The position numbers and the translations under genes are program-made. The notes beneath the pieces were generated by a model. The model had not been told where the DNA came from. It did no database searches and saw only the letters and a list, made by a program, of their open reading frames with translations. Below, piece by piece: positions 1 through 64,000 of a stretch of 64,000 bases of DNA (its first letter is position 1; the number at the start of each line of letters is the position of its first letter). This DNA comes from Mobula hypostoma (taxonomy: Eukaryota). The DNA is taken from the NCBI RefSeq assembly GCF_963921235.1, contig NC_086097.1, positions 175,400,001 through 175,464,000 of the forward strand. Reading direction: 5' to 3'.

Positions 1-1260
1 CCTCGGATCAGAGCAGAAGACAGTGACGTCGTCCATGTACAGGGAGGTTTTCACTTGGGTCCCTCCACTGCCTGGCAGCGCCACCCCTCTTATGCCCTCA
101 TCCCTCCTGATGGCTTCCGCAAAGGGTTCTATGCAGCAGACAAACAAAACAGGGGAGAGGGGACAGCCCTGCCTGACTCCAGACCTGATGGGGGAGCTGT
201 CTGTTTCCCACCCGTTGACCTGGACTGCACTATGGATGTCTGTGTAGAGCAGTCTAATCCAATTCCGGATTCCCTCCCCAGATCCCATTTTGGAGAGCAC
301 GTCCGCCATGTACGTGTGCGATATCCTGTCGAAGGCTTTCTCCTGGTCCAAGCGGACCAGGCAGGCGTCCACCCCCCTGTCCTGCACGTAGGTGATGGTG
401 TCCTTCAGCAGCGCGAGGCTGTCTGAGATCTTCCTGCCCGGTACAGCACAGGTTTGGTCTGGGTGAATCACCTGTCCTAGAGCAGACTTGACCCTGTTGG
501 CAATAGCCTTGGACAGGATCTTGTAATCCACATTCAGGAGAGAGATGGATCTCCAATTTCCAATGTCCTCCCTTTCCCCCTTCTGCTTGTAGATGAGGGT
601 GATGATGCCTTTCCTCACGGACTCTGACATACTGCCGGCCAGAAGCGTAGCGTTGTATACTTCCAGCAGGTCTGGGCCCATCCAGTTCCACAGAGCCGAG
701 TACAACTCAGCCGGTAAGCCGTCGCTTCCGGGAGTCTTACCCGACCCAGAGGAATGGATGGAGCCTGTCAGCTCGTCCAGGGTCAGTGGCTGATCCAGAC
801 TCTCCCGCTTGCCGTCGTCTAAGACCTGCGTGATAGACGACAGGAAGTTGCGGGAGGCTGTGGATTCTGTGGCCTTTTCGTCGTACAGACCGGCATAGAA
901 GGACTTGCAGATCCTCAGTATGTCGGTCTGCGAGGACGCGACTGAGCCGTCCTCTTCCTTAAGGTTGTGGATCACAGAGCTCCCCCTGTGCACCTTTTGG
1001 AAGAAGAAGTGTGAGCACGTCTCGTCCTGCTCCACGGTTTGGACCCTTGATCGGAAGATGATCTTGGAGGATTCGGCGGTGAGGTGCTGGGCTTGCCGGC
1101 TCTTCACCTCTCGCAATTCCTCCCTGACATCCACCCCCTTCGACTGCAGAAGGAGAAGTTGCTGCAACTCTGTCTGGAGTTTACGCAGTTCACTCTGCTC
1201 CTGCCTTGCTTTCTGGATACCCTTGTGGATGAAGAACCTCTTAATGTTCTCCTGAACCAG
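1..1260 (-). mobile_element. Tx1/L1-clade LINE ORF2 (reverse transcriptase), 5'-truncated, runs off the window
   Basis: A single stop-free minus frame from 1260 to 1 with KTPGSDGLPAELY, NWRSISLLNVDYKIL, DQEKAFD, GVRQGCPLSP and LYMDD motifs. Confidence 0.92.
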
Positions 1261-2360
1261 GAAAGGCCAGCTTTAAGGAGATTCTACTCAAATAGGACAG
1301 CAGAAATGCCCTGCCTCGGAACTCCCTCCTCCCAATTACTTTATGTGCACCTACATATCGAATAGCTACCTTATCATTCCTAATGGCGATCTACAAGACG
1401 CTAAGCAGAGAAATTGCCCAGAAATTTGAATATCAGTTTTTTAAAAAAATGCAGCTTTGTTCGTATGCTTATTGTTCTTTCCCTGCTGGCCAATCACATT
1501 CCTTGTCTTCACCCTTTCATTCTCTGGTAGGTAAAAACCTCTCTCTTTCCAGTGCCACCAGCAGGGTAAATGTATCGGGCTCACAGGCCTCTCATTAATG
1601 TACAGGAAGGGGCTAGGATGGGTCTCTGTTTGAATGACTGCAAGGATCTCTCCCTGCTGGCAACCTCTTCTGAATCACTGAATCACTGGCCTGACTGCTG
1701 AAAGGGCCCAGCTCATTTGTATTAACTCTCCATTCAGGTTGGGGGTGACTGCCTTCAGATGCCGTGTGTGATCTTTCTCAATCTGCCATGCCATCGAAGT
1801 TGTGAAACCTACTGCCTCAGCTTTAACTTAAATTCCTCCCCATCTATTTTCCCCAATATATTTTCTATTCTATGCTGTTGAACTAATCATCTACCTTCAC
1901 CAAACAGCCTTCATTACGGAGTACCGGTACCATCACACTTCACCACGCTATTCACGGCTTTCTGTCACGCTTCTGGTGTCTTCTGCCTTTGCATTTCCTG
2001 CAGGTATGCTTTCATCAACTGTGGACAATTTTGGTGTGGCCGGCTGGTGTTAATCTCTTAAATTCTCTGTAATTACACAGTTCTTGGGTATACTTGATCT
2101 CCCGCTTTCTCTGTGGGAGCAACAAGAAGGTGAGTCGTACAGCTTAACCTGCGTCCAGTGTTTCTACTGGCTGCCTCGCTGAGTCTGCACACAGACACAA
2201 GTGTCATCTGTTAAAAGTACAATCTTTGGTCCTATCTATCTGGGAGCAAACCCTGCCTTCTCAAAGAGCACCCTCACCATAACTATGGTCACCAGCTATG
2301 GGAGGACTATCTCCTTTCCCTCCAGCTCTCTCTGATCAGCAATGTTCTGCTACTGTTTGC

Positions 2361-3800
2361 TCAGTCCTTCGCATCTCCATGTAATCCTACTAAATTAGCA
2401 TTTGTAGTTACTTCCTGTACACTTGTAATTCCTGTTGCTACTTGTACTTCCGCTGCCCTCCTCGCACTGATGTCTGTCCACTCGGTCCCTTTCTGCTCCT
2501 TACTATCCCCTTTCTGATGAGCCTTTACTTTAATCACTGCTCCCTCCTCAGGCAGCTGCACGACTTCCAACAGCTCCTGGCTGTGCTTGGCCCCTCTCCT
2601 GACATGATTCCCACACATTGCCCTGTCTCCCCTCCCTGCTTGGCGCTGCTGTCTCTCTGTTAGCCATGTTAGATGCTTTGTGCATCACAGATGTTTGCCA
2701 TCCCTGTCTTGCCCATTCTATTTCTCCTTTTCCTGAGTCTATGATAGTACCTGCCTTACTCAGTGTGTTTATCTCCAGGATAGTACCTTCATTGTCTGGG
2801 CACACCCAGAAACCTACAGGAAGTTGCACTCCCTCAATCTCAAGTACCTGGGGCAGACTTCTCTCCACCCTCAGTGTTTCACCTCCTTCACTGGTAATGT
2901 CAATCGGCTCTCCAGTCATGATCAGTACTGACGATTCTGTGTCCACTAACATTTCACATTGCTGGTCCCCTAATAAGCCTCTTGTGTACATCTGTGGATG
3001 ACCACCACTGGAAACAGAGGCTGCTGTCAACTGCTTGTCTGACCTCACTGGCTCCATAATCTGGTCAACAGCCAAATCAGAAAGAAAGGGTGTTGCTGTG
3101 GATTCTACCTGCTTTGGTGAACGATTCTCTTTTTAGACACTGCTTCAACAATGGCCCAAGAAGCCACAGCAGTAACAAATTCACTACGGCTACTTTCTAA
3201 CTTCTCTTGCCCTTCCTTTAGTCTATCTTACTGGCCATGAAACTTGCAGAGCAGGTCATTCCCATGACTACCCCCAAATCTAAAACTTTATGGTGAGCTG
3301 AGCTCGGGCCTTACTTCAGCATTTTCAGGAAGACTGGGTCATCCCTCCCTGGATTATCCAACCCTCAATACTCTTCTGAAGCTCGATATTTGCGTTCTTC
3401 ACAATCCATGGCTGGCTCATCAGCTCTTTGAATCACTGCTATTATCACTCCCCAGTTACTCTCACTTCCCCCACAGTCGCTGCCTTGCTTCCCTGTGAAA
3501 AAGGTGATATCTCTTCATTGCTGGCATTCCCAGTAGTTGCTCATGTCCCATCCTGCACCCCCTGGGCCATACTGTCCCACATATTCTTTGGGCACTCGGC
3601 CTTTACCAACATGTGTACTCCTTAGGATGCACCTGGTGAATTTCAACCATTTCTCTGAGCTTGTGCCAGAATTCTGAAATCTCACATGCGACTTTAAGTG
3701 AGGGCAATTCTGACAAAATGCTCTGCTTCTCTCTGGGGTGAAGGGTTTATGAATGTTTGTAATCAGAGTCAATGGCTGGCTTGGATCATCAGGGGTTTTG
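2361..3800 (-). mobile_element. Degenerate endogenous retrovirus/LTR element fragment (gag, protease, RNase H)
   Basis: Capsid-like HKPFTPE (about 3740), decayed zinc knuckle CYCCGFLGH (about 3150-3180), aspartic protease MLVDT(E)SS, retroviral RNase H C-terminus AVIKVKAHQKG...ARRAA; boundaries approximate. Confidence 0.65.
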
Positions 3801-4385
3801 ATCTGATGTTGCCTGACCTCAATAGCTGCTATCCTGACAGATAAATCTTGGTAAAAACTCTCCCTGAAATATCTTCACACTAATCCCCACACTATGCAGA
3901 GAATAAATGATGGATTCAAGTTAAACAGTACATACTTAAAAATGACAGAGTATATACTCCACAATCTGCCACTTATGTTTGTATAAATTCATGATGCCTG
4001 CTGTATTCCTTTGCCTCTGTTACAACAAGGCACACACACTCACAAGTGCATATGCTGAAATATAGTCCCCGAACGAGTATACATGCCCAGTAACTTGAGC
4101 ATGCAAGAACAGCTGATCAGGAAGTTACCGTGAGTCACCAGTATTATAATTAGATGAATTTTATTAAATGTTGAAGAAATTATTTACCAAATCTACAACA
4201 CTTTTGGAATTGAAACCTAAATCCATAAAGACAATCATCAAGAGGGATTAGTTATTCAAAATCGGACAATTTTTTTGCCTAGTTATACCCAAAATGGTTA
4301 TTGCAAAGTCTTTACACGTGGAGAGGAAATTGATCAGCAGTCTGTGTTTTGAATTATATAACGACACTGTTAGAAGCCTGTAGAG

Positions 4386-5230
4386 CAGGGATGGTCAACC
4401 TATGGTGTATTGGATGATTAGAAGTGGCACATTGCACCCCAGTGATAATAATAAAAAAGTAAGCCTACTCATGCAAGAAGTATTAACCAAAAACCAAGTT
4501 GTAGAAGAAAAAATCTATAACAGGAATTCAAGTAGCTTTACTGAGAATAAATCTAAAACTTAGCAATTATTTTTAGCGATTTTATTATTTCGTGCACATC
4601 TTTTGGCGAATGCTAACTTCTTTCACATTAATCTGTTTTCAATTTTTAAAAGATGTTCAATGAGTCAAGCTAGGAAAGAAGGACTTTTGTTCTGCAGTCG
4701 TTCCATAACTGTTCAATACACGTTTGATCCTGAGACGCCAGGTGTCTGCACCAGCGGTGCATCACAGGTTTTTGCCAGTCAGTTTACGATTGACACTCGT
4801 GTGCTATGGAGTTGTGCCTTGTTCGCACTTTGTGAACATTTGCAGTTTGGTACTTTTTTGAAAATTAAGCCTTATTTTTACATTTAGTTACCCATCACAG
4901 TGCAAAAGAAAATGAGCAAAAGAAAAGCAGAAAGTGATAGTAGCGTGAATTCAATGAACAGTGGGAAAATGAGTTATTATTTATAGCGGGTCCGTCAGGC
5001 AAACCGTTGTGCATTGTTTGTGAAAACCCTTTCTCACATAATAGAAGACATGATCTTAATAGACACTATAAAACACAAAATCAGACTGAAATAGAAAGAA
5101 AACTGAAGCTAGTGCTTGGGTCTAAGTCATGGAAAGAATATGTGATTAAGAAAAGGGAAGAAATCAAAAGAAGACAAAATATGTTTGTTGAAAGTCTCAT
5201 TAAAGAAAGTAAAAGTCTGGCCACCCCCCT
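4386..5230 (+). mobile_element. Internally deleted hAT (Charlie/SPIN-like) DNA transposon
   Basis: Termini cagggatggtcaacc / gtctggccacccc; ctgtagag at both ends (4378-4385, 5229-5236); transposase N-terminus GKPLCIVCEN...DLNRHYKTQ. Confidence 0.75.
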
Positions 5231-5310
5231 GTAGAGATTGGATGGTATATAGCAGTGATCTTGGGATGGAAGATTCTTTTTCCAGGTGACCTATCTCACA
5301 CTGGAAGCGA

Positions 5311-5394
5311 TTACTGATCTTGAATTCTAAAGACGTCCTGAAATGAATTCAATATGGCACCTTGCAACATGGTTTCCTCATCTTGACTGTAGTC
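5311..5394 (-). CDS. RNF125: RNF125-like E3 ligase, last coding exon (UIM)
   Basis: Acceptor ctctctcctttcatttcag; DYSQDEETMLQGAILNSFQDVFRIQDQ* is a ubiquitin-interacting motif; TAA at 5313-5311; the spliced CDS is 708 nt and in frame. Confidence 0.92.
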   Translation of the reverse strand, partial: DYSQDEETMLQGAILNSFQDVFRIQDQ

Positions 5395-5939
5395 CTGAAA
5401 TGAAAGGAGAGAGTTCAGTTTTGCAAATAAAATGTCGCTACTAAAACTACTTTACTAAACCTCCTGTGCTACTTCCTAATTCGCATCGGTGTTAATTTTC
5501 CTGAATTCCTTAACGCTTTGCCAAATTCCACCAGGATGCCAAGGTGTTACATCTTAGAGATAGAGTCTTAACTGGGATGACTCAAGGGTGAGGAATAGGA
5601 GGATCTTGGTTGTCATGTCCATGAAGCCCTGAAGGTGGCAGCATAGAACAGCACAAGATGAACAGCACATTAGTTGGGGTGATCCTGTCTGAACAATTTG
5701 GTTGAGAGGCAACAAAATGGCCATTGTGGTTACGCAGAGTAGAACATAGGAGCACATTAGTTAGGCCACAGTAGAGCACTGTGTGCAGTTCTGGTCACCA
5801 TATTATAGGAAACTCAGGAAAGAGTGCAAAGGAGATTCATCAGAATATTGCCGGTGATGGGACAATACATCTATGAAGAAAGAGTGAATAAATTGTTAAA
5901 TCGGTTTATTGATGTCAGAGTTATAGAAAACTACAGAAT

Positions 5940-8900
5940 GGAAATAAGTCATTTCAACCCATCTAGTCCATGCCGAACCTTTTAAACTGCCTAGTCCCAT
6001 CGACCTGAGCCCGGACCAGAGCCTCCATACATCTCCCATCCATGCACCTACCCAAACTTCTCATAAATGTTGAAATCAAATTCATATCCACCACGTGTGC
6101 TGGCCACTCGTACCACACTCTCACCACCCCCTGACTAAAGAAGTCTCCCCTCATGTTCCCCTTGAACATTTCATCTTTCACGCTTAACCCATGACCTCTA
6201 GTTGCAGCCTAACTTAACCTCAGTAGAAAGAGCCTGCTTGCAATTACCCCACTTATTCCACTCAGAAGTTTGTATACTTCTATCAAACTCCCCCTCAATC
6301 TTCTACATTCTAGGAAATAAAAGTTCTAACCTATTCAATCTTTCCTTATAATTTAAGTCCTCCAGTCCTAGCAACATCCTTGCAAATTTTCTCTGTACTC
6401 TTTCAAACTTATTTACATCTTTCCTGTAGGTAGGCAACCAAAACTGCACACAATACTCCAAATTAGGCCTCACCCACATTTTGTACAACTTCAACATAAC
6501 ATCCCAACTCCTGTACTCAATACTTTGTTCTATGAAGGCCAATGTGCTTTCTTTACAACCCTATCTACCTGTGACACCACTTTCAATGAATTGTGGACCT
6601 GTATTCCCAGAATCCTTTGGTTGTACCACACCTCCGCTCATTGTGTAAGACCCACTTTGGTTTGTCCTCCCAAAGTGCAACACCTCACACTTGTCTGCAT
6701 TAAATTCCATCTGCCATTTTTCAGCCTATTTTTCAAACTGGTTTAGATCCCACAGCAAGCTTTGAAAGTCTTCCTTGCTGTCCACTACACTGCAAGTCTT
6801 TGTGTGATCCGCAAATTTGCTGATCCAGTTAACCACATTATCATCCAGATTGTTGGTATAGATGACAAACAACAACAGACCCAGCACCAATCCGTGCAGC
6901 ACTCCACTAGTCACAGGCCTCCAGTCAGAGAGGCAGCCCTCCACTATCACTCTCTGTCTTTTCCCATAAAGCCAATGTCTAATCTAATTTACTACCTCAT
7001 CTTGAATGCTAAGTGACTGAATCTTCTTGACCAACCTCACATGTGGGATATTATCAAATGCCTTGCTGAGGTCCAAGTAGACAACATCCACTGCCTTGTC
7101 TTCATCAACTTTCCTGGTAATTTCCTCAAAGGTTGGTTAGACACAACCTACCACACACAAAACCATGCTGACTATCCCTAATCAGTCCCTGTCTATCCAA
7201 ATACTTATATATCCAGTCCCTTAGAATACTTTCCAATAGCTTTCCCCTACTGATGTCAGGCTCTCTGGCCTATAATTTCCTAGCTTATTCTTAAAGCCTT
7301 TGTTAAACAGTGGAACATTAGCTATTCTCCAATCCTCCAGTGCCTCACCTGACGCAAAGGATGATTTAAATACTCTGCTAGCACCCCTGCAATTTCTGCA
7401 CTTGCCTCCCACAGCGTCCATGGAAACACCTTGTCAGGCCCTGGGAATTTATCCACCCTAATCTGCTGCAAAGCAGCAAACACCTCCTCCTCTGTAATCT
7501 GTATAGGGTCCAGGAACTTCCTGCTGCTTCACCTCACTTCTATAGACTCTGTGCCTGTCTCCTGGGTAAATACAGATGCAAAAATCGCTATTTAAATCTC
7601 CCCCATCTCTTTTGGCTCCACACATAGGTTGCCATTCTGATCTTCATGAGGACCAATTATGTCCCTTACAATGCAGAAGCCCTTAGGATTCTTCTTCACC
7701 TTGTCCGCTAGAGCAACCTCATGCCTTCTTTAGCCCTCCTGATTTCCTCCTGAAGTGGTCTCTTGCATCTTTTATACTCCATAAGCACCTCATTTGTTCC
7801 TCCCTGCCTATACCTGCTATGCACCTCCTTTTTTTCCTTAACCAGGGCCTCAATGCCTCAATACCTCTTGAAAACCAAGGTTCCCTACATTGTTATATTT
7901 TTTTTATTCTGGCAGGCTTTGTATTCTCAAAATTTCACTTCCGAAGGCCTCCCACTTACAAAGTACACCTCTGCCAGAAAACAGCCTGTCCCCATCCACA
8001 CTTGCCAGATACTTTCACATACCATCAAAATTGACCTGTCTCCAATTTAAAATCTCAACCTGAGGACCAAACCTATCCTTTTCCATAATTATCTTGAAAC
8101 TAATAGCATTATGATCACTAAATGCAAAGTACATAAACTTTAGTCACCTGCCATGCACCTCCTTTTATTTTCTTAGTGGGGTCTCAATATCTCTTGAAAA
8201 CCAAGGTTCCCACGCTCTCTAGTTTGAACTTCCATGACATGTTTAAAGAAACTTTACTGAACACATTTAACAAACTCTATCCCATCTAGTCCATTTACGG
8301 TATGGGAGTTCCAGTCAATATGTGGAAGCTAAAGTCACCTACTGTAACAACCTTATGTTTCTGGCAACAGTCTGCAATCTCGACACAAATTTATTCCTCT
8401 AAATCCTATGGACTGTTGGGTAGTCTATAACACTGTCGCATTAATTTGGCCATCCCCTTCTTATTCCACGGATCTACCAATAAAGCTTCATTAGACAATT
8501 TCTCCAGTCTAGCCTGAAGGAGCACAGCCATGACATTTTCCTGACTAGTACGCCACCCCTCCTCTTTTAACCTCTCCTAATCTATCATGTCCAAAGCAAT
8601 GGAACCCCAGAATATTGAGCTGCCAGTCCTGCCCCTCCTGCGACCAAGTATCACTAATGGTTACAATATCATAATTCCGTGCATTAATCCATAACCTGAT
8701 CTCACCTGCCTTTCCTACAATACTTCTTACATTGAAATACATGCAACTCAGAACATTAATCTCACCATATTCAACCTTTGACACATGAATTTGTCTGAGG
8801 TCTTAACGACATCTGTCTCCACAACCTCTCCACTGTCTGTCTGGCACTTTGGTTCCCATCCACCTGTAATTCTGGTTTGACCCCCCCCCCCCGCCCGCTC

Positions 8901-8975
8901 CCATGAAGTACTAGCAAACTTTCCCCCAATGATATTAGTTCTGATCCAGTTTAGGTGCACCCATCTCTTCTGTAG
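5940..8975 (-). mobile_element. CR1 LINE, decayed ORF2 (ORF1-side remnant resumes at about 9957-10095)
   Basis: Fragments VRPNLEYCVQFW, ISKFADHTK, WRPVTSGV, NYRPESLTSV and endonuclease YFNVRSI; many stops and frameshifts. Confidence 0.88.
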
Positions 8976-9956
8976 AAATCCCAGCTTCCATTGTTCACCG
9001 ATTAAAGTGACGAGAGAGATTGAAACATTGAGGCGAATGCAGAGGGTGAGCGCCGGCTGCCTGGCTTTTGATCACTGGTGGGATGGCTCTGCTGCCGGAG
9101 AGGGGAGACTGCCTTTTGATCACCGGTGGGATGGCTCTGCTGCCGGAGAGGGGAGACTGCCTTTTGATCACCGGTGGGATGGCTCTGCTGCCGGAGAGGA
9201 GAGACTGTCTTTTGATCACCGGTGGGATGGCTCTGCTGCCGGAGAGGGGAGACTGCCTTTTGATCACTGGTGGGATCGCTCTGCTGCCGGAGAGGGGAGA
9301 CTGCCTTTTGATCACTGGTGGGATGGCTCTGCTGCCGGAGAGGGGAGACTGCCTTTTGATCACTGGTGGGATGGCTCTGCTGCCGGAGAGGGGAGACTGC
9401 CTTTTGATCACTGGTGGGATGGCTCTGCTGCCGGAGAGGGGAGACTGCCTTTTGATCACTGGTGGGATGGCTCTGCTGCCGGAAAGGGGAGACTGCCTTT
9501 TGATCACTGGTGGGATGGCTCTGCTGCCGGAGAGGGGAGACTGCCTTTTGATCACTGGTGGGATGGCTCTGCTGCCGGAGAGGGGAGACTGCCTTTTGAT
9601 CACTGGTGGGATCGCTCTGCTGCCGGAGAGGGGAGAGGCTGCTGCTGTGCACGGAGAATGTTACCCATGTTTTCTGCATTTTGGATATGGATATAAATAT
9701 GGACTTGGACTTTAGACTATGGACTTTTTTTTTGCAGTCTTAGTTTTTCTATGTTCTGTGTTTTTCATCTGATCTTTCTCATTTTATTGTGTGTAGGGGA
9801 GGGGTATGAGGGGTTGTTCTGTTCTTGTTCATTTTTTGGGGGGAGGGGGGATTTGGGAGTTAATGATCGTGCTGGTGTTATTTTCTTTCTTGGTTTCATG
9901 GCTATCTGGAGAAGAAGAATTTCAGAGTTGTATACTTTGTAATAAATGAACCTTTG
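8975..9956 (+). mobile_element. Non-autonomous retroposon carrying the VNTR, inserted in CR1
   Basis: Interrupts CR1 sequence; T-rich 3' part ending aataaatgaacctttg, similar to element tails at about 32410 and 37020. Confidence 0.5.
9066..9637. repeat. 48-bp minisatellite, about 12 copies
   Basis: Unit cttttgatcactggtgggatggctctgctgccggagaggggagactgc with only scattered substitutions between units. Confidence 0.97.
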
Positions 9957-10276
9957 CACCTCTGAAGAGAGCCCAATGATTAAAAAAATCTAAAGCCCTT
10001 GCTCCTACACCAACTCCTTAGCTGCAGGTTAAACTGTATGATATTGCTATTTCTGGCCTCACTAGCACATGGCATGGGTAACAATCCTGTGAGGTCCTGG
10101 GTTGAACTGAGGTAAGGTGAGAAGGTCAAACATACAGATCACTTTATTTCAACAGTGCTTTGAGGTAGTACAAGGTAAAACAGTAAGAGAAAGCAGAATA
10201 AGGTGCCTGTCACCCCATGGTTCTTCCTCCCTTCTCCTCCACAACTTTCTTTCTCTGGCTCCTCATCTTTTTTTCC

Positions 10277-10314
10277 CAGTCCTGATGAAGGGTCTCGGGC
10301 CGAAGCGTCGACTG
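10277..10314 (+). ncRNA. Hammerhead motif, degenerate (GAAA changed to GAAG)
   Basis: cagtc ctgatga agggtctcgggcc gaagc gtc gactg in a PLE tail fragment. Confidence 0.55.
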
Positions 10315-10907
10315 TACTCTTTTCACTAGATGCTGCCTGGCCTGCCGAGTTCCTCCAGCATTTTGTGTGTGTTGCAGAATAAGGTGTTACAGTTACAGAG
10401 GAAGTTCAGAGCAGGCAGCAATAAGGTGCAAGGGCCTTAGTGAGGTCGCTTGTGAGGGTAAGTGTCCACCTTTTTGTACTAGGGAGCCATTCATTCACCT
10501 TATAACAGCAGGACAGAAGCTATCCTTGAGTCTGTGGTATGTGCTTTCAGGCTTCTGTATTGTCTGCCCAGTGGAAGAGAGGAGAAGAGACAATGTCTGC
10601 GTTTGTTTTCCTTGAATCAAGGAGATGGAGGGGGGAGCTGACTAAAAGGGGGAAATAGGGTAGATGCTGAAATACTTTTCCTCTTAATAGGAATGCCGAT
10701 GACTAGATTGCATAGGTTTAAGGCAAAGGTTTGCATGGGATTAGAGGATTATTTTTTTCTCTCTCAGATGGTTGAAGCCTAAAAGTCATGACCTGAGGAG
10801 GTGAAAGCAGAGACTCTCAGTGTTTGAGGAGTATGTTGATAAGCACTTGAAACACCCTGCATAGAGAGCTACAGCTCAGTAATGGGAAATAGGATTGGAA
10901 TAGATCT

Positions 10908-12175
10908 CAAACACAAGGAATTCTGCAGATGCTGGAAATTCAAGCAACACATATCAAAGTTGCTGGTGAACGCAGCAGGCCAGGCAGCATCTCGAGGAAG
11001 AGGTACAGTCGACGTTTCGGGCCGAGACCCTTCGTCAGGACTAACTGAAAGAAGAGCTAGTAAGAGATTTGAAAGTGGGAGGGGGAGGGGGAGGGGGAGA
11101 TCCAAAATGATAGGAGAAGTCAGGAGGGGGAGGGATGGAGCCAAGAGCTGGACAGGTGATTGGCAAAAGGGATATGAGAGGATCATGGGACAGGAGGCTT
11201 AGGGAGAAAGAAAGGGGGAGGGGGGGAAGCCCAGAGGATGGGCAAGGGGTATAGTGAGGGGGACAGAGGGAGAAAAAGGAGAGAGAGAGAAAGAATGTGT
11301 GTATATACTTAAATAACGGATGGGGTATGAGGGGGAGACGGGGCATTAGCAGAAGTTAGAGAAATCAATGTTCATGCCATTAGGTTGGAGGCTACCCAGA
11401 CGGAATATAAGGTGTTGTTCCTCCAACCTGAGTGTGGCTTCATCTTTACAGTAGAGGAGGCCGTGGATAGACATGTCAGAATGGGAATGGGATGTGGAAT
11501 TAAAACGTGTGGCCACTGGGAGATCCTGCTTTCTCTGGAGGACAGAGCATAGGTGTTCAGCAAAACGGTCTCCCAGTCTGCGTCGGATCTCGCCAATATA
11601 TAGAAGGCCACATCGGGAGCACCGGACGCAGTATATCACCCCAGCCGACTCACAGGTGAAGTGTCGCCTCACCTGGAAGGACTGTCTGGGGCCCTGAATG
11701 GTGGTAAGGGAGGAAGTGTAAGGGCATGTGTAGCACTTGTTCCGCTTACAAGGATAAGTGCCAGGAGGGAGATCAGTGGGGAGGGATGGGGGGGACAAAT
11801 GGACAAGGGAGTCGCGTAGGGAGCGATTCCTGCGGAAAGCGGTGGTGGGGGGGGAGGGAAAGATGTGGCATAGGGAGCGATCCCTGCAGAATCTGCTCTC
11901 AGGATGAGGCTTTTCATTCCAGGACGAGGGAGACGTCCTCCTTTTTTAAAGAAAGGGCTTCCCTTCCTCCACCATCAACTCTGCTCTCAAACGCATCTCC
12001 CCCATTTCATGCACATGCTCTCATTCCATCCTCCTGCCACCCCACTAGGGATAGGGTTCCCCTGGTCCTCACCTACCACCCCACCAGCCTCCGGGTCCAA
12101 CATATTATTCTCCGTAACTTCCGCCACTTCCAACGGGATCCCACCGCTAAGCACATCTTTCCCTCCCCCCCTCTT
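10908..12175 (-). mobile_element. Penelope-like element (GIY-YIG endonuclease, 3' terminus, inverted 5' segment)
   Basis: ORF 11346-11798 with CKRNKCYTC and GVIYCVRCSRCGLLYIGE..; 11880-12175 is upstream PLE coding sequence in the opposite orientation (RDRVPLVLTYHP). Confidence 0.9.
11006..11043 (-). ncRNA. Minimal type-I hammerhead ribozyme motif (PLE terminus)
   Basis: Minus strand UAGUC CUGACGA A GGGU-CUCG-GCCC GAAAC GUC GACUG: complete core, stem I, stem II and palindromic ACGU stem III. Confidence 0.8.
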
Positions 12176-12573
12176 GAATTCTTGAAAGATCATTACTAAT
12201 GCCTCCACAATCTCTTCAGTCACCTCTTTCAGAACCCTGGGGTGTACATCCTGTCATTAACCCTGTACTCTGCCTTTAAAATGAACCTTCCAAAGTGGGT
12301 CACTTCACACTTTTCTGGATGGACTGCCAGATCAAAGAACTTCAACCTGTAATTGCCAGTCCTTCATCGACACTGGGTCTAATCTAATTTGCCTCAGTCC
12401 TTCACACCTCCACTAGAGGTTCTGCAACAGTTCACAAAGGCAGAACGTCCCCCCTCTCCCCACCTTTAAAGGGGCAAATAGGGACAGGTGAAAATGCTGG
12501 CTTTCCTAGTAATGAACGTATCTTGAGTACATTTTTAAACTTTCTACTGGATACAATATGGAAGCATACTTAC

Positions 12574-12681
12574 CACAAAGAAATCATAACTGAACTGGTG
12601 TCGTAGCAAAAGGTGCTGAATGAAGTTCCTGCTCTGGTAATTTGGATCTCCCCAGGGCATCGACACACAGATGGGACAGAC
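12574..12681 (-). CDS. RNF125: RNF125-like E3 ligase, coding exon 5
   Basis: Acceptor cccttcctctgcag; 108 nt; [36 protein letters not shown] is the family-diagnostic second C2H2 finger; donor GTG|GTAAGT. Confidence 0.95.
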
Positions 12682-13261
12682 CTGCAGAGGAAGGGTGCCA
12701 AAGTTTAGCTGGGAAGAATGGCTTGTGGATAAGCATCTTCACTACAAAGCAATGGCTGGAGAATCTGTGAGCAAGGACAAACTTTGTCTGCAGGCTTCAT
12801 TCAACAGCAACCATTGAACTTGCTATTCATAGCAATTCTCTAATAAAGAGTTATGAGCTTGAAAATCCTCCATGTGATGTTCTGGTTTGTAGCCCTGATA
12901 GAAGCCCACTACCTTCTCAGAGCTACCATTGATAGGAAGCATAGAAGCATGAAGTCCCATATCACCAGTTTCAACAACACAAGAAATCCTGCAGATGCTG
13001 GAAATCTTGAGCATCACACATAAAACGCTCGAGGAACTCAGCAGGTCAGGAAACATCTATGGAGGGGAGTAAACAGTCGAAGTTTTGGGTGGAACCCTTC
13101 ATCAAGACAGGGAAAGAAGTGAGCAGAAGTCAGAATAAGGAGGAGGAGGGTGGGGGAAGAGTACAAGCTGGCAGGTGATTGGTGAGACCAGGTGAGGGGG
13201 TGGGGAGTGGGTTGAAGTAAGAAGTTGAGAGGTGATTGACTTGCTGAGTTCCTCCAGTATT

Positions 13262-13938
13262 CCGAGAGGAGAAGATGGCAGTGCGACGCAGCTCGCAGCG
13301 GCCACTCCAGTGAATGATATCTGTAATCTGTCAAGTAGGGTGCCATGCACAATCCTGATTTGATGGAGACAGACGTGAGAGCACGGAGGAACATCTGGTG
13401 AAACTTCTGAAATGCCTGCTTTGCTGCCGCTGCTACTATGTGATCCAGAATCTCCAGAGGGGAAGGCCCCAAGTCCTCAGCTTTGCTTGCTGCTTGGCAG
13501 CCGGGGTGGGGTCGAAGTGCACGGCAGAGGATGGTACTCGGTGCTTGGTGTCAGAGGGCTGGTCGGAGGCTCGAAGTTTTCGGACAGACTCAGAGTCCGC
13601 TGCGGTCAGGTGCTTCTAATGGTGCTGCATCGGCAAGTTTGCGGCGCTTTGGAAGTTCATGGCAGGGACAGTTTCTCCCTTCTACCGTCTGCATGAGATG
13701 ATGAGGCTATTGGGACTTTGAGACTTCTTTTTATCATGCCCATGGTTTCGCTTTACCAAATTACAGTATTGCTTTGCACTATTGTAACTATATGTTATAA
13801 TTATGTGGTTTTGTCAGTTTTAGTCTTGGTTTGTCCTGTGTTTTCTTGTGCTATCACTCTGGAAGAACATTGTATCATTTTTTAATGCATGCATTTCTAA
13901 ATGACAATAAACGAGGACTGAGTGTCCTCATAATCTAA
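13262..13938 (+). mobile_element. Non-autonomous SINE-like retroposon, family not identified
   Basis: CpG-rich head (aagatggcagtgcgacgcagc), T-rich body and aataaa tail; sits between a PLE tail fragment and LINE 3' sequence. Confidence 0.5.
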
Positions 13939-14873
13939 AGTATTGGGTGTGTGTTCCAGCAAGTTCAAGAACAGTTACTTCCCTTCGACTATTTGTTTCT
14001 CAAACCAACCTGCACAATCCTAATCACTCCTTCAGCATAGCAACATATGACCACTTTGATAAGTTTGCATAAAATTTACTTTTCTTTTGTTCCAATTGTG
14101 TTCTTCCTTGTAAAAAAAAGTTTAATATATTAGCTTGATTTTTTTTGTGAATGCTCCTTATCTGATGCTATGTCCCTGTGATGCCACTGCAAGTAGGTTT
14201 TCATTGCAAACATGATGTTGTCTTTAGACATTGGCTTTCTCTCCCTGGACCATCATGGATCACCTCTGCCAGTCCGATATTTTGTAAAACAGTCATTCCA
14301 GAGGCTCTTATAGTCACAGACGTAAGTTTCCTCAGGACAACATGGATTGTCAGGTCCTACAGAAGTTATGACTGTGTCCAGCATGAATCAGTAGGAAATA
14401 GCAACATCTTCAAACTGTAAAGTTAAGAGTTCAAATTCCACTCCAGCCACCAATCAGTTTTCTAACAGATATACTCACACTGTAAATAGAAACAGGAAAT
14501 GCTGTAAAGACTCAGCAAGAGCCACTTTGTATCTAAAGAAAGAAATACCTCACAGATGCGTCCCAACCTGCTGAGTACACGATTTTCTATTTCATTTTAG
14601 ATTTCCAGTATTTGTTAGCTTTTTTTTCATTTTCATTAATAGTTAATATTTCAACTCTGCATAGCATGTTGAATGTTTTTGATTCCATGCAGTAAGCAGC
14701 AATTGAATAGATACATAGAGGGGCGGGGCCTAGATGGCTTGAGCTGGAGATAGGAAATTGGGACTAGCTGGGTGGGCACTGTGGTCAGCATGGACTGGTT
14801 GGGCCATGTTGTTTTGCACTATGACTCCAGTTAGGAATGCTTTGTTAGAACAATAAAACATTGAAGGACCTAC

Positions 14874-15006
14874 CACTCGCTGATGATCCAAGTAATGAGA
14901 TGTTAGGCAGTGTTGAGTTAAACTGATCTCATCATAATTCCTCGCATGGCAATACGGACAACTGTATGTTGGCAGTATCTCTGTTGATCCGATTGGTTGA
15001 AGGGAA
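14874..15006 (-). CDS. RNF125: RNF125-like E3 ligase, coding exon 4
   Basis: Acceptor ttctttttactttcaag; 133 nt; (S)SLQPIGSTEILPTYSCPYCHARNYDEISLTQHCLTSHYLDHQRV is the first Di19-type C2H2 finger; donor GTG|GTAGGT. Confidence 0.92.
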
Positions 15007-16553
15007 CTTGAAAGTAAAAAGAAGGAGGCAATTTATTAATTTTAGGTCCCAGCATTAAAAAAAATTCAGAGAAAAGAAATTCACTTTATTGATTCTCCTT
15101 TCACCAGCCTGAACGTTCATTTGTAAATGAAAAAAATCTGCTGGAAGTATGAAATAGAAAGCTTTTATTTCAGTTTTTTTTATTATTAAACACCCATTCC
15201 CTCCACCACTGGAACACAGTGGATGTAGTATGCACAAATGTACTATAGTTCTCACCTACACTTCTCAGATAGCAACTCTGAAACCCATGATCACAACCAC
15301 CAAGAACACTGCCCCCTGCTGGCTTCCTTCCAACTTGCCCACCTTCCCGAATTGGAAATATGCCGTCACTCCCTCATTATTAATGAGTCAAAGCTTGGAC
15401 CCAGAAAGATTTCAATTGTTCAGGAAAGTGACTCAACAACATTACAGATGCAGCAGAGAAAGCATCCCATTTGGATGCATTATGGCTTGATGCTGTAACT
15501 GCTCTGCCCAAGATCACAAGAAACTGCAGAGCATTGTGAGCACAGCCCAGTCCATCACAAAAATCAGCCTCCCCTCTATAGGCTCTGTCTATGCTTCCAA
15601 CTGCCTTGGGAAAACAGATGACAAAATCAAAGAGCCCTTCCGCCACAGTCATTCTCCCTCATCCCCTCTCCCGTTGGATAGAGGAACAGGTACCACAAGG
15701 CTCGAGAATAGCTTCTATCCCACTGTTGTAAGACTCTTGAAATAACCGCTCCAGGATGAAATTTTGATCTCCCAATCCACCCCATCGTGTGCTTTGCACC
15801 CTATTATGTACCTGCAGTGCTCTTTCTCTGTAACTAGAACACCATACTCTGCATTCTGTTATTGTTCTTCATTTTGTACTACCTCAACGCACTTATGTTT
15901 GAAATGATCTGTCCAGATAGCATGCATATAAACACATTTCACCCTATCTTGGTGCAGGTGAAAATAATGAACAATTTATAAACACAGGGACAACTAGAGG
16001 TGGATAAGTTTATTGGGAATCATTGTGCAGGATTCCCTCAAGGTTGAGGGGGACGGGAAGGAGCACAAGCTGGACGGTGATTGGTGAAGCCAAGTGAAGG
16101 GGTGGGTAGGTGGGTGGGGCTGGTAGGTTGAAGTGGGGTGCATGGATATGATAGATATGCTCTATGCCTTCCTCACCATTTTGCCAACTAGTGCTGCCAC
16201 CTGCAGGGATAATTGAAAATATAAACATAATTGAAACACTACATCCTGAATCCTGTTACCTCTGTTCCCTTTGGAACATTTTGATAGAAACCTAGAAAGC
16301 CTACAGCACAATACAGGCCCTTCGGCCCTCAAAGTTGTGCCGAACATGTCCCTACCTTAGAAATTACTAGCATTACACATAGCCCTCTATTTTTCTAAGC
16401 TCCATGTACCTATCCAAAAGTCTCTTAAAAGACCCTATCGTATTAGCCTCCACTACCATTGCTGGCAGCCCATTGTTTCAAATGATCTATATAAATGGCA
16501 ATTTCTTCACCCTATCTCAGTACAGGTGACAATAGTAAACAATTACCCAAAAG

Positions 16554-19079
16554 CAGGGGTGTATCTACAGAAAATAGTGCCTATGGTAAGCACTGAAATT
16601 GCGCCCCTGTCCAAACATCTGGCACCCATCTTTTAGATAACTTCACCATAATATCAGCTCAAAAATACGAGTCAGACTCGTTAATCTTTTAAATAACAAA
16701 TTATGGCACTACATGAAAATTATAACTGCACCTTCTTTGCTTTCACTGATGCAAATTGGTCTATGATGTGATCAAAGTCAGTTTTTTCAGTTTCTTCTCT
16801 TTCTACGCTCAGCAGAGCAAGATCACAGAGTCTGCCTTGACCCATGGAGGCTCTCAAATACGAAAGTATTAGTTTTAACTTGCTGAATGATCTCTCACAG
16901 CTGGAGATGGAAACTGCGATGGTTAGCATTATCTGAATAGCAATGCGAAGATCGGGGAAGACGCTCTCATCTCCATACTGACAATAAATTCAAGAAGCTC
17001 TTCAAGTCTTGATATTTTCATGTTGACCCACCTGGATAGCAACATTCTGCAATCCAAAATTTCTTCATATAGCTGCTGTCCATCAACATCAGAGCTGTAC
17101 AATTCCCCCAAATTTTTGCACTTCTTCTTTAGGTCGTTACTGTCGGCACCATAACACAGCCCCTCAACATCGAGAAGGAAACCAATCTTGGTGTCAGTGT
17201 CATGCAAACGAGCAAACCTTTCGTCCATTTCTCTGTGAAGACGGTCGAGTGTTCCCTTCATGACTCTTTCCATTTCCTCCTTAGCTGTTAACCCAGCGTC
17301 TCTCGAGTTCTCATTAGCCATTCGTTTCTTTTGTCTCTGACGTCTTTCAACTTCAATATTCCATCCTTGACAAAGACCAACTCCTTCTTCCAGTGACTCA
17401 CTGACCAACACTTCTCTTTCATCATAAAAATGATCTCTGAGTGCTTTCAAATCCAGGGCAGCATCGTGGAAGTTCATGCTAGGATCCTGCAGCCTCTTTT
17501 GAATACGGTCTATGCGAATGAGTACTTTGTTCCAAAATCCAAGCAAAATCAGAAAATTGTAACTCAACATGCAGTTGTACAGCTGCCTTGCGTCACTTCT
17601 TGTTTCACTGGTCTCGTTTTCATTGTCTATCATGTCCTGGAGAACTTGAAGTATCTCCTCAAGGTACTTGTTGACGGGCTTCACTGCTTCTGTCCTTGCA
17701 CTTCACCTGGTTTCGGAAACCAACTTAACAACCACAGGCATGGTGTCTTTGAGTTTTTCCCAGCGCTGTGTTGAACGAGAGAAAAACACGTAGAGAGCTT
17801 CGATGGTTCCAAAAAACGTGACCATCATTGTATCCTGCTTGGCTGCATGTACACCCACTAAGTTGAGTGAGTGATTGTCACAATTCACAAACACTGCCAG
17901 GTTGTTTTTCTCACTTATTCTTTGATGAACACCACTTCTGTGTCCAGTCATCACAGCAGCGTTGTCATAGCACTGTGATCGACAATCTTTTAGCTCCATT
18001 TTGTCCTTCTCTAGCTGTTTCAAGATGTCTTCAACCAAGCTGTCAGCATCCTTCTGGCTTATCTGGATAAAACCAAGGAAGGACTCTCTAACACGGACTG
18101 TTTTCCTCTCAAAATCAACTTCCACATACCTCACTACTTCTGACATCTGCTCACTGTGTGCCTGATCAGGAGTCGAGTCGAATATGAGACCATAATACTT
18201 GGCTTTATGAATGCTTCTCAATAAACTCTGGTGAACAGTAGATGCCATCATGTGGATGAATTCATTCTGGACATCCGGTGAAAGACGTGGATCCAGGATG
18301 ACTTTCCAAATGAGTGAGATGTTCTTTTATGACAGGGTCAAAGATGGCCAGTAGTTTCAGTAAGCCAAGGAAATTTTCCACATTAGTGTCATTGTCTAGC
18401 TGAAGTGACTCCCTGTGTCCTCGCAAAGCCAGGTTCTGAGTCACAAGGAATTTTATGCAGTGAAGGATTCTCATCAAGATATCACACCACTCTTTGACAT
18501 CATCCAGTTCTCTAGGTTCAGTGTCGTCAGGTTATCTCGTCAGGTAAAATCTCATCAATAAAATCAATATCACCACCACCATCGTCTTCCCCTCTTGTCA
18601 TGTCCACATTCTCTGTGGCAGCCTCACTCTTAATCTCGTCATACTCGGATTTATCTGACTTGACTTCTTCCTCGGCTTGTGACGCATTTGTACTTGATCC
18701 ACCTTCAGATTCTAATAAACTTGTAGCAGGTGCAGGCGACTCCATGGAACGTGTCGAACTACTTGTTCCGGGCTTTTCAAAGAAGGGCATGAAGAACTTG
18801 CTCAACTTCTTGGCTTCCTCCGCCTCCAACTTCCGTCTCTTCCATCCTTCAGCTCCACTTTCCTTCTTCTTCGTGAAGAAACATTTCATGGTCTTCTTAC
18901 ACAATGCTCTGAAATAAGGCCATCCTAGTGCTTCTCACCCATGATAATCAAAGACAGATCATACATCTGAAGAAAATTCTTTTTTCACTATTCAAGGATG
19001 GCTTGTCTGACTTTAATAGAAACTGCTCAGTGGCGCCCAGGGCACGTGCCATACCTGCCATACCTTAGATACGCCACTG
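16554..19079 (-). mobile_element. hAT DNA transposon (Tip100/ZMYM1-like), frameshifted transposase
   Basis: Perfect 8-bp TSD cccaaaag (16546-16553, 19080-19087); TIRs caggggtgtatcta / tagatacgccactg; motifs NLALRGH, FDSTPD, SQCYDNAAVM, CDNHSLNL and hATC SCERSFSKLKLI. Confidence 0.95.
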
Positions 19080-20546
19080 CCCAAAAGTGTAATTATGTTT
19101 GGCATGATCTGTCTGTGTGGAAAACAATGCAAAAGCTTTTCACTGTATCTGGGTACAGGTGACAATAATTAGCTAATGACCAATGCTGAACAGTATGAGA
19201 TATAACCTCAGTTTTGGTCGTCCTCTATGCAGGGAGTGAATTGAAATAACCGAGTTTGGAGCTAACATCGGGATTCAAAGCTGAGCCACCAACACACATG
19301 AAGAAGATGGAAACAACAAGTCCTCTGAGGCCTCAGATATGTTATTCAATCTCCAGAATTGCCAATGTTGTCAACTTATTGGGATGGGATCTTCAAAACA
19401 ACCTGCTACAGGACCTCAGCAACACGAGTGGCATCTCTTTTCAGGCCCAGTATTGGGATTGTCATCTCTTGTCTCTCCTTGGGATGGGAAATGTAGACCA
19501 TTGCATTGGTCCTGACATATACTGGACAAAATTTGTCCTCTTCCACCACTGGAAGTTGGACAATGTTTAAGACCAAAATTGCTCATTTATGATGAAATTT
19601 GATGTTACTTTTTTTTAACCCAGAGTGCTTGGAACAAGGGGCCATGGAATCAGTCTTCAAATATTTCTAAGTTAGAGGTAGATAGATCCTTGTTAATCAA
19701 GGGGGTGAAAGGTTACTTGAGGACGCTTGAGATGCTGGAATTAGTGGGTCATACAGCTGAGTGTGCGCAGAGGGGAGGCCGATGTTTCAAGTTGAGGCCC
19801 TTCATTAGGACTGAGAGTATAGGGATAAGATGGCTAGTTTAGGGAGGGGTGAAGGAGGAGCTGATAGATGATATGTGAATCCAGGTGAAGAAGGGTGATA
19901 GGCAGGTAAGGAGAGAGGAGAAAAGGAGCAGATGGAGCAAGGTGGGGGAAGGGTGCGTGTATTAGTATTGGCTTACTGATGTCATCTGTACTGAAATACA
20001 TTGTTCCACCCAGACGGATTATTCCATACACAAGTACATCAAAAAGGAAAGAAAGAGAAGGTAGAATATAGAGTTACACATACAGAGAAAGTGCCTTTCC
20101 TACAGTGTACAGCACATCACCTCACCCGCCCCAGATATCCTCCCTTCTCCTCCTCTCCTGTTGGGCAGAAGAGACAGAAGCCCGAAAGCACGTACCACCA
20201 CATTCAATGATGGCTTCTACTGCACTGTTATAAAACTATTAAAGGGTTCCCTGGTTTGATGAAGTATACTCTTGACCTCATAATCTACCCTGTTATAACC
20301 TTGAGCCTTACTGTTTACTTGTACTGCACTTGCTCTGCAGCTGTTCCACTTTACTCTGCAGTGCCACTTTACCTTATTCTAGCTCAATACACTGCGTAAT
20401 GATTTGGTCTGTAGGAACAGAATGCAAGACAAGCTTTTCATTGTATCTTGGTACATGCGACAATAATAGACCAATTCCAATTCCAATACCAATCAATGCG
20501 GAAGGTTCCAGTTGGGACCACACATACTAATGGACTCCAGTCTTAC

Positions 20547-20659
20547 CTGGGCGTGGCATGTCTTGCTGTGGGCTGAGCATGGATGTCAGTCAATTGGTCA
20601 AAATCTTCCATGTCCTTTGAGCAGGCTTTCATGTGCCTCCTCATGAAGATCAAGTACAC
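20547..20659 (-). CDS. RNF125: RNF125-like E3 ligase, coding exon 3
   Basis: Acceptor gtcttgtgcag; 113 nt; VYLIFMRRHMKACSKDMEDFDQLTDIHAQPTARHATP(S) supplies the H..C of the C2HC finger; donor AG|GTAAGA. Confidence 0.9.
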
Positions 20660-20957
20660 CTGCACAAGACGCCACAACTTCAGTACACTGCAATTCTGCC
20701 ATTTCTCAACATTATTTTAATTATTTGGAAAAAATCTCTAGCCACAGACTTACAGAATGGCCTATTAGCCCAGTCCTAGTTCTATGGAAGAGCGATCCAA
20801 GAGCAATCTCACTCCCTTGCTCTCTCCCCTGTAGAAGGGAATGAATCTGTCTCTGTGACAATCCCAGCCAATACATTCTGGACCATAATCACTTACTGCG
20901 CAAAACAAGTTAAATATAGACCAAGACACACAAAACAAACTCAGCAGATCAGGCAGC

Positions 20958-21858
20958 TGTCATAAGAGGACATTGGGAGCAGACCCAAATGCAAGACGCA
21001 GACACTGAAGTACTAGGAACAGGACAAGGTTTATCAAGAAAACAAGGGGAGTCAGGAAGAAATGATGCTGGACATGGACACAGGCCCTGCGTCCTAGAAA
21101 GGGTCCCGGCCCTGCGTCCTAAAAAGCATCTTGGCCCTGCGTCCAAGAAAGGGTCTGGGCCCCGTGTCCAAGAAAGTGTCCTGGCCCTGCGTCCTAGGAG
21201 GGTCCTGGCCCTGCGCTCCAAGAAGGAGTACCTCGCCCAGCCCAGTGCCGGAGTTCCCTCATCCTGTGCTGGAGTTCCCTCATCTTGTGCTGGAGATTCC
21301 TCGTCCTGCTCAGGAGTACCTTGCCCAGCCCGGTGCTGGAGATTCCTCATCCTGTGTTGGAGATTCCTCGTCCTGTGCTGGAGATCCTTTGTCCTGTCCA
21401 GGAGTCCCTTGTCTAGTCCAAGCCATGTCCAAGAACCTCATCTAGTCTAAGCCAAGTCCAAGAACCTCGTCTAGCCCAAGTCAAGGCTTTGTGTTCTTGT
21501 CCTGTCCATGTGCCTCATCCTGTGCAGGAGTTCCACGTCCAGCCCTGTAGCCACATCTTGTTCTTGCCTAGATCCAGGGTCTGAGCCTGCATCAAGACCC
21601 AGGTTCTGGGTCCCTGTCCGGTCTCTGGCTCAGACTCCTAGCCCAGGCTCCTAGTTCCAAGTTCCTTGTCCTGGTCCCGCTTTCCTAGTCTTAGTCCAAG
21701 CCCAGGCCCGGTGTCCTTGTCTCGTCGAGGGCCTGTGTCCATGTCCAGTGTCATTTCCTCCTGACTCCTCTTGCTTTTTTGATAAACCTTGTCCTGTTCC
21801 TCGTACTTCAGTGTCTGTGTCTTGCATTTGGGTCTGCTCCCAACGCCCCCTCATGACA
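20958..21858. mobile_element. Foldback element with about 130-bp terminal inverted repeats, TG..CA ends
   Basis: 20958-21087 is the reverse complement of about 21729-21858; near 5-bp TSD gcagc/acagc; internal short tandem arrays. Confidence 0.8.
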
Positions 21859-22647
21859 ACAGCATTTATGGAGGGAGATGAACTGTTGACATTTGATGTC
21901 CTGTTGTAGAGTCTCTGCCCAAAATGTTGACTGTTTCTCTCCATAGATGCTGCCTGACCTGCTGCGTTCCTCCATCATTTTATGTGTTGTTCAGGATTTC
22001 CAGCATCTGCTGAATTTCTTGTGTATCTAACTATAGACCGAAACTGAATCCTCCGGCACAGAGGAGGAGTTGAGGCCAGCGTAGATCAGCCATCATCCTA
22101 TTGAAGGGTGGGTCAGGCTTGAAGGCAAAGTTGCCTATTCCTGTTCCATTTCAAGTCATTGAGATGCATAAAACTAGGTGGAACCTACATTTTATAAGGA
22201 CCTAGAACAGTGCAGCACAGTAACAGGCCCTTTTGCCCGTGACATCTATACCAAGCATAATGCTAATTTAAACTACTTCCTTCTTTTACTGTGTGCTTGT
22301 GAATAGTGATATCCTCTAAACTTTGCTAACTTAGAATCAAAATCTGGGTTGGAAGATCCTGCCTGTTGTATTTATTTTTCTGTCATTATTTAGCAATGAA
22401 GATGCAGAAGTGCCTCAATTCCCTGCTGGACTGTTGCCCCATAAACTACTTTGAATACTCATTCTCTTATTCACTGGCACATCATGGCTGTTGAGTGAAC
22501 CAAACATACAGTAAAATACACTGCTACTAGTCAGCCGGGCTACACTGACAATGCCTTTGCCACCATGAAAAACAAGGGCCTCAAATATGTGGAGAACACA
22601 CACCACTTCCTGCAAGTCACATGTTGTACTGCCTTATGAGACACCAA

Positions 22648-22865
22648 TAGACAAGAAAATCTGCAGATGCTGGAAATCCAGGCAACACACTCAAAATGCT
22701 GGAGGAACTCAGCAGGCCAGGCTGCATCTAGGAAAAGAGTAAACAGTCAACATTTTGGGCTGAGACCCTTCATCAGTCCTGAAGAAACGTTGACAGTTTA
22801 CTCTTTTTCAATAGTTGCTGCCTAGTTTGCTGAGTTCCTGCAGCATTTTGTGTGTGTTGTTTTGC
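22648..22865. mobile_element. Palindromic PLE-terminus derivative (older copy)
   Basis: Two PLE tails in inverted orientation joined at degenerate hammerhead cores. Confidence 0.7.
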
Positions 22866-23024
22866 AAGTCAATGCATTTTACTTTTATAAAATTAAACTT
22901 GCATGAGTAAAATGGAATTTCATTTCACCCTGGGGTATATAACAAACTAATGTAACCTGAACACTAATTCCTCCAGCATTTTGTGTGTATTGTTAGGATA
23001 TACTGACGTTCCCTCAACATCCCT

Positions 23025-23061
23025 AGTCCTGACGAAGGGTCTCGGCCTGAAACGTCGACTG
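23025..23061 (+). ncRNA. Minimal hammerhead ribozyme motif
   Basis: agtc ctgacga agggtctcggcct gaaac gtc gactg in a short insertion flanked by ttccctca(a/t)cat. Confidence 0.75.
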
Positions 23062-23989
23062 CGCCTCTTCCTATAGATGCTGCCTGGCCTGCTGCGTTCA
23101 CCAGCAACTTTGATGTGTGTTGCTTCCCTCATCATTGTTGTTGGGCCGAACTCCCGCTCCAATAGGATTGTGGGAGTACCTTCAGCAGCAGGGCGCCCGT
23201 AGTTCAAGAATGTGGCTCACCACTACCTTCAGGGCAGTTAGGAATGGGCGATAAATGGTGACTGCATCAGCAGAACCTCAGCCATATAGGAACAAAACCT
23301 CACCAATACCTTTCAAAGTCTTTTCCCTGCGAGAGTCTCTTGCCAATGATGTGTTAGACTCTCACTTTGAGCATCTCAGTGTAAGGACTCGTGTCAACTT
23401 GCACTAGTGTCATTGTCATTTCTGCTGGACGATCTCCCAGTCCGTTTTTTGGGCCTGGCCGGGATGGCCATTCATGGGTCTGGGCAGTCAGTAGTCAAGG
23501 GTTCTGCCCGAGCCAATCATGTGCCCCCTCTTCTGCTGTTGTACCTGTGCCTGTGTGTTCCTGGAGAAAGAGCACTCAGTGTCCATGGGTACATTGGGGG
23601 CTTTCTGGGATCAGTGGATACCACAGGGGCTTCAGTGCGTTCTGTACAGAGGTGACTATGACTTGAAGCTATTGACTATAAATTGTGTGAATCACAGAAC
23701 ACTGAAATATTGTAATAATATGATGCTGTAATCACTCAATGGGAAAATAAAACATCATTGTTGTTTTCACTTTGTTTTGCATATTTGTATAATATACGTT
23801 AATTTAAGTTTACATTAATTTATATTTGTCCTTGTCTTATAATGTAGTGTGATGCTGCAGTAAAAAGATAATTTTTAAGGCATTTATACCCTGGGTGTGC
23901 ATACCTATCAGAAAAATACATTTGAAATTAGTTTAAATGAATCTTGTTTAAATGGCACATACGTCAATGCAGCTAGGTGATTGACTAAC

Positions 23990-24143
23990 CTCAGAGCCAC
24001 AACTTTGGCATTTAGCTTTCTTGGACCTCAACAGCTTCTCGACGTCTGTGGCCAATGGCTCACTGCGAGAAGTCACCCCACGGCACAGTGGACATTTCCC
24101 GCCATTTACTGTGAAATTAGTGCAGTGGCAGCGTTCACAAAAT
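23990..24143 (-). CDS. RNF125: RNF125-like E3 ligase, coding exon 2
   Basis: Acceptor ttttcctttcag; 154 nt; (V)FCERCHCTNFTVNGGKCPLCRGVTSRSEPLATDVEKLLRSKKAKCQSCGSE completes the RING and starts the C2HC finger; donor GAG|GTTAGT; phase matches exon 1. Confidence 0.95.
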
Positions 24144-25222
24144 CTGAAAGGAAAATTAAGAGCGAGAGAGAGACAGCAGTCAGGTTGTGGCTGGAAATCC
24201 GGGTTAAATCCAGTGTTGCTTTGGCAGTTTGAGGAACAGCATGTTTTATTAAGAGCGGTGACAAGAAATGTGTCCACCACAGACATAATCCTTCCTACCA
24301 TCAAGGACTTCTTCAGGAAGCAGTGCCTTGAGAAGACAACACCTATCAGTAAGGACCCACTCTATCCAGAACATGCCCCTTTCTCAGTATTACCATGGGG
24401 AGGAGGTAAAGGAGCCTGAAGAACCACATTCAATGTTTTAGGACAGCTTCTTCCCCTCCACTATCATATTTCTGAATATTTATGAACACTGTTTATTTAA
24501 TGTAACTTATGACTTTTATGTCTTGCACTGTACTTCCACCACAGAATAATAAATTTCATGTTATATATCCAGAAAACACAAGGTCAAAAGACATAGGAGC
24601 AGAATTAGGCCAAGAATCAAGTCTGCTCCGCTATTCGATCATGGCTGATTTATTTTCCTTTCAACCCCATTCTCCTGTCTTCTGTCTATAACCTAAAAAT
24701 TCTGCTTTAAATAAACCCTGTAACTTGGTCTCCACAGATGATTGTGAATTCCACAGATTCAAAATACTTTGACTAAAGAAATTCCTCCTCATCTCAGTTC
24801 TAAAGAGATGTCCTTCGATTCTGAGGCTGTGTACTCTGGTCTTAGACTCTCCCACTGTTAAAAGCATCCTATCCACATCCACTCTCGCTAGGCCTTTCAA
24901 TATTTCGTCGGTTTCAATGAGATCCTACCTCATTCTCCAGTAAATACAGGCCCAAAGCCATCAAACCCTCCTCATACATTAACCCTTTCATTCCCAGGTG
25001 TTAATACAATAACATGACTATAGATGTGCAATGTCCAGCTCTCTCCAGCCTCCTCAGAAAGTGGAAGCATTGGGTGAGCTTTCTTGTCTGTGTAGAATGT
25101 GTTCTGGGACAATGAGAGGTTGTGTGTGATGTGCACTTCAAGGAGTTTGAAACTGCTTACAGTTCCAACTGCTGTGCTGCTGACGTAAAGGGGAGTGTGA
25201 GTGGCCTTCTCCCGTGTCAGAA

Positions 25223-25580
25223 GGCAGTGGCACTGTGACATAGACAGTAGAGCTGCTACCACATGGCTCCAGTAACAGAGGTTCAATCCTGAGCTAGGGT
25301 GCTGTCTGTGTAGAGTTTGCACGTTCTCCCCGTGACCCTATGGGTTTCCATCAGCTGCTCCAATTGTTCCCAAATCCCTAAGATGCATGTATTAGTAGTT
25401 AACTGTCCACTGTAAATTAAGCCTAGTTGTAGGTGAGGGCAGAATCTGTGGGGGGGGTGGGGAGAATTGGGTGAGTGGGAGTTGATGGGCATGTGGGGAG
25501 AATAAAATGGGATTAATCTTGGATTACTGTGAATGAGTGGTTGATGCTACTATGGGCTAAAAGGCCTGCGCCTGTCCTTT
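25223..25580 (+). mobile_element. tRNA-derived V-SINE (HE1-like)
   Basis: B-box-like ggttcaatcc followed by V-domain gtctgtgtagagtttgcacgttctccccgtgacc..gggtttcc. Confidence 0.8.
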
Positions 25581-26330
25581 GTGTCTCTAATATTAAAGTA
25601 ATGATATGGAAATATAAAATCCCCAGACCTTTTTTCCCTCTCCTGGTGATTTCATGTTTCATTCATCGCTTACCTGCACCACCCTGACAGGCCTTCTATC
25701 ATTCCCCAGTCTTCCCCACCCTCTCCCAGATAGCACCACCCACCTCCCAGATAGCTGTGCTATCCTGGTTCCCATCCTCTCTCCTTACACTTATAAAATG
25801 CTTTCACTTCAAACTTTTCCTCGGTCCAATAAAAGATTATCAGCTTGAAACAGTCATTCTATTTCTCTCTCCACAGATGCTGCCAGACTTGCTGAGTATT
25901 TTTGGCATGTTTCTGTTTTTATTTCTAAAATAATTCAGAATAATACCACCATCTCATTTCCTTTACTTAAAATAACATCTTTTATTCCGACCTACCTTTA
26001 ACATACTTCTTGGAAACTTTGGCCACTGTTTTGGCAAACTATGGACATGTTATGCCATTAAAGGTTGCAGTTGAATCCAGTTCTCAGTGATACTTGGTTC
26101 GAAGCCACCAGGATGCGTCCTTGGGAAGCTGTTGATGCCAATGAACCTGGTACTCTGGGATACTTTGCACCCATTTACTGCACTTGTAACAGGCATACAC
26201 AGGCCAAGGTGCACTGATTTCAACTTCATAATTCCAACAGCAATGTGAATTTTGTAGATATTCACTGGTCAAAGGTACTGTATCACTGCCAATGAAATAC
26301 TTATTGCCCAACCAGAATTGCCCTCGAGAA

Positions 26331-29300
26331 CGCAGTGGCATTTAATATTTCAGTAATACTTGTGTAATATTATAAATATATAGTTAGATTAAGCATCCTT
26401 TGTTTATTTACATAATTCATTAAAAGAAAGGGGAAAAACTAATATTCTGGTTCCTATGAGTTTTGGATTAGTTTCTGGAATTACAAAGCAACAGTGGTGA
26501 GGAAGAAGTTTTAAAATGAACCAAGATGACTACCTACCTGTAGAAGTGTAGCACATTTTTCTCCAGAAGGGGAGGGAAACGTTTGAGTTTAATAAAAGGC
26601 AGAAAAAGGACGAAATTAACAAGCAGCAAATACAGCCAGAAGTTCATAAACAGTGAGTACCAGGTGATAATCATAAATGCAAAAAAAAAGCAGAAATGGA
26701 TGGCTACATGGGAAAGATAGATGTGTTCAATTGCACAACAGATAACTGGATGATGTATACTGAACAAATTGAGCCGTATTTTGAAGCAAATTAAATAGTC
26801 AATGAAAAACGAATGCAGTGCAGCTGAGTGCAATGGGTAGAAGAGCATATAGTTTGCTTAAAAGTTTAACTGCTCTAACCAAACCAACTGAAATGAACTT
26901 TCCTGATATTGTGAAAGTAATGCAGGAACATTTAGAACTGAAACCATTGCTGATTGCGGAATGGTTTAGGATGCATAAGTGGAATCAAATGGAAGGGGTG
27001 TCCATTTAAGCTTACATAGCTGAATTGAAGAAATTGTCTAAGCATTGTTAGTTCAGTGATGGGCTTAATAATGCACTGAGAGATCATTTAGCTTGTGGAG
27101 TCTTACAAGAAAGCATTCAAAAATGGCTCCTAACTGAAACCACTCGCATATAAAGGTGCAGTTGAAATCATTATATCAATGCAACCAGCAGGCAGAGATG
27201 CAATTGACATAGGACTGGGTAATAACAATGTGAAAACTAACAATAGACAAGCAACCTGGCTTACACCAGCATGAATGGCAAATTAATTAAAATGAAATTG
27301 GACACTGGCTCATTCGTTTCAGTCATTCCACAAAATGAGTTTGAATGGTATTTCAAAGATATTGAACTGAACCCGCAGATATCCAACTACAAACTTACTG
27401 TGGAGAAAAGGTAACTCCTGTGGGAATGCCATTCATAACAGTGAAATGCAACAACCAACAAGCCACATTGGGCTTGTATATGGTAAAAACAAAAGAGCCA
27501 GCATTGTAGTGCTGTAATCGGCTGAGATAAGTACAACTTGATTGGAGATCCATCCACCAGTTGCATGCCACATCCCCTGCAATAGAATCAACTGGAAGTG
27601 AATTAGGAAAGGTAATGGATGATGCCACAGCAGTGTTCAAGGATGGCATCAGAAAACTCAAACATATCAAGGGTAAAGTATTGTTAAATGGAAATGTCAC
27701 ACCCAAGCTTTACAAAGTCCACCCATTTTCATATATAATCCGTGATAAAGTAGCCAGTGAGTTAGATCATATAGAGGCTGAAGGAATTCTTCCACGGTTG
27801 AGTGGAGCCCATCGGCAACACCAGTGGTCCCAGTAGCCAAGAAAAATGAGTTTACAGGATCTGTGGTGATTTTAAGGTCACCATCCCAGTACTGAAAGTG
27901 GATTAACACCCTCTGCCCAGGATAGAGGACATCTTTGCAAACTTTTCTGGAGGAAAACACTTCAGCAAAGTGGAATTAGTTGAGGCCTTCTTGCAGATAG
28001 AGATGGAAGAAGAGTTCAAAGTGTTTCTCAGCACAAACATTCACAGAGGGCTTTGGTGCTATAATAGGCTTATTGTTGGAGTAGCATCTTCACCTACACT
28101 CTGGCAGAAGGCTATGGACCAGGTGCTACAAGGCTGCACAGGCATTCAGTGTTACCTGGATGACATCATTGTTACATAACATCCTCTATCCTCATCCTAG
28201 GATGATAAGGAACATCTTCAAAATCTGAAGATAATGTTAATGAGATTAGAAGAATATGGGCTCATAGCATGACAGGACAAGTGTGAATTCTTTGAATCAA
28301 ACATCATTGATGCACAAGCGTGTTAGGAATATCCAAGCAGTGGTGGATGCCCCAAGGCCAAAAGACATGCCACAGTTGCAGTCCTTTTAGGATTTGTCAA
28401 TTATTAGAGCAGGTTCCAACTGTGCTCCACCCCTTAAACTCATGACTATAGATTGGGAAGAAATGGCAATGGACAAATCAGTGTGAGGTGGTTTCCCAAA
28501 AGGCAAAGGATAAGGTGATGTCAGACACTGTACTCACACACTATGATCAACAGCATTCAATAAAGCTTGACTGTGACACCTTGCATTATGGTATAGCTGC
28601 AGTCTTGTCACATGCTCTGAGTGATGGAAGTGAACGCCCCGTAGCCTTTGCATCACGTTCCTTTATCTCAGAGAAAAATGATGCACAGATTGAAAGAGAG
28701 GTTTTAAGCCTGGTTTGAGTTTTAAAACATTTCAACCAGTACCTGTATGGTAGAGAGTTAGCCTTCATTACTGATCATTAACCAGCAGTGTCCATTTTCA
28801 ACCCACAGAAGGCTGTTCCACTAACGGAAACAGCATGAATGCAGAGACGGACTCTGTTTCTTAGAGGACACAATTGCAAGATCGAATTCAAGAGTACAAA
28901 TAATCATGGAACTGCCAATGAATTGTCCCATTTACCCTTGGAAAAGGAAATACTCAAAAAATTTACAAGGGAGGGCACTCCTCTTGACGTATTCTCCAAT
29001 GCAAATCGGAAGTCTCCTTAATACGGCAGAGCTAATCCAAAGGGAAACAAGAAAAGACCCCACACTCTCTCAGGTCTACATGGCCACCCAAAATGACTGG
29101 AATACGCAGCAGAAATTCCAGTTTCCCCATCTTTACCAGTACTGAGATGAACTTACCCTTGACAGGTGTTGCCTTCTGTGGGGATTGAGAGTTGTTGTAC
29201 CATACAAACTGAGGCCAAAAATGTTAGAGGAGCTCCATGCCAGTCATCTAGGCTGGTGCTCAAAGCTTTGTCTGGTGGCCTGGGATAGATCAGCAGATCA

Positions 29301-31202
29301 AGCAGCTTGCCATGTATTGTTTGGGATGCGAACACATCCAGAAGATGCCAAGAGCACCACTTCTCCATCCCAGCAAATGGCCTGCATTGCCCTGGCATAG
29401 GATTCATGTGTATTTTGCCGGCCTATTCATGGATGCAAATTTTTTGATAGTAGTGGATGCAGCTACAAAGTGGCCAGAAGTGTTCCCGATAACCTCCACT
29501 ACAGCCTCACACACTGATGATCTGTTGAGAAGCCTCTTCACAAGGACTGGAGTTCCAGAACACTTAGTCAGTGATAATGGACCACAGTTTGTTGTCAAAT
29601 AGTTTCAGTCATTCCAGAAAGTGAATGGAATAAGACTTACTACATCTGCACTGTACCATCCAGCTATAATTAGCTTGGCAGAAAAGTTTGTGCAGAGTCT
29701 AAAGAACATACAGTGTGCAATGTCAGCAGAACACACTAGACTGACACTGAATCAGAAGCTCGCAAACTTCCTCTTTGCAGCACACTCCACAATCAACAGC
29801 TTCCCAGTGGCCAAACATTCCCATTCCTGTTCTGATGTGTCAGTCTTAGGCCTCCTCTTGTGCTAAGAGGAGGCCACCCTCAGGGTGGGGGAGCTGCACC
29901 TAATGTTCCAGCTGGGTAGCCTCCAACCTGACGTCATGAATATCAATTTCTCCTTCTGGTAAACTAATTCACCCCTCCCCTTCCTCTTTTCCCCTCTCTG
30001 ACCCTTTACCTCTTCTCACATGCCTATCTCCTTCCTCCATGGATCCTTTCTTCCTTCCCTTTCCCCTCTGGTCCACTCTCCTCTCCTATCATGTTCCTTC
30101 TTCTCCAGACTTTGACCTTTCCCTCTCACCTGGCTTCACCTATCACCTTCCAGCTAACTTCCTTCCCCTCCGTCCACCTTTTTATTCTGGCATCATTCCA
30201 CTTCCTTCTCAGTCCTGAAGAAGGGTCTCAGCACGAATTATTGACTGTTTATTCATTTCCATAGACGATGCCTAACCTGCTGAGTTCCTCCAGCATTTTT
30301 TGTGTGTTGCTTTGGATTTCAAGCATCTGCAGACGTTCTTGTGTTCATGATTTACTCACCAGCTATGCTACTCCTGGGTAGTCCCTTGCGCTCATGCTTG
30401 GATCTCCTCAAACCCAATCTCCGAAGGAGTATGCAGGACAAACAGCTGAGACAATTGAAAGCTCGTCAAACAAGGAGTTTTGGAGTTTCACTCCTGGACA
30501 TGGAGTCCTGGTGAGCGACTACAGAGATGGTCAAAAGTGGGTATTCAGAGAGATTAAGGACAGGACTGGACCACTCTCCAGCAGAGATTGCATTTGATGT
30601 CATCCGGGGATGACACATTGATCAGTTGAGGAGAGTAGAGTCAATTGTTAGAGAAGAATTGTGTTCGGAGCTGTCAGAACCACTTCCTATGGTCCCAGAG
30701 TCAGCTCCTACAACCACCACAGAGGAGGCTGCAATGCCTGAGATTGTTTCACTGCCACAAGCCTCACCTGCCAAGCAGATTGATCCCCTCCGCCTTGTCA
30801 GAAAATTTCTTATATAAGAGTAAGAAATCTTCTAGAGTGATTAAATCTTTAGGCCTGAACAGGATAATTTAAAATTTACTATGCTGTGGCTGTCTATATA
30901 CTGTCGTAGATGTATATATAAGATGACTAGAGAGCGATACCGTATATACTTGAGTGGAGATGCATTCTATATTGAGTTGGACTTTAGAGCTAAGCAGGGA
31001 GGGGTGTTGTGTATTTAATATTTGAGTAATATTGAGCATTCTTTGTTTACATAATTCATTCTGGGTTATGTAAGAAGTACATGAATAGCATGCGTAATTA
31101 CACCACCACATCATATGTGAGTGCCTCACTAAAAGATGTAGACCTGTATCCTGGTTGCCGTGTTTTTCCTTTGATCAGTTTATGGAGTTACTACACATAA
31201 CA
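26331..31202 (+). mobile_element. Gypsy LTR retrotransposon, full span but decayed
   Basis: 5' LTR about 26331-26493, PBS-like tggtgaggaag, gag (HLELKPLLIAEWFRMHK), RT CYLDD, RNase H ERPVAFASRS, integrase VSDNGPQF, PPT agcagggagggg, 3' LTR 31005-31202; TSD gagaa/gggaa; PLE fragment nested at about 29805-30350. Confidence 0.9.
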
Positions 31203-33007
31203 GGGAAGGAGGTGCAAACCACCACCGTAAACCACTGCAGTTCATCTGGTGAAGGTGCTCCCATGGTTGTTGGCCAGGGAGCAGCAGGATTTAGATCCAC
31301 CAATGATAAAGGAACTTGTCCTCTACAATTCCGAGGATCCAGAGTTACAGATCATTCAGAGTTCATTGGCCCCTCAGAACACTAATGAACCCGGGTGGAT
31401 TATGCGGCAATCTGTAATATAGATATTACTTCTATCATTTATATTCCTCAGACTGATTATATATTTCACTTTTATTCAACAGACTAAATATAAATGTCCC
31501 CCCACACACAATTTAAACTCAAGTGAGGACCTGTTCAGTTTTTATTTCCCCAGGGAAAGGGAATCAAAAACTAGAGGGCATAGGTTTTGGGTTAGAGGTG
31601 CAAGATTTAAAAGGGGCCTAAGTATATGGAATGAGTTCCTAAGAGGAAGTGGTTGAGGCACTAACAATATTTAAAAGGCACTTGGACAAGTACATTGATA
31701 AGACAAGTATAGGGGGCTAGAGGTCAAATGCAAAATGAGACTATCTCAGATGGGCATTTTGGTCAACAGGGACAAATTGGGCCTGTTTCTTTATGACTCT
31801 ATGGCTATCTATATCCCTTCCCCATTAGCAACACACCCTTCTACCTCTTTTGTGTCATCAGCAAAACAGGATACCTATCACCCTGTCCCATGCTCCAGGT
31901 CATATATATAAATAGAAGATAGCCAATAAAGCCTGCAAATAGCCTCAGTAAAGCAGCCAGCATCATCAAATAACCCACACACTCCTGACATTTTCTCTTC
32001 TCCCCTCTCACATAGGCAGAAGATACAAAAACCTGATAGCTTCTAACCCACTGTTATCAAACTCTTGAATGGACCTCTAAGATGGACTATTGATGTCACA
32101 AACGACTTCTTCAGGGTCTAAACTTCATCTTTTACCTGCATTGTACCTTTTTCAGTAACATTTACACATTATTCTGCATTGTTATTGTTTTACCCTATTC
32201 TTGCTCAATGCACTGTGTAATGATCTAATCTGTAAGATCAGTGTGCAAAACAAGCTTGCTTTTTGCCATTTGTGCAACTTGTTCATTCTTATTGCACCAT
32301 GGGTGTTGTTTCCTTTGACCGGGTTCTATGGTGTTTACTTGTTTCTTTGTTTCCGGGCTGCTTGCGGAAGGACGAACCTCAGAATTGTATTCTGCATACA
32401 TACTTTGATAATAAAGGTACTCTGAAACTTTGAATCTTAATAAACCGATAACAAAACCAAATAATTGAGGGTCAAAATCCAACCCTGGGACACAGTACAG
32501 TGAATTTTACTTCACTGAAACAAGATACAAAACTCATTAGTGTCAAAGGTTCAACTCCTCTCAGCTCTTCCTGCTTTACGCCTCTGCCGAATCTGAAGGG
32601 TAAATTCGGGACGTGCACCAGAGGCAAAAATTCCAGGCTTTAGCTCTCAGTAGAGGAGGTACAGATCCCCTGAATTCCGGGGAACAGAGGAGAACGGGCA
32701 GCTCTTCGTGGATTTGGGGGTAATATTTATTCCCCAACCAACTTCGCTGAAACAGCTGATCCTGCCAGTTTTGTTTTGATAGCTCTTCCACCAAATATTA
32801 CGCCTGACCCCAGCGACAAAAATACTTGGCAGGCTGATGGGACCTTCTGCAGGAGGGAGGGACAGGCGCTATAGCAAGGGCAGATGAGTTCATTCCCCTT
32901 CCCTATTCTCAAACCCCCAGCTACTGAACTTTTTCTCTTACACTGACTTGGATCTCCAAGAGGAGATCTTGGAGAAAACCAGGGAGAGTTTTGGTGATGC
33001 CACTCAC

Positions 33008-33123
33008 ACGTGTCCGCACTGGGTCCGCACCGGTCTCTCCAGGACTTGTAAGCACACGGGGCATTCGAATTCCTCTGATCCCTGCGGAGCTGGGCTGTCG
33101 CCGTGGTTTTGCCGGCTCGCCAT
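33008..33123 (-). CDS. RNF125: RING-UIM E3 ubiquitin ligase (RNF125-like; RNF114/125/138/166 family), coding exon 1
   Basis: ATG at 33123; reads MASRQNHGDSPAPQGSEEFECPVCLQVLERPVRTQCGH(V), the first half of a C3HC4 RING; donor GT|GTGAGT at 33008/33007, phase 2. The symbol is tentative because RNF138/114/166 are close paralogues. Confidence 0.92.
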
Positions 33124-33154
33124 CCAGACGCACTGGCTCGATGACAAGGAAGAA

Positions 33155-33246
33155 GTAAAGCGAAAGTGGAACAGCGGCAGTCTATTTCAACGCACCGGAG
33201 GGGAATCCCATTTATGTTTTTCTTCTGGTAAAGGAGAGTGACGTCG
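33155..33246 (-). promoter_or_regulatory. Putative proximal promoter with IRF/ISRE-like, NF-kB and CRE-like motifs
   Basis: gtaaagcgaaagtg (33155-33168), ggggaatccc (33200-33209) and tgacgtcg (33239-33246), in a CpG-rich stretch 30-125 nt upstream of the ATG. Confidence 0.5.
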
Positions 33247-36200
33247 GTCTAACCCTTGCCAACACCCTGTTCTCAGCTCACAGCCAACAGAAGCGTCCAA
33301 AGCATCCGTTCTGGCCGGACCGCCCTGTTACAATCTAATTCTGATACAATCGGATGGAAGGTTCCGCCTTGATACAAAAGCCACAACTTCTGCGCCCAGA
33401 TGATAACCGACCTGCTGTTTCCAACATTTTAGGTGCTTATTTATTGAAAAAGCTGGAGGATCTCAGCGGGTCAGGTCAGTCAGCATCAGTGGGACCGCCA
33501 ATTTCCTTCCGCTAATGCTGCCTGACCCGCTGAGTTTCTCCAGCAGATTGTTCTTCAAGTTTATTGACACAGGCATAAATACGCAGGGTATAAATGCCAT
33601 GAAAATTAGCTTTATGCAGCAGCAGCGTAGACCTATATGAACTTAAATTACATAAATTACATGACAAAATAAGTAAAAATAAGCATGAATATAAATTGAG
33701 CCCAAGGTAGAATTCGAGTTTTTCATGCGGGTTTAAGAACTTAATGGCATTGGGGAAGAAACTGTTGTTGGACCTTGAGGTGTGGGTCTTCAGGCTCCTG
33801 AAGCAGCAGTGAGTCTGAAGCCTTCTATGCCTTGATGATTCAAGTGGTCCCTACAATAGAGTCTTTTAAGAGACTCTTAGATAGGTACATGGAGCTTACA
33901 AAAATAGAGGGCTATGCGGTAGGGAAATTCTAGCATGGGTTATATGGTCGGCATAACATTGTGGGCCGAAGGGCTTGTAATGTGCTGTAAATTTCTATGA
34001 TTCTATGAATGGCAAGTTGATGCTGGAGTGTGGCAACTCTCTGCGAGCTGTTTTCATAACATCTTTTTTAATCATTCCACCTGTCTCAATCTAAATTCGA
34101 TGAGTTTAAGAATTACTAACAATATTCCTTTGATCTGTTTACAGGTCGAGTGGTTGTAAGAACTCCTGGGGTGACTTAACCAACAGTTGCCTGCACTGCC
34201 CATCCTTTGTAACCGCAACGCGTTATTATGCATCCTGTTATTGCTCAGCAATGAACCAATAGCAATGAGATATGACCTGAGTCTTGCCTGTCCTTGTCTC
34301 TGCCGCGAAGGCGGAACCAGTAAGTCCTGTGAGGCCACGGATTTTGATTCAATCTCCAGAACCGCCGATGTTGTCACCTTCGCTCAATGGCTGGAAAACA
34401 ATTTGCGATGGGATCTACAAACAATCTGCTGGAGGAAATCAGCGGGTTGAGCAGCATCTGTAGAAGGAAAGGAATCATTCACATTTCAGGCCGAAACCCT
34501 GCATTGGGACTGCAATCTCTTGTCTTTCCTCGGGATGAGATCTGTAGACCGTTACATTGTCCACATATTTACGAGAATTTTTCCTCTCAGCACTGCATGT
34601 TAGTTTAAAATTGGGAGCAACAAAAATCATTTTTTTAAATGCTGTGAGAGCATTTATCTTCCTCCAGTTTATCAGGCAGTGTGTCCCAGGTTCCAAGCAT
34701 CCCTCTGGCTGAGAAAGATCCACCTCAGTTCTCCATTCAGCCACTGAGCGAAGACGGAATGCACCCTGTCCCTCAGCCCGGCAGTCAAAGTCAAAGTTCA
34801 ATTTATTATCGGATTACACACACGTCACCACATACAACCCTGAGGTTCTTCTTCCACTCAAAGGCAATGGTGTTCCCGTACAAGGGCAAAATGCAGCCAG
34901 TCACCACATTTACATTCTCTACCATACATCTATAAAAATTTGTCAATGTTTTGATGACATGCCGAATCTCCACAGGCTCCTGAGGACTCGTGCTTTCTTT
35001 GCAATTACATTTATATGATGAGTCCAGGACAGGGCATCTGAGATAGTAACGCCCAGGAATTTAAAGTTAGTGACCCTCTCCACTTCTGATTCTCCGATGC
35101 TTACTGGATCATGGACCTCTGGTTTCCCTCTCCTGAAGTCCACAATCAGTTCCTTGTTATTGATGGTATTGAGTGAGAGGTTCTTATATTACACCACTCA
35201 GCCAAATTTTCCCCTTGACCGCAGACATCACCACAAACGTCGCCACAAACAAGAATGAGTTTTCCAAGCTGGGAGCTTCATCTTGATCAAACAAATGAGA
35301 TAACCAGGAACATTATCACTGGGAGAAAACAACTGCTGGAGATCTGGGTGGGTTACTTACCTTTCTGACATATTTTTTAAAAGAAAATTCAGATGTTTAA
35401 ACCAGAATGAGAAAACTGGATAACAGCTTGTTATGGCAACTGCTCTGTCCAAACTGTGACCACAGCACAGTCCATCACAGAAACCAGTTTCCCCTCTATG
35501 GATTCTTTCTATAATCTCTGCCATCAGGCAGAAGATAGAAGGACTTGAAAGCACGGACTCAAAGCCAGTTTCTATACTGCTGTTGAATGGACCTCTTGAA
35601 GGTAAAAAGTGAACTCGTGATCTCCCAACTAATCTCCTCATGTCCATGTACTTTATTTGTCTACGTGAACTGCTCCTTTACTCCACAGGTGAAACACTAT
35701 TGTTGCACTGCAAAACTGCCTTCTGTTTTTCTTGCTACCTCAATGTACTTATGTATGGCATGATCTGTATGGAAGTTTTCACTGTATCTTGGTACATAGG
35801 ACAATAACGAACAAATTGGATTATAACAGGGTGGGTCTGGTCAGAGCATCTGCTTCTCTGAGACTCTGGTCAAAACTGATATCCAGCACAGAAATGATCC
35901 TTTCAGTACACCCAGGCCATGCCCAAGTTCTGCTTCTGGATTATGCAACACTGGGTAACAACTTCTCCAATGGGATTCGACCACTGAGCATATCTCCCTG
36001 CCGGTAACAAAGAGGACAGAAATCAGAATAAAAGGGAAAGTGGAGGAACATAACCTGGCAGGTGATATCTGAGTCCAGGGGAGGGGGAAGGTGAGTAGGT
36101 AGGTGGGAGGGGGTTTGAAAGTGAATGATGTAAGAAACTAGGTTATAGAAACATAGAAAACCTACACCACAATACAGGCCCTTCAGCCCATAATGCTATG

Positions 36201-37029
36201 CTGAACATGCACTTACTTTAGAAATTACCTAGGGTTACCCATGGCCCTCTATTTTTCTAAGCTCCATGTACCTATCCCAGAGTCTCTTAAAAGACCCTAT
36301 CGTATCCACCTCTACCACCGTCGCCAGCAGCCCATTCCACGCACTCACCACTCTCTGCGTAAAAAACTTAACCTGATATCTCCTCTGAACCTCCTTCCAA
36401 GCACTTTAAAACTTCATCCTCTCAGGTGGATAGGTGGAAGAGGTAAAGGTCCAAAGAAGAAGGAATCTGATAGGAGAGGACAAAGGACCATGGAATAAAG
36501 GGAAGGAAGTGGGGAAACAGAAGGAGGTGGTGGGCAGGTCATTAGTTGTGAGGAAATGTGATCCCCATCCAATACATCATTTTCCATTATCTATAACAGG
36601 GTCTCACTACCAGGCATATCTTTTCCTTCCCTTAATTTTCCCCACTCCTCCACCACGTTCTGCAGGGATCACTCTCTTTGTAACTCCCTTGTCCACATCC
36701 CTCCCACTGATCTCCCCCCCTCCTTTTTTATTGCTATTTTTATTGCTCAGTTGATCAGGGCAGACTTCAGTCAACGAACAACACAGTGCTAAATTGAACT
36801 GAACTGAACTTAACTGAACATTCCTAGATTGTTTCAAGGACGCTATGGTTTGATGTTTAATATTCTGTGTTATTTGCTCGTTTTTGCCATTTGTGTAATT
36901 TGTTCTTTTTTTCGTGCAATGGTGTTTGATGTTTTCTTTGAACGGGTTCCATGGTGTTTCTTTGTTTCATCTGTGGGAAGACAAATCTTAGGGTTGGATA
37001 CTGCATACATATCTTGATAATAAATGAAC

Positions 37030-37690
37030 TTTGAAGTGACACTTCATCTGTGAGTCCGTCAGGGTCATCTATCGTATCCAGTGCTACCAGTGCAACCTCC
37101 TATACATTGGTGAGACTCGACATAGATTGTGGGCCCACATTTTGAGCACCTTTTGCTTTGTCTGCTGCAGAAGGTGGCCACCCATTTCATTTCAACTTCC
37201 CATTCCCATTCTGACATGTCTGTCCATGGCCTCCTCCGCTGCCACGATGAGGTCAAACTCAGGTCGGGGAAGAAGCACCTCATATTCCCTCTGGATAGTC
37301 TCCAACCTGATGCCATGAACATCGATTTTTCTAACTTCTGGTAATTACCCTCCTCTCCCCTCTTCTCTCTTTATCCATTGTCCATTCTGGTCGCCATCGC
37401 ACCCCTTCTCACCTGCCCGTCATGTCGCATCACATCTCTCAGGTTCCCCTCCTGCAACCCGTTCTTCCATGGACAATGTCTTTTTTTCATTTTCAGCCCT
37501 TTACCTCTTCCACCTATCCCCTCCAAGTCCCCCCCCCACTCACCTTCCCCATCACCTGATCTCATCTATCATCTGTCAGCTTGTACTCCTTTCCCTCCTC
37601 TAACCTTCTTATTCTGGCTTCTCTCTCCTTCTTTTTCAGTCCTGATGAAAGGTCTCAGCTGCCACACCTGCTGAGTGCCTCAGGCATCTT
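37030..37690 (+). mobile_element. Penelope-like element 3' fragment, decayed
   Basis: VATHFISTSHSHSDMSVHGL...DSLQPDAMNIDFSNFW, then a pyrimidine-rich UTR and a truncated hammerhead. Confidence 0.8.
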
Positions 37691-39377
37691 GCGTGCTTCT
37701 CAAATGTTCACCCTGTTGACTTCCCCAAGAATGTAGGTGTTGAATTGCACATTATCAACAATCTATTGGAAATTCCTTTGGGGAATGTTCCAACACTGTT
37801 AAGTAAACAATATTTACAAGTGAGAAGCGAACTTAGATCTTTAAATATTCTTATTATTCCCACCGACACACTCTGTTACCTGGTTAATGGTTTGCGTAAG
37901 TCATTGACACCACAGGTCCCCAGCTACATCAACCTAGTTCACACAAACACTCAGAAAAACCACTGGATAAACAGCTGATGCCTGATCTATTCAACATTGA
38001 CAAAAGAGCCACAAGTCCCAAGATCTTAAAACAATGACGTCAGCCAGAGTGGTTGGGAAATTCCACAGAGAGTCTCTAACCATATCTGCAGGAAGCTGCC
38101 AAACCTATCACTGAGCATCATGGACAGATTCCCAGAAGGAACTTTCATATTACAATGCAACTCCAATGATATTGTATCAGACTGTTTGCAAATCCTGATG
38201 GTTTGGTGCTTGGCTCATTGATTCATAGAATTGCACGGAAACAGGCCACTCAGCCCAACTTGACCAGGCCAATCAGTGCGCGCCTTTCTGTGTTAGTCTC
38301 ATCTACCAGCACCAACCCAAACTGGTCTTGCCTGGGGATTTCCCACCTTTAACATCACCAACATGTAGAGCCTCTCCTTTTTATTATGGAGGCGTGCACT
38401 AGAATTCATCTTCCTTTTTCCTCCAACTACAAAGTCTGTTTCCTTTGTGAATACTGATGAAAGGGACATCCTCTTAACACCAAGACGAGGAGGAATTGCT
38501 TCAGCCAAGGGACGGTGAGTCTGTGAAATGAGTTCCTCAGGTGGCTGTGAAGGTCAAGTCATCGGGTGTATTTAAGGCAGAGAGTGATCCTGATTAGTAA
38601 GAGTCGAGGTGGGGTTTAAGGCTTACGGGGAGAAGGCAGGATAATGGGGGGGTTGATAAAAATAAAAATCAACCATGATTGAATGGTGGAGCAAACTTGA
38701 TGGATCAAATGGCTTAATTCTGCTTCAATATCATATGAAATTTTGGAGAAGTATTCCTTTCATACTAACTAAACCTGTGGCTCCATGTACAGATTGCCTA
38801 CCTTGTCACTAATGGACTCTACTTCTTCCCTGGTTATTCCCTTGGTCTCGATAGATTTGCCTTTCGATTGACCTCCATTCTGAATGCCAATGTTTCCTCT
38901 TTGCCTTCTTGCTTTCCTTGTTAATTGCTTCTGTACATTTATTATACTTCTTGATGTCTCCCCCCCCCCGCCATCATTAGTTCCCCACATCTATTGTATG
39001 CTGCCTTTTTTCATCTTTAGGTGGCCCTCAATATCCCTCAACATTCAGTGTTTCTTACACTTGTACCCTTCCAAGGGAAGAAAAATCATCAAAAATCGGG
39101 GAAAAAGCTGAATGATCTGACCGGGTCAGGCAAGCTAAAATATACTAATGACTTAGTTAGAGACAAGGATTTGATTGATCTTAATGGTGTGACAAGCTAT
39201 TATCTTCCACGGGTTATTGAGGGGCAGTGCTCAGTATTTGATAGGTGTAGTGGATAGGAACAGATGTTCCTGCTGTCAGAGCAGCTGACGTTGCAGAGGC
39301 AAAGGTGGGGTTCTGTGCAGAACGAGAGGGAGAGAAAAAATTTCACTGAAAGGATAAACAAAGATAGGCGAAACAGA

Positions 39378-39590
39378 GGGCGGCATTGGTAACATCGCTG
39401 TTAACGTAACGCCAGTGACCTGGGTTCAATTCCACCACTATCTATAAGGAGTTTCCACATTCTTCCTGTGTTGCATAGGTTTCTTCCGGGTACTCCCACA
39501 TTCCAAAGAAGTACAGGTTAGTACGTTAATTGGACATGTGGGTGTAATTGGGAAGCACGGCCTTGTTGTATCTCTAAATAAAGTAAAAAG
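39378..39590 (+). mobile_element. V-SINE-like element
   Basis: gggttcaattcc B-box and gtaaggagttt..attcttcctgtg..ggtttcttccgggtactcc V-domain-like sequence. Confidence 0.65.
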
Positions 39591-39963
39591 TTAAATGAAG
39601 GAAGGCAACCACTCGAGGTTAATGCGTAGCTTCTATTGTGCAGATTGTCCATGCTTCTAATAACTTTCTGATATTTATATTTTCTTAATCCACAGAAGAA
39701 GGCTACTTGGATCTTGGAGCAATCCCATCCCACTTGTAGTCATAGAACAATACCGCAGAGATACAAGCCCTCCAACACAATCAAGCATGCTGACCGTGCT
39801 ATCCACGAAGCAGCCTTCAGCTCATATCCCCCAAAAGCCTACTCCTCCACATATTTATCCAAGTACTTCTTCTCTGATACTGTTGTACCTGCCTCAGCCA
39901 CTTCCTCTGTTAGCTTGTTCCATGACTGGCATGAAAAAGTTGCCCCTCAGATTCCTTGTAAAC

Positions 39964-41197
39964 TGCACACAGTTCTCTCTCACTTGGACAACAAAGACAC
40001 TTATGCCAGAATCCTGTACATTGATTTCAGTTCAGCGTTCAATACCATCATCCCACAGAGACTAGTGGAGAAATTGTCACTGCTTGGCCTTAACACTGCC
40101 ATGTGTCACTGGATTCTGGATTTCTTGACAGAGAGACCACAGTCAGTCCGTGTTGGCAGGAACATCTCTGACTCCATCACGCTGAGCACTGGATCCCCAC
40201 AAGGCTGTGTGCTTAGCCCATTGCTGTTTACACTGCTAACACATGACTGTGCAGCCAGATTCAAGGAGAACCTGATCATTAAATTTGCAGATGATACCAC
40301 AGTGGTGGGGCTCATCAGCAAAAATGATGAAACTATGTACAGGGAGGAGGTCAAACACCTAGAGAGCTGGTGCAGGGATAACAACTTGATGCTTAATGTC
40401 ACCAAAACCAAGGAGATGATCGTTGATTTCAGACAGTCTCAGCCTGAGCACACACCCCTCAGCATCAGCGACTCCACAGTGGAGAGAGTGGAAAACATCA
40501 AGTTCCTTGGGGTGCAGATCTCGGACAATCTCACCTGGTCCAGGAACACCACTGGATTGTGAAACAGGCCCAGCAGAGATTGCACTTTCTGAGGAAGCTG
40601 AAACAAGCATCGCTCCCCACTAACATCTTAACTACATTCTACAGAGGCGTGGTTGAGAGTGTGCTGACCTTTTGCATCACAACATGGTACTCCAGCTGCA
40701 GTGCTGTCGACAAAAAAGCCTTGCAGAGGGTGGTTAGGGGAGCAGAGAAGGTTATTGGGGTCTCCCTACCTTCTGTCCAAGACCTCTTTCAGAGTCGATG
40801 CCTCCAGAAGACACGGTACATCATTAAAGACCCATCACACCCTTTCCATGAACTGTTTGTTCTTCTGCCATCAGGCAAACGTTACAGGAGCATCAAAACT
40901 AAAACCACAAGGCTACTAAACAGCTTCCTCCCACAGGCAGTCAGACTGCTAAATAGCTGCTCTACCTGACTCTGCTTTGGACACTTTTAACTTGCACTGG
41001 ACACTTATAACTTGATTTTAACTGACATGTGGCTGTTGTGTTTTACTATTTATTATTATGTTTATTATTTAGTGTTGCGTTTGTTATGTTATGATTGCAC
41101 TGCTCCTGGGAAACACTGTCTCATTCTGCCCTGCAGAGTGGATGTACGGTTAGAATGACAATAAAGTTTTTTGAATCTTTGAATCTTGAATCTAAAT
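39964..41197 (+). mobile_element. Rex1/Babar-clade LINE, 5'-truncated, young
   Basis: [29 protein letters not shown] and C-terminal KAQQRLHFLRKLK; one frameshift near 40555; (ttgaatc)n tail; TSD cttgtaaac (39955-39963, 41198-41206). Confidence 0.9.
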
Positions 41198-43884
41198 CTT
41201 GTAAACCCTCTCACCCAAAACCTCTGTCCTCTACTCTTAGACTCTTCTACCTGAGGGAAAAGGCTGTTACCATCTATCTTATCTATGCTTCTGATCATTT
41301 TAAACACTTCTATAAGGTCACCCCTTATTCCCCTGAGCTCTAAGGTATAAAGACCTCGCCTGGCCTATTACTCAAGCCTTCTGGTCCTAGAAACATCCTT
41401 ATAAATCTCTTCTGCACTCTTTTCAGTTTAACCATGTCTTTCCTATAACAGGGTGGCCAAAACTGTATACAATACTCCAAGGGTGGCCTCACCAATGACT
41501 TGTACAACTACAACATAAAGTTCCAACTCCTATTTATGTCCCTCCACTGAATCTCCTCTGCCCACTGACAAGCGGGATAATTTATAGCAGCAAATTAACC
41601 CATCTAGCAGTATGTGTTTGGAATGTCCGTTGTAAGTTACACCCAGAATTTAGGTTAGTGGCAAACAGAGTGAAAGTGGAGTTGCTGAGCAAAAGGGAGT
41701 GAAGGAGAGGGAGAACTGCACTGATGGGATTGCTCTCCTGAGAGGTGGTATTGACCTGAAGGGCAGAACAACCTTCTTTTGTGTTGTTACACCTGTAAGA
41801 TTAGGAATATTTATTGTAAAAAGCATATAAGGAGTCTACAAAGAGATATGCACATTCTCCCTTCTCTCCTCTCCCATCAGGCAGAAGGTTCAAAAGCCTG
41901 AAAGGACAGCTTCTGCCCCACTGTTATAAGACTGTTGAATGATTCCCTCATATGATAAAATAGACTCTTAACCTCACAGTCTACCTCAGTATGGACTCAC
42001 ACCTTATTGTCTGACTGCACTGCACTTTGTCTGTCACTGTAACACGTTATTCTGCATTCTGCTATCGCACACTGTGTAATGACCTGATGTGTTTAGACAG
42101 CTGCAAGACAACCTTTTCAGTGTACCGCGGTACACGTGACAATAACTAGCCAATACCAGTTTCAATATGTGACTAGGTGAATGGGTAAATATCTAGCAAA
42201 TGGAATATACAGGTGGTAATGCACTAATCCAGCATATTTGGGACCTGGTTAGTGTTGAATTACAGAAATTAATCCTTGACCATATTTCTCTGAGCAGGAA
42301 AACTGTTCTTTTTAAATACAGACATTCTCAAGATTATGCAAGGATATAGAGAACTGTCACAACCCAGTTTCTGTAAATTGGAAATGCTCTTGGCTGATAT
42401 TGCACTATTTGGTTAATAGGGGGTAGGTTAATTTGCACTATTTGGTAGGTTAATTAGTTACACATTAGTACCAATCTTAGTTTATTTAAAATTTTAAATT
42501 TAACTAAGAACAGTTAGATCTTGCTGGACAACAGAAAGGGTTTCACCCTGCGATAGAAGAAAATGTGAAGGTGCTTCTATTTTGATGGAGAAAAAATAAA
42601 AAAGAAACAGAGGTTATCCTCCAATTGCACCTTATAAGCGATGTTTGGCTGCCTTACTCAGTCCTGCACAAACTCTTGTGATTGCATCTCAGCCTGGAAT
42701 GGAGCCTCCATTGCACAGGATCACAAAAGTCTGCCAAGGGTTGTAGACTCAGCCTGCTCCATCATGGACACAATCCTCCCACCACTGAGGACATATTCAA
42801 GACACGTGCCTCAGGAAAACAGTATCCATCACTAAGGACCCATACTATCCGGAACAAGTCCTCCTCTCGTTACTGTCATCGGAGAGGAAATACCTGAAGG
42901 CCTACACTCAATGATTCAAGAACAACCTCATCCCCTCCACCATCAGATTGCTAAATGGGCAAGCAACCCAGGATCACAACCTCATTATTCATTTGGTTGT
43001 GTACTTTTGAATTAGTTTTGAAATTTATATTTTTTAAGTCTTTGCACTGTACTGCTTCCGCAAAACAAGTTTCACGTTATTTCAATCAACGAAAATAAAT
43101 TGGAGTCTGATTCTGATATTCTTTTGATTATTACACTCCCTCACTTTCCATGTGATCACATGACAACAGTAACTACTGCAAGTCTGGAAACTCTGCAGAT
43201 AATTGAGCAAAGTTCAAAGTTCAAAGTAAATTTATTATCAAAGTACATATATGTATTTTTCGAGGGCAATCACAGTAAATACAATAACCATAATAGAATC
43301 AATGTAAGACGACACCTACAGAGCACACGACCAGTGTGCAAAAGACAACAAAATGCGCAAATACAAAAAGAAAGAAAAAAGAGATCGTAATAATGATAAA
43401 AAAAAGGTAATAATTATCAAGAACATGAGATGTAGAGTCCTTGAAAGTGAGTCCACAGGTTGTGGGAACAGTGATGGGGTAAGTGAAGTTGAGTGAAGTT
43501 ATCCCCTCTGGTTCAAGATCCTGATGGTTGAGGGGTAATAACTGTTCCTGAACCTGGTGGTGTGAACCCTGAGGCTCTTGTACCTTTTTAGGGCAGCAGT
43601 GAGAAAAGAGCATGACCTGTGTGATGGGGATCCCTGATGATGGATGCTGCTTTCCTGCGGCAACACTTTGTTTAGATGTACACAATGGAGGGGAGGGCTT
43701 TACCCATGATGGACTGGGCCGTATCCACTACTTTTTGCAGGATTTTCCATTCAAGGGCATAGGCGTTTCCATTCCAGGTTGTGATGCCGCCAGTTAATAT
43801 ACTCTCCACCATATATGTACAGAAGTTAGTCAAAGTTAAAATGTCATGCCAAATCCTGCAAACTCTACAAAGTAGAGGCACTGC

Positions 43885-44240
43885 AAACAACAGGAATTCT
43901 GCAGATGCTGGAAATTCAAGCAACATACATCAAAGTTGCTGGTGAACGCAGCAGGCCAGGCAGCATCTATAGGAAGAGGCGCAGTCGACGTTTCAGGCCA
44001 AGACCCTTCGTCAGGACTAACTGAAGGAAGAGTGAGTAAGGGATTTGAAAGCTGGAGGGGGAGGGGGAGATGCAAAATGATAGGAGAAGACAGGAGGGGG
44101 AGGGATAGAGCCGAGAGCTGGACAGGTGATAGGCAAAAGGGGATACGAGAGGATCATGGGACAGGAGGTCCGGGAAGAAAGATGGGGGGGGGGTGACCCA
44201 GAGGATGGGCAAGAGGTATATTCAGAGGGACAGAGGGAGA
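43885..44240 (-). mobile_element. PLE 3' terminus with hammerhead motif (43982-44018)
   Basis: Near-identical to 10908-11275; minus strand agtc ctgacga agggtcttggcct gaaac gtc gactg. Confidence 0.85.
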
Positions 44241-44528
44241 AGGGAGTGCCATGCTTCTTCAGAATTGCACTTACACGCTGTTCCCAGGACATTCCTCTGA
44301 AATTATAACGCCAAGGAATTTATAATTGAATGTTTAGCCACACAGTCAAAAGTGTAAAGTGAGTAGAGCAGGGTCTAAACATATAGCTTTGTGGTGCACC
44401 TGTGCTGATGGAAATTCTGGAGGAGATGTTGCCGCCAATCTGAATTGACTAGGGTCTACAGGTGAGGAAATCCAATATCTAATTGCACAAGGAGGTTTTG
44501 AGGCCAGTGTCTTGAAGCTTATCGATTA

Positions 44529-45297
44529 AGTGGGGACAGAATTCAAAGTTCTGAGATGCAACGGGACTTGGGAGTCCTCGTGCAGGATACCCTTAAGGTT
44601 AACCTCCAGGTTGAGTCGGTGGTGAAGAAGACGAATGCAATGTTGGCAATCATTTCTAGAGGAATAGAGTATAGGAGCAGGGATGTGATGTTGAGGCTCT
44701 ATAAGGCACTGGTAAGACCTCACTTGGAGTACTGCGTGCAGTTTTGGGCTCCTTATTTAAGAAAGGATGTGTTGATATTGGAGAGGGTTCAGAGAAGATT
44801 CACTAGAATGATTCCGGGAATGAGAGGGTTAACATATGAGGAATGTTTGACCGCTCTTGGACTGTACTCCTTGGAGTTTAGAAGAATGAGGGGTGATCTC
44901 ATAGAAACATTTTGAATATTGAAAGGCATGGATAGAGTGATGTGGCAAAGTTGTTTCCCATGGTGGGGGAGTCTAGTACGGGAGGGCGTGACTCTCATAC
45001 TAGACTTAAGGATTGAAGGGCGCCCATTCAGAACAGAGATGTGAAGAAATTTTTTTAGCCAGGGGATGGTGAATCTGTGGAATTTGTTGCCACAGGCGGC
45101 AGTGGAGGCCAAGTCATTGGGTGTATTTAAGGCAGAGATTGATAGGTATCTGAGTAGCCAGGGCATCAAAGGTTATGGTGAGAAGGTGGGGGAGTGGGAC
45201 TAAATGGGAGAATGGATCAGCTCATGATAAAATGGCGGTGCAGACTCGATGGGCCGAAAAGCTAACTTCTGCTCCTTTGTCTTATGGTCTTATGGTC
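44529..45297 (+). mobile_element. CR1 LINE 3' fragment, young
   Basis: QRDLGVLV..LVRPHLEYCVQFWAPYLRKD; (ttatggtc)n tail; flanked by duplicated cttatcgatta. Confidence 0.9.
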
Positions 45298-46157
45298 TTA
45301 TCGATTAGTTTTGAAGGGATAATATAATTGAATGCTGAGCTGCAGGCAATAAAGAGCATCCTGATGTATGCAGCTGTGCTGTGCAGATGTTCCAGAGTTT
45401 AGTGAAGACCCAATGAGGTGGCATCTACTGTGGACCTGTTGTGCTGTTAGTCAAATTGATGTGGACCCAATTCGGTTCTCAGGCAGGAGTTAATATATTT
45501 CATCACCTACCTCTCAAAACACTTCATCACTGTGGACATAAGTGCTACTGGGTGATAGTCACTGAGGCAAGTTACCATGTTCTTCTTAGGCATCGGTATA
45601 ATCAAAGCCTGCTTAAAGCAGGTGGCTATCTCAGACTGCTGAACTGAGAGCTTAAGGATCTCAATGAACACTCCAGCCAGTCGATTAGCACAGGTCTTTA
45701 GTACTCAACCAGGTACCCCATCTGAGCTGGGTGATTTCGGTGGGTTCACCGCTCTCACATTGCCTCAGAGACTGAAACCACAGGATCATCAGGGGTTGTG
45801 GGAGGTTTGTGATGGTTCCTCCATATTTTGCTGGTCAAAACTAAAACAGAAGACATTGAGCTCATCTGGAAGCAAAGACTTGAGTTGCTTGATTTTACTT
45901 TGTAAGAGATGATAGCATTCAGGCCCCTGCCATAGTTGTTGAGCATTCTTCATTGATCCAGGCTTAGTCCAGGATTGCCTCTTTGCCTGTGAGATGGCTT
46001 TCTGGAGATTGTACCCGGACCTCTTGTAACTTTCTTGGTCACCAGACTAGAATGCCTCTGATCTGGCCCTCAGCAAATTGTGGATTTCATGGTTCATCCA
46101 GGGCTTCTGTTCAGGAAGTCTCTAAATTATGTTGTGGGGACACACTTGTCTAAGACT

Positions 46158-47454
46158 CACAACACGCTGGAGGAACTCAGCAGGTTGGGTAGCATCTGTG
46201 GAAAAGATCAGTCGACGTTTCGGGCCGGAACCCTTCGTCAGGACTGTAGAGGGAAGGGGCAGAGGCCCTATAAATAAGGTGGGGGGGGGTGGGAAGGAGA
46301 AGGCTGGAAGGTTCCAGGTGAAAAACCAGTAAGGGGAAAGATAAAGGGGTGGGGGAAGGGAGGCAGGGAGGTGATAGGCAGGAAAGGTGAAGAAAGAATA
46401 GGGGAAAACACAATGGGTAGTAGAAGGAGGCGGAACCATGAGGGAGGTGGTAGGCAGCTGGGGGAGGGGGCAGAGTGACATAGGGATAGGGGATGGGAGG
46501 GGGAGGGAATTACCGGAAGTTGGAGAATTCTATGTTCATACTAAGGGGCTGGAGACTACCTAGACGGTATATGAGGTGTTGCTCCTCCAACCTGAGTTTA
46601 GCCTCATCATGGCAGTAGAGGAGGCCATGTATGGACATATCTGAATGGGAGTGGGAAGCAGAGTTGAAGTGGGTGGCTACTGGGAGATCCTGTCTGTTTT
46701 GGCGGATGGAGCGGAGGTGCTCGACGAAGCGGTCCCCCAGTCTGCATCGGGTTTCACCGATGTAGAGGAGGCCGCACCGGGAGCACCGGATGCAATAGAT
46801 GACCCCAACAGACGCACAAGTGAAGTGTTGCCTCACTTGGAAGGACTGTTTAGGGCCCTGAATGGTGGCAAGAGAGGAGGTGTAGGGACAGGTGTAGCAC
46901 TTGCGCTTACAGGGATAAGTGCCAGGTGGGAGATCCGTGGGGAGGGACGTGTGGACCAGGGAGTCGCGGAGGGACCGATCCCTGCGGAAGGCGGAGAGGG
47001 GTGGAGAGGGAAAGATGTGCTTAGTGGTGGGGTCCTGTTGAAGGTGGTGGAAGTTGTGGAGGATAATGCGCTGGATCCGGAGGCTGGTGGGGTGGTAGGT
47101 GAGGACAAGGGGAACTCTGTCCCTGTTGTGGTGGCGGAAGGATGGGGTGAGAGCCGAAGTGTGGGAAATGGAGGAGATGCGGGTGAGGGCATCATTGATG
47201 ACAGCAGAAGGGAATCAACAATGCTTAAAGAGAGAGAATATTTGAGATGTCCTGGAACGGAAAACCTCATCCTCGGAGCAGATGCGGCGGAGACGGAGGA
47301 ACTGGGAATAGGGAATGGCATTTTTGCATGTGGCTGGGTGGGAAGAGGTATAGTTGAGGTAGTTATGAGAGTCAGTGGGCTTGTTTAAGATGTCAGTGGA
47401 CAGTCTGTCTCCAGAGATGCTTTGACCTCAGCATCTGCAGATTATTTTGTGTTT
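46158..47454 (-). mobile_element. Penelope-like element (GIY-YIG) with short inverted terminal piece
   Basis: ORF 46510-46836 GVIYCIRCSRCGLLYIGET; 14-bp TSD acttgtcta(a/g)gact (46144-46157, 47455-47468). Confidence 0.9.
46209..46246 (-). ncRNA. Minimal hammerhead ribozyme motif (best copy)
   Basis: CAGUC CUGACGA A GGGU-UCCG-GCCC GAAAC GUC GACUG with perfect 5-bp stem I. Confidence 0.82.
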
Positions 47455-47895
47455 ACTTGTCTAGGACTGTTTTTTATAAAGTCCATTCTAACTATGTGTA
47501 TTCATTCAGATCCATAGATAAGTCCTCGAACATGGCCCAGTCCACCAACTCAAAGCAATCCCGTAGCCAATCCTGTGCCTCCCGTGACTATCTCTTTGAT
47601 GTCCTAATTTCTTCAGCCTTGCTCTTTAGCTTCTGCCTGTATGCAGGTAGGAGGACAGCCAGCAGATCAGATTTCCCAAAGTGCGTTCTGGGCATGGAAT
47701 GGTGGGCATGCCTTACCTTCGTGAGCAGTGGTCAGGCGTGTTGGGACCTCTGGTGCTACAGGTTATATGCTGATGGTAATTGGGCAGGAGGCCTGGTTGA
47801 AATCCCTGACTATGATTTGAAACGCGTAGGGGTAGGCTGTTTCTTGTTTGGTGATGGCAGCATGCTGTATCTCAAGTGCCTGACTACAGTTGGCA

Positions 47896-48092
47896 ACACA
47901 AAATAATCTGCAGATGCTGGGGTCAAAGCAACACTCACAACAGGCTGGAGGAACTCAGCAGGTTGGGCAGCATCCGTGGAAAAGATCGGTCGACGTTTCG
48001 GGCCGGATGAAGGGTTCCCGCCTGAAACGTCAACCGATCTTTTCCACGGATGCTGCCTGACCTGCTGAGTTCCTCCAGCGTGTTGTGAGTGT
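47896..48092. mobile_element. Palindromic mini-element made of two inverted PLE termini
   Basis: Inverted arms meet at partial hammerheads; 15-bp TSD tga(c/t)tacagttggca (47881-47895, 48093-48107). Confidence 0.85.
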
Positions 48093-50431
48093 TGATTACA
48101 GTTGGCAGATGGTGGTATTTAAACTACGGTCAGGATCACAGAGGAGAACTCCCTTGGTAAATAGAATGGTTGACATATTATTGTTCAGTGTTCAAAGTCA
48201 GGAGAACCAAACTACAACAAAACTGCCACATCGGAGCACCACAGAGAGTTTATCATGAAACACACACCCCCTCCTTTTGCTTTGATGAATCAGCAGTTCA
48301 GTCTATCCTGTGTACTGAGAAGCCTTCGGGTCTAATCACCGTATCTGGCGTACTCTGAGTAAGTCATGTCTCGGTAAAATATGGAACACAACAATTTCTC
48401 AAGCAACCTCCTTATGATGAACTAAACAGCTACAGTATGTTTAAAAGAATAGCAAGAAATTGGCAAAAATGCTGATTGATGAAGGCAGGCAAAAATATGA
48501 AACCCCTTTAAAAGTTGAAAACAACAAAACCTGACCCATGCTAACCCTCTGCACTGCATAATTACTTGGGACAAACTAATATGTTGATTTTTTGATTCAT
48601 TTCTGTCTGAAATATCATAGAATTAAATTCTACTATGTCGATCAACTGCTTACACATATAATGCTATGGTTTCAATTGAATCCTTGTCAACCTCTGGTTC
48701 ACCAAATGTTTAGAAAATGTGTTCAAAACACAAAGTGTTATTGTTTTCTAATTTTTCACAGTATGTGGTTAGTTTTCCTTAGTTTTAGGGATTTACTAGT
48801 TATTGTAAACCCCAAATTCCCTCGGTGATCCACCCAATCCCAAACACGCCTCACTCAGAGATCTATTCCTGATGCCATTACCATCTTCTTTAAGGAAGTG
48901 ATCCATCATCCAAAACTCCGGTCTCTTTTGGGAATCTACACTGTTCCTCAGATTCTCCCAAACCCATTTCACCCATGTTCCCATTCCTTACATTCTCATT
49001 TTTAGGATATGAACCTCATCCAATTTCTGATCCCTAGTACCAGCTATACAGACTCTGCCAGAGTCATCCTCTACTCCAATTCCCTAAATCTTCCAGGAAT
49101 GGACCCCTGTAAAGCAGGAGATTGTGGAGTGAGTTGGAGACAGTTCATTGTGGACTTTATGTGCCAGGTTTAAAAGACGATCAGGGCCTGTTAGGACTTC
49201 TCTGCAGAACAGGCGATTGCTTAGGTTATTAGCAACTTAGCAATGGCCAAGAGAAAGAGAACGTAAGTGAACCGGCCATTGTGGGAGCAGTCATTGTTGG
49301 AGTATGTCAGGCTTTGGCTCAATAAGCTTTGACAAACCCAGGTGCAGGCTAGAACTTAAGCTTATAAAGTGCAGGCAGGATGGTTGTTCATGTGATGGAA
49401 TGCTTCTCCTGTGAGATGTGGGATTTCAGGGTATCTGACAGTCTCCTTGATGACTACATCTGCAGGAAGTACATCCAACTGCAGCTCCTAACTGTCAAGG
49501 TCAAGGAATTGGAGCCGGAGCTGGATCTGGATATACTTAAGACTATACAGAAGGCGGAAAAAATCATTGACTAGACTTTTACTGAGGTTATCACACCCAG
49601 AGCGCAGGCTTCAGGTGATAGATGTGTGACCACCAGGAGAAATCAGGGAAGTAAGCAGTTAGTGCAGGGTTCCTCCGTGGCCATTCCCCTCAGTAATAGG
49701 TATGTCCATTTGGATACTGCAGGTGGGAATGACCTAGCAGAGCACAGCAGCAGCAGTCAGGCCAGTGGTACTGTGGCTTGGTCTGAGGCTCAGTGGGGAC
49801 AGGGTAAAGTCAGGCAAAGTGACAGAAGTAGGAGACTCAATAGTGAGGGAGATGGACAACAGGTTCTGTGGCCATGAAAAAGATGACAGGATGGTATGTT
49901 GTCTCCCAGGTGCTAGAGTACAGGATGTCTCAGAGCGATTGCAGAAGATTCTCAAAAGGGAGGGTGAGCAACCAAAGGTCATGGTGCACATAAGACGATA
50001 AGAGCATAGTCAGGGCAGGAATAGGAAGATAGTACAGGTGAATGAGTGGCTGAGGAAGTGGGCAGTGAGCAAGGTTTCAGATGTCTGGATCACTGGATCC
50101 CTTCTGGGGAAGGTACTGCATGGTCTGTATAAAAAGGATGGGGTTACACCTGAACCCAGGGGTGTCCAATATCCTTGTAGGCAGGTTTGTGAGAGCTGTT
50201 GGGGAGGGTTTAAACCAGTTTGGCAGGAGTATGGGAACTGGAGTGATAGGGCTGAGGATGGGGCAGTTAGTGTACAAGTCAATGCAGTGTGTAGTGAGAT
50301 GGTGAGGAAAGACAGACAGATGATAGGGCAAAATTGTAATCAGTGGGATGATTTGAAGTGTAAAATGGGGGCAAAATCAACAACGGTGACAAATACAGGA
50401 CTGAAGGCATTATATTTGAATATATACAGTA

Positions 50432-51156
50432 CAGTCGGCCCTCCGTATCCGCGGGGGTTTGGTTCCGGGACCCCCCCCCCGATACCAAATTCCGCGGATG
50501 CTCAAGTCCCGTATATAAAGTGGCGTACTATTTGCATATAACCTATGCACATCCTCCCGTATACTTTAAGTCATCTCCACATTACTTATAATACCTAATA
50601 CAATGTAAATGCTATGTGAATAGTTGTTATACTGTATTGTTTAGGGAATAATGACAAGAAAAAAAAGTCTGTACATGTTCAGTACAGACGCAACCATCGT
50701 GGCTCTTCTGGGAACGCTGATGCTGCCTCGGCATCAGGCGATGCCGATCCTCCTGTGATCTTTAAGTTCTTGAGGCTGTAGCGCTTTACATAGCTAGCTA
50801 GCCATCCCTTACTAGCCTAAACTCCTTCCTCTTGCTCACAACACAAGTAGCGAATGAACGAGACGCGAGGCGAACAATGCTCAAACAATATACTTTTAAT
50901 CATATCTAGATTACAGTATTTTACGCTCCCTCTTAGCCTTTGAGGAATTGCCTTGACCACTTAAGTGCTTTTTAGGAGCCATTTTTTCACAGAAACAAAG
51001 GGTGCACACAACACAAGTAGCAACCGAATGAGACACGAGGCAAACAATGCTCAAACAACGAGTGCTGGAGAGAGAACTTCTGGGTTTTTTTTCGATCCTG
51101 ATCCTCAGTTGGTTGAATCCATGGATGCGGAACCTGCGGATATGGAGGGCCGACTG
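50432..51156. mobile_element. Tigger/pogo-type MITE resembling MER2
   Basis: TIRs cagtcggccctccgtatccgc / gcggatatggagggccgactg with TA target duplication; interior matches my recollection of the MER2 consensus. Confidence 0.88.
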
Positions 51157-52899
51157 TATACAAATAAAGTAGATGATCTTGTCATGATGTGCACAGGCAA
51201 ATCAGAACCCAAGTGCAGAGGAAAGACAGACTCTGATGCAGAGACAGTAACAAGGGCTTATTCACAGTAATTCCAAGCGGACTTCAGTGGCTTGACCATG
51301 TGACACTGCAATAAAAAAAAATTCTCAAAACTAGGACCCGATGATTAGCACTAATCAGGCATCTGCTTAAATAATACAAGTAACATAGAATCCCCAAACT
51401 TATCAAAATAAGCTAAACAAGCTTAATCAGAAAGCACCTAAGAGCGAGTTGTTCGAGAAAAACACAAGAATCTCCAAATGAATAATGACTCTCAACCAAT
51501 TCAGGTGCTCTGAAAACCTCAGAGCTCAATGCTCTCTGGTGCTTTGCACAGGCCCAAATAATTCAGTATACTGAAAGCACAGATAGAGGTTGGCAGGTGT
51601 GACATGTGTGCATCACTGAGTCGTGGCTGAAAGAAATCCATAGTTGGGAGATTAACATCCAAGAATACATATTGTATCAAAAGGACAGGCAGGTAGGCAG
51701 AAGGGGTGGGGTGGCTGTGTTGGTAAAAAGTTAAATCAAATCTGTAGAAAGAGGTGACATAGAATCAGAAGATGTAGGATCCTTGTGGGCAGAGTTGAGA
51801 AACTGCAAGGCTAAAAAGACCCTTATGAGAGTTAAATACAAGCCTTCAAACAGTAGCCAGGATGTGGGATAGAAATTACAATGGAAGATGGAAAAGACAT
51901 GTAATAAGAGCAAAGTTTCGAAAGTAATGAATGATTTCGATATGCAAGTATATTGGGAAAATCAGGTTGGTAGTGGATCCCATGAAAGGGAATTCGTAGG
52001 ATGCCTACAAGATGGATTTTTAGAGCACATGTGGTTGAACCCACCAGGGAAAAAGCAATTCTGGATTGGGTATTGTATAATAACACCATAAGATATAAGA
52101 GCAGAATTAGGCCATTTGGCCCATCAAGTCTACTCCATTATTTCATCATGGCTGGTCCAATTTTCCTCTCAGCCCCAGTCTCCTGCCTTCTTCCTGTATC
52201 CCTTCATGCCCAGACTAATCAAGAATCAATCAACCTCTGCCTTAAATATAAATAAAGACTCGGCCTCTGCGGCTGCCTGTGGCAAAGAATTCCACAGATT
52301 CACCACTCTCTGGTTAAAGCAATTTCTCTTCCTCTCCGTTCTAAAAGGACATCCCTCTATTCTGAGGCTGTGTCCTTTGGTCTTAGACTCTCCCATCATG
52401 GGAAACATCCTTTTCACATCCACTCTATCAAGGCCTTTCACAATTCAATATGTTTCAATGAGGTCCCCGCTTATTCTTCTGAATTCAAGTGAATAAAGGC
52501 CCACAGCCATCAAATGCTGTTCATATGACAAGCCATTCAAATGTGGAATTATTTTCGAGAATTTTCTTTGAACCATCTCCAGTTTCAGCACATCCTTTCT
52601 AAAATAAGGGGCCCAAAACCGCTCACAATACTCCAAGTACTGTCTCACCAGTGCTTTATAAAGTCTCAACATTACATCCTTGTATTCATATTCTAGTGCT
52701 CTTGAAATGAATACTAACATTGCATTTGTCTTCTTCACTACAGACTCAACCTGCAAATTAATCTTTAGGGAATCCTATACAAGGACTCCCAAATCCCTTT
52801 GTACCTCAGATTTTGTATTTTTCTTTCAATTTAGAAAATAGTCAACTCTTTCATTTGTACTACCAAAGTGCATGACCATACTGGACTTCCTGACACTGT

Positions 52900-53039
52900 G
52901 TAACACACTGGAGGAACTCAGCAGATCGGGCAGCATCCATGGAAATGAACAGTCAACGTTTCCACAGATGCTGCCCGACCTGCTGAGTTCCTCCAGCGTG
53001 TTGCTTTGACCCCAGCATCTGCAGAGTATTTTTTGTTTA
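52900..53039. mobile_element. Palindromic PLE-terminus mini-element
   Basis: Inverted PLE tails with the central hammerhead largely deleted; TSD ctgacactgt (52890-52899, 53040-53049). Confidence 0.8.
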
Positions 53040-56000
53040 CTGACACTGTATTCCATCTGCCCATTCTCCTAATCTGTCTAAGTCCTTCTGTAGCCTCACC
53101 ATTTTATCAAAACTACCAGCCCCTTCCACCTATCTTAATTTCATCTGCAAACTTTGCAACAAAGCCCTCAACCACATCATCCAAATCATTGACATATAAC
53201 ATAAAAATAATCGGTCCCAACCCAGACCCCTGTGGAACACCACTAAGTCACTGGCAGCCAACCAGAAAAGGCTCCCTTTATTCCCACTCTTTGCCTCCTG
53301 TCAATCAGCCATGGGCTCGTAGCTTGTTAAGCAGCCTCATCTGTGGCACTTTGTCAAAGTCCGTCTAAAAATCCAAGTACTGTACACGACATCAACCAAT
53401 TCTCCTATGTCTATCCTGCTTGTTATTCCTTCAAAGAATTCCAACAGATTTGTCAGGCAAGATTTTCCCTTGAGGAAACTATGCTGACTGCAGCCTATTT
53501 TACCATGTACTTCCCAGTACCCTGAGACCTCATCATTGATAATAGATTTTAACATCTTCCCAAACACCGAGGTCAGACTAACCGGCCTATAGTTTCCTTT
53601 CTTCTGCCTCTCTCCCTTCTTGAAGAGTGGTGAGACATTTGCAATTTACCATTCTCCAGAACCATTCCAGAATCTATCGATTCTTGAAAGATCATTACTA
53701 ATGCCTCCACAATTTCTTCGGCAACCTCTTTCAGAACCTTGGGGTGTAGAGTATCTGGTTGGTGACTTATCTACCTTCAGACTTTTCAGTTTCACAAGAA
53801 CCTTCTCTACAGTATGGCAACTTCACACACTTCATGACCCCTGGAACCTGGAACTTCCACCATACTGCTAGTATCTTTCACAGTGAAGATTGGCACAAAA
53901 TACTAATTCAGTTTTCTTCCGCCATTTCCTTGTCCCCTTTTACTACCTCTCCAGCATTATTTTTCAGCATTCTAATATCTCCTCTCACCTCTCTTTTACA
54001 CTTAATATATCTGAAGAAATCTTTGGTATCCTCTTTAATATTATTGGCTAGCTTACCTTCATATTCTATCTTTACCTTCTTAATGACTTTTTGGTTGCCT
54101 TTTTAAAAGTTTCCCAATCCTCTAACTTCCCACTAATTTTTGCCTAATATATGCCTTCTCTTTGGCTTTTATGAGGCTTTTGACTTCTCTTGTTAGCCCA
54201 CGGTTGTGTCATCTTTCCTTTAGAATACTTCTTCCTTTTTGGGATATATATATCCTGTGCCCTTTGAATTGCTTCCAGAAATTCCACCCATTGCTGCTCT
54301 GCCATCATCCCTGCCAGCATTCTTTTCCAATCAATTCTGGCCAACTCCTCTCTCATGCCTCTATAATTCCATTTACTCCCCTGTAATACTGATACACCTG
54401 ACTTTAGCTTCCTTGTCTCAAACTTTAGGGTGAATTTGATCATATTATGATCACTTGTCCCAAGGGTTCTTTTACCTTAAGCTCTCTCATCAATTCTGGT
54501 TCCATGCACAACTCCCAATCTAGAATGGTTGATTCCCTAGTGAACTTAATCACAAGCTGCTCTAACAAGCTAAGCACTCCCGAAATTCCCCCTCCTGGAA
54601 TCCAGCACCAACCGGATTTTCCCAATTTACCTTCATATTGAAGTCCTCCATGTCTATTTTAACATTGCCCTTTTGCCATGCATTTTCTATCTCACATTGT
54701 CATTTGTAGACTACATTCTTACTACTGTTTGGGTGGTCTGTATACAACTCACATCAGCATTTCCTTAGCTCTATCCCACAATGATTCGTCAACTTCTGAC
54801 CCAAAGTCACTTCTTTCTAATGATTTGGTTTCATGTTTTACCTACAGAGCAAAACTGCCCCCTCTGCCTTCCTGCCTGTCCTTTTGATGTAATGTGTATC
54901 CTTGGACATTAAACTCCCAGCCATAATCTTCTTTCATCCATGATTCAGTGATTCCTACAACATAATTCCTGCCAATCTGCAACTGTGCTGCAAGCTCTTC
55001 TCCCTTATTTCATATACTGCGCGCATTCAAATATAACACCTTCAGTCCTGTATTCACTCTTTTCAATTTTGTCCATCTTTTACATTGCAACTCATCCTGT
55101 TGACTGCAATTTTGCCCTATCAACAGCCTCTCCTCACTACAGATTGCCTCTGTTTGTAAAATAGCTACCTCATCTTCAGTACTATTATTTTCATTTCCTA
55201 TGATACGGCTTGCATTGAAATATAGGCAGCTCAGGATACTATCTGCATCGTGCTTAACCTTTAGATTTCTAACTTTGTCTGAGGTCTTACCAACATCTGC
55301 CTCCACAGTCTCTCCAGTAACTGTCCTGACACTCTGGTTCCCATCCCCCTGCAACTCTAGTTTAAACACCACTGTGCAGCAGTAACGAACCTTCTCACTG
55401 GATTATTAGTCCCCCTCCAGTTTAGTCAGGTTCAAACTGTCCCTTCCGTACAGGTCCCACCTCCCCTGGAAGAGGGTCCAATATTCCCAAAATCTTATGC
55501 CCCGCCTCCTTCACCAACTTAGCCACATAGTAAATTGTATAATCTTCCTAGTTCTGGCCTCACTAGCACGTGGCATGGGTAGCAATCCTGAGATCACAAC
55601 TCTGGAGATCCTGCCCTTTAACTTAGCACCTAACTCACTGAAATCCCTATGCAGAACCTTGTTACTTGTCCTGTCCATATCATTGGCACCTACATGGACC
55701 ACAACTTCTGGCTGTTGACGCTCCTACTTGAGAATGCTGAGGACTCAATCCAAGATATCCAGGACCCTGGCACCCGGGAGGCAACATACCATCTGAGAAT
55801 CTCGTTCTCACCCACAGAACCTCCTGTTTGTTCCCCTAACTAATGAATCCCTGATCACCACAAGGTGCCTTTTCTCCTCCCTTCTCTTCTGAGTCACAGA
55901 GGCAGACTCAGTGCCTAAGGCCCAACCACTGTGACTTTCCTCTGTTACGTTATCCCCCCGACAGTATCCAAAGTGATCTACCTGTTGTTGAGGGGGAGGG

Positions 56001-56454
56001 CCACAGGGGTACTCTGCACTGGCTCCTTAACTTCTTTCCTCTTCCTGACTGTCACCCAGTTTCCTTTATCCTGCAGCTTAGGTGTAACTACCTCTCTCTA
56101 TGTCCTATACCCTTCAGCCTCTAAATGATCTGGAGTTCATTCAGATCCAGCTCCAACTCTAACGTGGATTGTTAGAAGCTGAAGCTGGATGCACTTCTTC
56201 TAAGTTGTAGCCTTCATGTGCCTTCCCACATTCCGCAAGAGGAGCATTCAACTATCCTGTCTGGCATCTCTACTATCCTAGCTGAGCAGATATAAAGAGG
56301 GGAAGGAAAAAAATTCTTAACCTAATGGTTTGCTTTCTCTGATTGAAGCCTGTTTTCATGGAAGCCTCGAAGAGCTAAAGCCTCAAGATCACCACTCTAT
56401 CTCTGTCTACTTAGATGACAGCCACTGTGATGATGACAAGCAACACATTTCGTT

Positions 56455-56491
56455 AGTCCTGACGAAGGGTCTCGGCCTGAAACGTCGACTG
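56455..56491 (+). ncRNA. Minimal hammerhead motif in a 148-bp PLE-tail insertion
   Basis: agtc ctgacga agggtctcggcct gaaac gtc gactg; insertion 56439-56586 with TSD tgtgatgatgaca. Confidence 0.75.
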
Positions 56492-58779
56492 CACCTCTTC
56501 CTATAGATGCTGCCTGGCCTGCTGTGTTCACCAGCAACTTTGATGTGTGTTGCTTGAATTTCCAGCATCTGCAGAATTCCTGTTTTTGTGATGATGACAG
56601 CTGTGTTTGCCCCTGCCTTCCTTTAATTTGCTCTTGTTAACCAATCACAAATGCCAACTAGTTGCTGGTCACAGCTCTTTTTTGAACCAGTTTTCATTAG
56701 GGAGCTTAAGGTAAAGAAACTCAGGAGACAATGATCATAATATTATAGAATTCACCCTGCAGTTTGAGAGTGAGAAGATTAAGTCAGATGTATCAGTATG
56801 ACAAAGGAATTACAGAGGCACGTGAGAGGAGCTGGCCAAGGCTGATTTATATAAAAGAGGATACTTGAAGATTTTATGATATACTGAATAAGGAGTAAAA
56901 GAGAGATGAAAGTGGATATTTGACCACTGGAAAAATACACTGGAGAGGTAGTAATGGTGATGAAGAAATGTCAGATGAATTTAATGAGTATTTTGCATCA
57001 GTCTTCACTGCGGAAGACACCAGCAGTATGTCAGAAATTCAAGAGTGTCAGGGAGCAGAAGTGAGTGTAATTGGTATTACTAAGGAAAAGATGCTTGGGA
57101 ACCTGAAAGACCTGAAGGCAGATAAGTCACTGCAATTTAAGGGAATACACCCCAATGTTATGGAAGAGGTAGCTGAAGAAATATGTGGAAACATTAGTAA
57201 TGATCTTTCAAGAATTACTAAATTCTGGAATGGTTCTGGAGGACTGAAAAATTCTAAATGTCACTCCACTACTTAAGAAGAGAGGGAGGCAGAAGAGAGG
57301 AAATTATAAACCAGCTAGCCTGACTTCACTGGTTGGGAAGATGCTGGAGTCAATTATTAAGAATAAGGGTTCGGGGTAGTTATAGACACATAACAAAGTA
57401 GGCCACAGTCAGCATGGTTTTGTTGAGGGGAAATCTTGCCTGACAAATTCTTAAAGAAATAACTGGCAGGATAGACAAAGTGGATACTGTTCAGAAGACT
57501 TTGACAAGGTGTTGCACATGAGACTGCTTAACAAGAGCCCATGGTATTACAGGAATGGTACCAGCATGGATTGAAGGTTGGCTGACTGACTGAAGTCAGG
57601 AGGCAAAGAGCGAGAATAAAGGGGACCTATTCTCGTTGGCTGCCGGTGACTAGTGGTACTCCACAGGGGTTGGTATTGGGACAGCTTCTTTTCATATGTC
57701 CATGGTTTGGATGACAGAATTGATGGCTTTGTGGCCAAGTTTGCAGACAATATGAAGAACAGTGGAGGGGCAGGTAGTGTTCAGGAAGCAGAGAGTCTGC
57801 AGAAGGACTTGGACAGATTGGGAGAATGGGCAAAGAAATGGCAGATGGAATATAGTGTAGGGAAGTATATAGTAATGCACATTGGTAGAAGGAATAAAGG
57901 CATAGATTACTTTCTAAATGGGGAGAACATTTAAAAATCAGACATACAAAGGGACTTGGGAGTCCATGTGCAGAAGTCCCTAAAGGTTGACTTGCAGTTT
58001 GAGTCAGTGGTGAGGAAGGTGAATGCAACATTAGCATTCATTTTGGGAGGACTAAAATACAAGAGCAAGGATGTAATGTTGAGACTTTGTAAGTCATTGG
58101 TCAGACAACACTTGGCATATTGGGACCAGTTTTGTTGCCCTTATCTAAGAAAACGTGCTGTTATTGGTGTGGGTCCGGAGGATGTTCACGAAAATGATTC
58201 TGAGAATGAAAGGGTTAACATATAAGTAACGTTTTATGGCTCTGGGCCTGTAGTCACTGGAGTTTAGAAGAATTGGGGGGGGGGGAATCTCGTTGAAATC
58301 TATTGAATATTGAAAGGCCTTGATAGAGTGGAAGTGGAGTGAATGTTTCCTATAGTGGTGGAATCTTGGACCAGAGGGCACAGACCAGAAATAGAGGGAC
58401 ACCCATTTAGAACAGAGATGAGGAGGAATTTCTTTAGCCAGAGGGTAGTGAATCTATGGAATTTATTGGCACGGATGGCCACGGAGGCAAAGTTATTGAG
58501 GATATTTAAAGCAAAGGTTGATAGGTACTTGATTAGTCAGGACCCGAAAGGTTTCTGAGAGAAGACAAGAGAGGATAAACCGACCATAATGGAATGTCTC
58601 AAATCGGCTCCTATGTTTTATGGTCTAATCCCAAATCCATTCCTCCCACGTTCCATTCTCCATGTGTGTTTCTTCAGGGGATTGGGGGATATTAACACCT
58701 GATCTGATTTCCCATATTTACTGGAGGTTTATCCCTAATCCCAATCCCTCCCAGAAACCGATGTCAGATTCTCAGTCCC

Positions 58780-59110
58780 CGGGGAACTGCCCAATTCGCT
58801 GAGCTATCTGCTTGATCCCAATGCCCTGCTCTCCAGGGACGCTGTTGGCGTTCTCTAACGCATTCAGCGGAACGGCAGGAAGCAGCGCAGGTAATCCCTG
58901 AGTAATCAGGTTTTTAAATCGCTTAGTCTTTGCTCACCACCCCCACCCCACCACATCTGCCGCCGCTATATTTCACTGTTTGCCGGGTGCATTTGAACTA
59001 TTCTATTGATTGAGATGTCCGGTTGAAGGTTCGATCTCTCGGCGGGGAAGAGCCAACCTCGGGAGCGCCCCGCCCCCCGCCCCCCGCCGGCTCCATTCCC
59101 GGTGTTGGAC
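58780..59110. promoter_or_regulatory. CpG-rich non-repeat island, possible promoter or first exon
   Basis: Raised CpG density, tandem GC boxes 59066-59088, ggaag ETS-like site, donor-like sites on both strands (cag|gtaatc at 58890 plus; gtg|gtgagc at 58938 minus). Confidence 0.4.
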
Positions 59111-61047
59111 AGTCTCTCTGTCTCCGTCTGTTTGCAACTGCCACTTGTTGAACGTTCAAAGTAAATTGATTATCAGAGTACCTACATGTTACCCATAACT
59201 ACCTAGGGAATTATTTCCTTGCAGACATTTACAATAAAAAGAAACACAATAGTTTTATGAAAGACTATACATATACAAAGACTGACAAACAACCGATGTG
59301 AAAAAAATACAAACTGCAAATATAAGTAACACGACGACATGGTTGTAATGAGTCTGTACGTCATCGAATCAGTTCAGAGTAGTGGTGATTGAAATTATCC
59401 ATGCTGGTCCAGGAGGCTGATGTTTGGAGGGTAATAACTATACCTGACCCTGGTTGTGTGGGACCATAAGGCATGGGAGCAGAATTAGGCCTTTCAGCCC
59501 ATTGAGTCTGCTCCATCATGGCTGACCACAGATCCCACTCAACCCCATGCACCTGCCTTCTCGCCATATGCTTTGATGTCCTGACCGATCAGGAAGCGAT
59601 CAACTACCGCCTTAAATATACCCACAGACTTGGCCTCCACCAGTCTGTGGCAGAGCATTCCACAGATTCACTACTCTCTAGCTAAAAAAAAAATCCTCCT
59701 TACCTCTGTTCTAAAAGGTTACCCCTCAATTTTGAAGTTGTGGATATCCTCACCATAGGAAACATCCTCTCCACATCCACCCTAAATAGCCCTTTCAATA
59801 TTTGGTAGGTTTCTATGAGATCCCCCTGTATTCTTCTAAATTCCAGTGAGTACAGGCCCAAAGTTGCCAAATGCTCCACATACATTAACCCCTTCATCCC
59901 CAGAATCATCCTCGTGCACCTCCTCTGGATTCTCTCCAATGACAACATATCCCTTCTGAGAAATGGGGCCCAAAACAGTTGACAATACTCCAAGTGTGGC
60001 CTGACTAGTCTCTTATAAAGCTTCAGCATCATCTCCTTGCTTTTATATTCTAATCCGCTTGAACTAAATGCCAACATTGCATTTGCCTTTTTTACCACAG
60101 ACTCAACCTATAAATTAACCTACTGGGAGTCTTGCACGAGGACTTCTAAGTCCCTCTGCACTTCTGATATGTGAACCTTCTCCCCATTTAGATAATAGTC
60201 TGCACTATTGTTCCTTTTACCAAATGCATTGTTATACATTTCCCAACACTGTATTCCATTTGCCACTTTTTTTAGCCCATTCTTCCAATTTGTCTAAGTC
60301 CTGCTGCAAATGCATTGTTTCCTCAGCACTACCTACCCCTCCACCTATCATTGTATCATCCGCAAACTTTGCCACAAAGTCATCAATTCCATTATCCAAA
60401 TCATTAACAAACGATGTAAAAAGTAGTGGTCCCAACACTGATTCCTGAGGAACACCACTAGTCACTGGCAGCCAACGAGAAAAGGCCCCCTTTATTCCCA
60501 CTCGCTGCCTCCTGCCTGTCAGCCATTCCTCTATACATGCCAGTATCTTAGGATTTTACCTTGTTAGGCAGCCAGATGCGTGGCACCTTATCAAATGCCT
60601 TCTGAAAGTCTAAGTAAGTGACATCTTTGTCCACCCTGCTTGTAACTTCCTCAAAGAACTCTAACAGATTTGTCAGGCAAGATTTCCATTGACAGAAACC
60701 ATGCTGACTTTGACTTATTTTATCAATTAGCTCCAAATACCTTGAAACCTCATCCTTAATAAAAGACTCCAACATTTCCCAACCACTGAGGTTAGGCTAA
60801 TTGGCATATAATTTCCTTTCTTTTGCATTTCTCCCTTCTTAAAGAGTGAAGGGACATTTGAAATCTTCCAGTCCTCTGGGACCATGCCAGAATCAAGCGA
60901 TTGTTGAAAGATCATGATCAACACACCCATTATCTCTTCAGCAACCTCTCTCAGGACTCTGGGATGCAGTTCATCTGGCCCAGGTGACTTATCCACCTTA
61001 AGACCATTGAGGAACTCAGCAGGTCGGGCAGCATCCGTGGAAAAGAT

Positions 61048-61085
61048 CGGTCGACGTTTCAGGCCGGAACCTTTCATCAGGACTG
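61048..61085 (-). ncRNA. Minimal hammerhead motif with covarying stem II
   Basis: CAGUC CUGAUGA A AGGU-UCCG-GCCU GAAAC GUC GACCG; A-U replaces the G-C closing pair of stem II. Confidence 0.72.
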
Positions 61086-62411
61086 TAGGGGGAAGGGGCA
61101 GAGGCCCTATAAAGAAGGTGGGGGGAGAGTGGGAAGGAGAAGGCTGGTAGGTTCCAAGTGAAAAACCAGTCAGGGGAAAGATAAAGGGGTGGAGGAAGGG
61201 AGGCAGGGAGGTGATAGGCAGGAAAGGTGAAGAAGGAATAGGGGAAAACACAATGGGTAGTAGAAGGAGGCGGAACCGAGAGGGAGGTGGTAGGTAGCTG
61301 GGGGAGGGGGCAGAGTGACATAGGGATAGGGGATGGGAGGGGGAGGGAATTACCGGAAGTTGGAGAATTCTATGTTCATACCAAGGGGCTGGAGACTACC
61401 TAGACGGTATATGAGGTGTTGCTCCTCCAACCTGAGTTTAGCCTCATCATGGCAGTAGAGGAGGCCATGTATGGACATATCTGAATGGGAACGTGAAGCA
61501 GAGTTGAAGTGGGTGGCTACTGGGAGATCCTGTCTGTTGTGGCGGATGGAGTGGAGGTGCTCGATGAAGCGGTCCCCCAATCTGCGTTGGGTTTCACCGA
61601 TGTTGAGGAGACCGCATCAGGAGCACCGGATGCAATAGATGACTCCAACAGACTCACAAGTGAAGTGTTGCCTCACTTGGAAGGACTGTCTGGGGCCCTG
61701 AATGGTGGCAAGAGAGGAGGTGTAGGGACAGGTGTAGCACTTGCGCTTACAGGGATAAGTGCCAGGTGGGAGATCCGTGGGGAGAGACGTGTGGACCAGG
61801 GAGTCACGGAGGGACCGATCCCTGTGGAAGGCGGAGAGAGGTGGAGAGGGAAAGATGTGCTTAGTGGTGGGGTCCTGTTGAAGGTGGCAGAAGTTGCGGA
61901 GGATAGTGTGCCGAATCTGGAGGCTGGTGGGATGGTAGGTGAAGACAAGGGGAACTCTGTCCCTGTTGTGGTGGCGGAAGGATGGGGTGAGAGCCGAAGT
62001 GTGGGAAATGGAGGAGATGCGGGTGAGGGCATCATTGATGACAGCAGAAGGGAAACCACGATTCCTAAAGAAAGAGGACATTTGAGATGTCCTGGAACGG
62101 AAAGCCTCATCCTGGGAGCAGATGCGGCGGAGACAGAGGAACTGGGAATAGGGAATGGCAATTTTGCATGTGGCTGGACGGGAAGAGGTATAGTTGAGGT
62201 AGTTATGAGAGTCAGTGGGCTTGTAGAAGATGTCCGTGGACAGTTTGTCTCCAGAGATGGAGACCGAGAGATTGAGAAAGGGGAGAGAAGTGTCTGAGAT
62301 GGACCAAGTGAATTTGAGGGCTGGGTGGAATTTAGAAGTAAAGACGATGAAATTGATGAGCTCAGCAAGAAGTAAAGTCGATGAAATTAGGGCCTCTGCC
62401 CCTTCCCCCTA

Positions 62412-62449
62412 CAGTCCTGACGAAGGGTTCCGGCCCGAAATGTCGACCG
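62412..62449 (+). ncRNA. Minimal hammerhead motif
   Basis: cagtc ctgacga agggttccggccc gaaat gtc gaccg. Confidence 0.68.
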
Positions 62450-62867
62450 ATCTTTCTAACGGATGCTGCCCGACCTGCTGAGTTCCTCCAGCGTGTGGTG
62501 AGTGTTGCTTTGACCCCAGCATCTGCAGATTATTTTGTGTTTAAGACCATTGAGTCTGCCTAGCACTTATTACTTAGTAATAGCAATAGTATTCACTCCT
62601 GCTCCCTGACGCTCACAGACCTCTGACACACTGCAAGGGTCTTCCAGAGTGAAGACTGATGCAAAGTACTTATTAAGTTCATCTACTATTCTTTTGTTTC
62701 CCCATTACTACCTTAGCAGCATCATTTTTCAGTGGTCCAATATCAACTGTCACCTCCCTTTTACTCTTTATATAACTGAAAAATCTTTTGATATCCTCCT
62801 TCATATTATTGGCTATTTTGCCCTCATATATAATCTTTTCCCTTCACTCAGCTTTTTTTTTGTTAAC

Positions 62868-63352
62868 ACAAAATACATATGTCCATACATGGCCTCCTCT
62901 ACTGCCATGATGAGGCTAAACTCAGGTTGGAGGAGTAACACCTCATATACCGTCTAGGTAGTCTCCAACCCCTTGGTATGAACATAGAATTCTCCAACTT
63001 CCGGTAATTTCCTCCCCCTCCCTTCCCCTATCCCTATGTCACTCTGCCCCCTCCCCCAGCTGCCTATCACCTCCCTCATGGTTCCGCCTCCTTCTACTAC
63101 CCATTGCGTTTTCCCCTATTCCTTCTTTACCTATCCCCTCCCTGCCTCCCCTCCCCACCCCTTTATCTTTCCCCTTACTGGTTTTTCATCTGGAACCTTC
63201 CAGCCTTCTCCTTCCCATCCTCCCCCACCTTCTTTATAGGGCCTCTTCCCCTTCCCTCTTCAGTCCTGATGAAAGGTTCCAGTCCGAAACGTTGACTGAT
63301 CGTTTCCATGGATGCTGCCCGACCTGCTGAGTTCCTCCAGCTTGTTGTGTGT
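62868..63352 (+). mobile_element. PLE 3' fragment with hammerhead motif (63261-63298)
   Basis: GIY-YIG C-terminal remnant plus UTR; cagtc ctgatga aaggttccagtcc gaaac gtt gactg. Confidence 0.82.
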
Positions 63353-63747
63353 AGCTTTTTTTTTGCCTTTTGTTGGATTTTAAAAGCTTCCCAATCACCC
63401 AACATCCCATTTATTTTTGCTACCTTATATGCCCTTTCCTTGGCTTTTATGCAGTCTTTAACTTCCTTTGTCAACCACAGTTGCCTACCCCTGCCATTTG
63501 AGAATTTCTTCTTCTGAGGGACATATCTATCCCGTGCCTTGTGAACTATTCCCAGAAACTTCAGCCATCTCTGCTCTGCTGTCATCTCTGCCTGTATCCT
63601 CCTCCAATCCACCTGGGCAAGCTCCTCTCTCATGCCTCTGTAGTTCCACTTATTCCATTGTGATACTGATACATTTGTGATTTATGCTTCTCTCTCTCAA
63701 ACTGCAGTATGAAACCTAAGGCCTCTGTACCTCTTACCTGATGCTAG

Positions 63748-63840
63748 TGTGAGAGAGGGCATGGTCTGGATGGTGCGGGTGAGAGAGGGCATGGTCTGGG
63801 TGGTGCGGGTGAGAGAGGGCATGGTCTGGATGGTGCGGGT
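63748..63840. repeat. 30-bp tandem repeat, 3 copies, inside a LINE 3' fragment
   Basis: gtgagagagggcatggtctgg(a/g)tggtgcgg repeated three times. Confidence 0.9.
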
Positions 63841-64000
63841 CTTTGATAATGGATGGTGCTTTCTTGTGGCAGCACTCCACAAATTGGAACATGTAGCAAA
63901 TTGGGTATCTGAATGTGCCTGACTGGAACAGATGGACCTAGGAGTACAAGTATCTGTTCCCTGAAAGTGGAGTCTATGAGGTTTGGATTTACATCACCTT

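Follow-up and report, generated by a model that had tools for sequence, protein, structure and literature searches.

Minimal hammerhead ribozymes (min-HHRs) have been described in the pLTRs of metazoan Penelope-like elements (PLEs), including the fish elements Xena, Poseidon and Neptune (Cervera and De la Pena 2014, PMC4209133). In the accessible part of supplement file 2 of that study, no cartilaginous fish appears among the chordate rows and no shark is named. The function of the PLE hammerhead has been called unclear (Craig et al. 2021, PMC8557442). In the Poseidon element PAc of Anolis carolinensis, two reverse-transcription start sites bound the tail, and insertion in vitro does not require the hammerhead, which is assisted by protein (Frangieh et al. 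2024, PMC11167929).

The stretch analysed here (64,000 nucleotides of Mobula hypostoma, hereafter the window) carries a motif of this already described kind, in truncated, decaying insertions. As in the published min-HHRs (PMC4209133), the core is type I with an extra base between 9 and 10.1 and a G10.1-C11.1 pair, the 15.2-16.2 segment is palindromic and lacks loop 3, helix I has 4-5 bp and the 5' flank is pyrimidine-rich; the palindromic ACGU helix III of the first-pass annotation agrees with those examples. Likewise, most copies are solo and truncated, and they occur in large numbers, with several families per genome. Helix II has only 4 bp, whereas many published examples have 5-8, and the variation among copies is mostly CpG decay, unlike the covariation described there for other genomes.

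As in PAc (PMC11167929), the hammerhead is followed by two putative reverse-transcription start sites bounding a tail of 30-40 nt, uncut RNA is the source of insertion and both target strands would be extended. Unlike PAc, which belongs to the Poseidon clade, the window protein carries a Cx3-4CxxC linker as in Neptune/Nematis, both ends lie at or near UGUGUU-like words instead of an AC-rich loop, and in many cases 1-4 nt are common to the proximal end and the target. The C-terminal GIY-YIG domain with CCHH and the zinc-finger-like linker are those of Neptune-clade EN+ PLEs (PMC8557442; Arkhipova et al. 2013, PMC3846280), and strong 5' truncation, an inverted 5' copy, an optional tail on one inverted pLTR and TSDs are also shared with EN+ PLEs, the TSDs being 12-15 nt here and 8-10 nt in rotifer examples (PMC8557442; PMC3846280). 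Head-to-head junctions have been explained by self-priming on an antisense template (PMC3846280), whereas the window fits two-strand target priming equally well or better. Non-LTR retrozymes (PMC7229834; bioRxiv 10.64898/2026.07.22.740005) are likewise PLE-related with a type-I hammerhead, but their defining feature is a tandem array in which every unit has its own hammerhead, and none was seen in the window.

Hammerhead copies in the window

All nine positions listed in the first-pass annotation do carry the motif, five on the plus and four on the minus strand (Table 1); the minus-strand copies at 11006, 43982, 46209 and 61048 start, as RNA, at 11043, 44019, 46246 and 61085. Six of them are fully intact: their core is complete, helix II has 4 bp, four or more of the five helix I pairs remain and the ACGU palindrome is retained. 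The strict core pattern matches seven times in the window, against a mean of 0.16 and a maximum of 2 in 200 first-order Markov simulations. An HMM built from the nine copies gives 36 matches at E<=10, including decayed and tail-only pieces and some probable noise, and an Rfam scan of the window returned no hammerhead family among its three matches at E<=1.

The type-I order of the core (CUGANGA, GAAA, NUH) is present in eight of the nine copies, the extra unpaired A between 9 and 10.1 in all, and the ACGU palindrome (15-16 segment, without loop 3) in seven. The closing pair 10.1-11.1 is G-C in four copies, G-U in three, A-U in one and A.C in one. The repeated motif comprises 38 bases, and helix III is not closed in it.

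Table 1. Hammerhead copies, coding remnants and insertions in the window, ordered by position.
Feature	Position	Strand	Remarks
min-HHR, older lineage	10277..10314	+	A15.1>G; solo insertion about 10206-10373, 13-nt TSD
Insertion B, family 1	10909..12174		Full tail, HHR, UTR, endonuclease frame (11346-11945, -); upstream RT piece 11891-12174 inverted; no TSD found
min-HHR, family 1 (loop II CUCG)	11006..11043	-	Intact; G10.1-C11.1
Older copy, decayed HHR (13110-), full tail	12977..13262		Short inverted arm 13237-13262
Older two-arm insertion, decayed HHR	21860..22024		Plus arm runs from +2 through the full tail; minus arm from about +25 to +58
Older head-to-head two-arm insertion	22651..22859		Joined inside HHR; no TSD found
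min-HHR, family 1	23024..23061	+	Intact; G10.1.U11.1; starts solo insertion 23021-23123 (12-nt TSD, ends at proximal 3' end, antisense in host intron)
Older copy	29818..30345	+	Endonuclease 3' end, UTR, decayed HHR (30210), full tail
Older decayed HHR	34417..34512	-	Partial tail; begins at helix I
Older endonuclease 3' end	37032..37695	+	UTR, 5' half of HHR (37637); 3' half deleted
min-HHR, family 1	43982..44019	-	Intact; within 5'-truncated copy 43885-44241 with full tail
Insertion C	46152..47454	both	14-nt TSD (1 mismatch); minus arm: 5'-truncated ORF, UTR, HHR, ends about +93; plus arm 47418-47454: only 38-nt tail, inverted
min-HHR, family 2 (loop II UCCG)	46209..46246	-	Intact
Open 234-aa frame	46510..47214	-	RT thumb end, Cx3CxxC linker, GIY-YIG endonuclease with CCHH
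Head-to-head two-arm insertion, family 2	47895..48094		Minus arm runs from +18 through the full tail, plus arm from +5 to +99; 15-nt TSD (1 mismatch)
Head-to-head two-arm insertion, family 2	52901..53038		Plus arm runs from about +43 through the full tail, minus arm from +26 to about +88; 13-nt TSD (1 mismatch)
min-HHR, family 1	56454..56491	+	Intact; insertion 56439-56586: 13-nt TSD, 11-nt inverted second arm
Insertion A	61009..62542	both	14-nt TSD; inside a LINE RT fragment, presumably CR1-like; minus arm: 5'-truncated RT-thumb + endonuclease (in-frame stop), UTR, HHR, ends at +77; plus arm 62388-62542: -23 to full tail
min-HHR, family 2	61048..61085	-	Intact; A10.1-U11.1; 1 mismatch in helix I
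min-HHR, family 2	62412..62449	+	C15.2>U; inside inverted arm of insertion A
min-HHR, family 2	63261..63298	+	Helix II damaged (A.C mismatch at 10.1-11.1); insertion 62863-63352: 13-nt TSD, endonuclease 3' end, 11-nt inverted tail arm

Host element and lineages

The identification of the motifs as minimal type-I hammerheads in the terminal repeat of PLEs is supported. Their location at PLE termini, as first annotated, is borne out by GIY-YIG/RT 3' ends directly upstream of 11043-, 46246-, 61085- and 63261+, the hammerheads sitting 263-302 nt downstream of the endonuclease stop. The 234-aa frame matches Pfam GIY-YIG with E 3e-4 and 21.3 bits, just under the 22.6 cut-off; its homologues extend into an RT carrying YIDD, and the nearest proteins are those of the rays Hypanus and Mobula (82-83%), followed by sharks (56-66%) and by coral and echinoderm (41-49%). 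The CX2-5CxxC linker and the CCHH motif that mark the Neptune clade are present, and Nematis has them too. The element is judged to be of the Neptune type from these motifs and from a host range that we assume to favour Neptune over Nematis, Neptune and Poseidon being the groups reported for vertebrates. At related invertebrate-type PLE loci, a sense min-HHR lies 84-153 nt after the ORF in 14 of the 56 with enough downstream DNA, compared with 1/56 for antisense and 2/79 for upstream motifs. All copies in the window are 5'-truncated, with no full-length element and no direct tandem pLTR pair, and hence the source RNA is not seen in it.

The link drawn in the first-pass annotation between loop II and tail holds in that CUCG and UCCG loops follow different tails, and different upstream UTRs as well, but it does not divide the copies into two lineages only: 10277 has a CUCG loop but a tail of a third, older type, which brings the lineages to at least three. 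The two recently active lineages do exist as two young ones, with older ones beside them. Copies of family 1 are 94-98% identical to one another, and in family 2 insertions A and C agree at about 95%. Between the two families, 35 of the 38 hammerhead bases are the same, helix I and ACGU being identical; their endonucleases are 79% identical, and their UTRs align at 55% identity, against 54% when shuffled.

Insertion structures

TSDs of 12-15 nt were found in 7 of the 16 insertions tested (null 14/1000). Two 3' ends occur about 35-40 nt apart, delimiting the PLE 'tail', and inverted second arms are seen; one distal end is paired with one proximal end in all six two-arm insertions with TSDs and in 9/10 overall. 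A tail structure pairing GAUGCUG with CAGCAUC, together with a proximal-end hairpin, gave no covariation on nine full-tail copies, with the register partly off by one column, and is not supported.

Copy decay and selection

The variation of the closing pair, which had been read as covariation, is mostly CpG decay, since 14 of the 17 differences in young-copy hammerheads fall in CpG columns and the single A-U is offset by an uncompensated A.C. The covariation check on window copies found none, RNAalifold on 16 of them giving a near-zero consensus in the wrong register. The expected excess conservation of the core over the tail did not appear among copies either (non-CpG differences in family 2, 3/121 vs 8/234; in old copies, 23/176 vs 22/212). 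Against eight invertebrate-type loci, both partners differ in every one of the nine pairs (cells paired: 0/500 shuffles), but these loci had been chosen by a descriptor requiring 3 bp per helix.

In a public sequencing run (X1), whose values were summed over contigs with weighting by depth at an 80% threshold and whose source organism may not be this species, G12, C15.2, G16.2, C17 and G1.1 change at 10.5-13.8%, and loop II at 10.6 and 12.3%. Since the rate of decay at these critical core CpGs, 10-14%, resembles that of loop II, single copies look unselected. The two sides of CpG pairs differ, with 16.6% for N7 C>U vs 7.2% for G8>A, and 37.2% for C11.1>U vs 13.5% for G12>A. This C>U excess is found only at N7 and 11.1, positions where a hammerhead tolerates that substitution, which points to selection acting on source elements.

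Cut site, 5' ends and folding

Every window copy spanning the cut site derives from uncut RNA. Of the 15 hand-listed arm 5' ends within -60..+60, seven fall between -1 and +6, on the 5' side of helix I at its edge (scan p 0.001), and none coincides with the cut site at +34. This list, made by hand, had 10277 at -51, its end being later placed near -70 by the TSD; in a conservative set, 4/12 ends lie at the helix I edge (p 0.23), and 5'-end clustering at the hammerhead edge is not established. Among the sequencing-contig joints listed, 5/15 and 5/12 have one side at 11038-11046, and six single- or few-contig joints lie at 11007-11015, around the cut site, so that some cDNA may derive from cut RNA.

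The monomer is predicted to fold into an inactive rod (-12.9 kcal/mol) rather than an active-like form (-8.9 kcal/mol), and dispersed monomers are thus predicted to misfold. For the dimer, a double hammerhead is predicted at -16.7 kcal/mol vs -34.1 kcal/mol for a misfolded dimer, these being nearest-neighbour energies that ignore the tertiary core.

At the hammerhead edge, a possible 3' splice acceptor (pyrimidine tract and YAG at +1..+3), likened to the intron reported in D. virilis (PMC4209133), was considered as a weak lead; against it, the whole UTR is pyrimidine-rich and the AG is missing from the invertebrate-type loci. No junction at +4 occurs among the top loose ends listed for the contigs of X9, a run presumed to be of RNA.

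Proposed mechanism and alternatives

The best overall explanation, in which we place considerable confidence, is that min-HHRs reside in the pLTR of several Neptune-type EN+ PLE families, heavily amplified in the ray genome, and act through the following proposed steps. The element protein would nick both target strands, and reverse transcription, initiated at two internal sites 3' of the hammerhead, would yield 5'-truncated, often head-to-head insertions. Uncut RNA would be the template for cDNAs that cross the cut site, and insertion would thus not need cleavage. In a single copy, the G8 region of the core would pair with CGUC at the cut site, giving the inactive rod, and helix III could not close; cutting would therefore need two copies, through the ACGU palindrome, and probably also the element's own protein as a chaperone, by analogy with the anole element. 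Cutting would matter only in source-element RNA, most likely in trimming tandem or read-through transcripts, which would account for a motif that persists from lineage to lineage while its dispersed copies decay neutrally.

It is more tentatively suggested, and we are rather doubtful of it, that twin-priming follows fixed roles: a dimeric PLE protein would prime one strand at the distal RNA site and the other 35-40 nt farther upstream, at the proximal site; the trailing enzyme would either stop at the first cDNA (tail-only arm) or displace it (overlapping arms), and the cDNA would tend to end at the 5' edge of helix I, marking an RNA 5' end or a cDNA snap-back.

It seems unlikely that the hammerhead shape is kept for a non-catalytic role in the element's RNA or cDNA (a protein-binding site, the edge of a promoter or an RNA 5' end, or a hairpin whose snap-back ends cDNA synthesis) and never cuts in vivo. 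Such a role would accommodate the arm ends and contig joints at the helix I edge, the unimpaired insertion in vitro of anole hammerhead mutants, with no RNA-seq ends at the cut (PMC11167929), and the success of Naiad elements without canonical hammerheads (PMC8557442); however, the clustering drops away in the conservative set, the core bases and NUH are all kept from the ray to the invertebrate-type loci while helix I has changed completely, and the anole motif cleaves with protein present, with C3/G8 rescue (PMC11167929).

Much less probable still is that the short hammerhead-plus-tail units form a non-autonomous family of their own (SINE-like or a non-LTR retrozyme), mobilised by the PLE and replicating via self-cleaved circles. 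Although the copies at 23024, 56454, 21896 and 34512 begin at the hammerhead edge and measure about 100-135 nt, and retrozymes are reported as PLE derivatives, including in one chondrichthyan (bioRxiv 10.64898/2026.07.22.740005), there are no head-to-tail unit arrays in the copy map or among the 20 largest of at least 60 repeat families, and no unit is permuted at the cut site. Moreover, 5' ends run continuously into UTR, endonuclease and RT, and the short copies are 94-98% identical to ORF-linked ones, without a private diagnostic tail. Least credible of all is a domestication of dispersed copies as ribozymes acting on host transcripts. The shared helix I and ACGU would permit cross-family dimerisation, copies lie in or near a minus-strand host RING-finger gene (exons at about 33.1, 24.1, 14.9 and 12.6 kb; the gene's last exon was sought and not found), the intact sense copy 11043- is 1.5 kb 3' of the last exon found, and the intact 46246- and 44019- lie on one strand, 2.2 kb apart. 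Nevertheless, core CpGs decay as fast as loop II, there is no strand bias, the sole intact copy between mapped exons (23024) is antisense, and monomers are predicted to misfold.

Relevance and further observations

The motif adds a cartilaginous-fish example to the class described in 2014. In so abundant a family, the insertions suffice to read reverse-transcription start and stop points and source-element selection from the genome, and the asymmetry of CpG pairs provides a simple means of separating neutral copy decay from selection on source elements. Twin-priming, if true, would explain head-to-head PLE inversions without an antisense template, and, if the copy number is very large, both twin-priming and in-vivo hammerhead cutting could be read from end counts. 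As a minor observation, an Rfam match to mir-1791 (47954-48068, 44.8 bits, gathering score 75) corresponds to a head-to-head PLE insertion and not to a microRNA.

Hammerhead motifs and the element that carries them

The 38-nt motif of the minimal type-I hammerhead (min-HHR) is present at all nine positions listed in the first-pass annotation, five times on the plus and four times on the minus strand, and is intact in six of them (in our numbering, the first base of helix I is +1 and the predicted cut falls after +33). A strict core pattern matches the window seven times, against a mean of 0.16 and a maximum of 2 in 200 Markov simulations, and an HMM built from the nine copies gives 36 matches at E<=10 in the window, decayed, tail-only and probably spurious ones included. 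An Rfam scan of the window returned no hammerhead match. The motif is like the min-HHR of Penelope-like elements (PLEs), as summarised by the consensus in the supplement of PMC4209133, in every testable feature, and by all of these, judged from its sequence, it is a PLE min-HHR.

Features of the window, with hammerhead copies named by the start of the RNA
Feature	Position	Strand	Remarks
Hammerhead copy	10277	plus	lesion A15.1>G
Hammerhead copy	11043	minus	family 1 (loop II CUCG)
Hammerhead copy	23024	plus	family 1
Hammerhead copy	44019	minus	family 1
Hammerhead copy	46246	minus	family 2 (loop II UCCG)
Hammerhead copy	56454	plus	family 1
Hammerhead copy	61085	minus	family 2
Hammerhead copy	62412	plus	family 2; lesion C15.2>U
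Hammerhead copy	63261	plus	family 2; A.C mismatch at helix II closing pair
Arms of 48.0 kb insertion	47895..48094		family 2
Arms of 52.9 kb insertion	52901..53038		family 2
Host ubiquitin-ligase exons (RING/C2HC/C2H2)	33122-33005, 24142-23990, ~14985-14870, 12680-12575	minus	
Tandem array	8965-9732		48-bp, ~15 units, up to 97% identical; several frames open
Broken transposase-like frames	16929-18934	minus	DUF4371, E 1.5e-11
LINE RT 3' end	39672-40969	plus	RVT_1, E 2e-23
Integrase core fragment	29252-29602	plus	rve, E 3e-7
Frame with protease-like motif	2548-3132	minus	no Pfam match

A pyrimidine-rich UTR and the 3' end of an ORF lie 5' of hammerheads 11043, 46246, 61085 and 63261, the UTR between ORF and hammerhead measuring 302 nt in family 1 and 263 nt in family 2. 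This ORF end encodes a Cx3-4CxxC linker followed by a GIY-YIG endonuclease with CCHH (Pfam GIY-YIG, E 3e-4, slightly below the cut-off). A search of longer proteins gave 29 matches at E<=1e-10 among 927 candidates, with identities of 71-83% in rays, 58-65% in sharks, and 30-48% in coral, echinoderm and unnamed proteins. The host is therefore very probably a ray, and the element, given the linker and endonuclease motifs and the extension of the longer homologues into RT, is a PLE that bears an endonuclease, with motifs of the Neptune/Nematis type; we call it Neptune on the reported vertebrate distribution, rather than on a tree. Several ray gene models among the protein matches seem to include the PLE frame. 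A predicted protein named from Stegostoma (P0005) reads through the UTR, and its C-terminal peptide fits a translated hammerhead (back-translation by eye), which suggests that sharks carry the same hammerhead at the same place.

All PLE copies in the window are 5'-truncated, the longest retaining ~1.25 kb, and with bounds set by hand they amount to 21 stretches and ~7.9 kb, or 12% of the window. In the public sequencing run X1, 78,937 contigs align to one 176-nt stretch, mostly 90-99% alike, a figure that is not a copy number and that shows the family to be very large. Our literature search found no description of this ray family, which repeat libraries (Repbase, Dfam) or supplements may list; a 2026 preprint (bioRxiv 10.64898/2026.07.22.740005) reports retrozymes in one chondrichthyan.

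Two families and their decay

It had been proposed that the two loop II variants track different downstream tails, and they do so, their UTRs differing too. The endonucleases of the two families are 79% identical (414/522), and the UTRs show 55% aligned identity versus 54% when shuffled; despite this shuffled-level similarity, hammerheads 11043 and 46246 are identical at 35 of 38 bases. Both proposed subfamilies are real, but a third tail type occurs on 10277 and on the decayed copies 13110, 21896, 22777, 30210 and 34512. The suggestion of recent activity holds in relative terms, as indicated by 94-98% identity within family 1, 95% identity between the family 2 insertions A (61009..62542) and C (46152..47454), and clean target-site duplications (TSDs), although no active source element is seen in the window.

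The variation among hammerhead copies is mostly CpG decay, and it bears a slight mark of selection acting on the source elements. The hammerheads of the ten young copies depart from their family majority 17 times, 14 of them in CpG columns. The core had been expected to be conserved above the tail, which is not the case among window copies at non-CpG sites, where core and tail differences number 3/121 versus 8/234 in family 2 and 23/176 versus 22/212 in old copies; with no core excess, the conservation test of the first-pass annotation therefore fails within the window.

The percentages from X1 and from a further public run, X9, are depth-weighted contig sums, and the source organisms may be other than this species. 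In X1, another letter reaches at least 4% of depth at 12 hammerhead positions, ten of them CpG and two the loop II family difference. The catalytically required G12, C15.2, G16.2, C17 and G1.1 are altered at 10.5-13.8%, and loop II at 10.6 and 12.3%; because the required core CpGs change as often as loop II, single copies appear to decay neutrally. The C and G sides of the CpG are similar in loop II, 15.2/16.2 and 17/1.1, matching the neutral expectation, and change is lopsided at N7/G8 (16.6 versus 7.2%) and C11.1/G12 (37.2 versus 13.5%), N7 and C11.1 being the two sites where C>U preserves a hammerhead. X9 points in the same direction (10.3 versus 1.6 and 59.1 versus 6.4, respectively), with 17/1.1 also uneven (4.2 versus 8.9). 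We infer that U7 and G10.1.U11.1 were acceptable in the source elements, whereas loss of G8 or G12 was not.

Insertion anatomy

The 3' ends fall into two groups, distal at +130 to +136 and proximal mostly at +88 to +102 (outliers +77 and +58), with a UGUGUU-like word at or near most of them. TSDs of 12-15 nt were found in 7 of 16 tested insertions, against 14 of 1000 random flank pairs, and 10277 yielded its TSD once the left bound was shifted. Ten insertions consist of two head-to-head arms, and a distal end is paired with a proximal one in all six that have clear TSDs (A, C, 63261, 48.0 kb, 52.9 kb and 56454; p 1/64 at even odds, by simple arithmetic), as well as in three of the four older ones, the exception being the 33.5 kb pair. 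Inverted terminal repeats and an optional tail are already described for PLEs in PMC8557442 and PMC3846280, and in Poseidon, the element of Anolis carolinensis, two RT start sites are reported in PMC11167929 to flank the tail.

The inverted arm of insertion C is the 38-nt tail only and adjoins the body, with ~2 nt missing. The arms overlap in insertion A and at 48.0, 52.9 and 56.4 kb, and strand displacement or a second template is therefore required. Twin priming with fixed roles and cDNA run-off at the hammerhead edge is a tentative model that we lean against. At the arm junction of insertion A (62340-62388), an 18-20 nt RT piece is duplicated about a short filler, which suggests template slippage. 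A PLE tail fragment also occurs at 20938-20963, with the 21.9 kb insertion on the other side of the repeats at 20953-21863; these comprise an inverted repeat of 136 nt, 90% identical (20953-21088 with 21728-21863), and, between its arms, tandem repeats of 25 bp (21058-21229, overlapping the first arm).

Cleavage

Copies spanning +33/+34 necessarily derive from uncut (or religated) RNA. Fifteen arm 5' ends, listed by hand, lie no more than 60 nt from +1; none is at +34, and seven are at -1..+6 (p 0.001; p 0.23 when only a conservative set of 12 is used). The contig loose ends that rank highest map to the distal end (10908-10909), to the hammerhead 5' edge (11040-11042, where homology between the families also stops, a confounder) and to 11005. 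Among 464 contig loose ends, the top 12 do not include the cut site; against this, six of the contig joints listed fall at 11007-11015.

A rod, in which core bases of the G8 region pair with the cut-site strand, is the best predicted fold of the six intact monomers (for 11043, -12.9 versus -8.9 kcal/mol for the active-like fold; for 61085 the gap is only 0.4), and for the dimer a misfolded form is predicted to be more stable than the double hammerhead. This agrees with the Schistosoma min-HHR, reported in PMC4209133 as inactive as a monomer and of low activity as a dimer, and with the anole element, for which PMC11167929 describes protein-assisted cleavage. The hammerhead would more likely than not cleave in source-element RNA with the help of protein; solo copies are unlikely to be active.

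Related loci on metagenome contigs

From 80 of 390 confirmed matches, a set of 79 loci with 38-48% protein identity was obtained, 67 of which were judged by eye to reach the endonuclease end, 56 of these having at least 250 nt downstream. A sense min-HHR lies 84-153 nt past the ORF in 14 of the 56 (antisense control 1/56, upstream control 2/79), and these 14 loci collapse to ~8 distinct families. In all 14 the extra base is present and the 15.2-16.2 segment measures 2 nt, although the descriptor permitted 1-6 nt. When eight loci and four window copies were aligned, two-sided changes appeared at all nine helix I/II pairs, a result that is partly circular because the selection of loci demanded pairing. 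One locus (L021) presents a canonical-looking type-I hammerhead antisense to the PLE ORF, at ~316 nt in the reverse complement of the downstream stretch, its helix III segment being a 6-nt palindrome.

Other features of the window

The host ubiquitin-ligase gene, whose last exon was not found in the window, is one that we take to belong to the RNF114/125/138/166 family; its exon 24142-23990 matches RNF125 structures (E 6e-4). The transposase-like frames presumably represent an old hAT-type DNA transposon, and the integrase core fragment and the protease-like frame are probably decayed pieces of LTR elements. Many more LINE RT fragments, which we assume to be of CR1 type, lie at 44.5, 52, 54, 57-60 and 63 kb, and several of them serve as PLE insertion targets.
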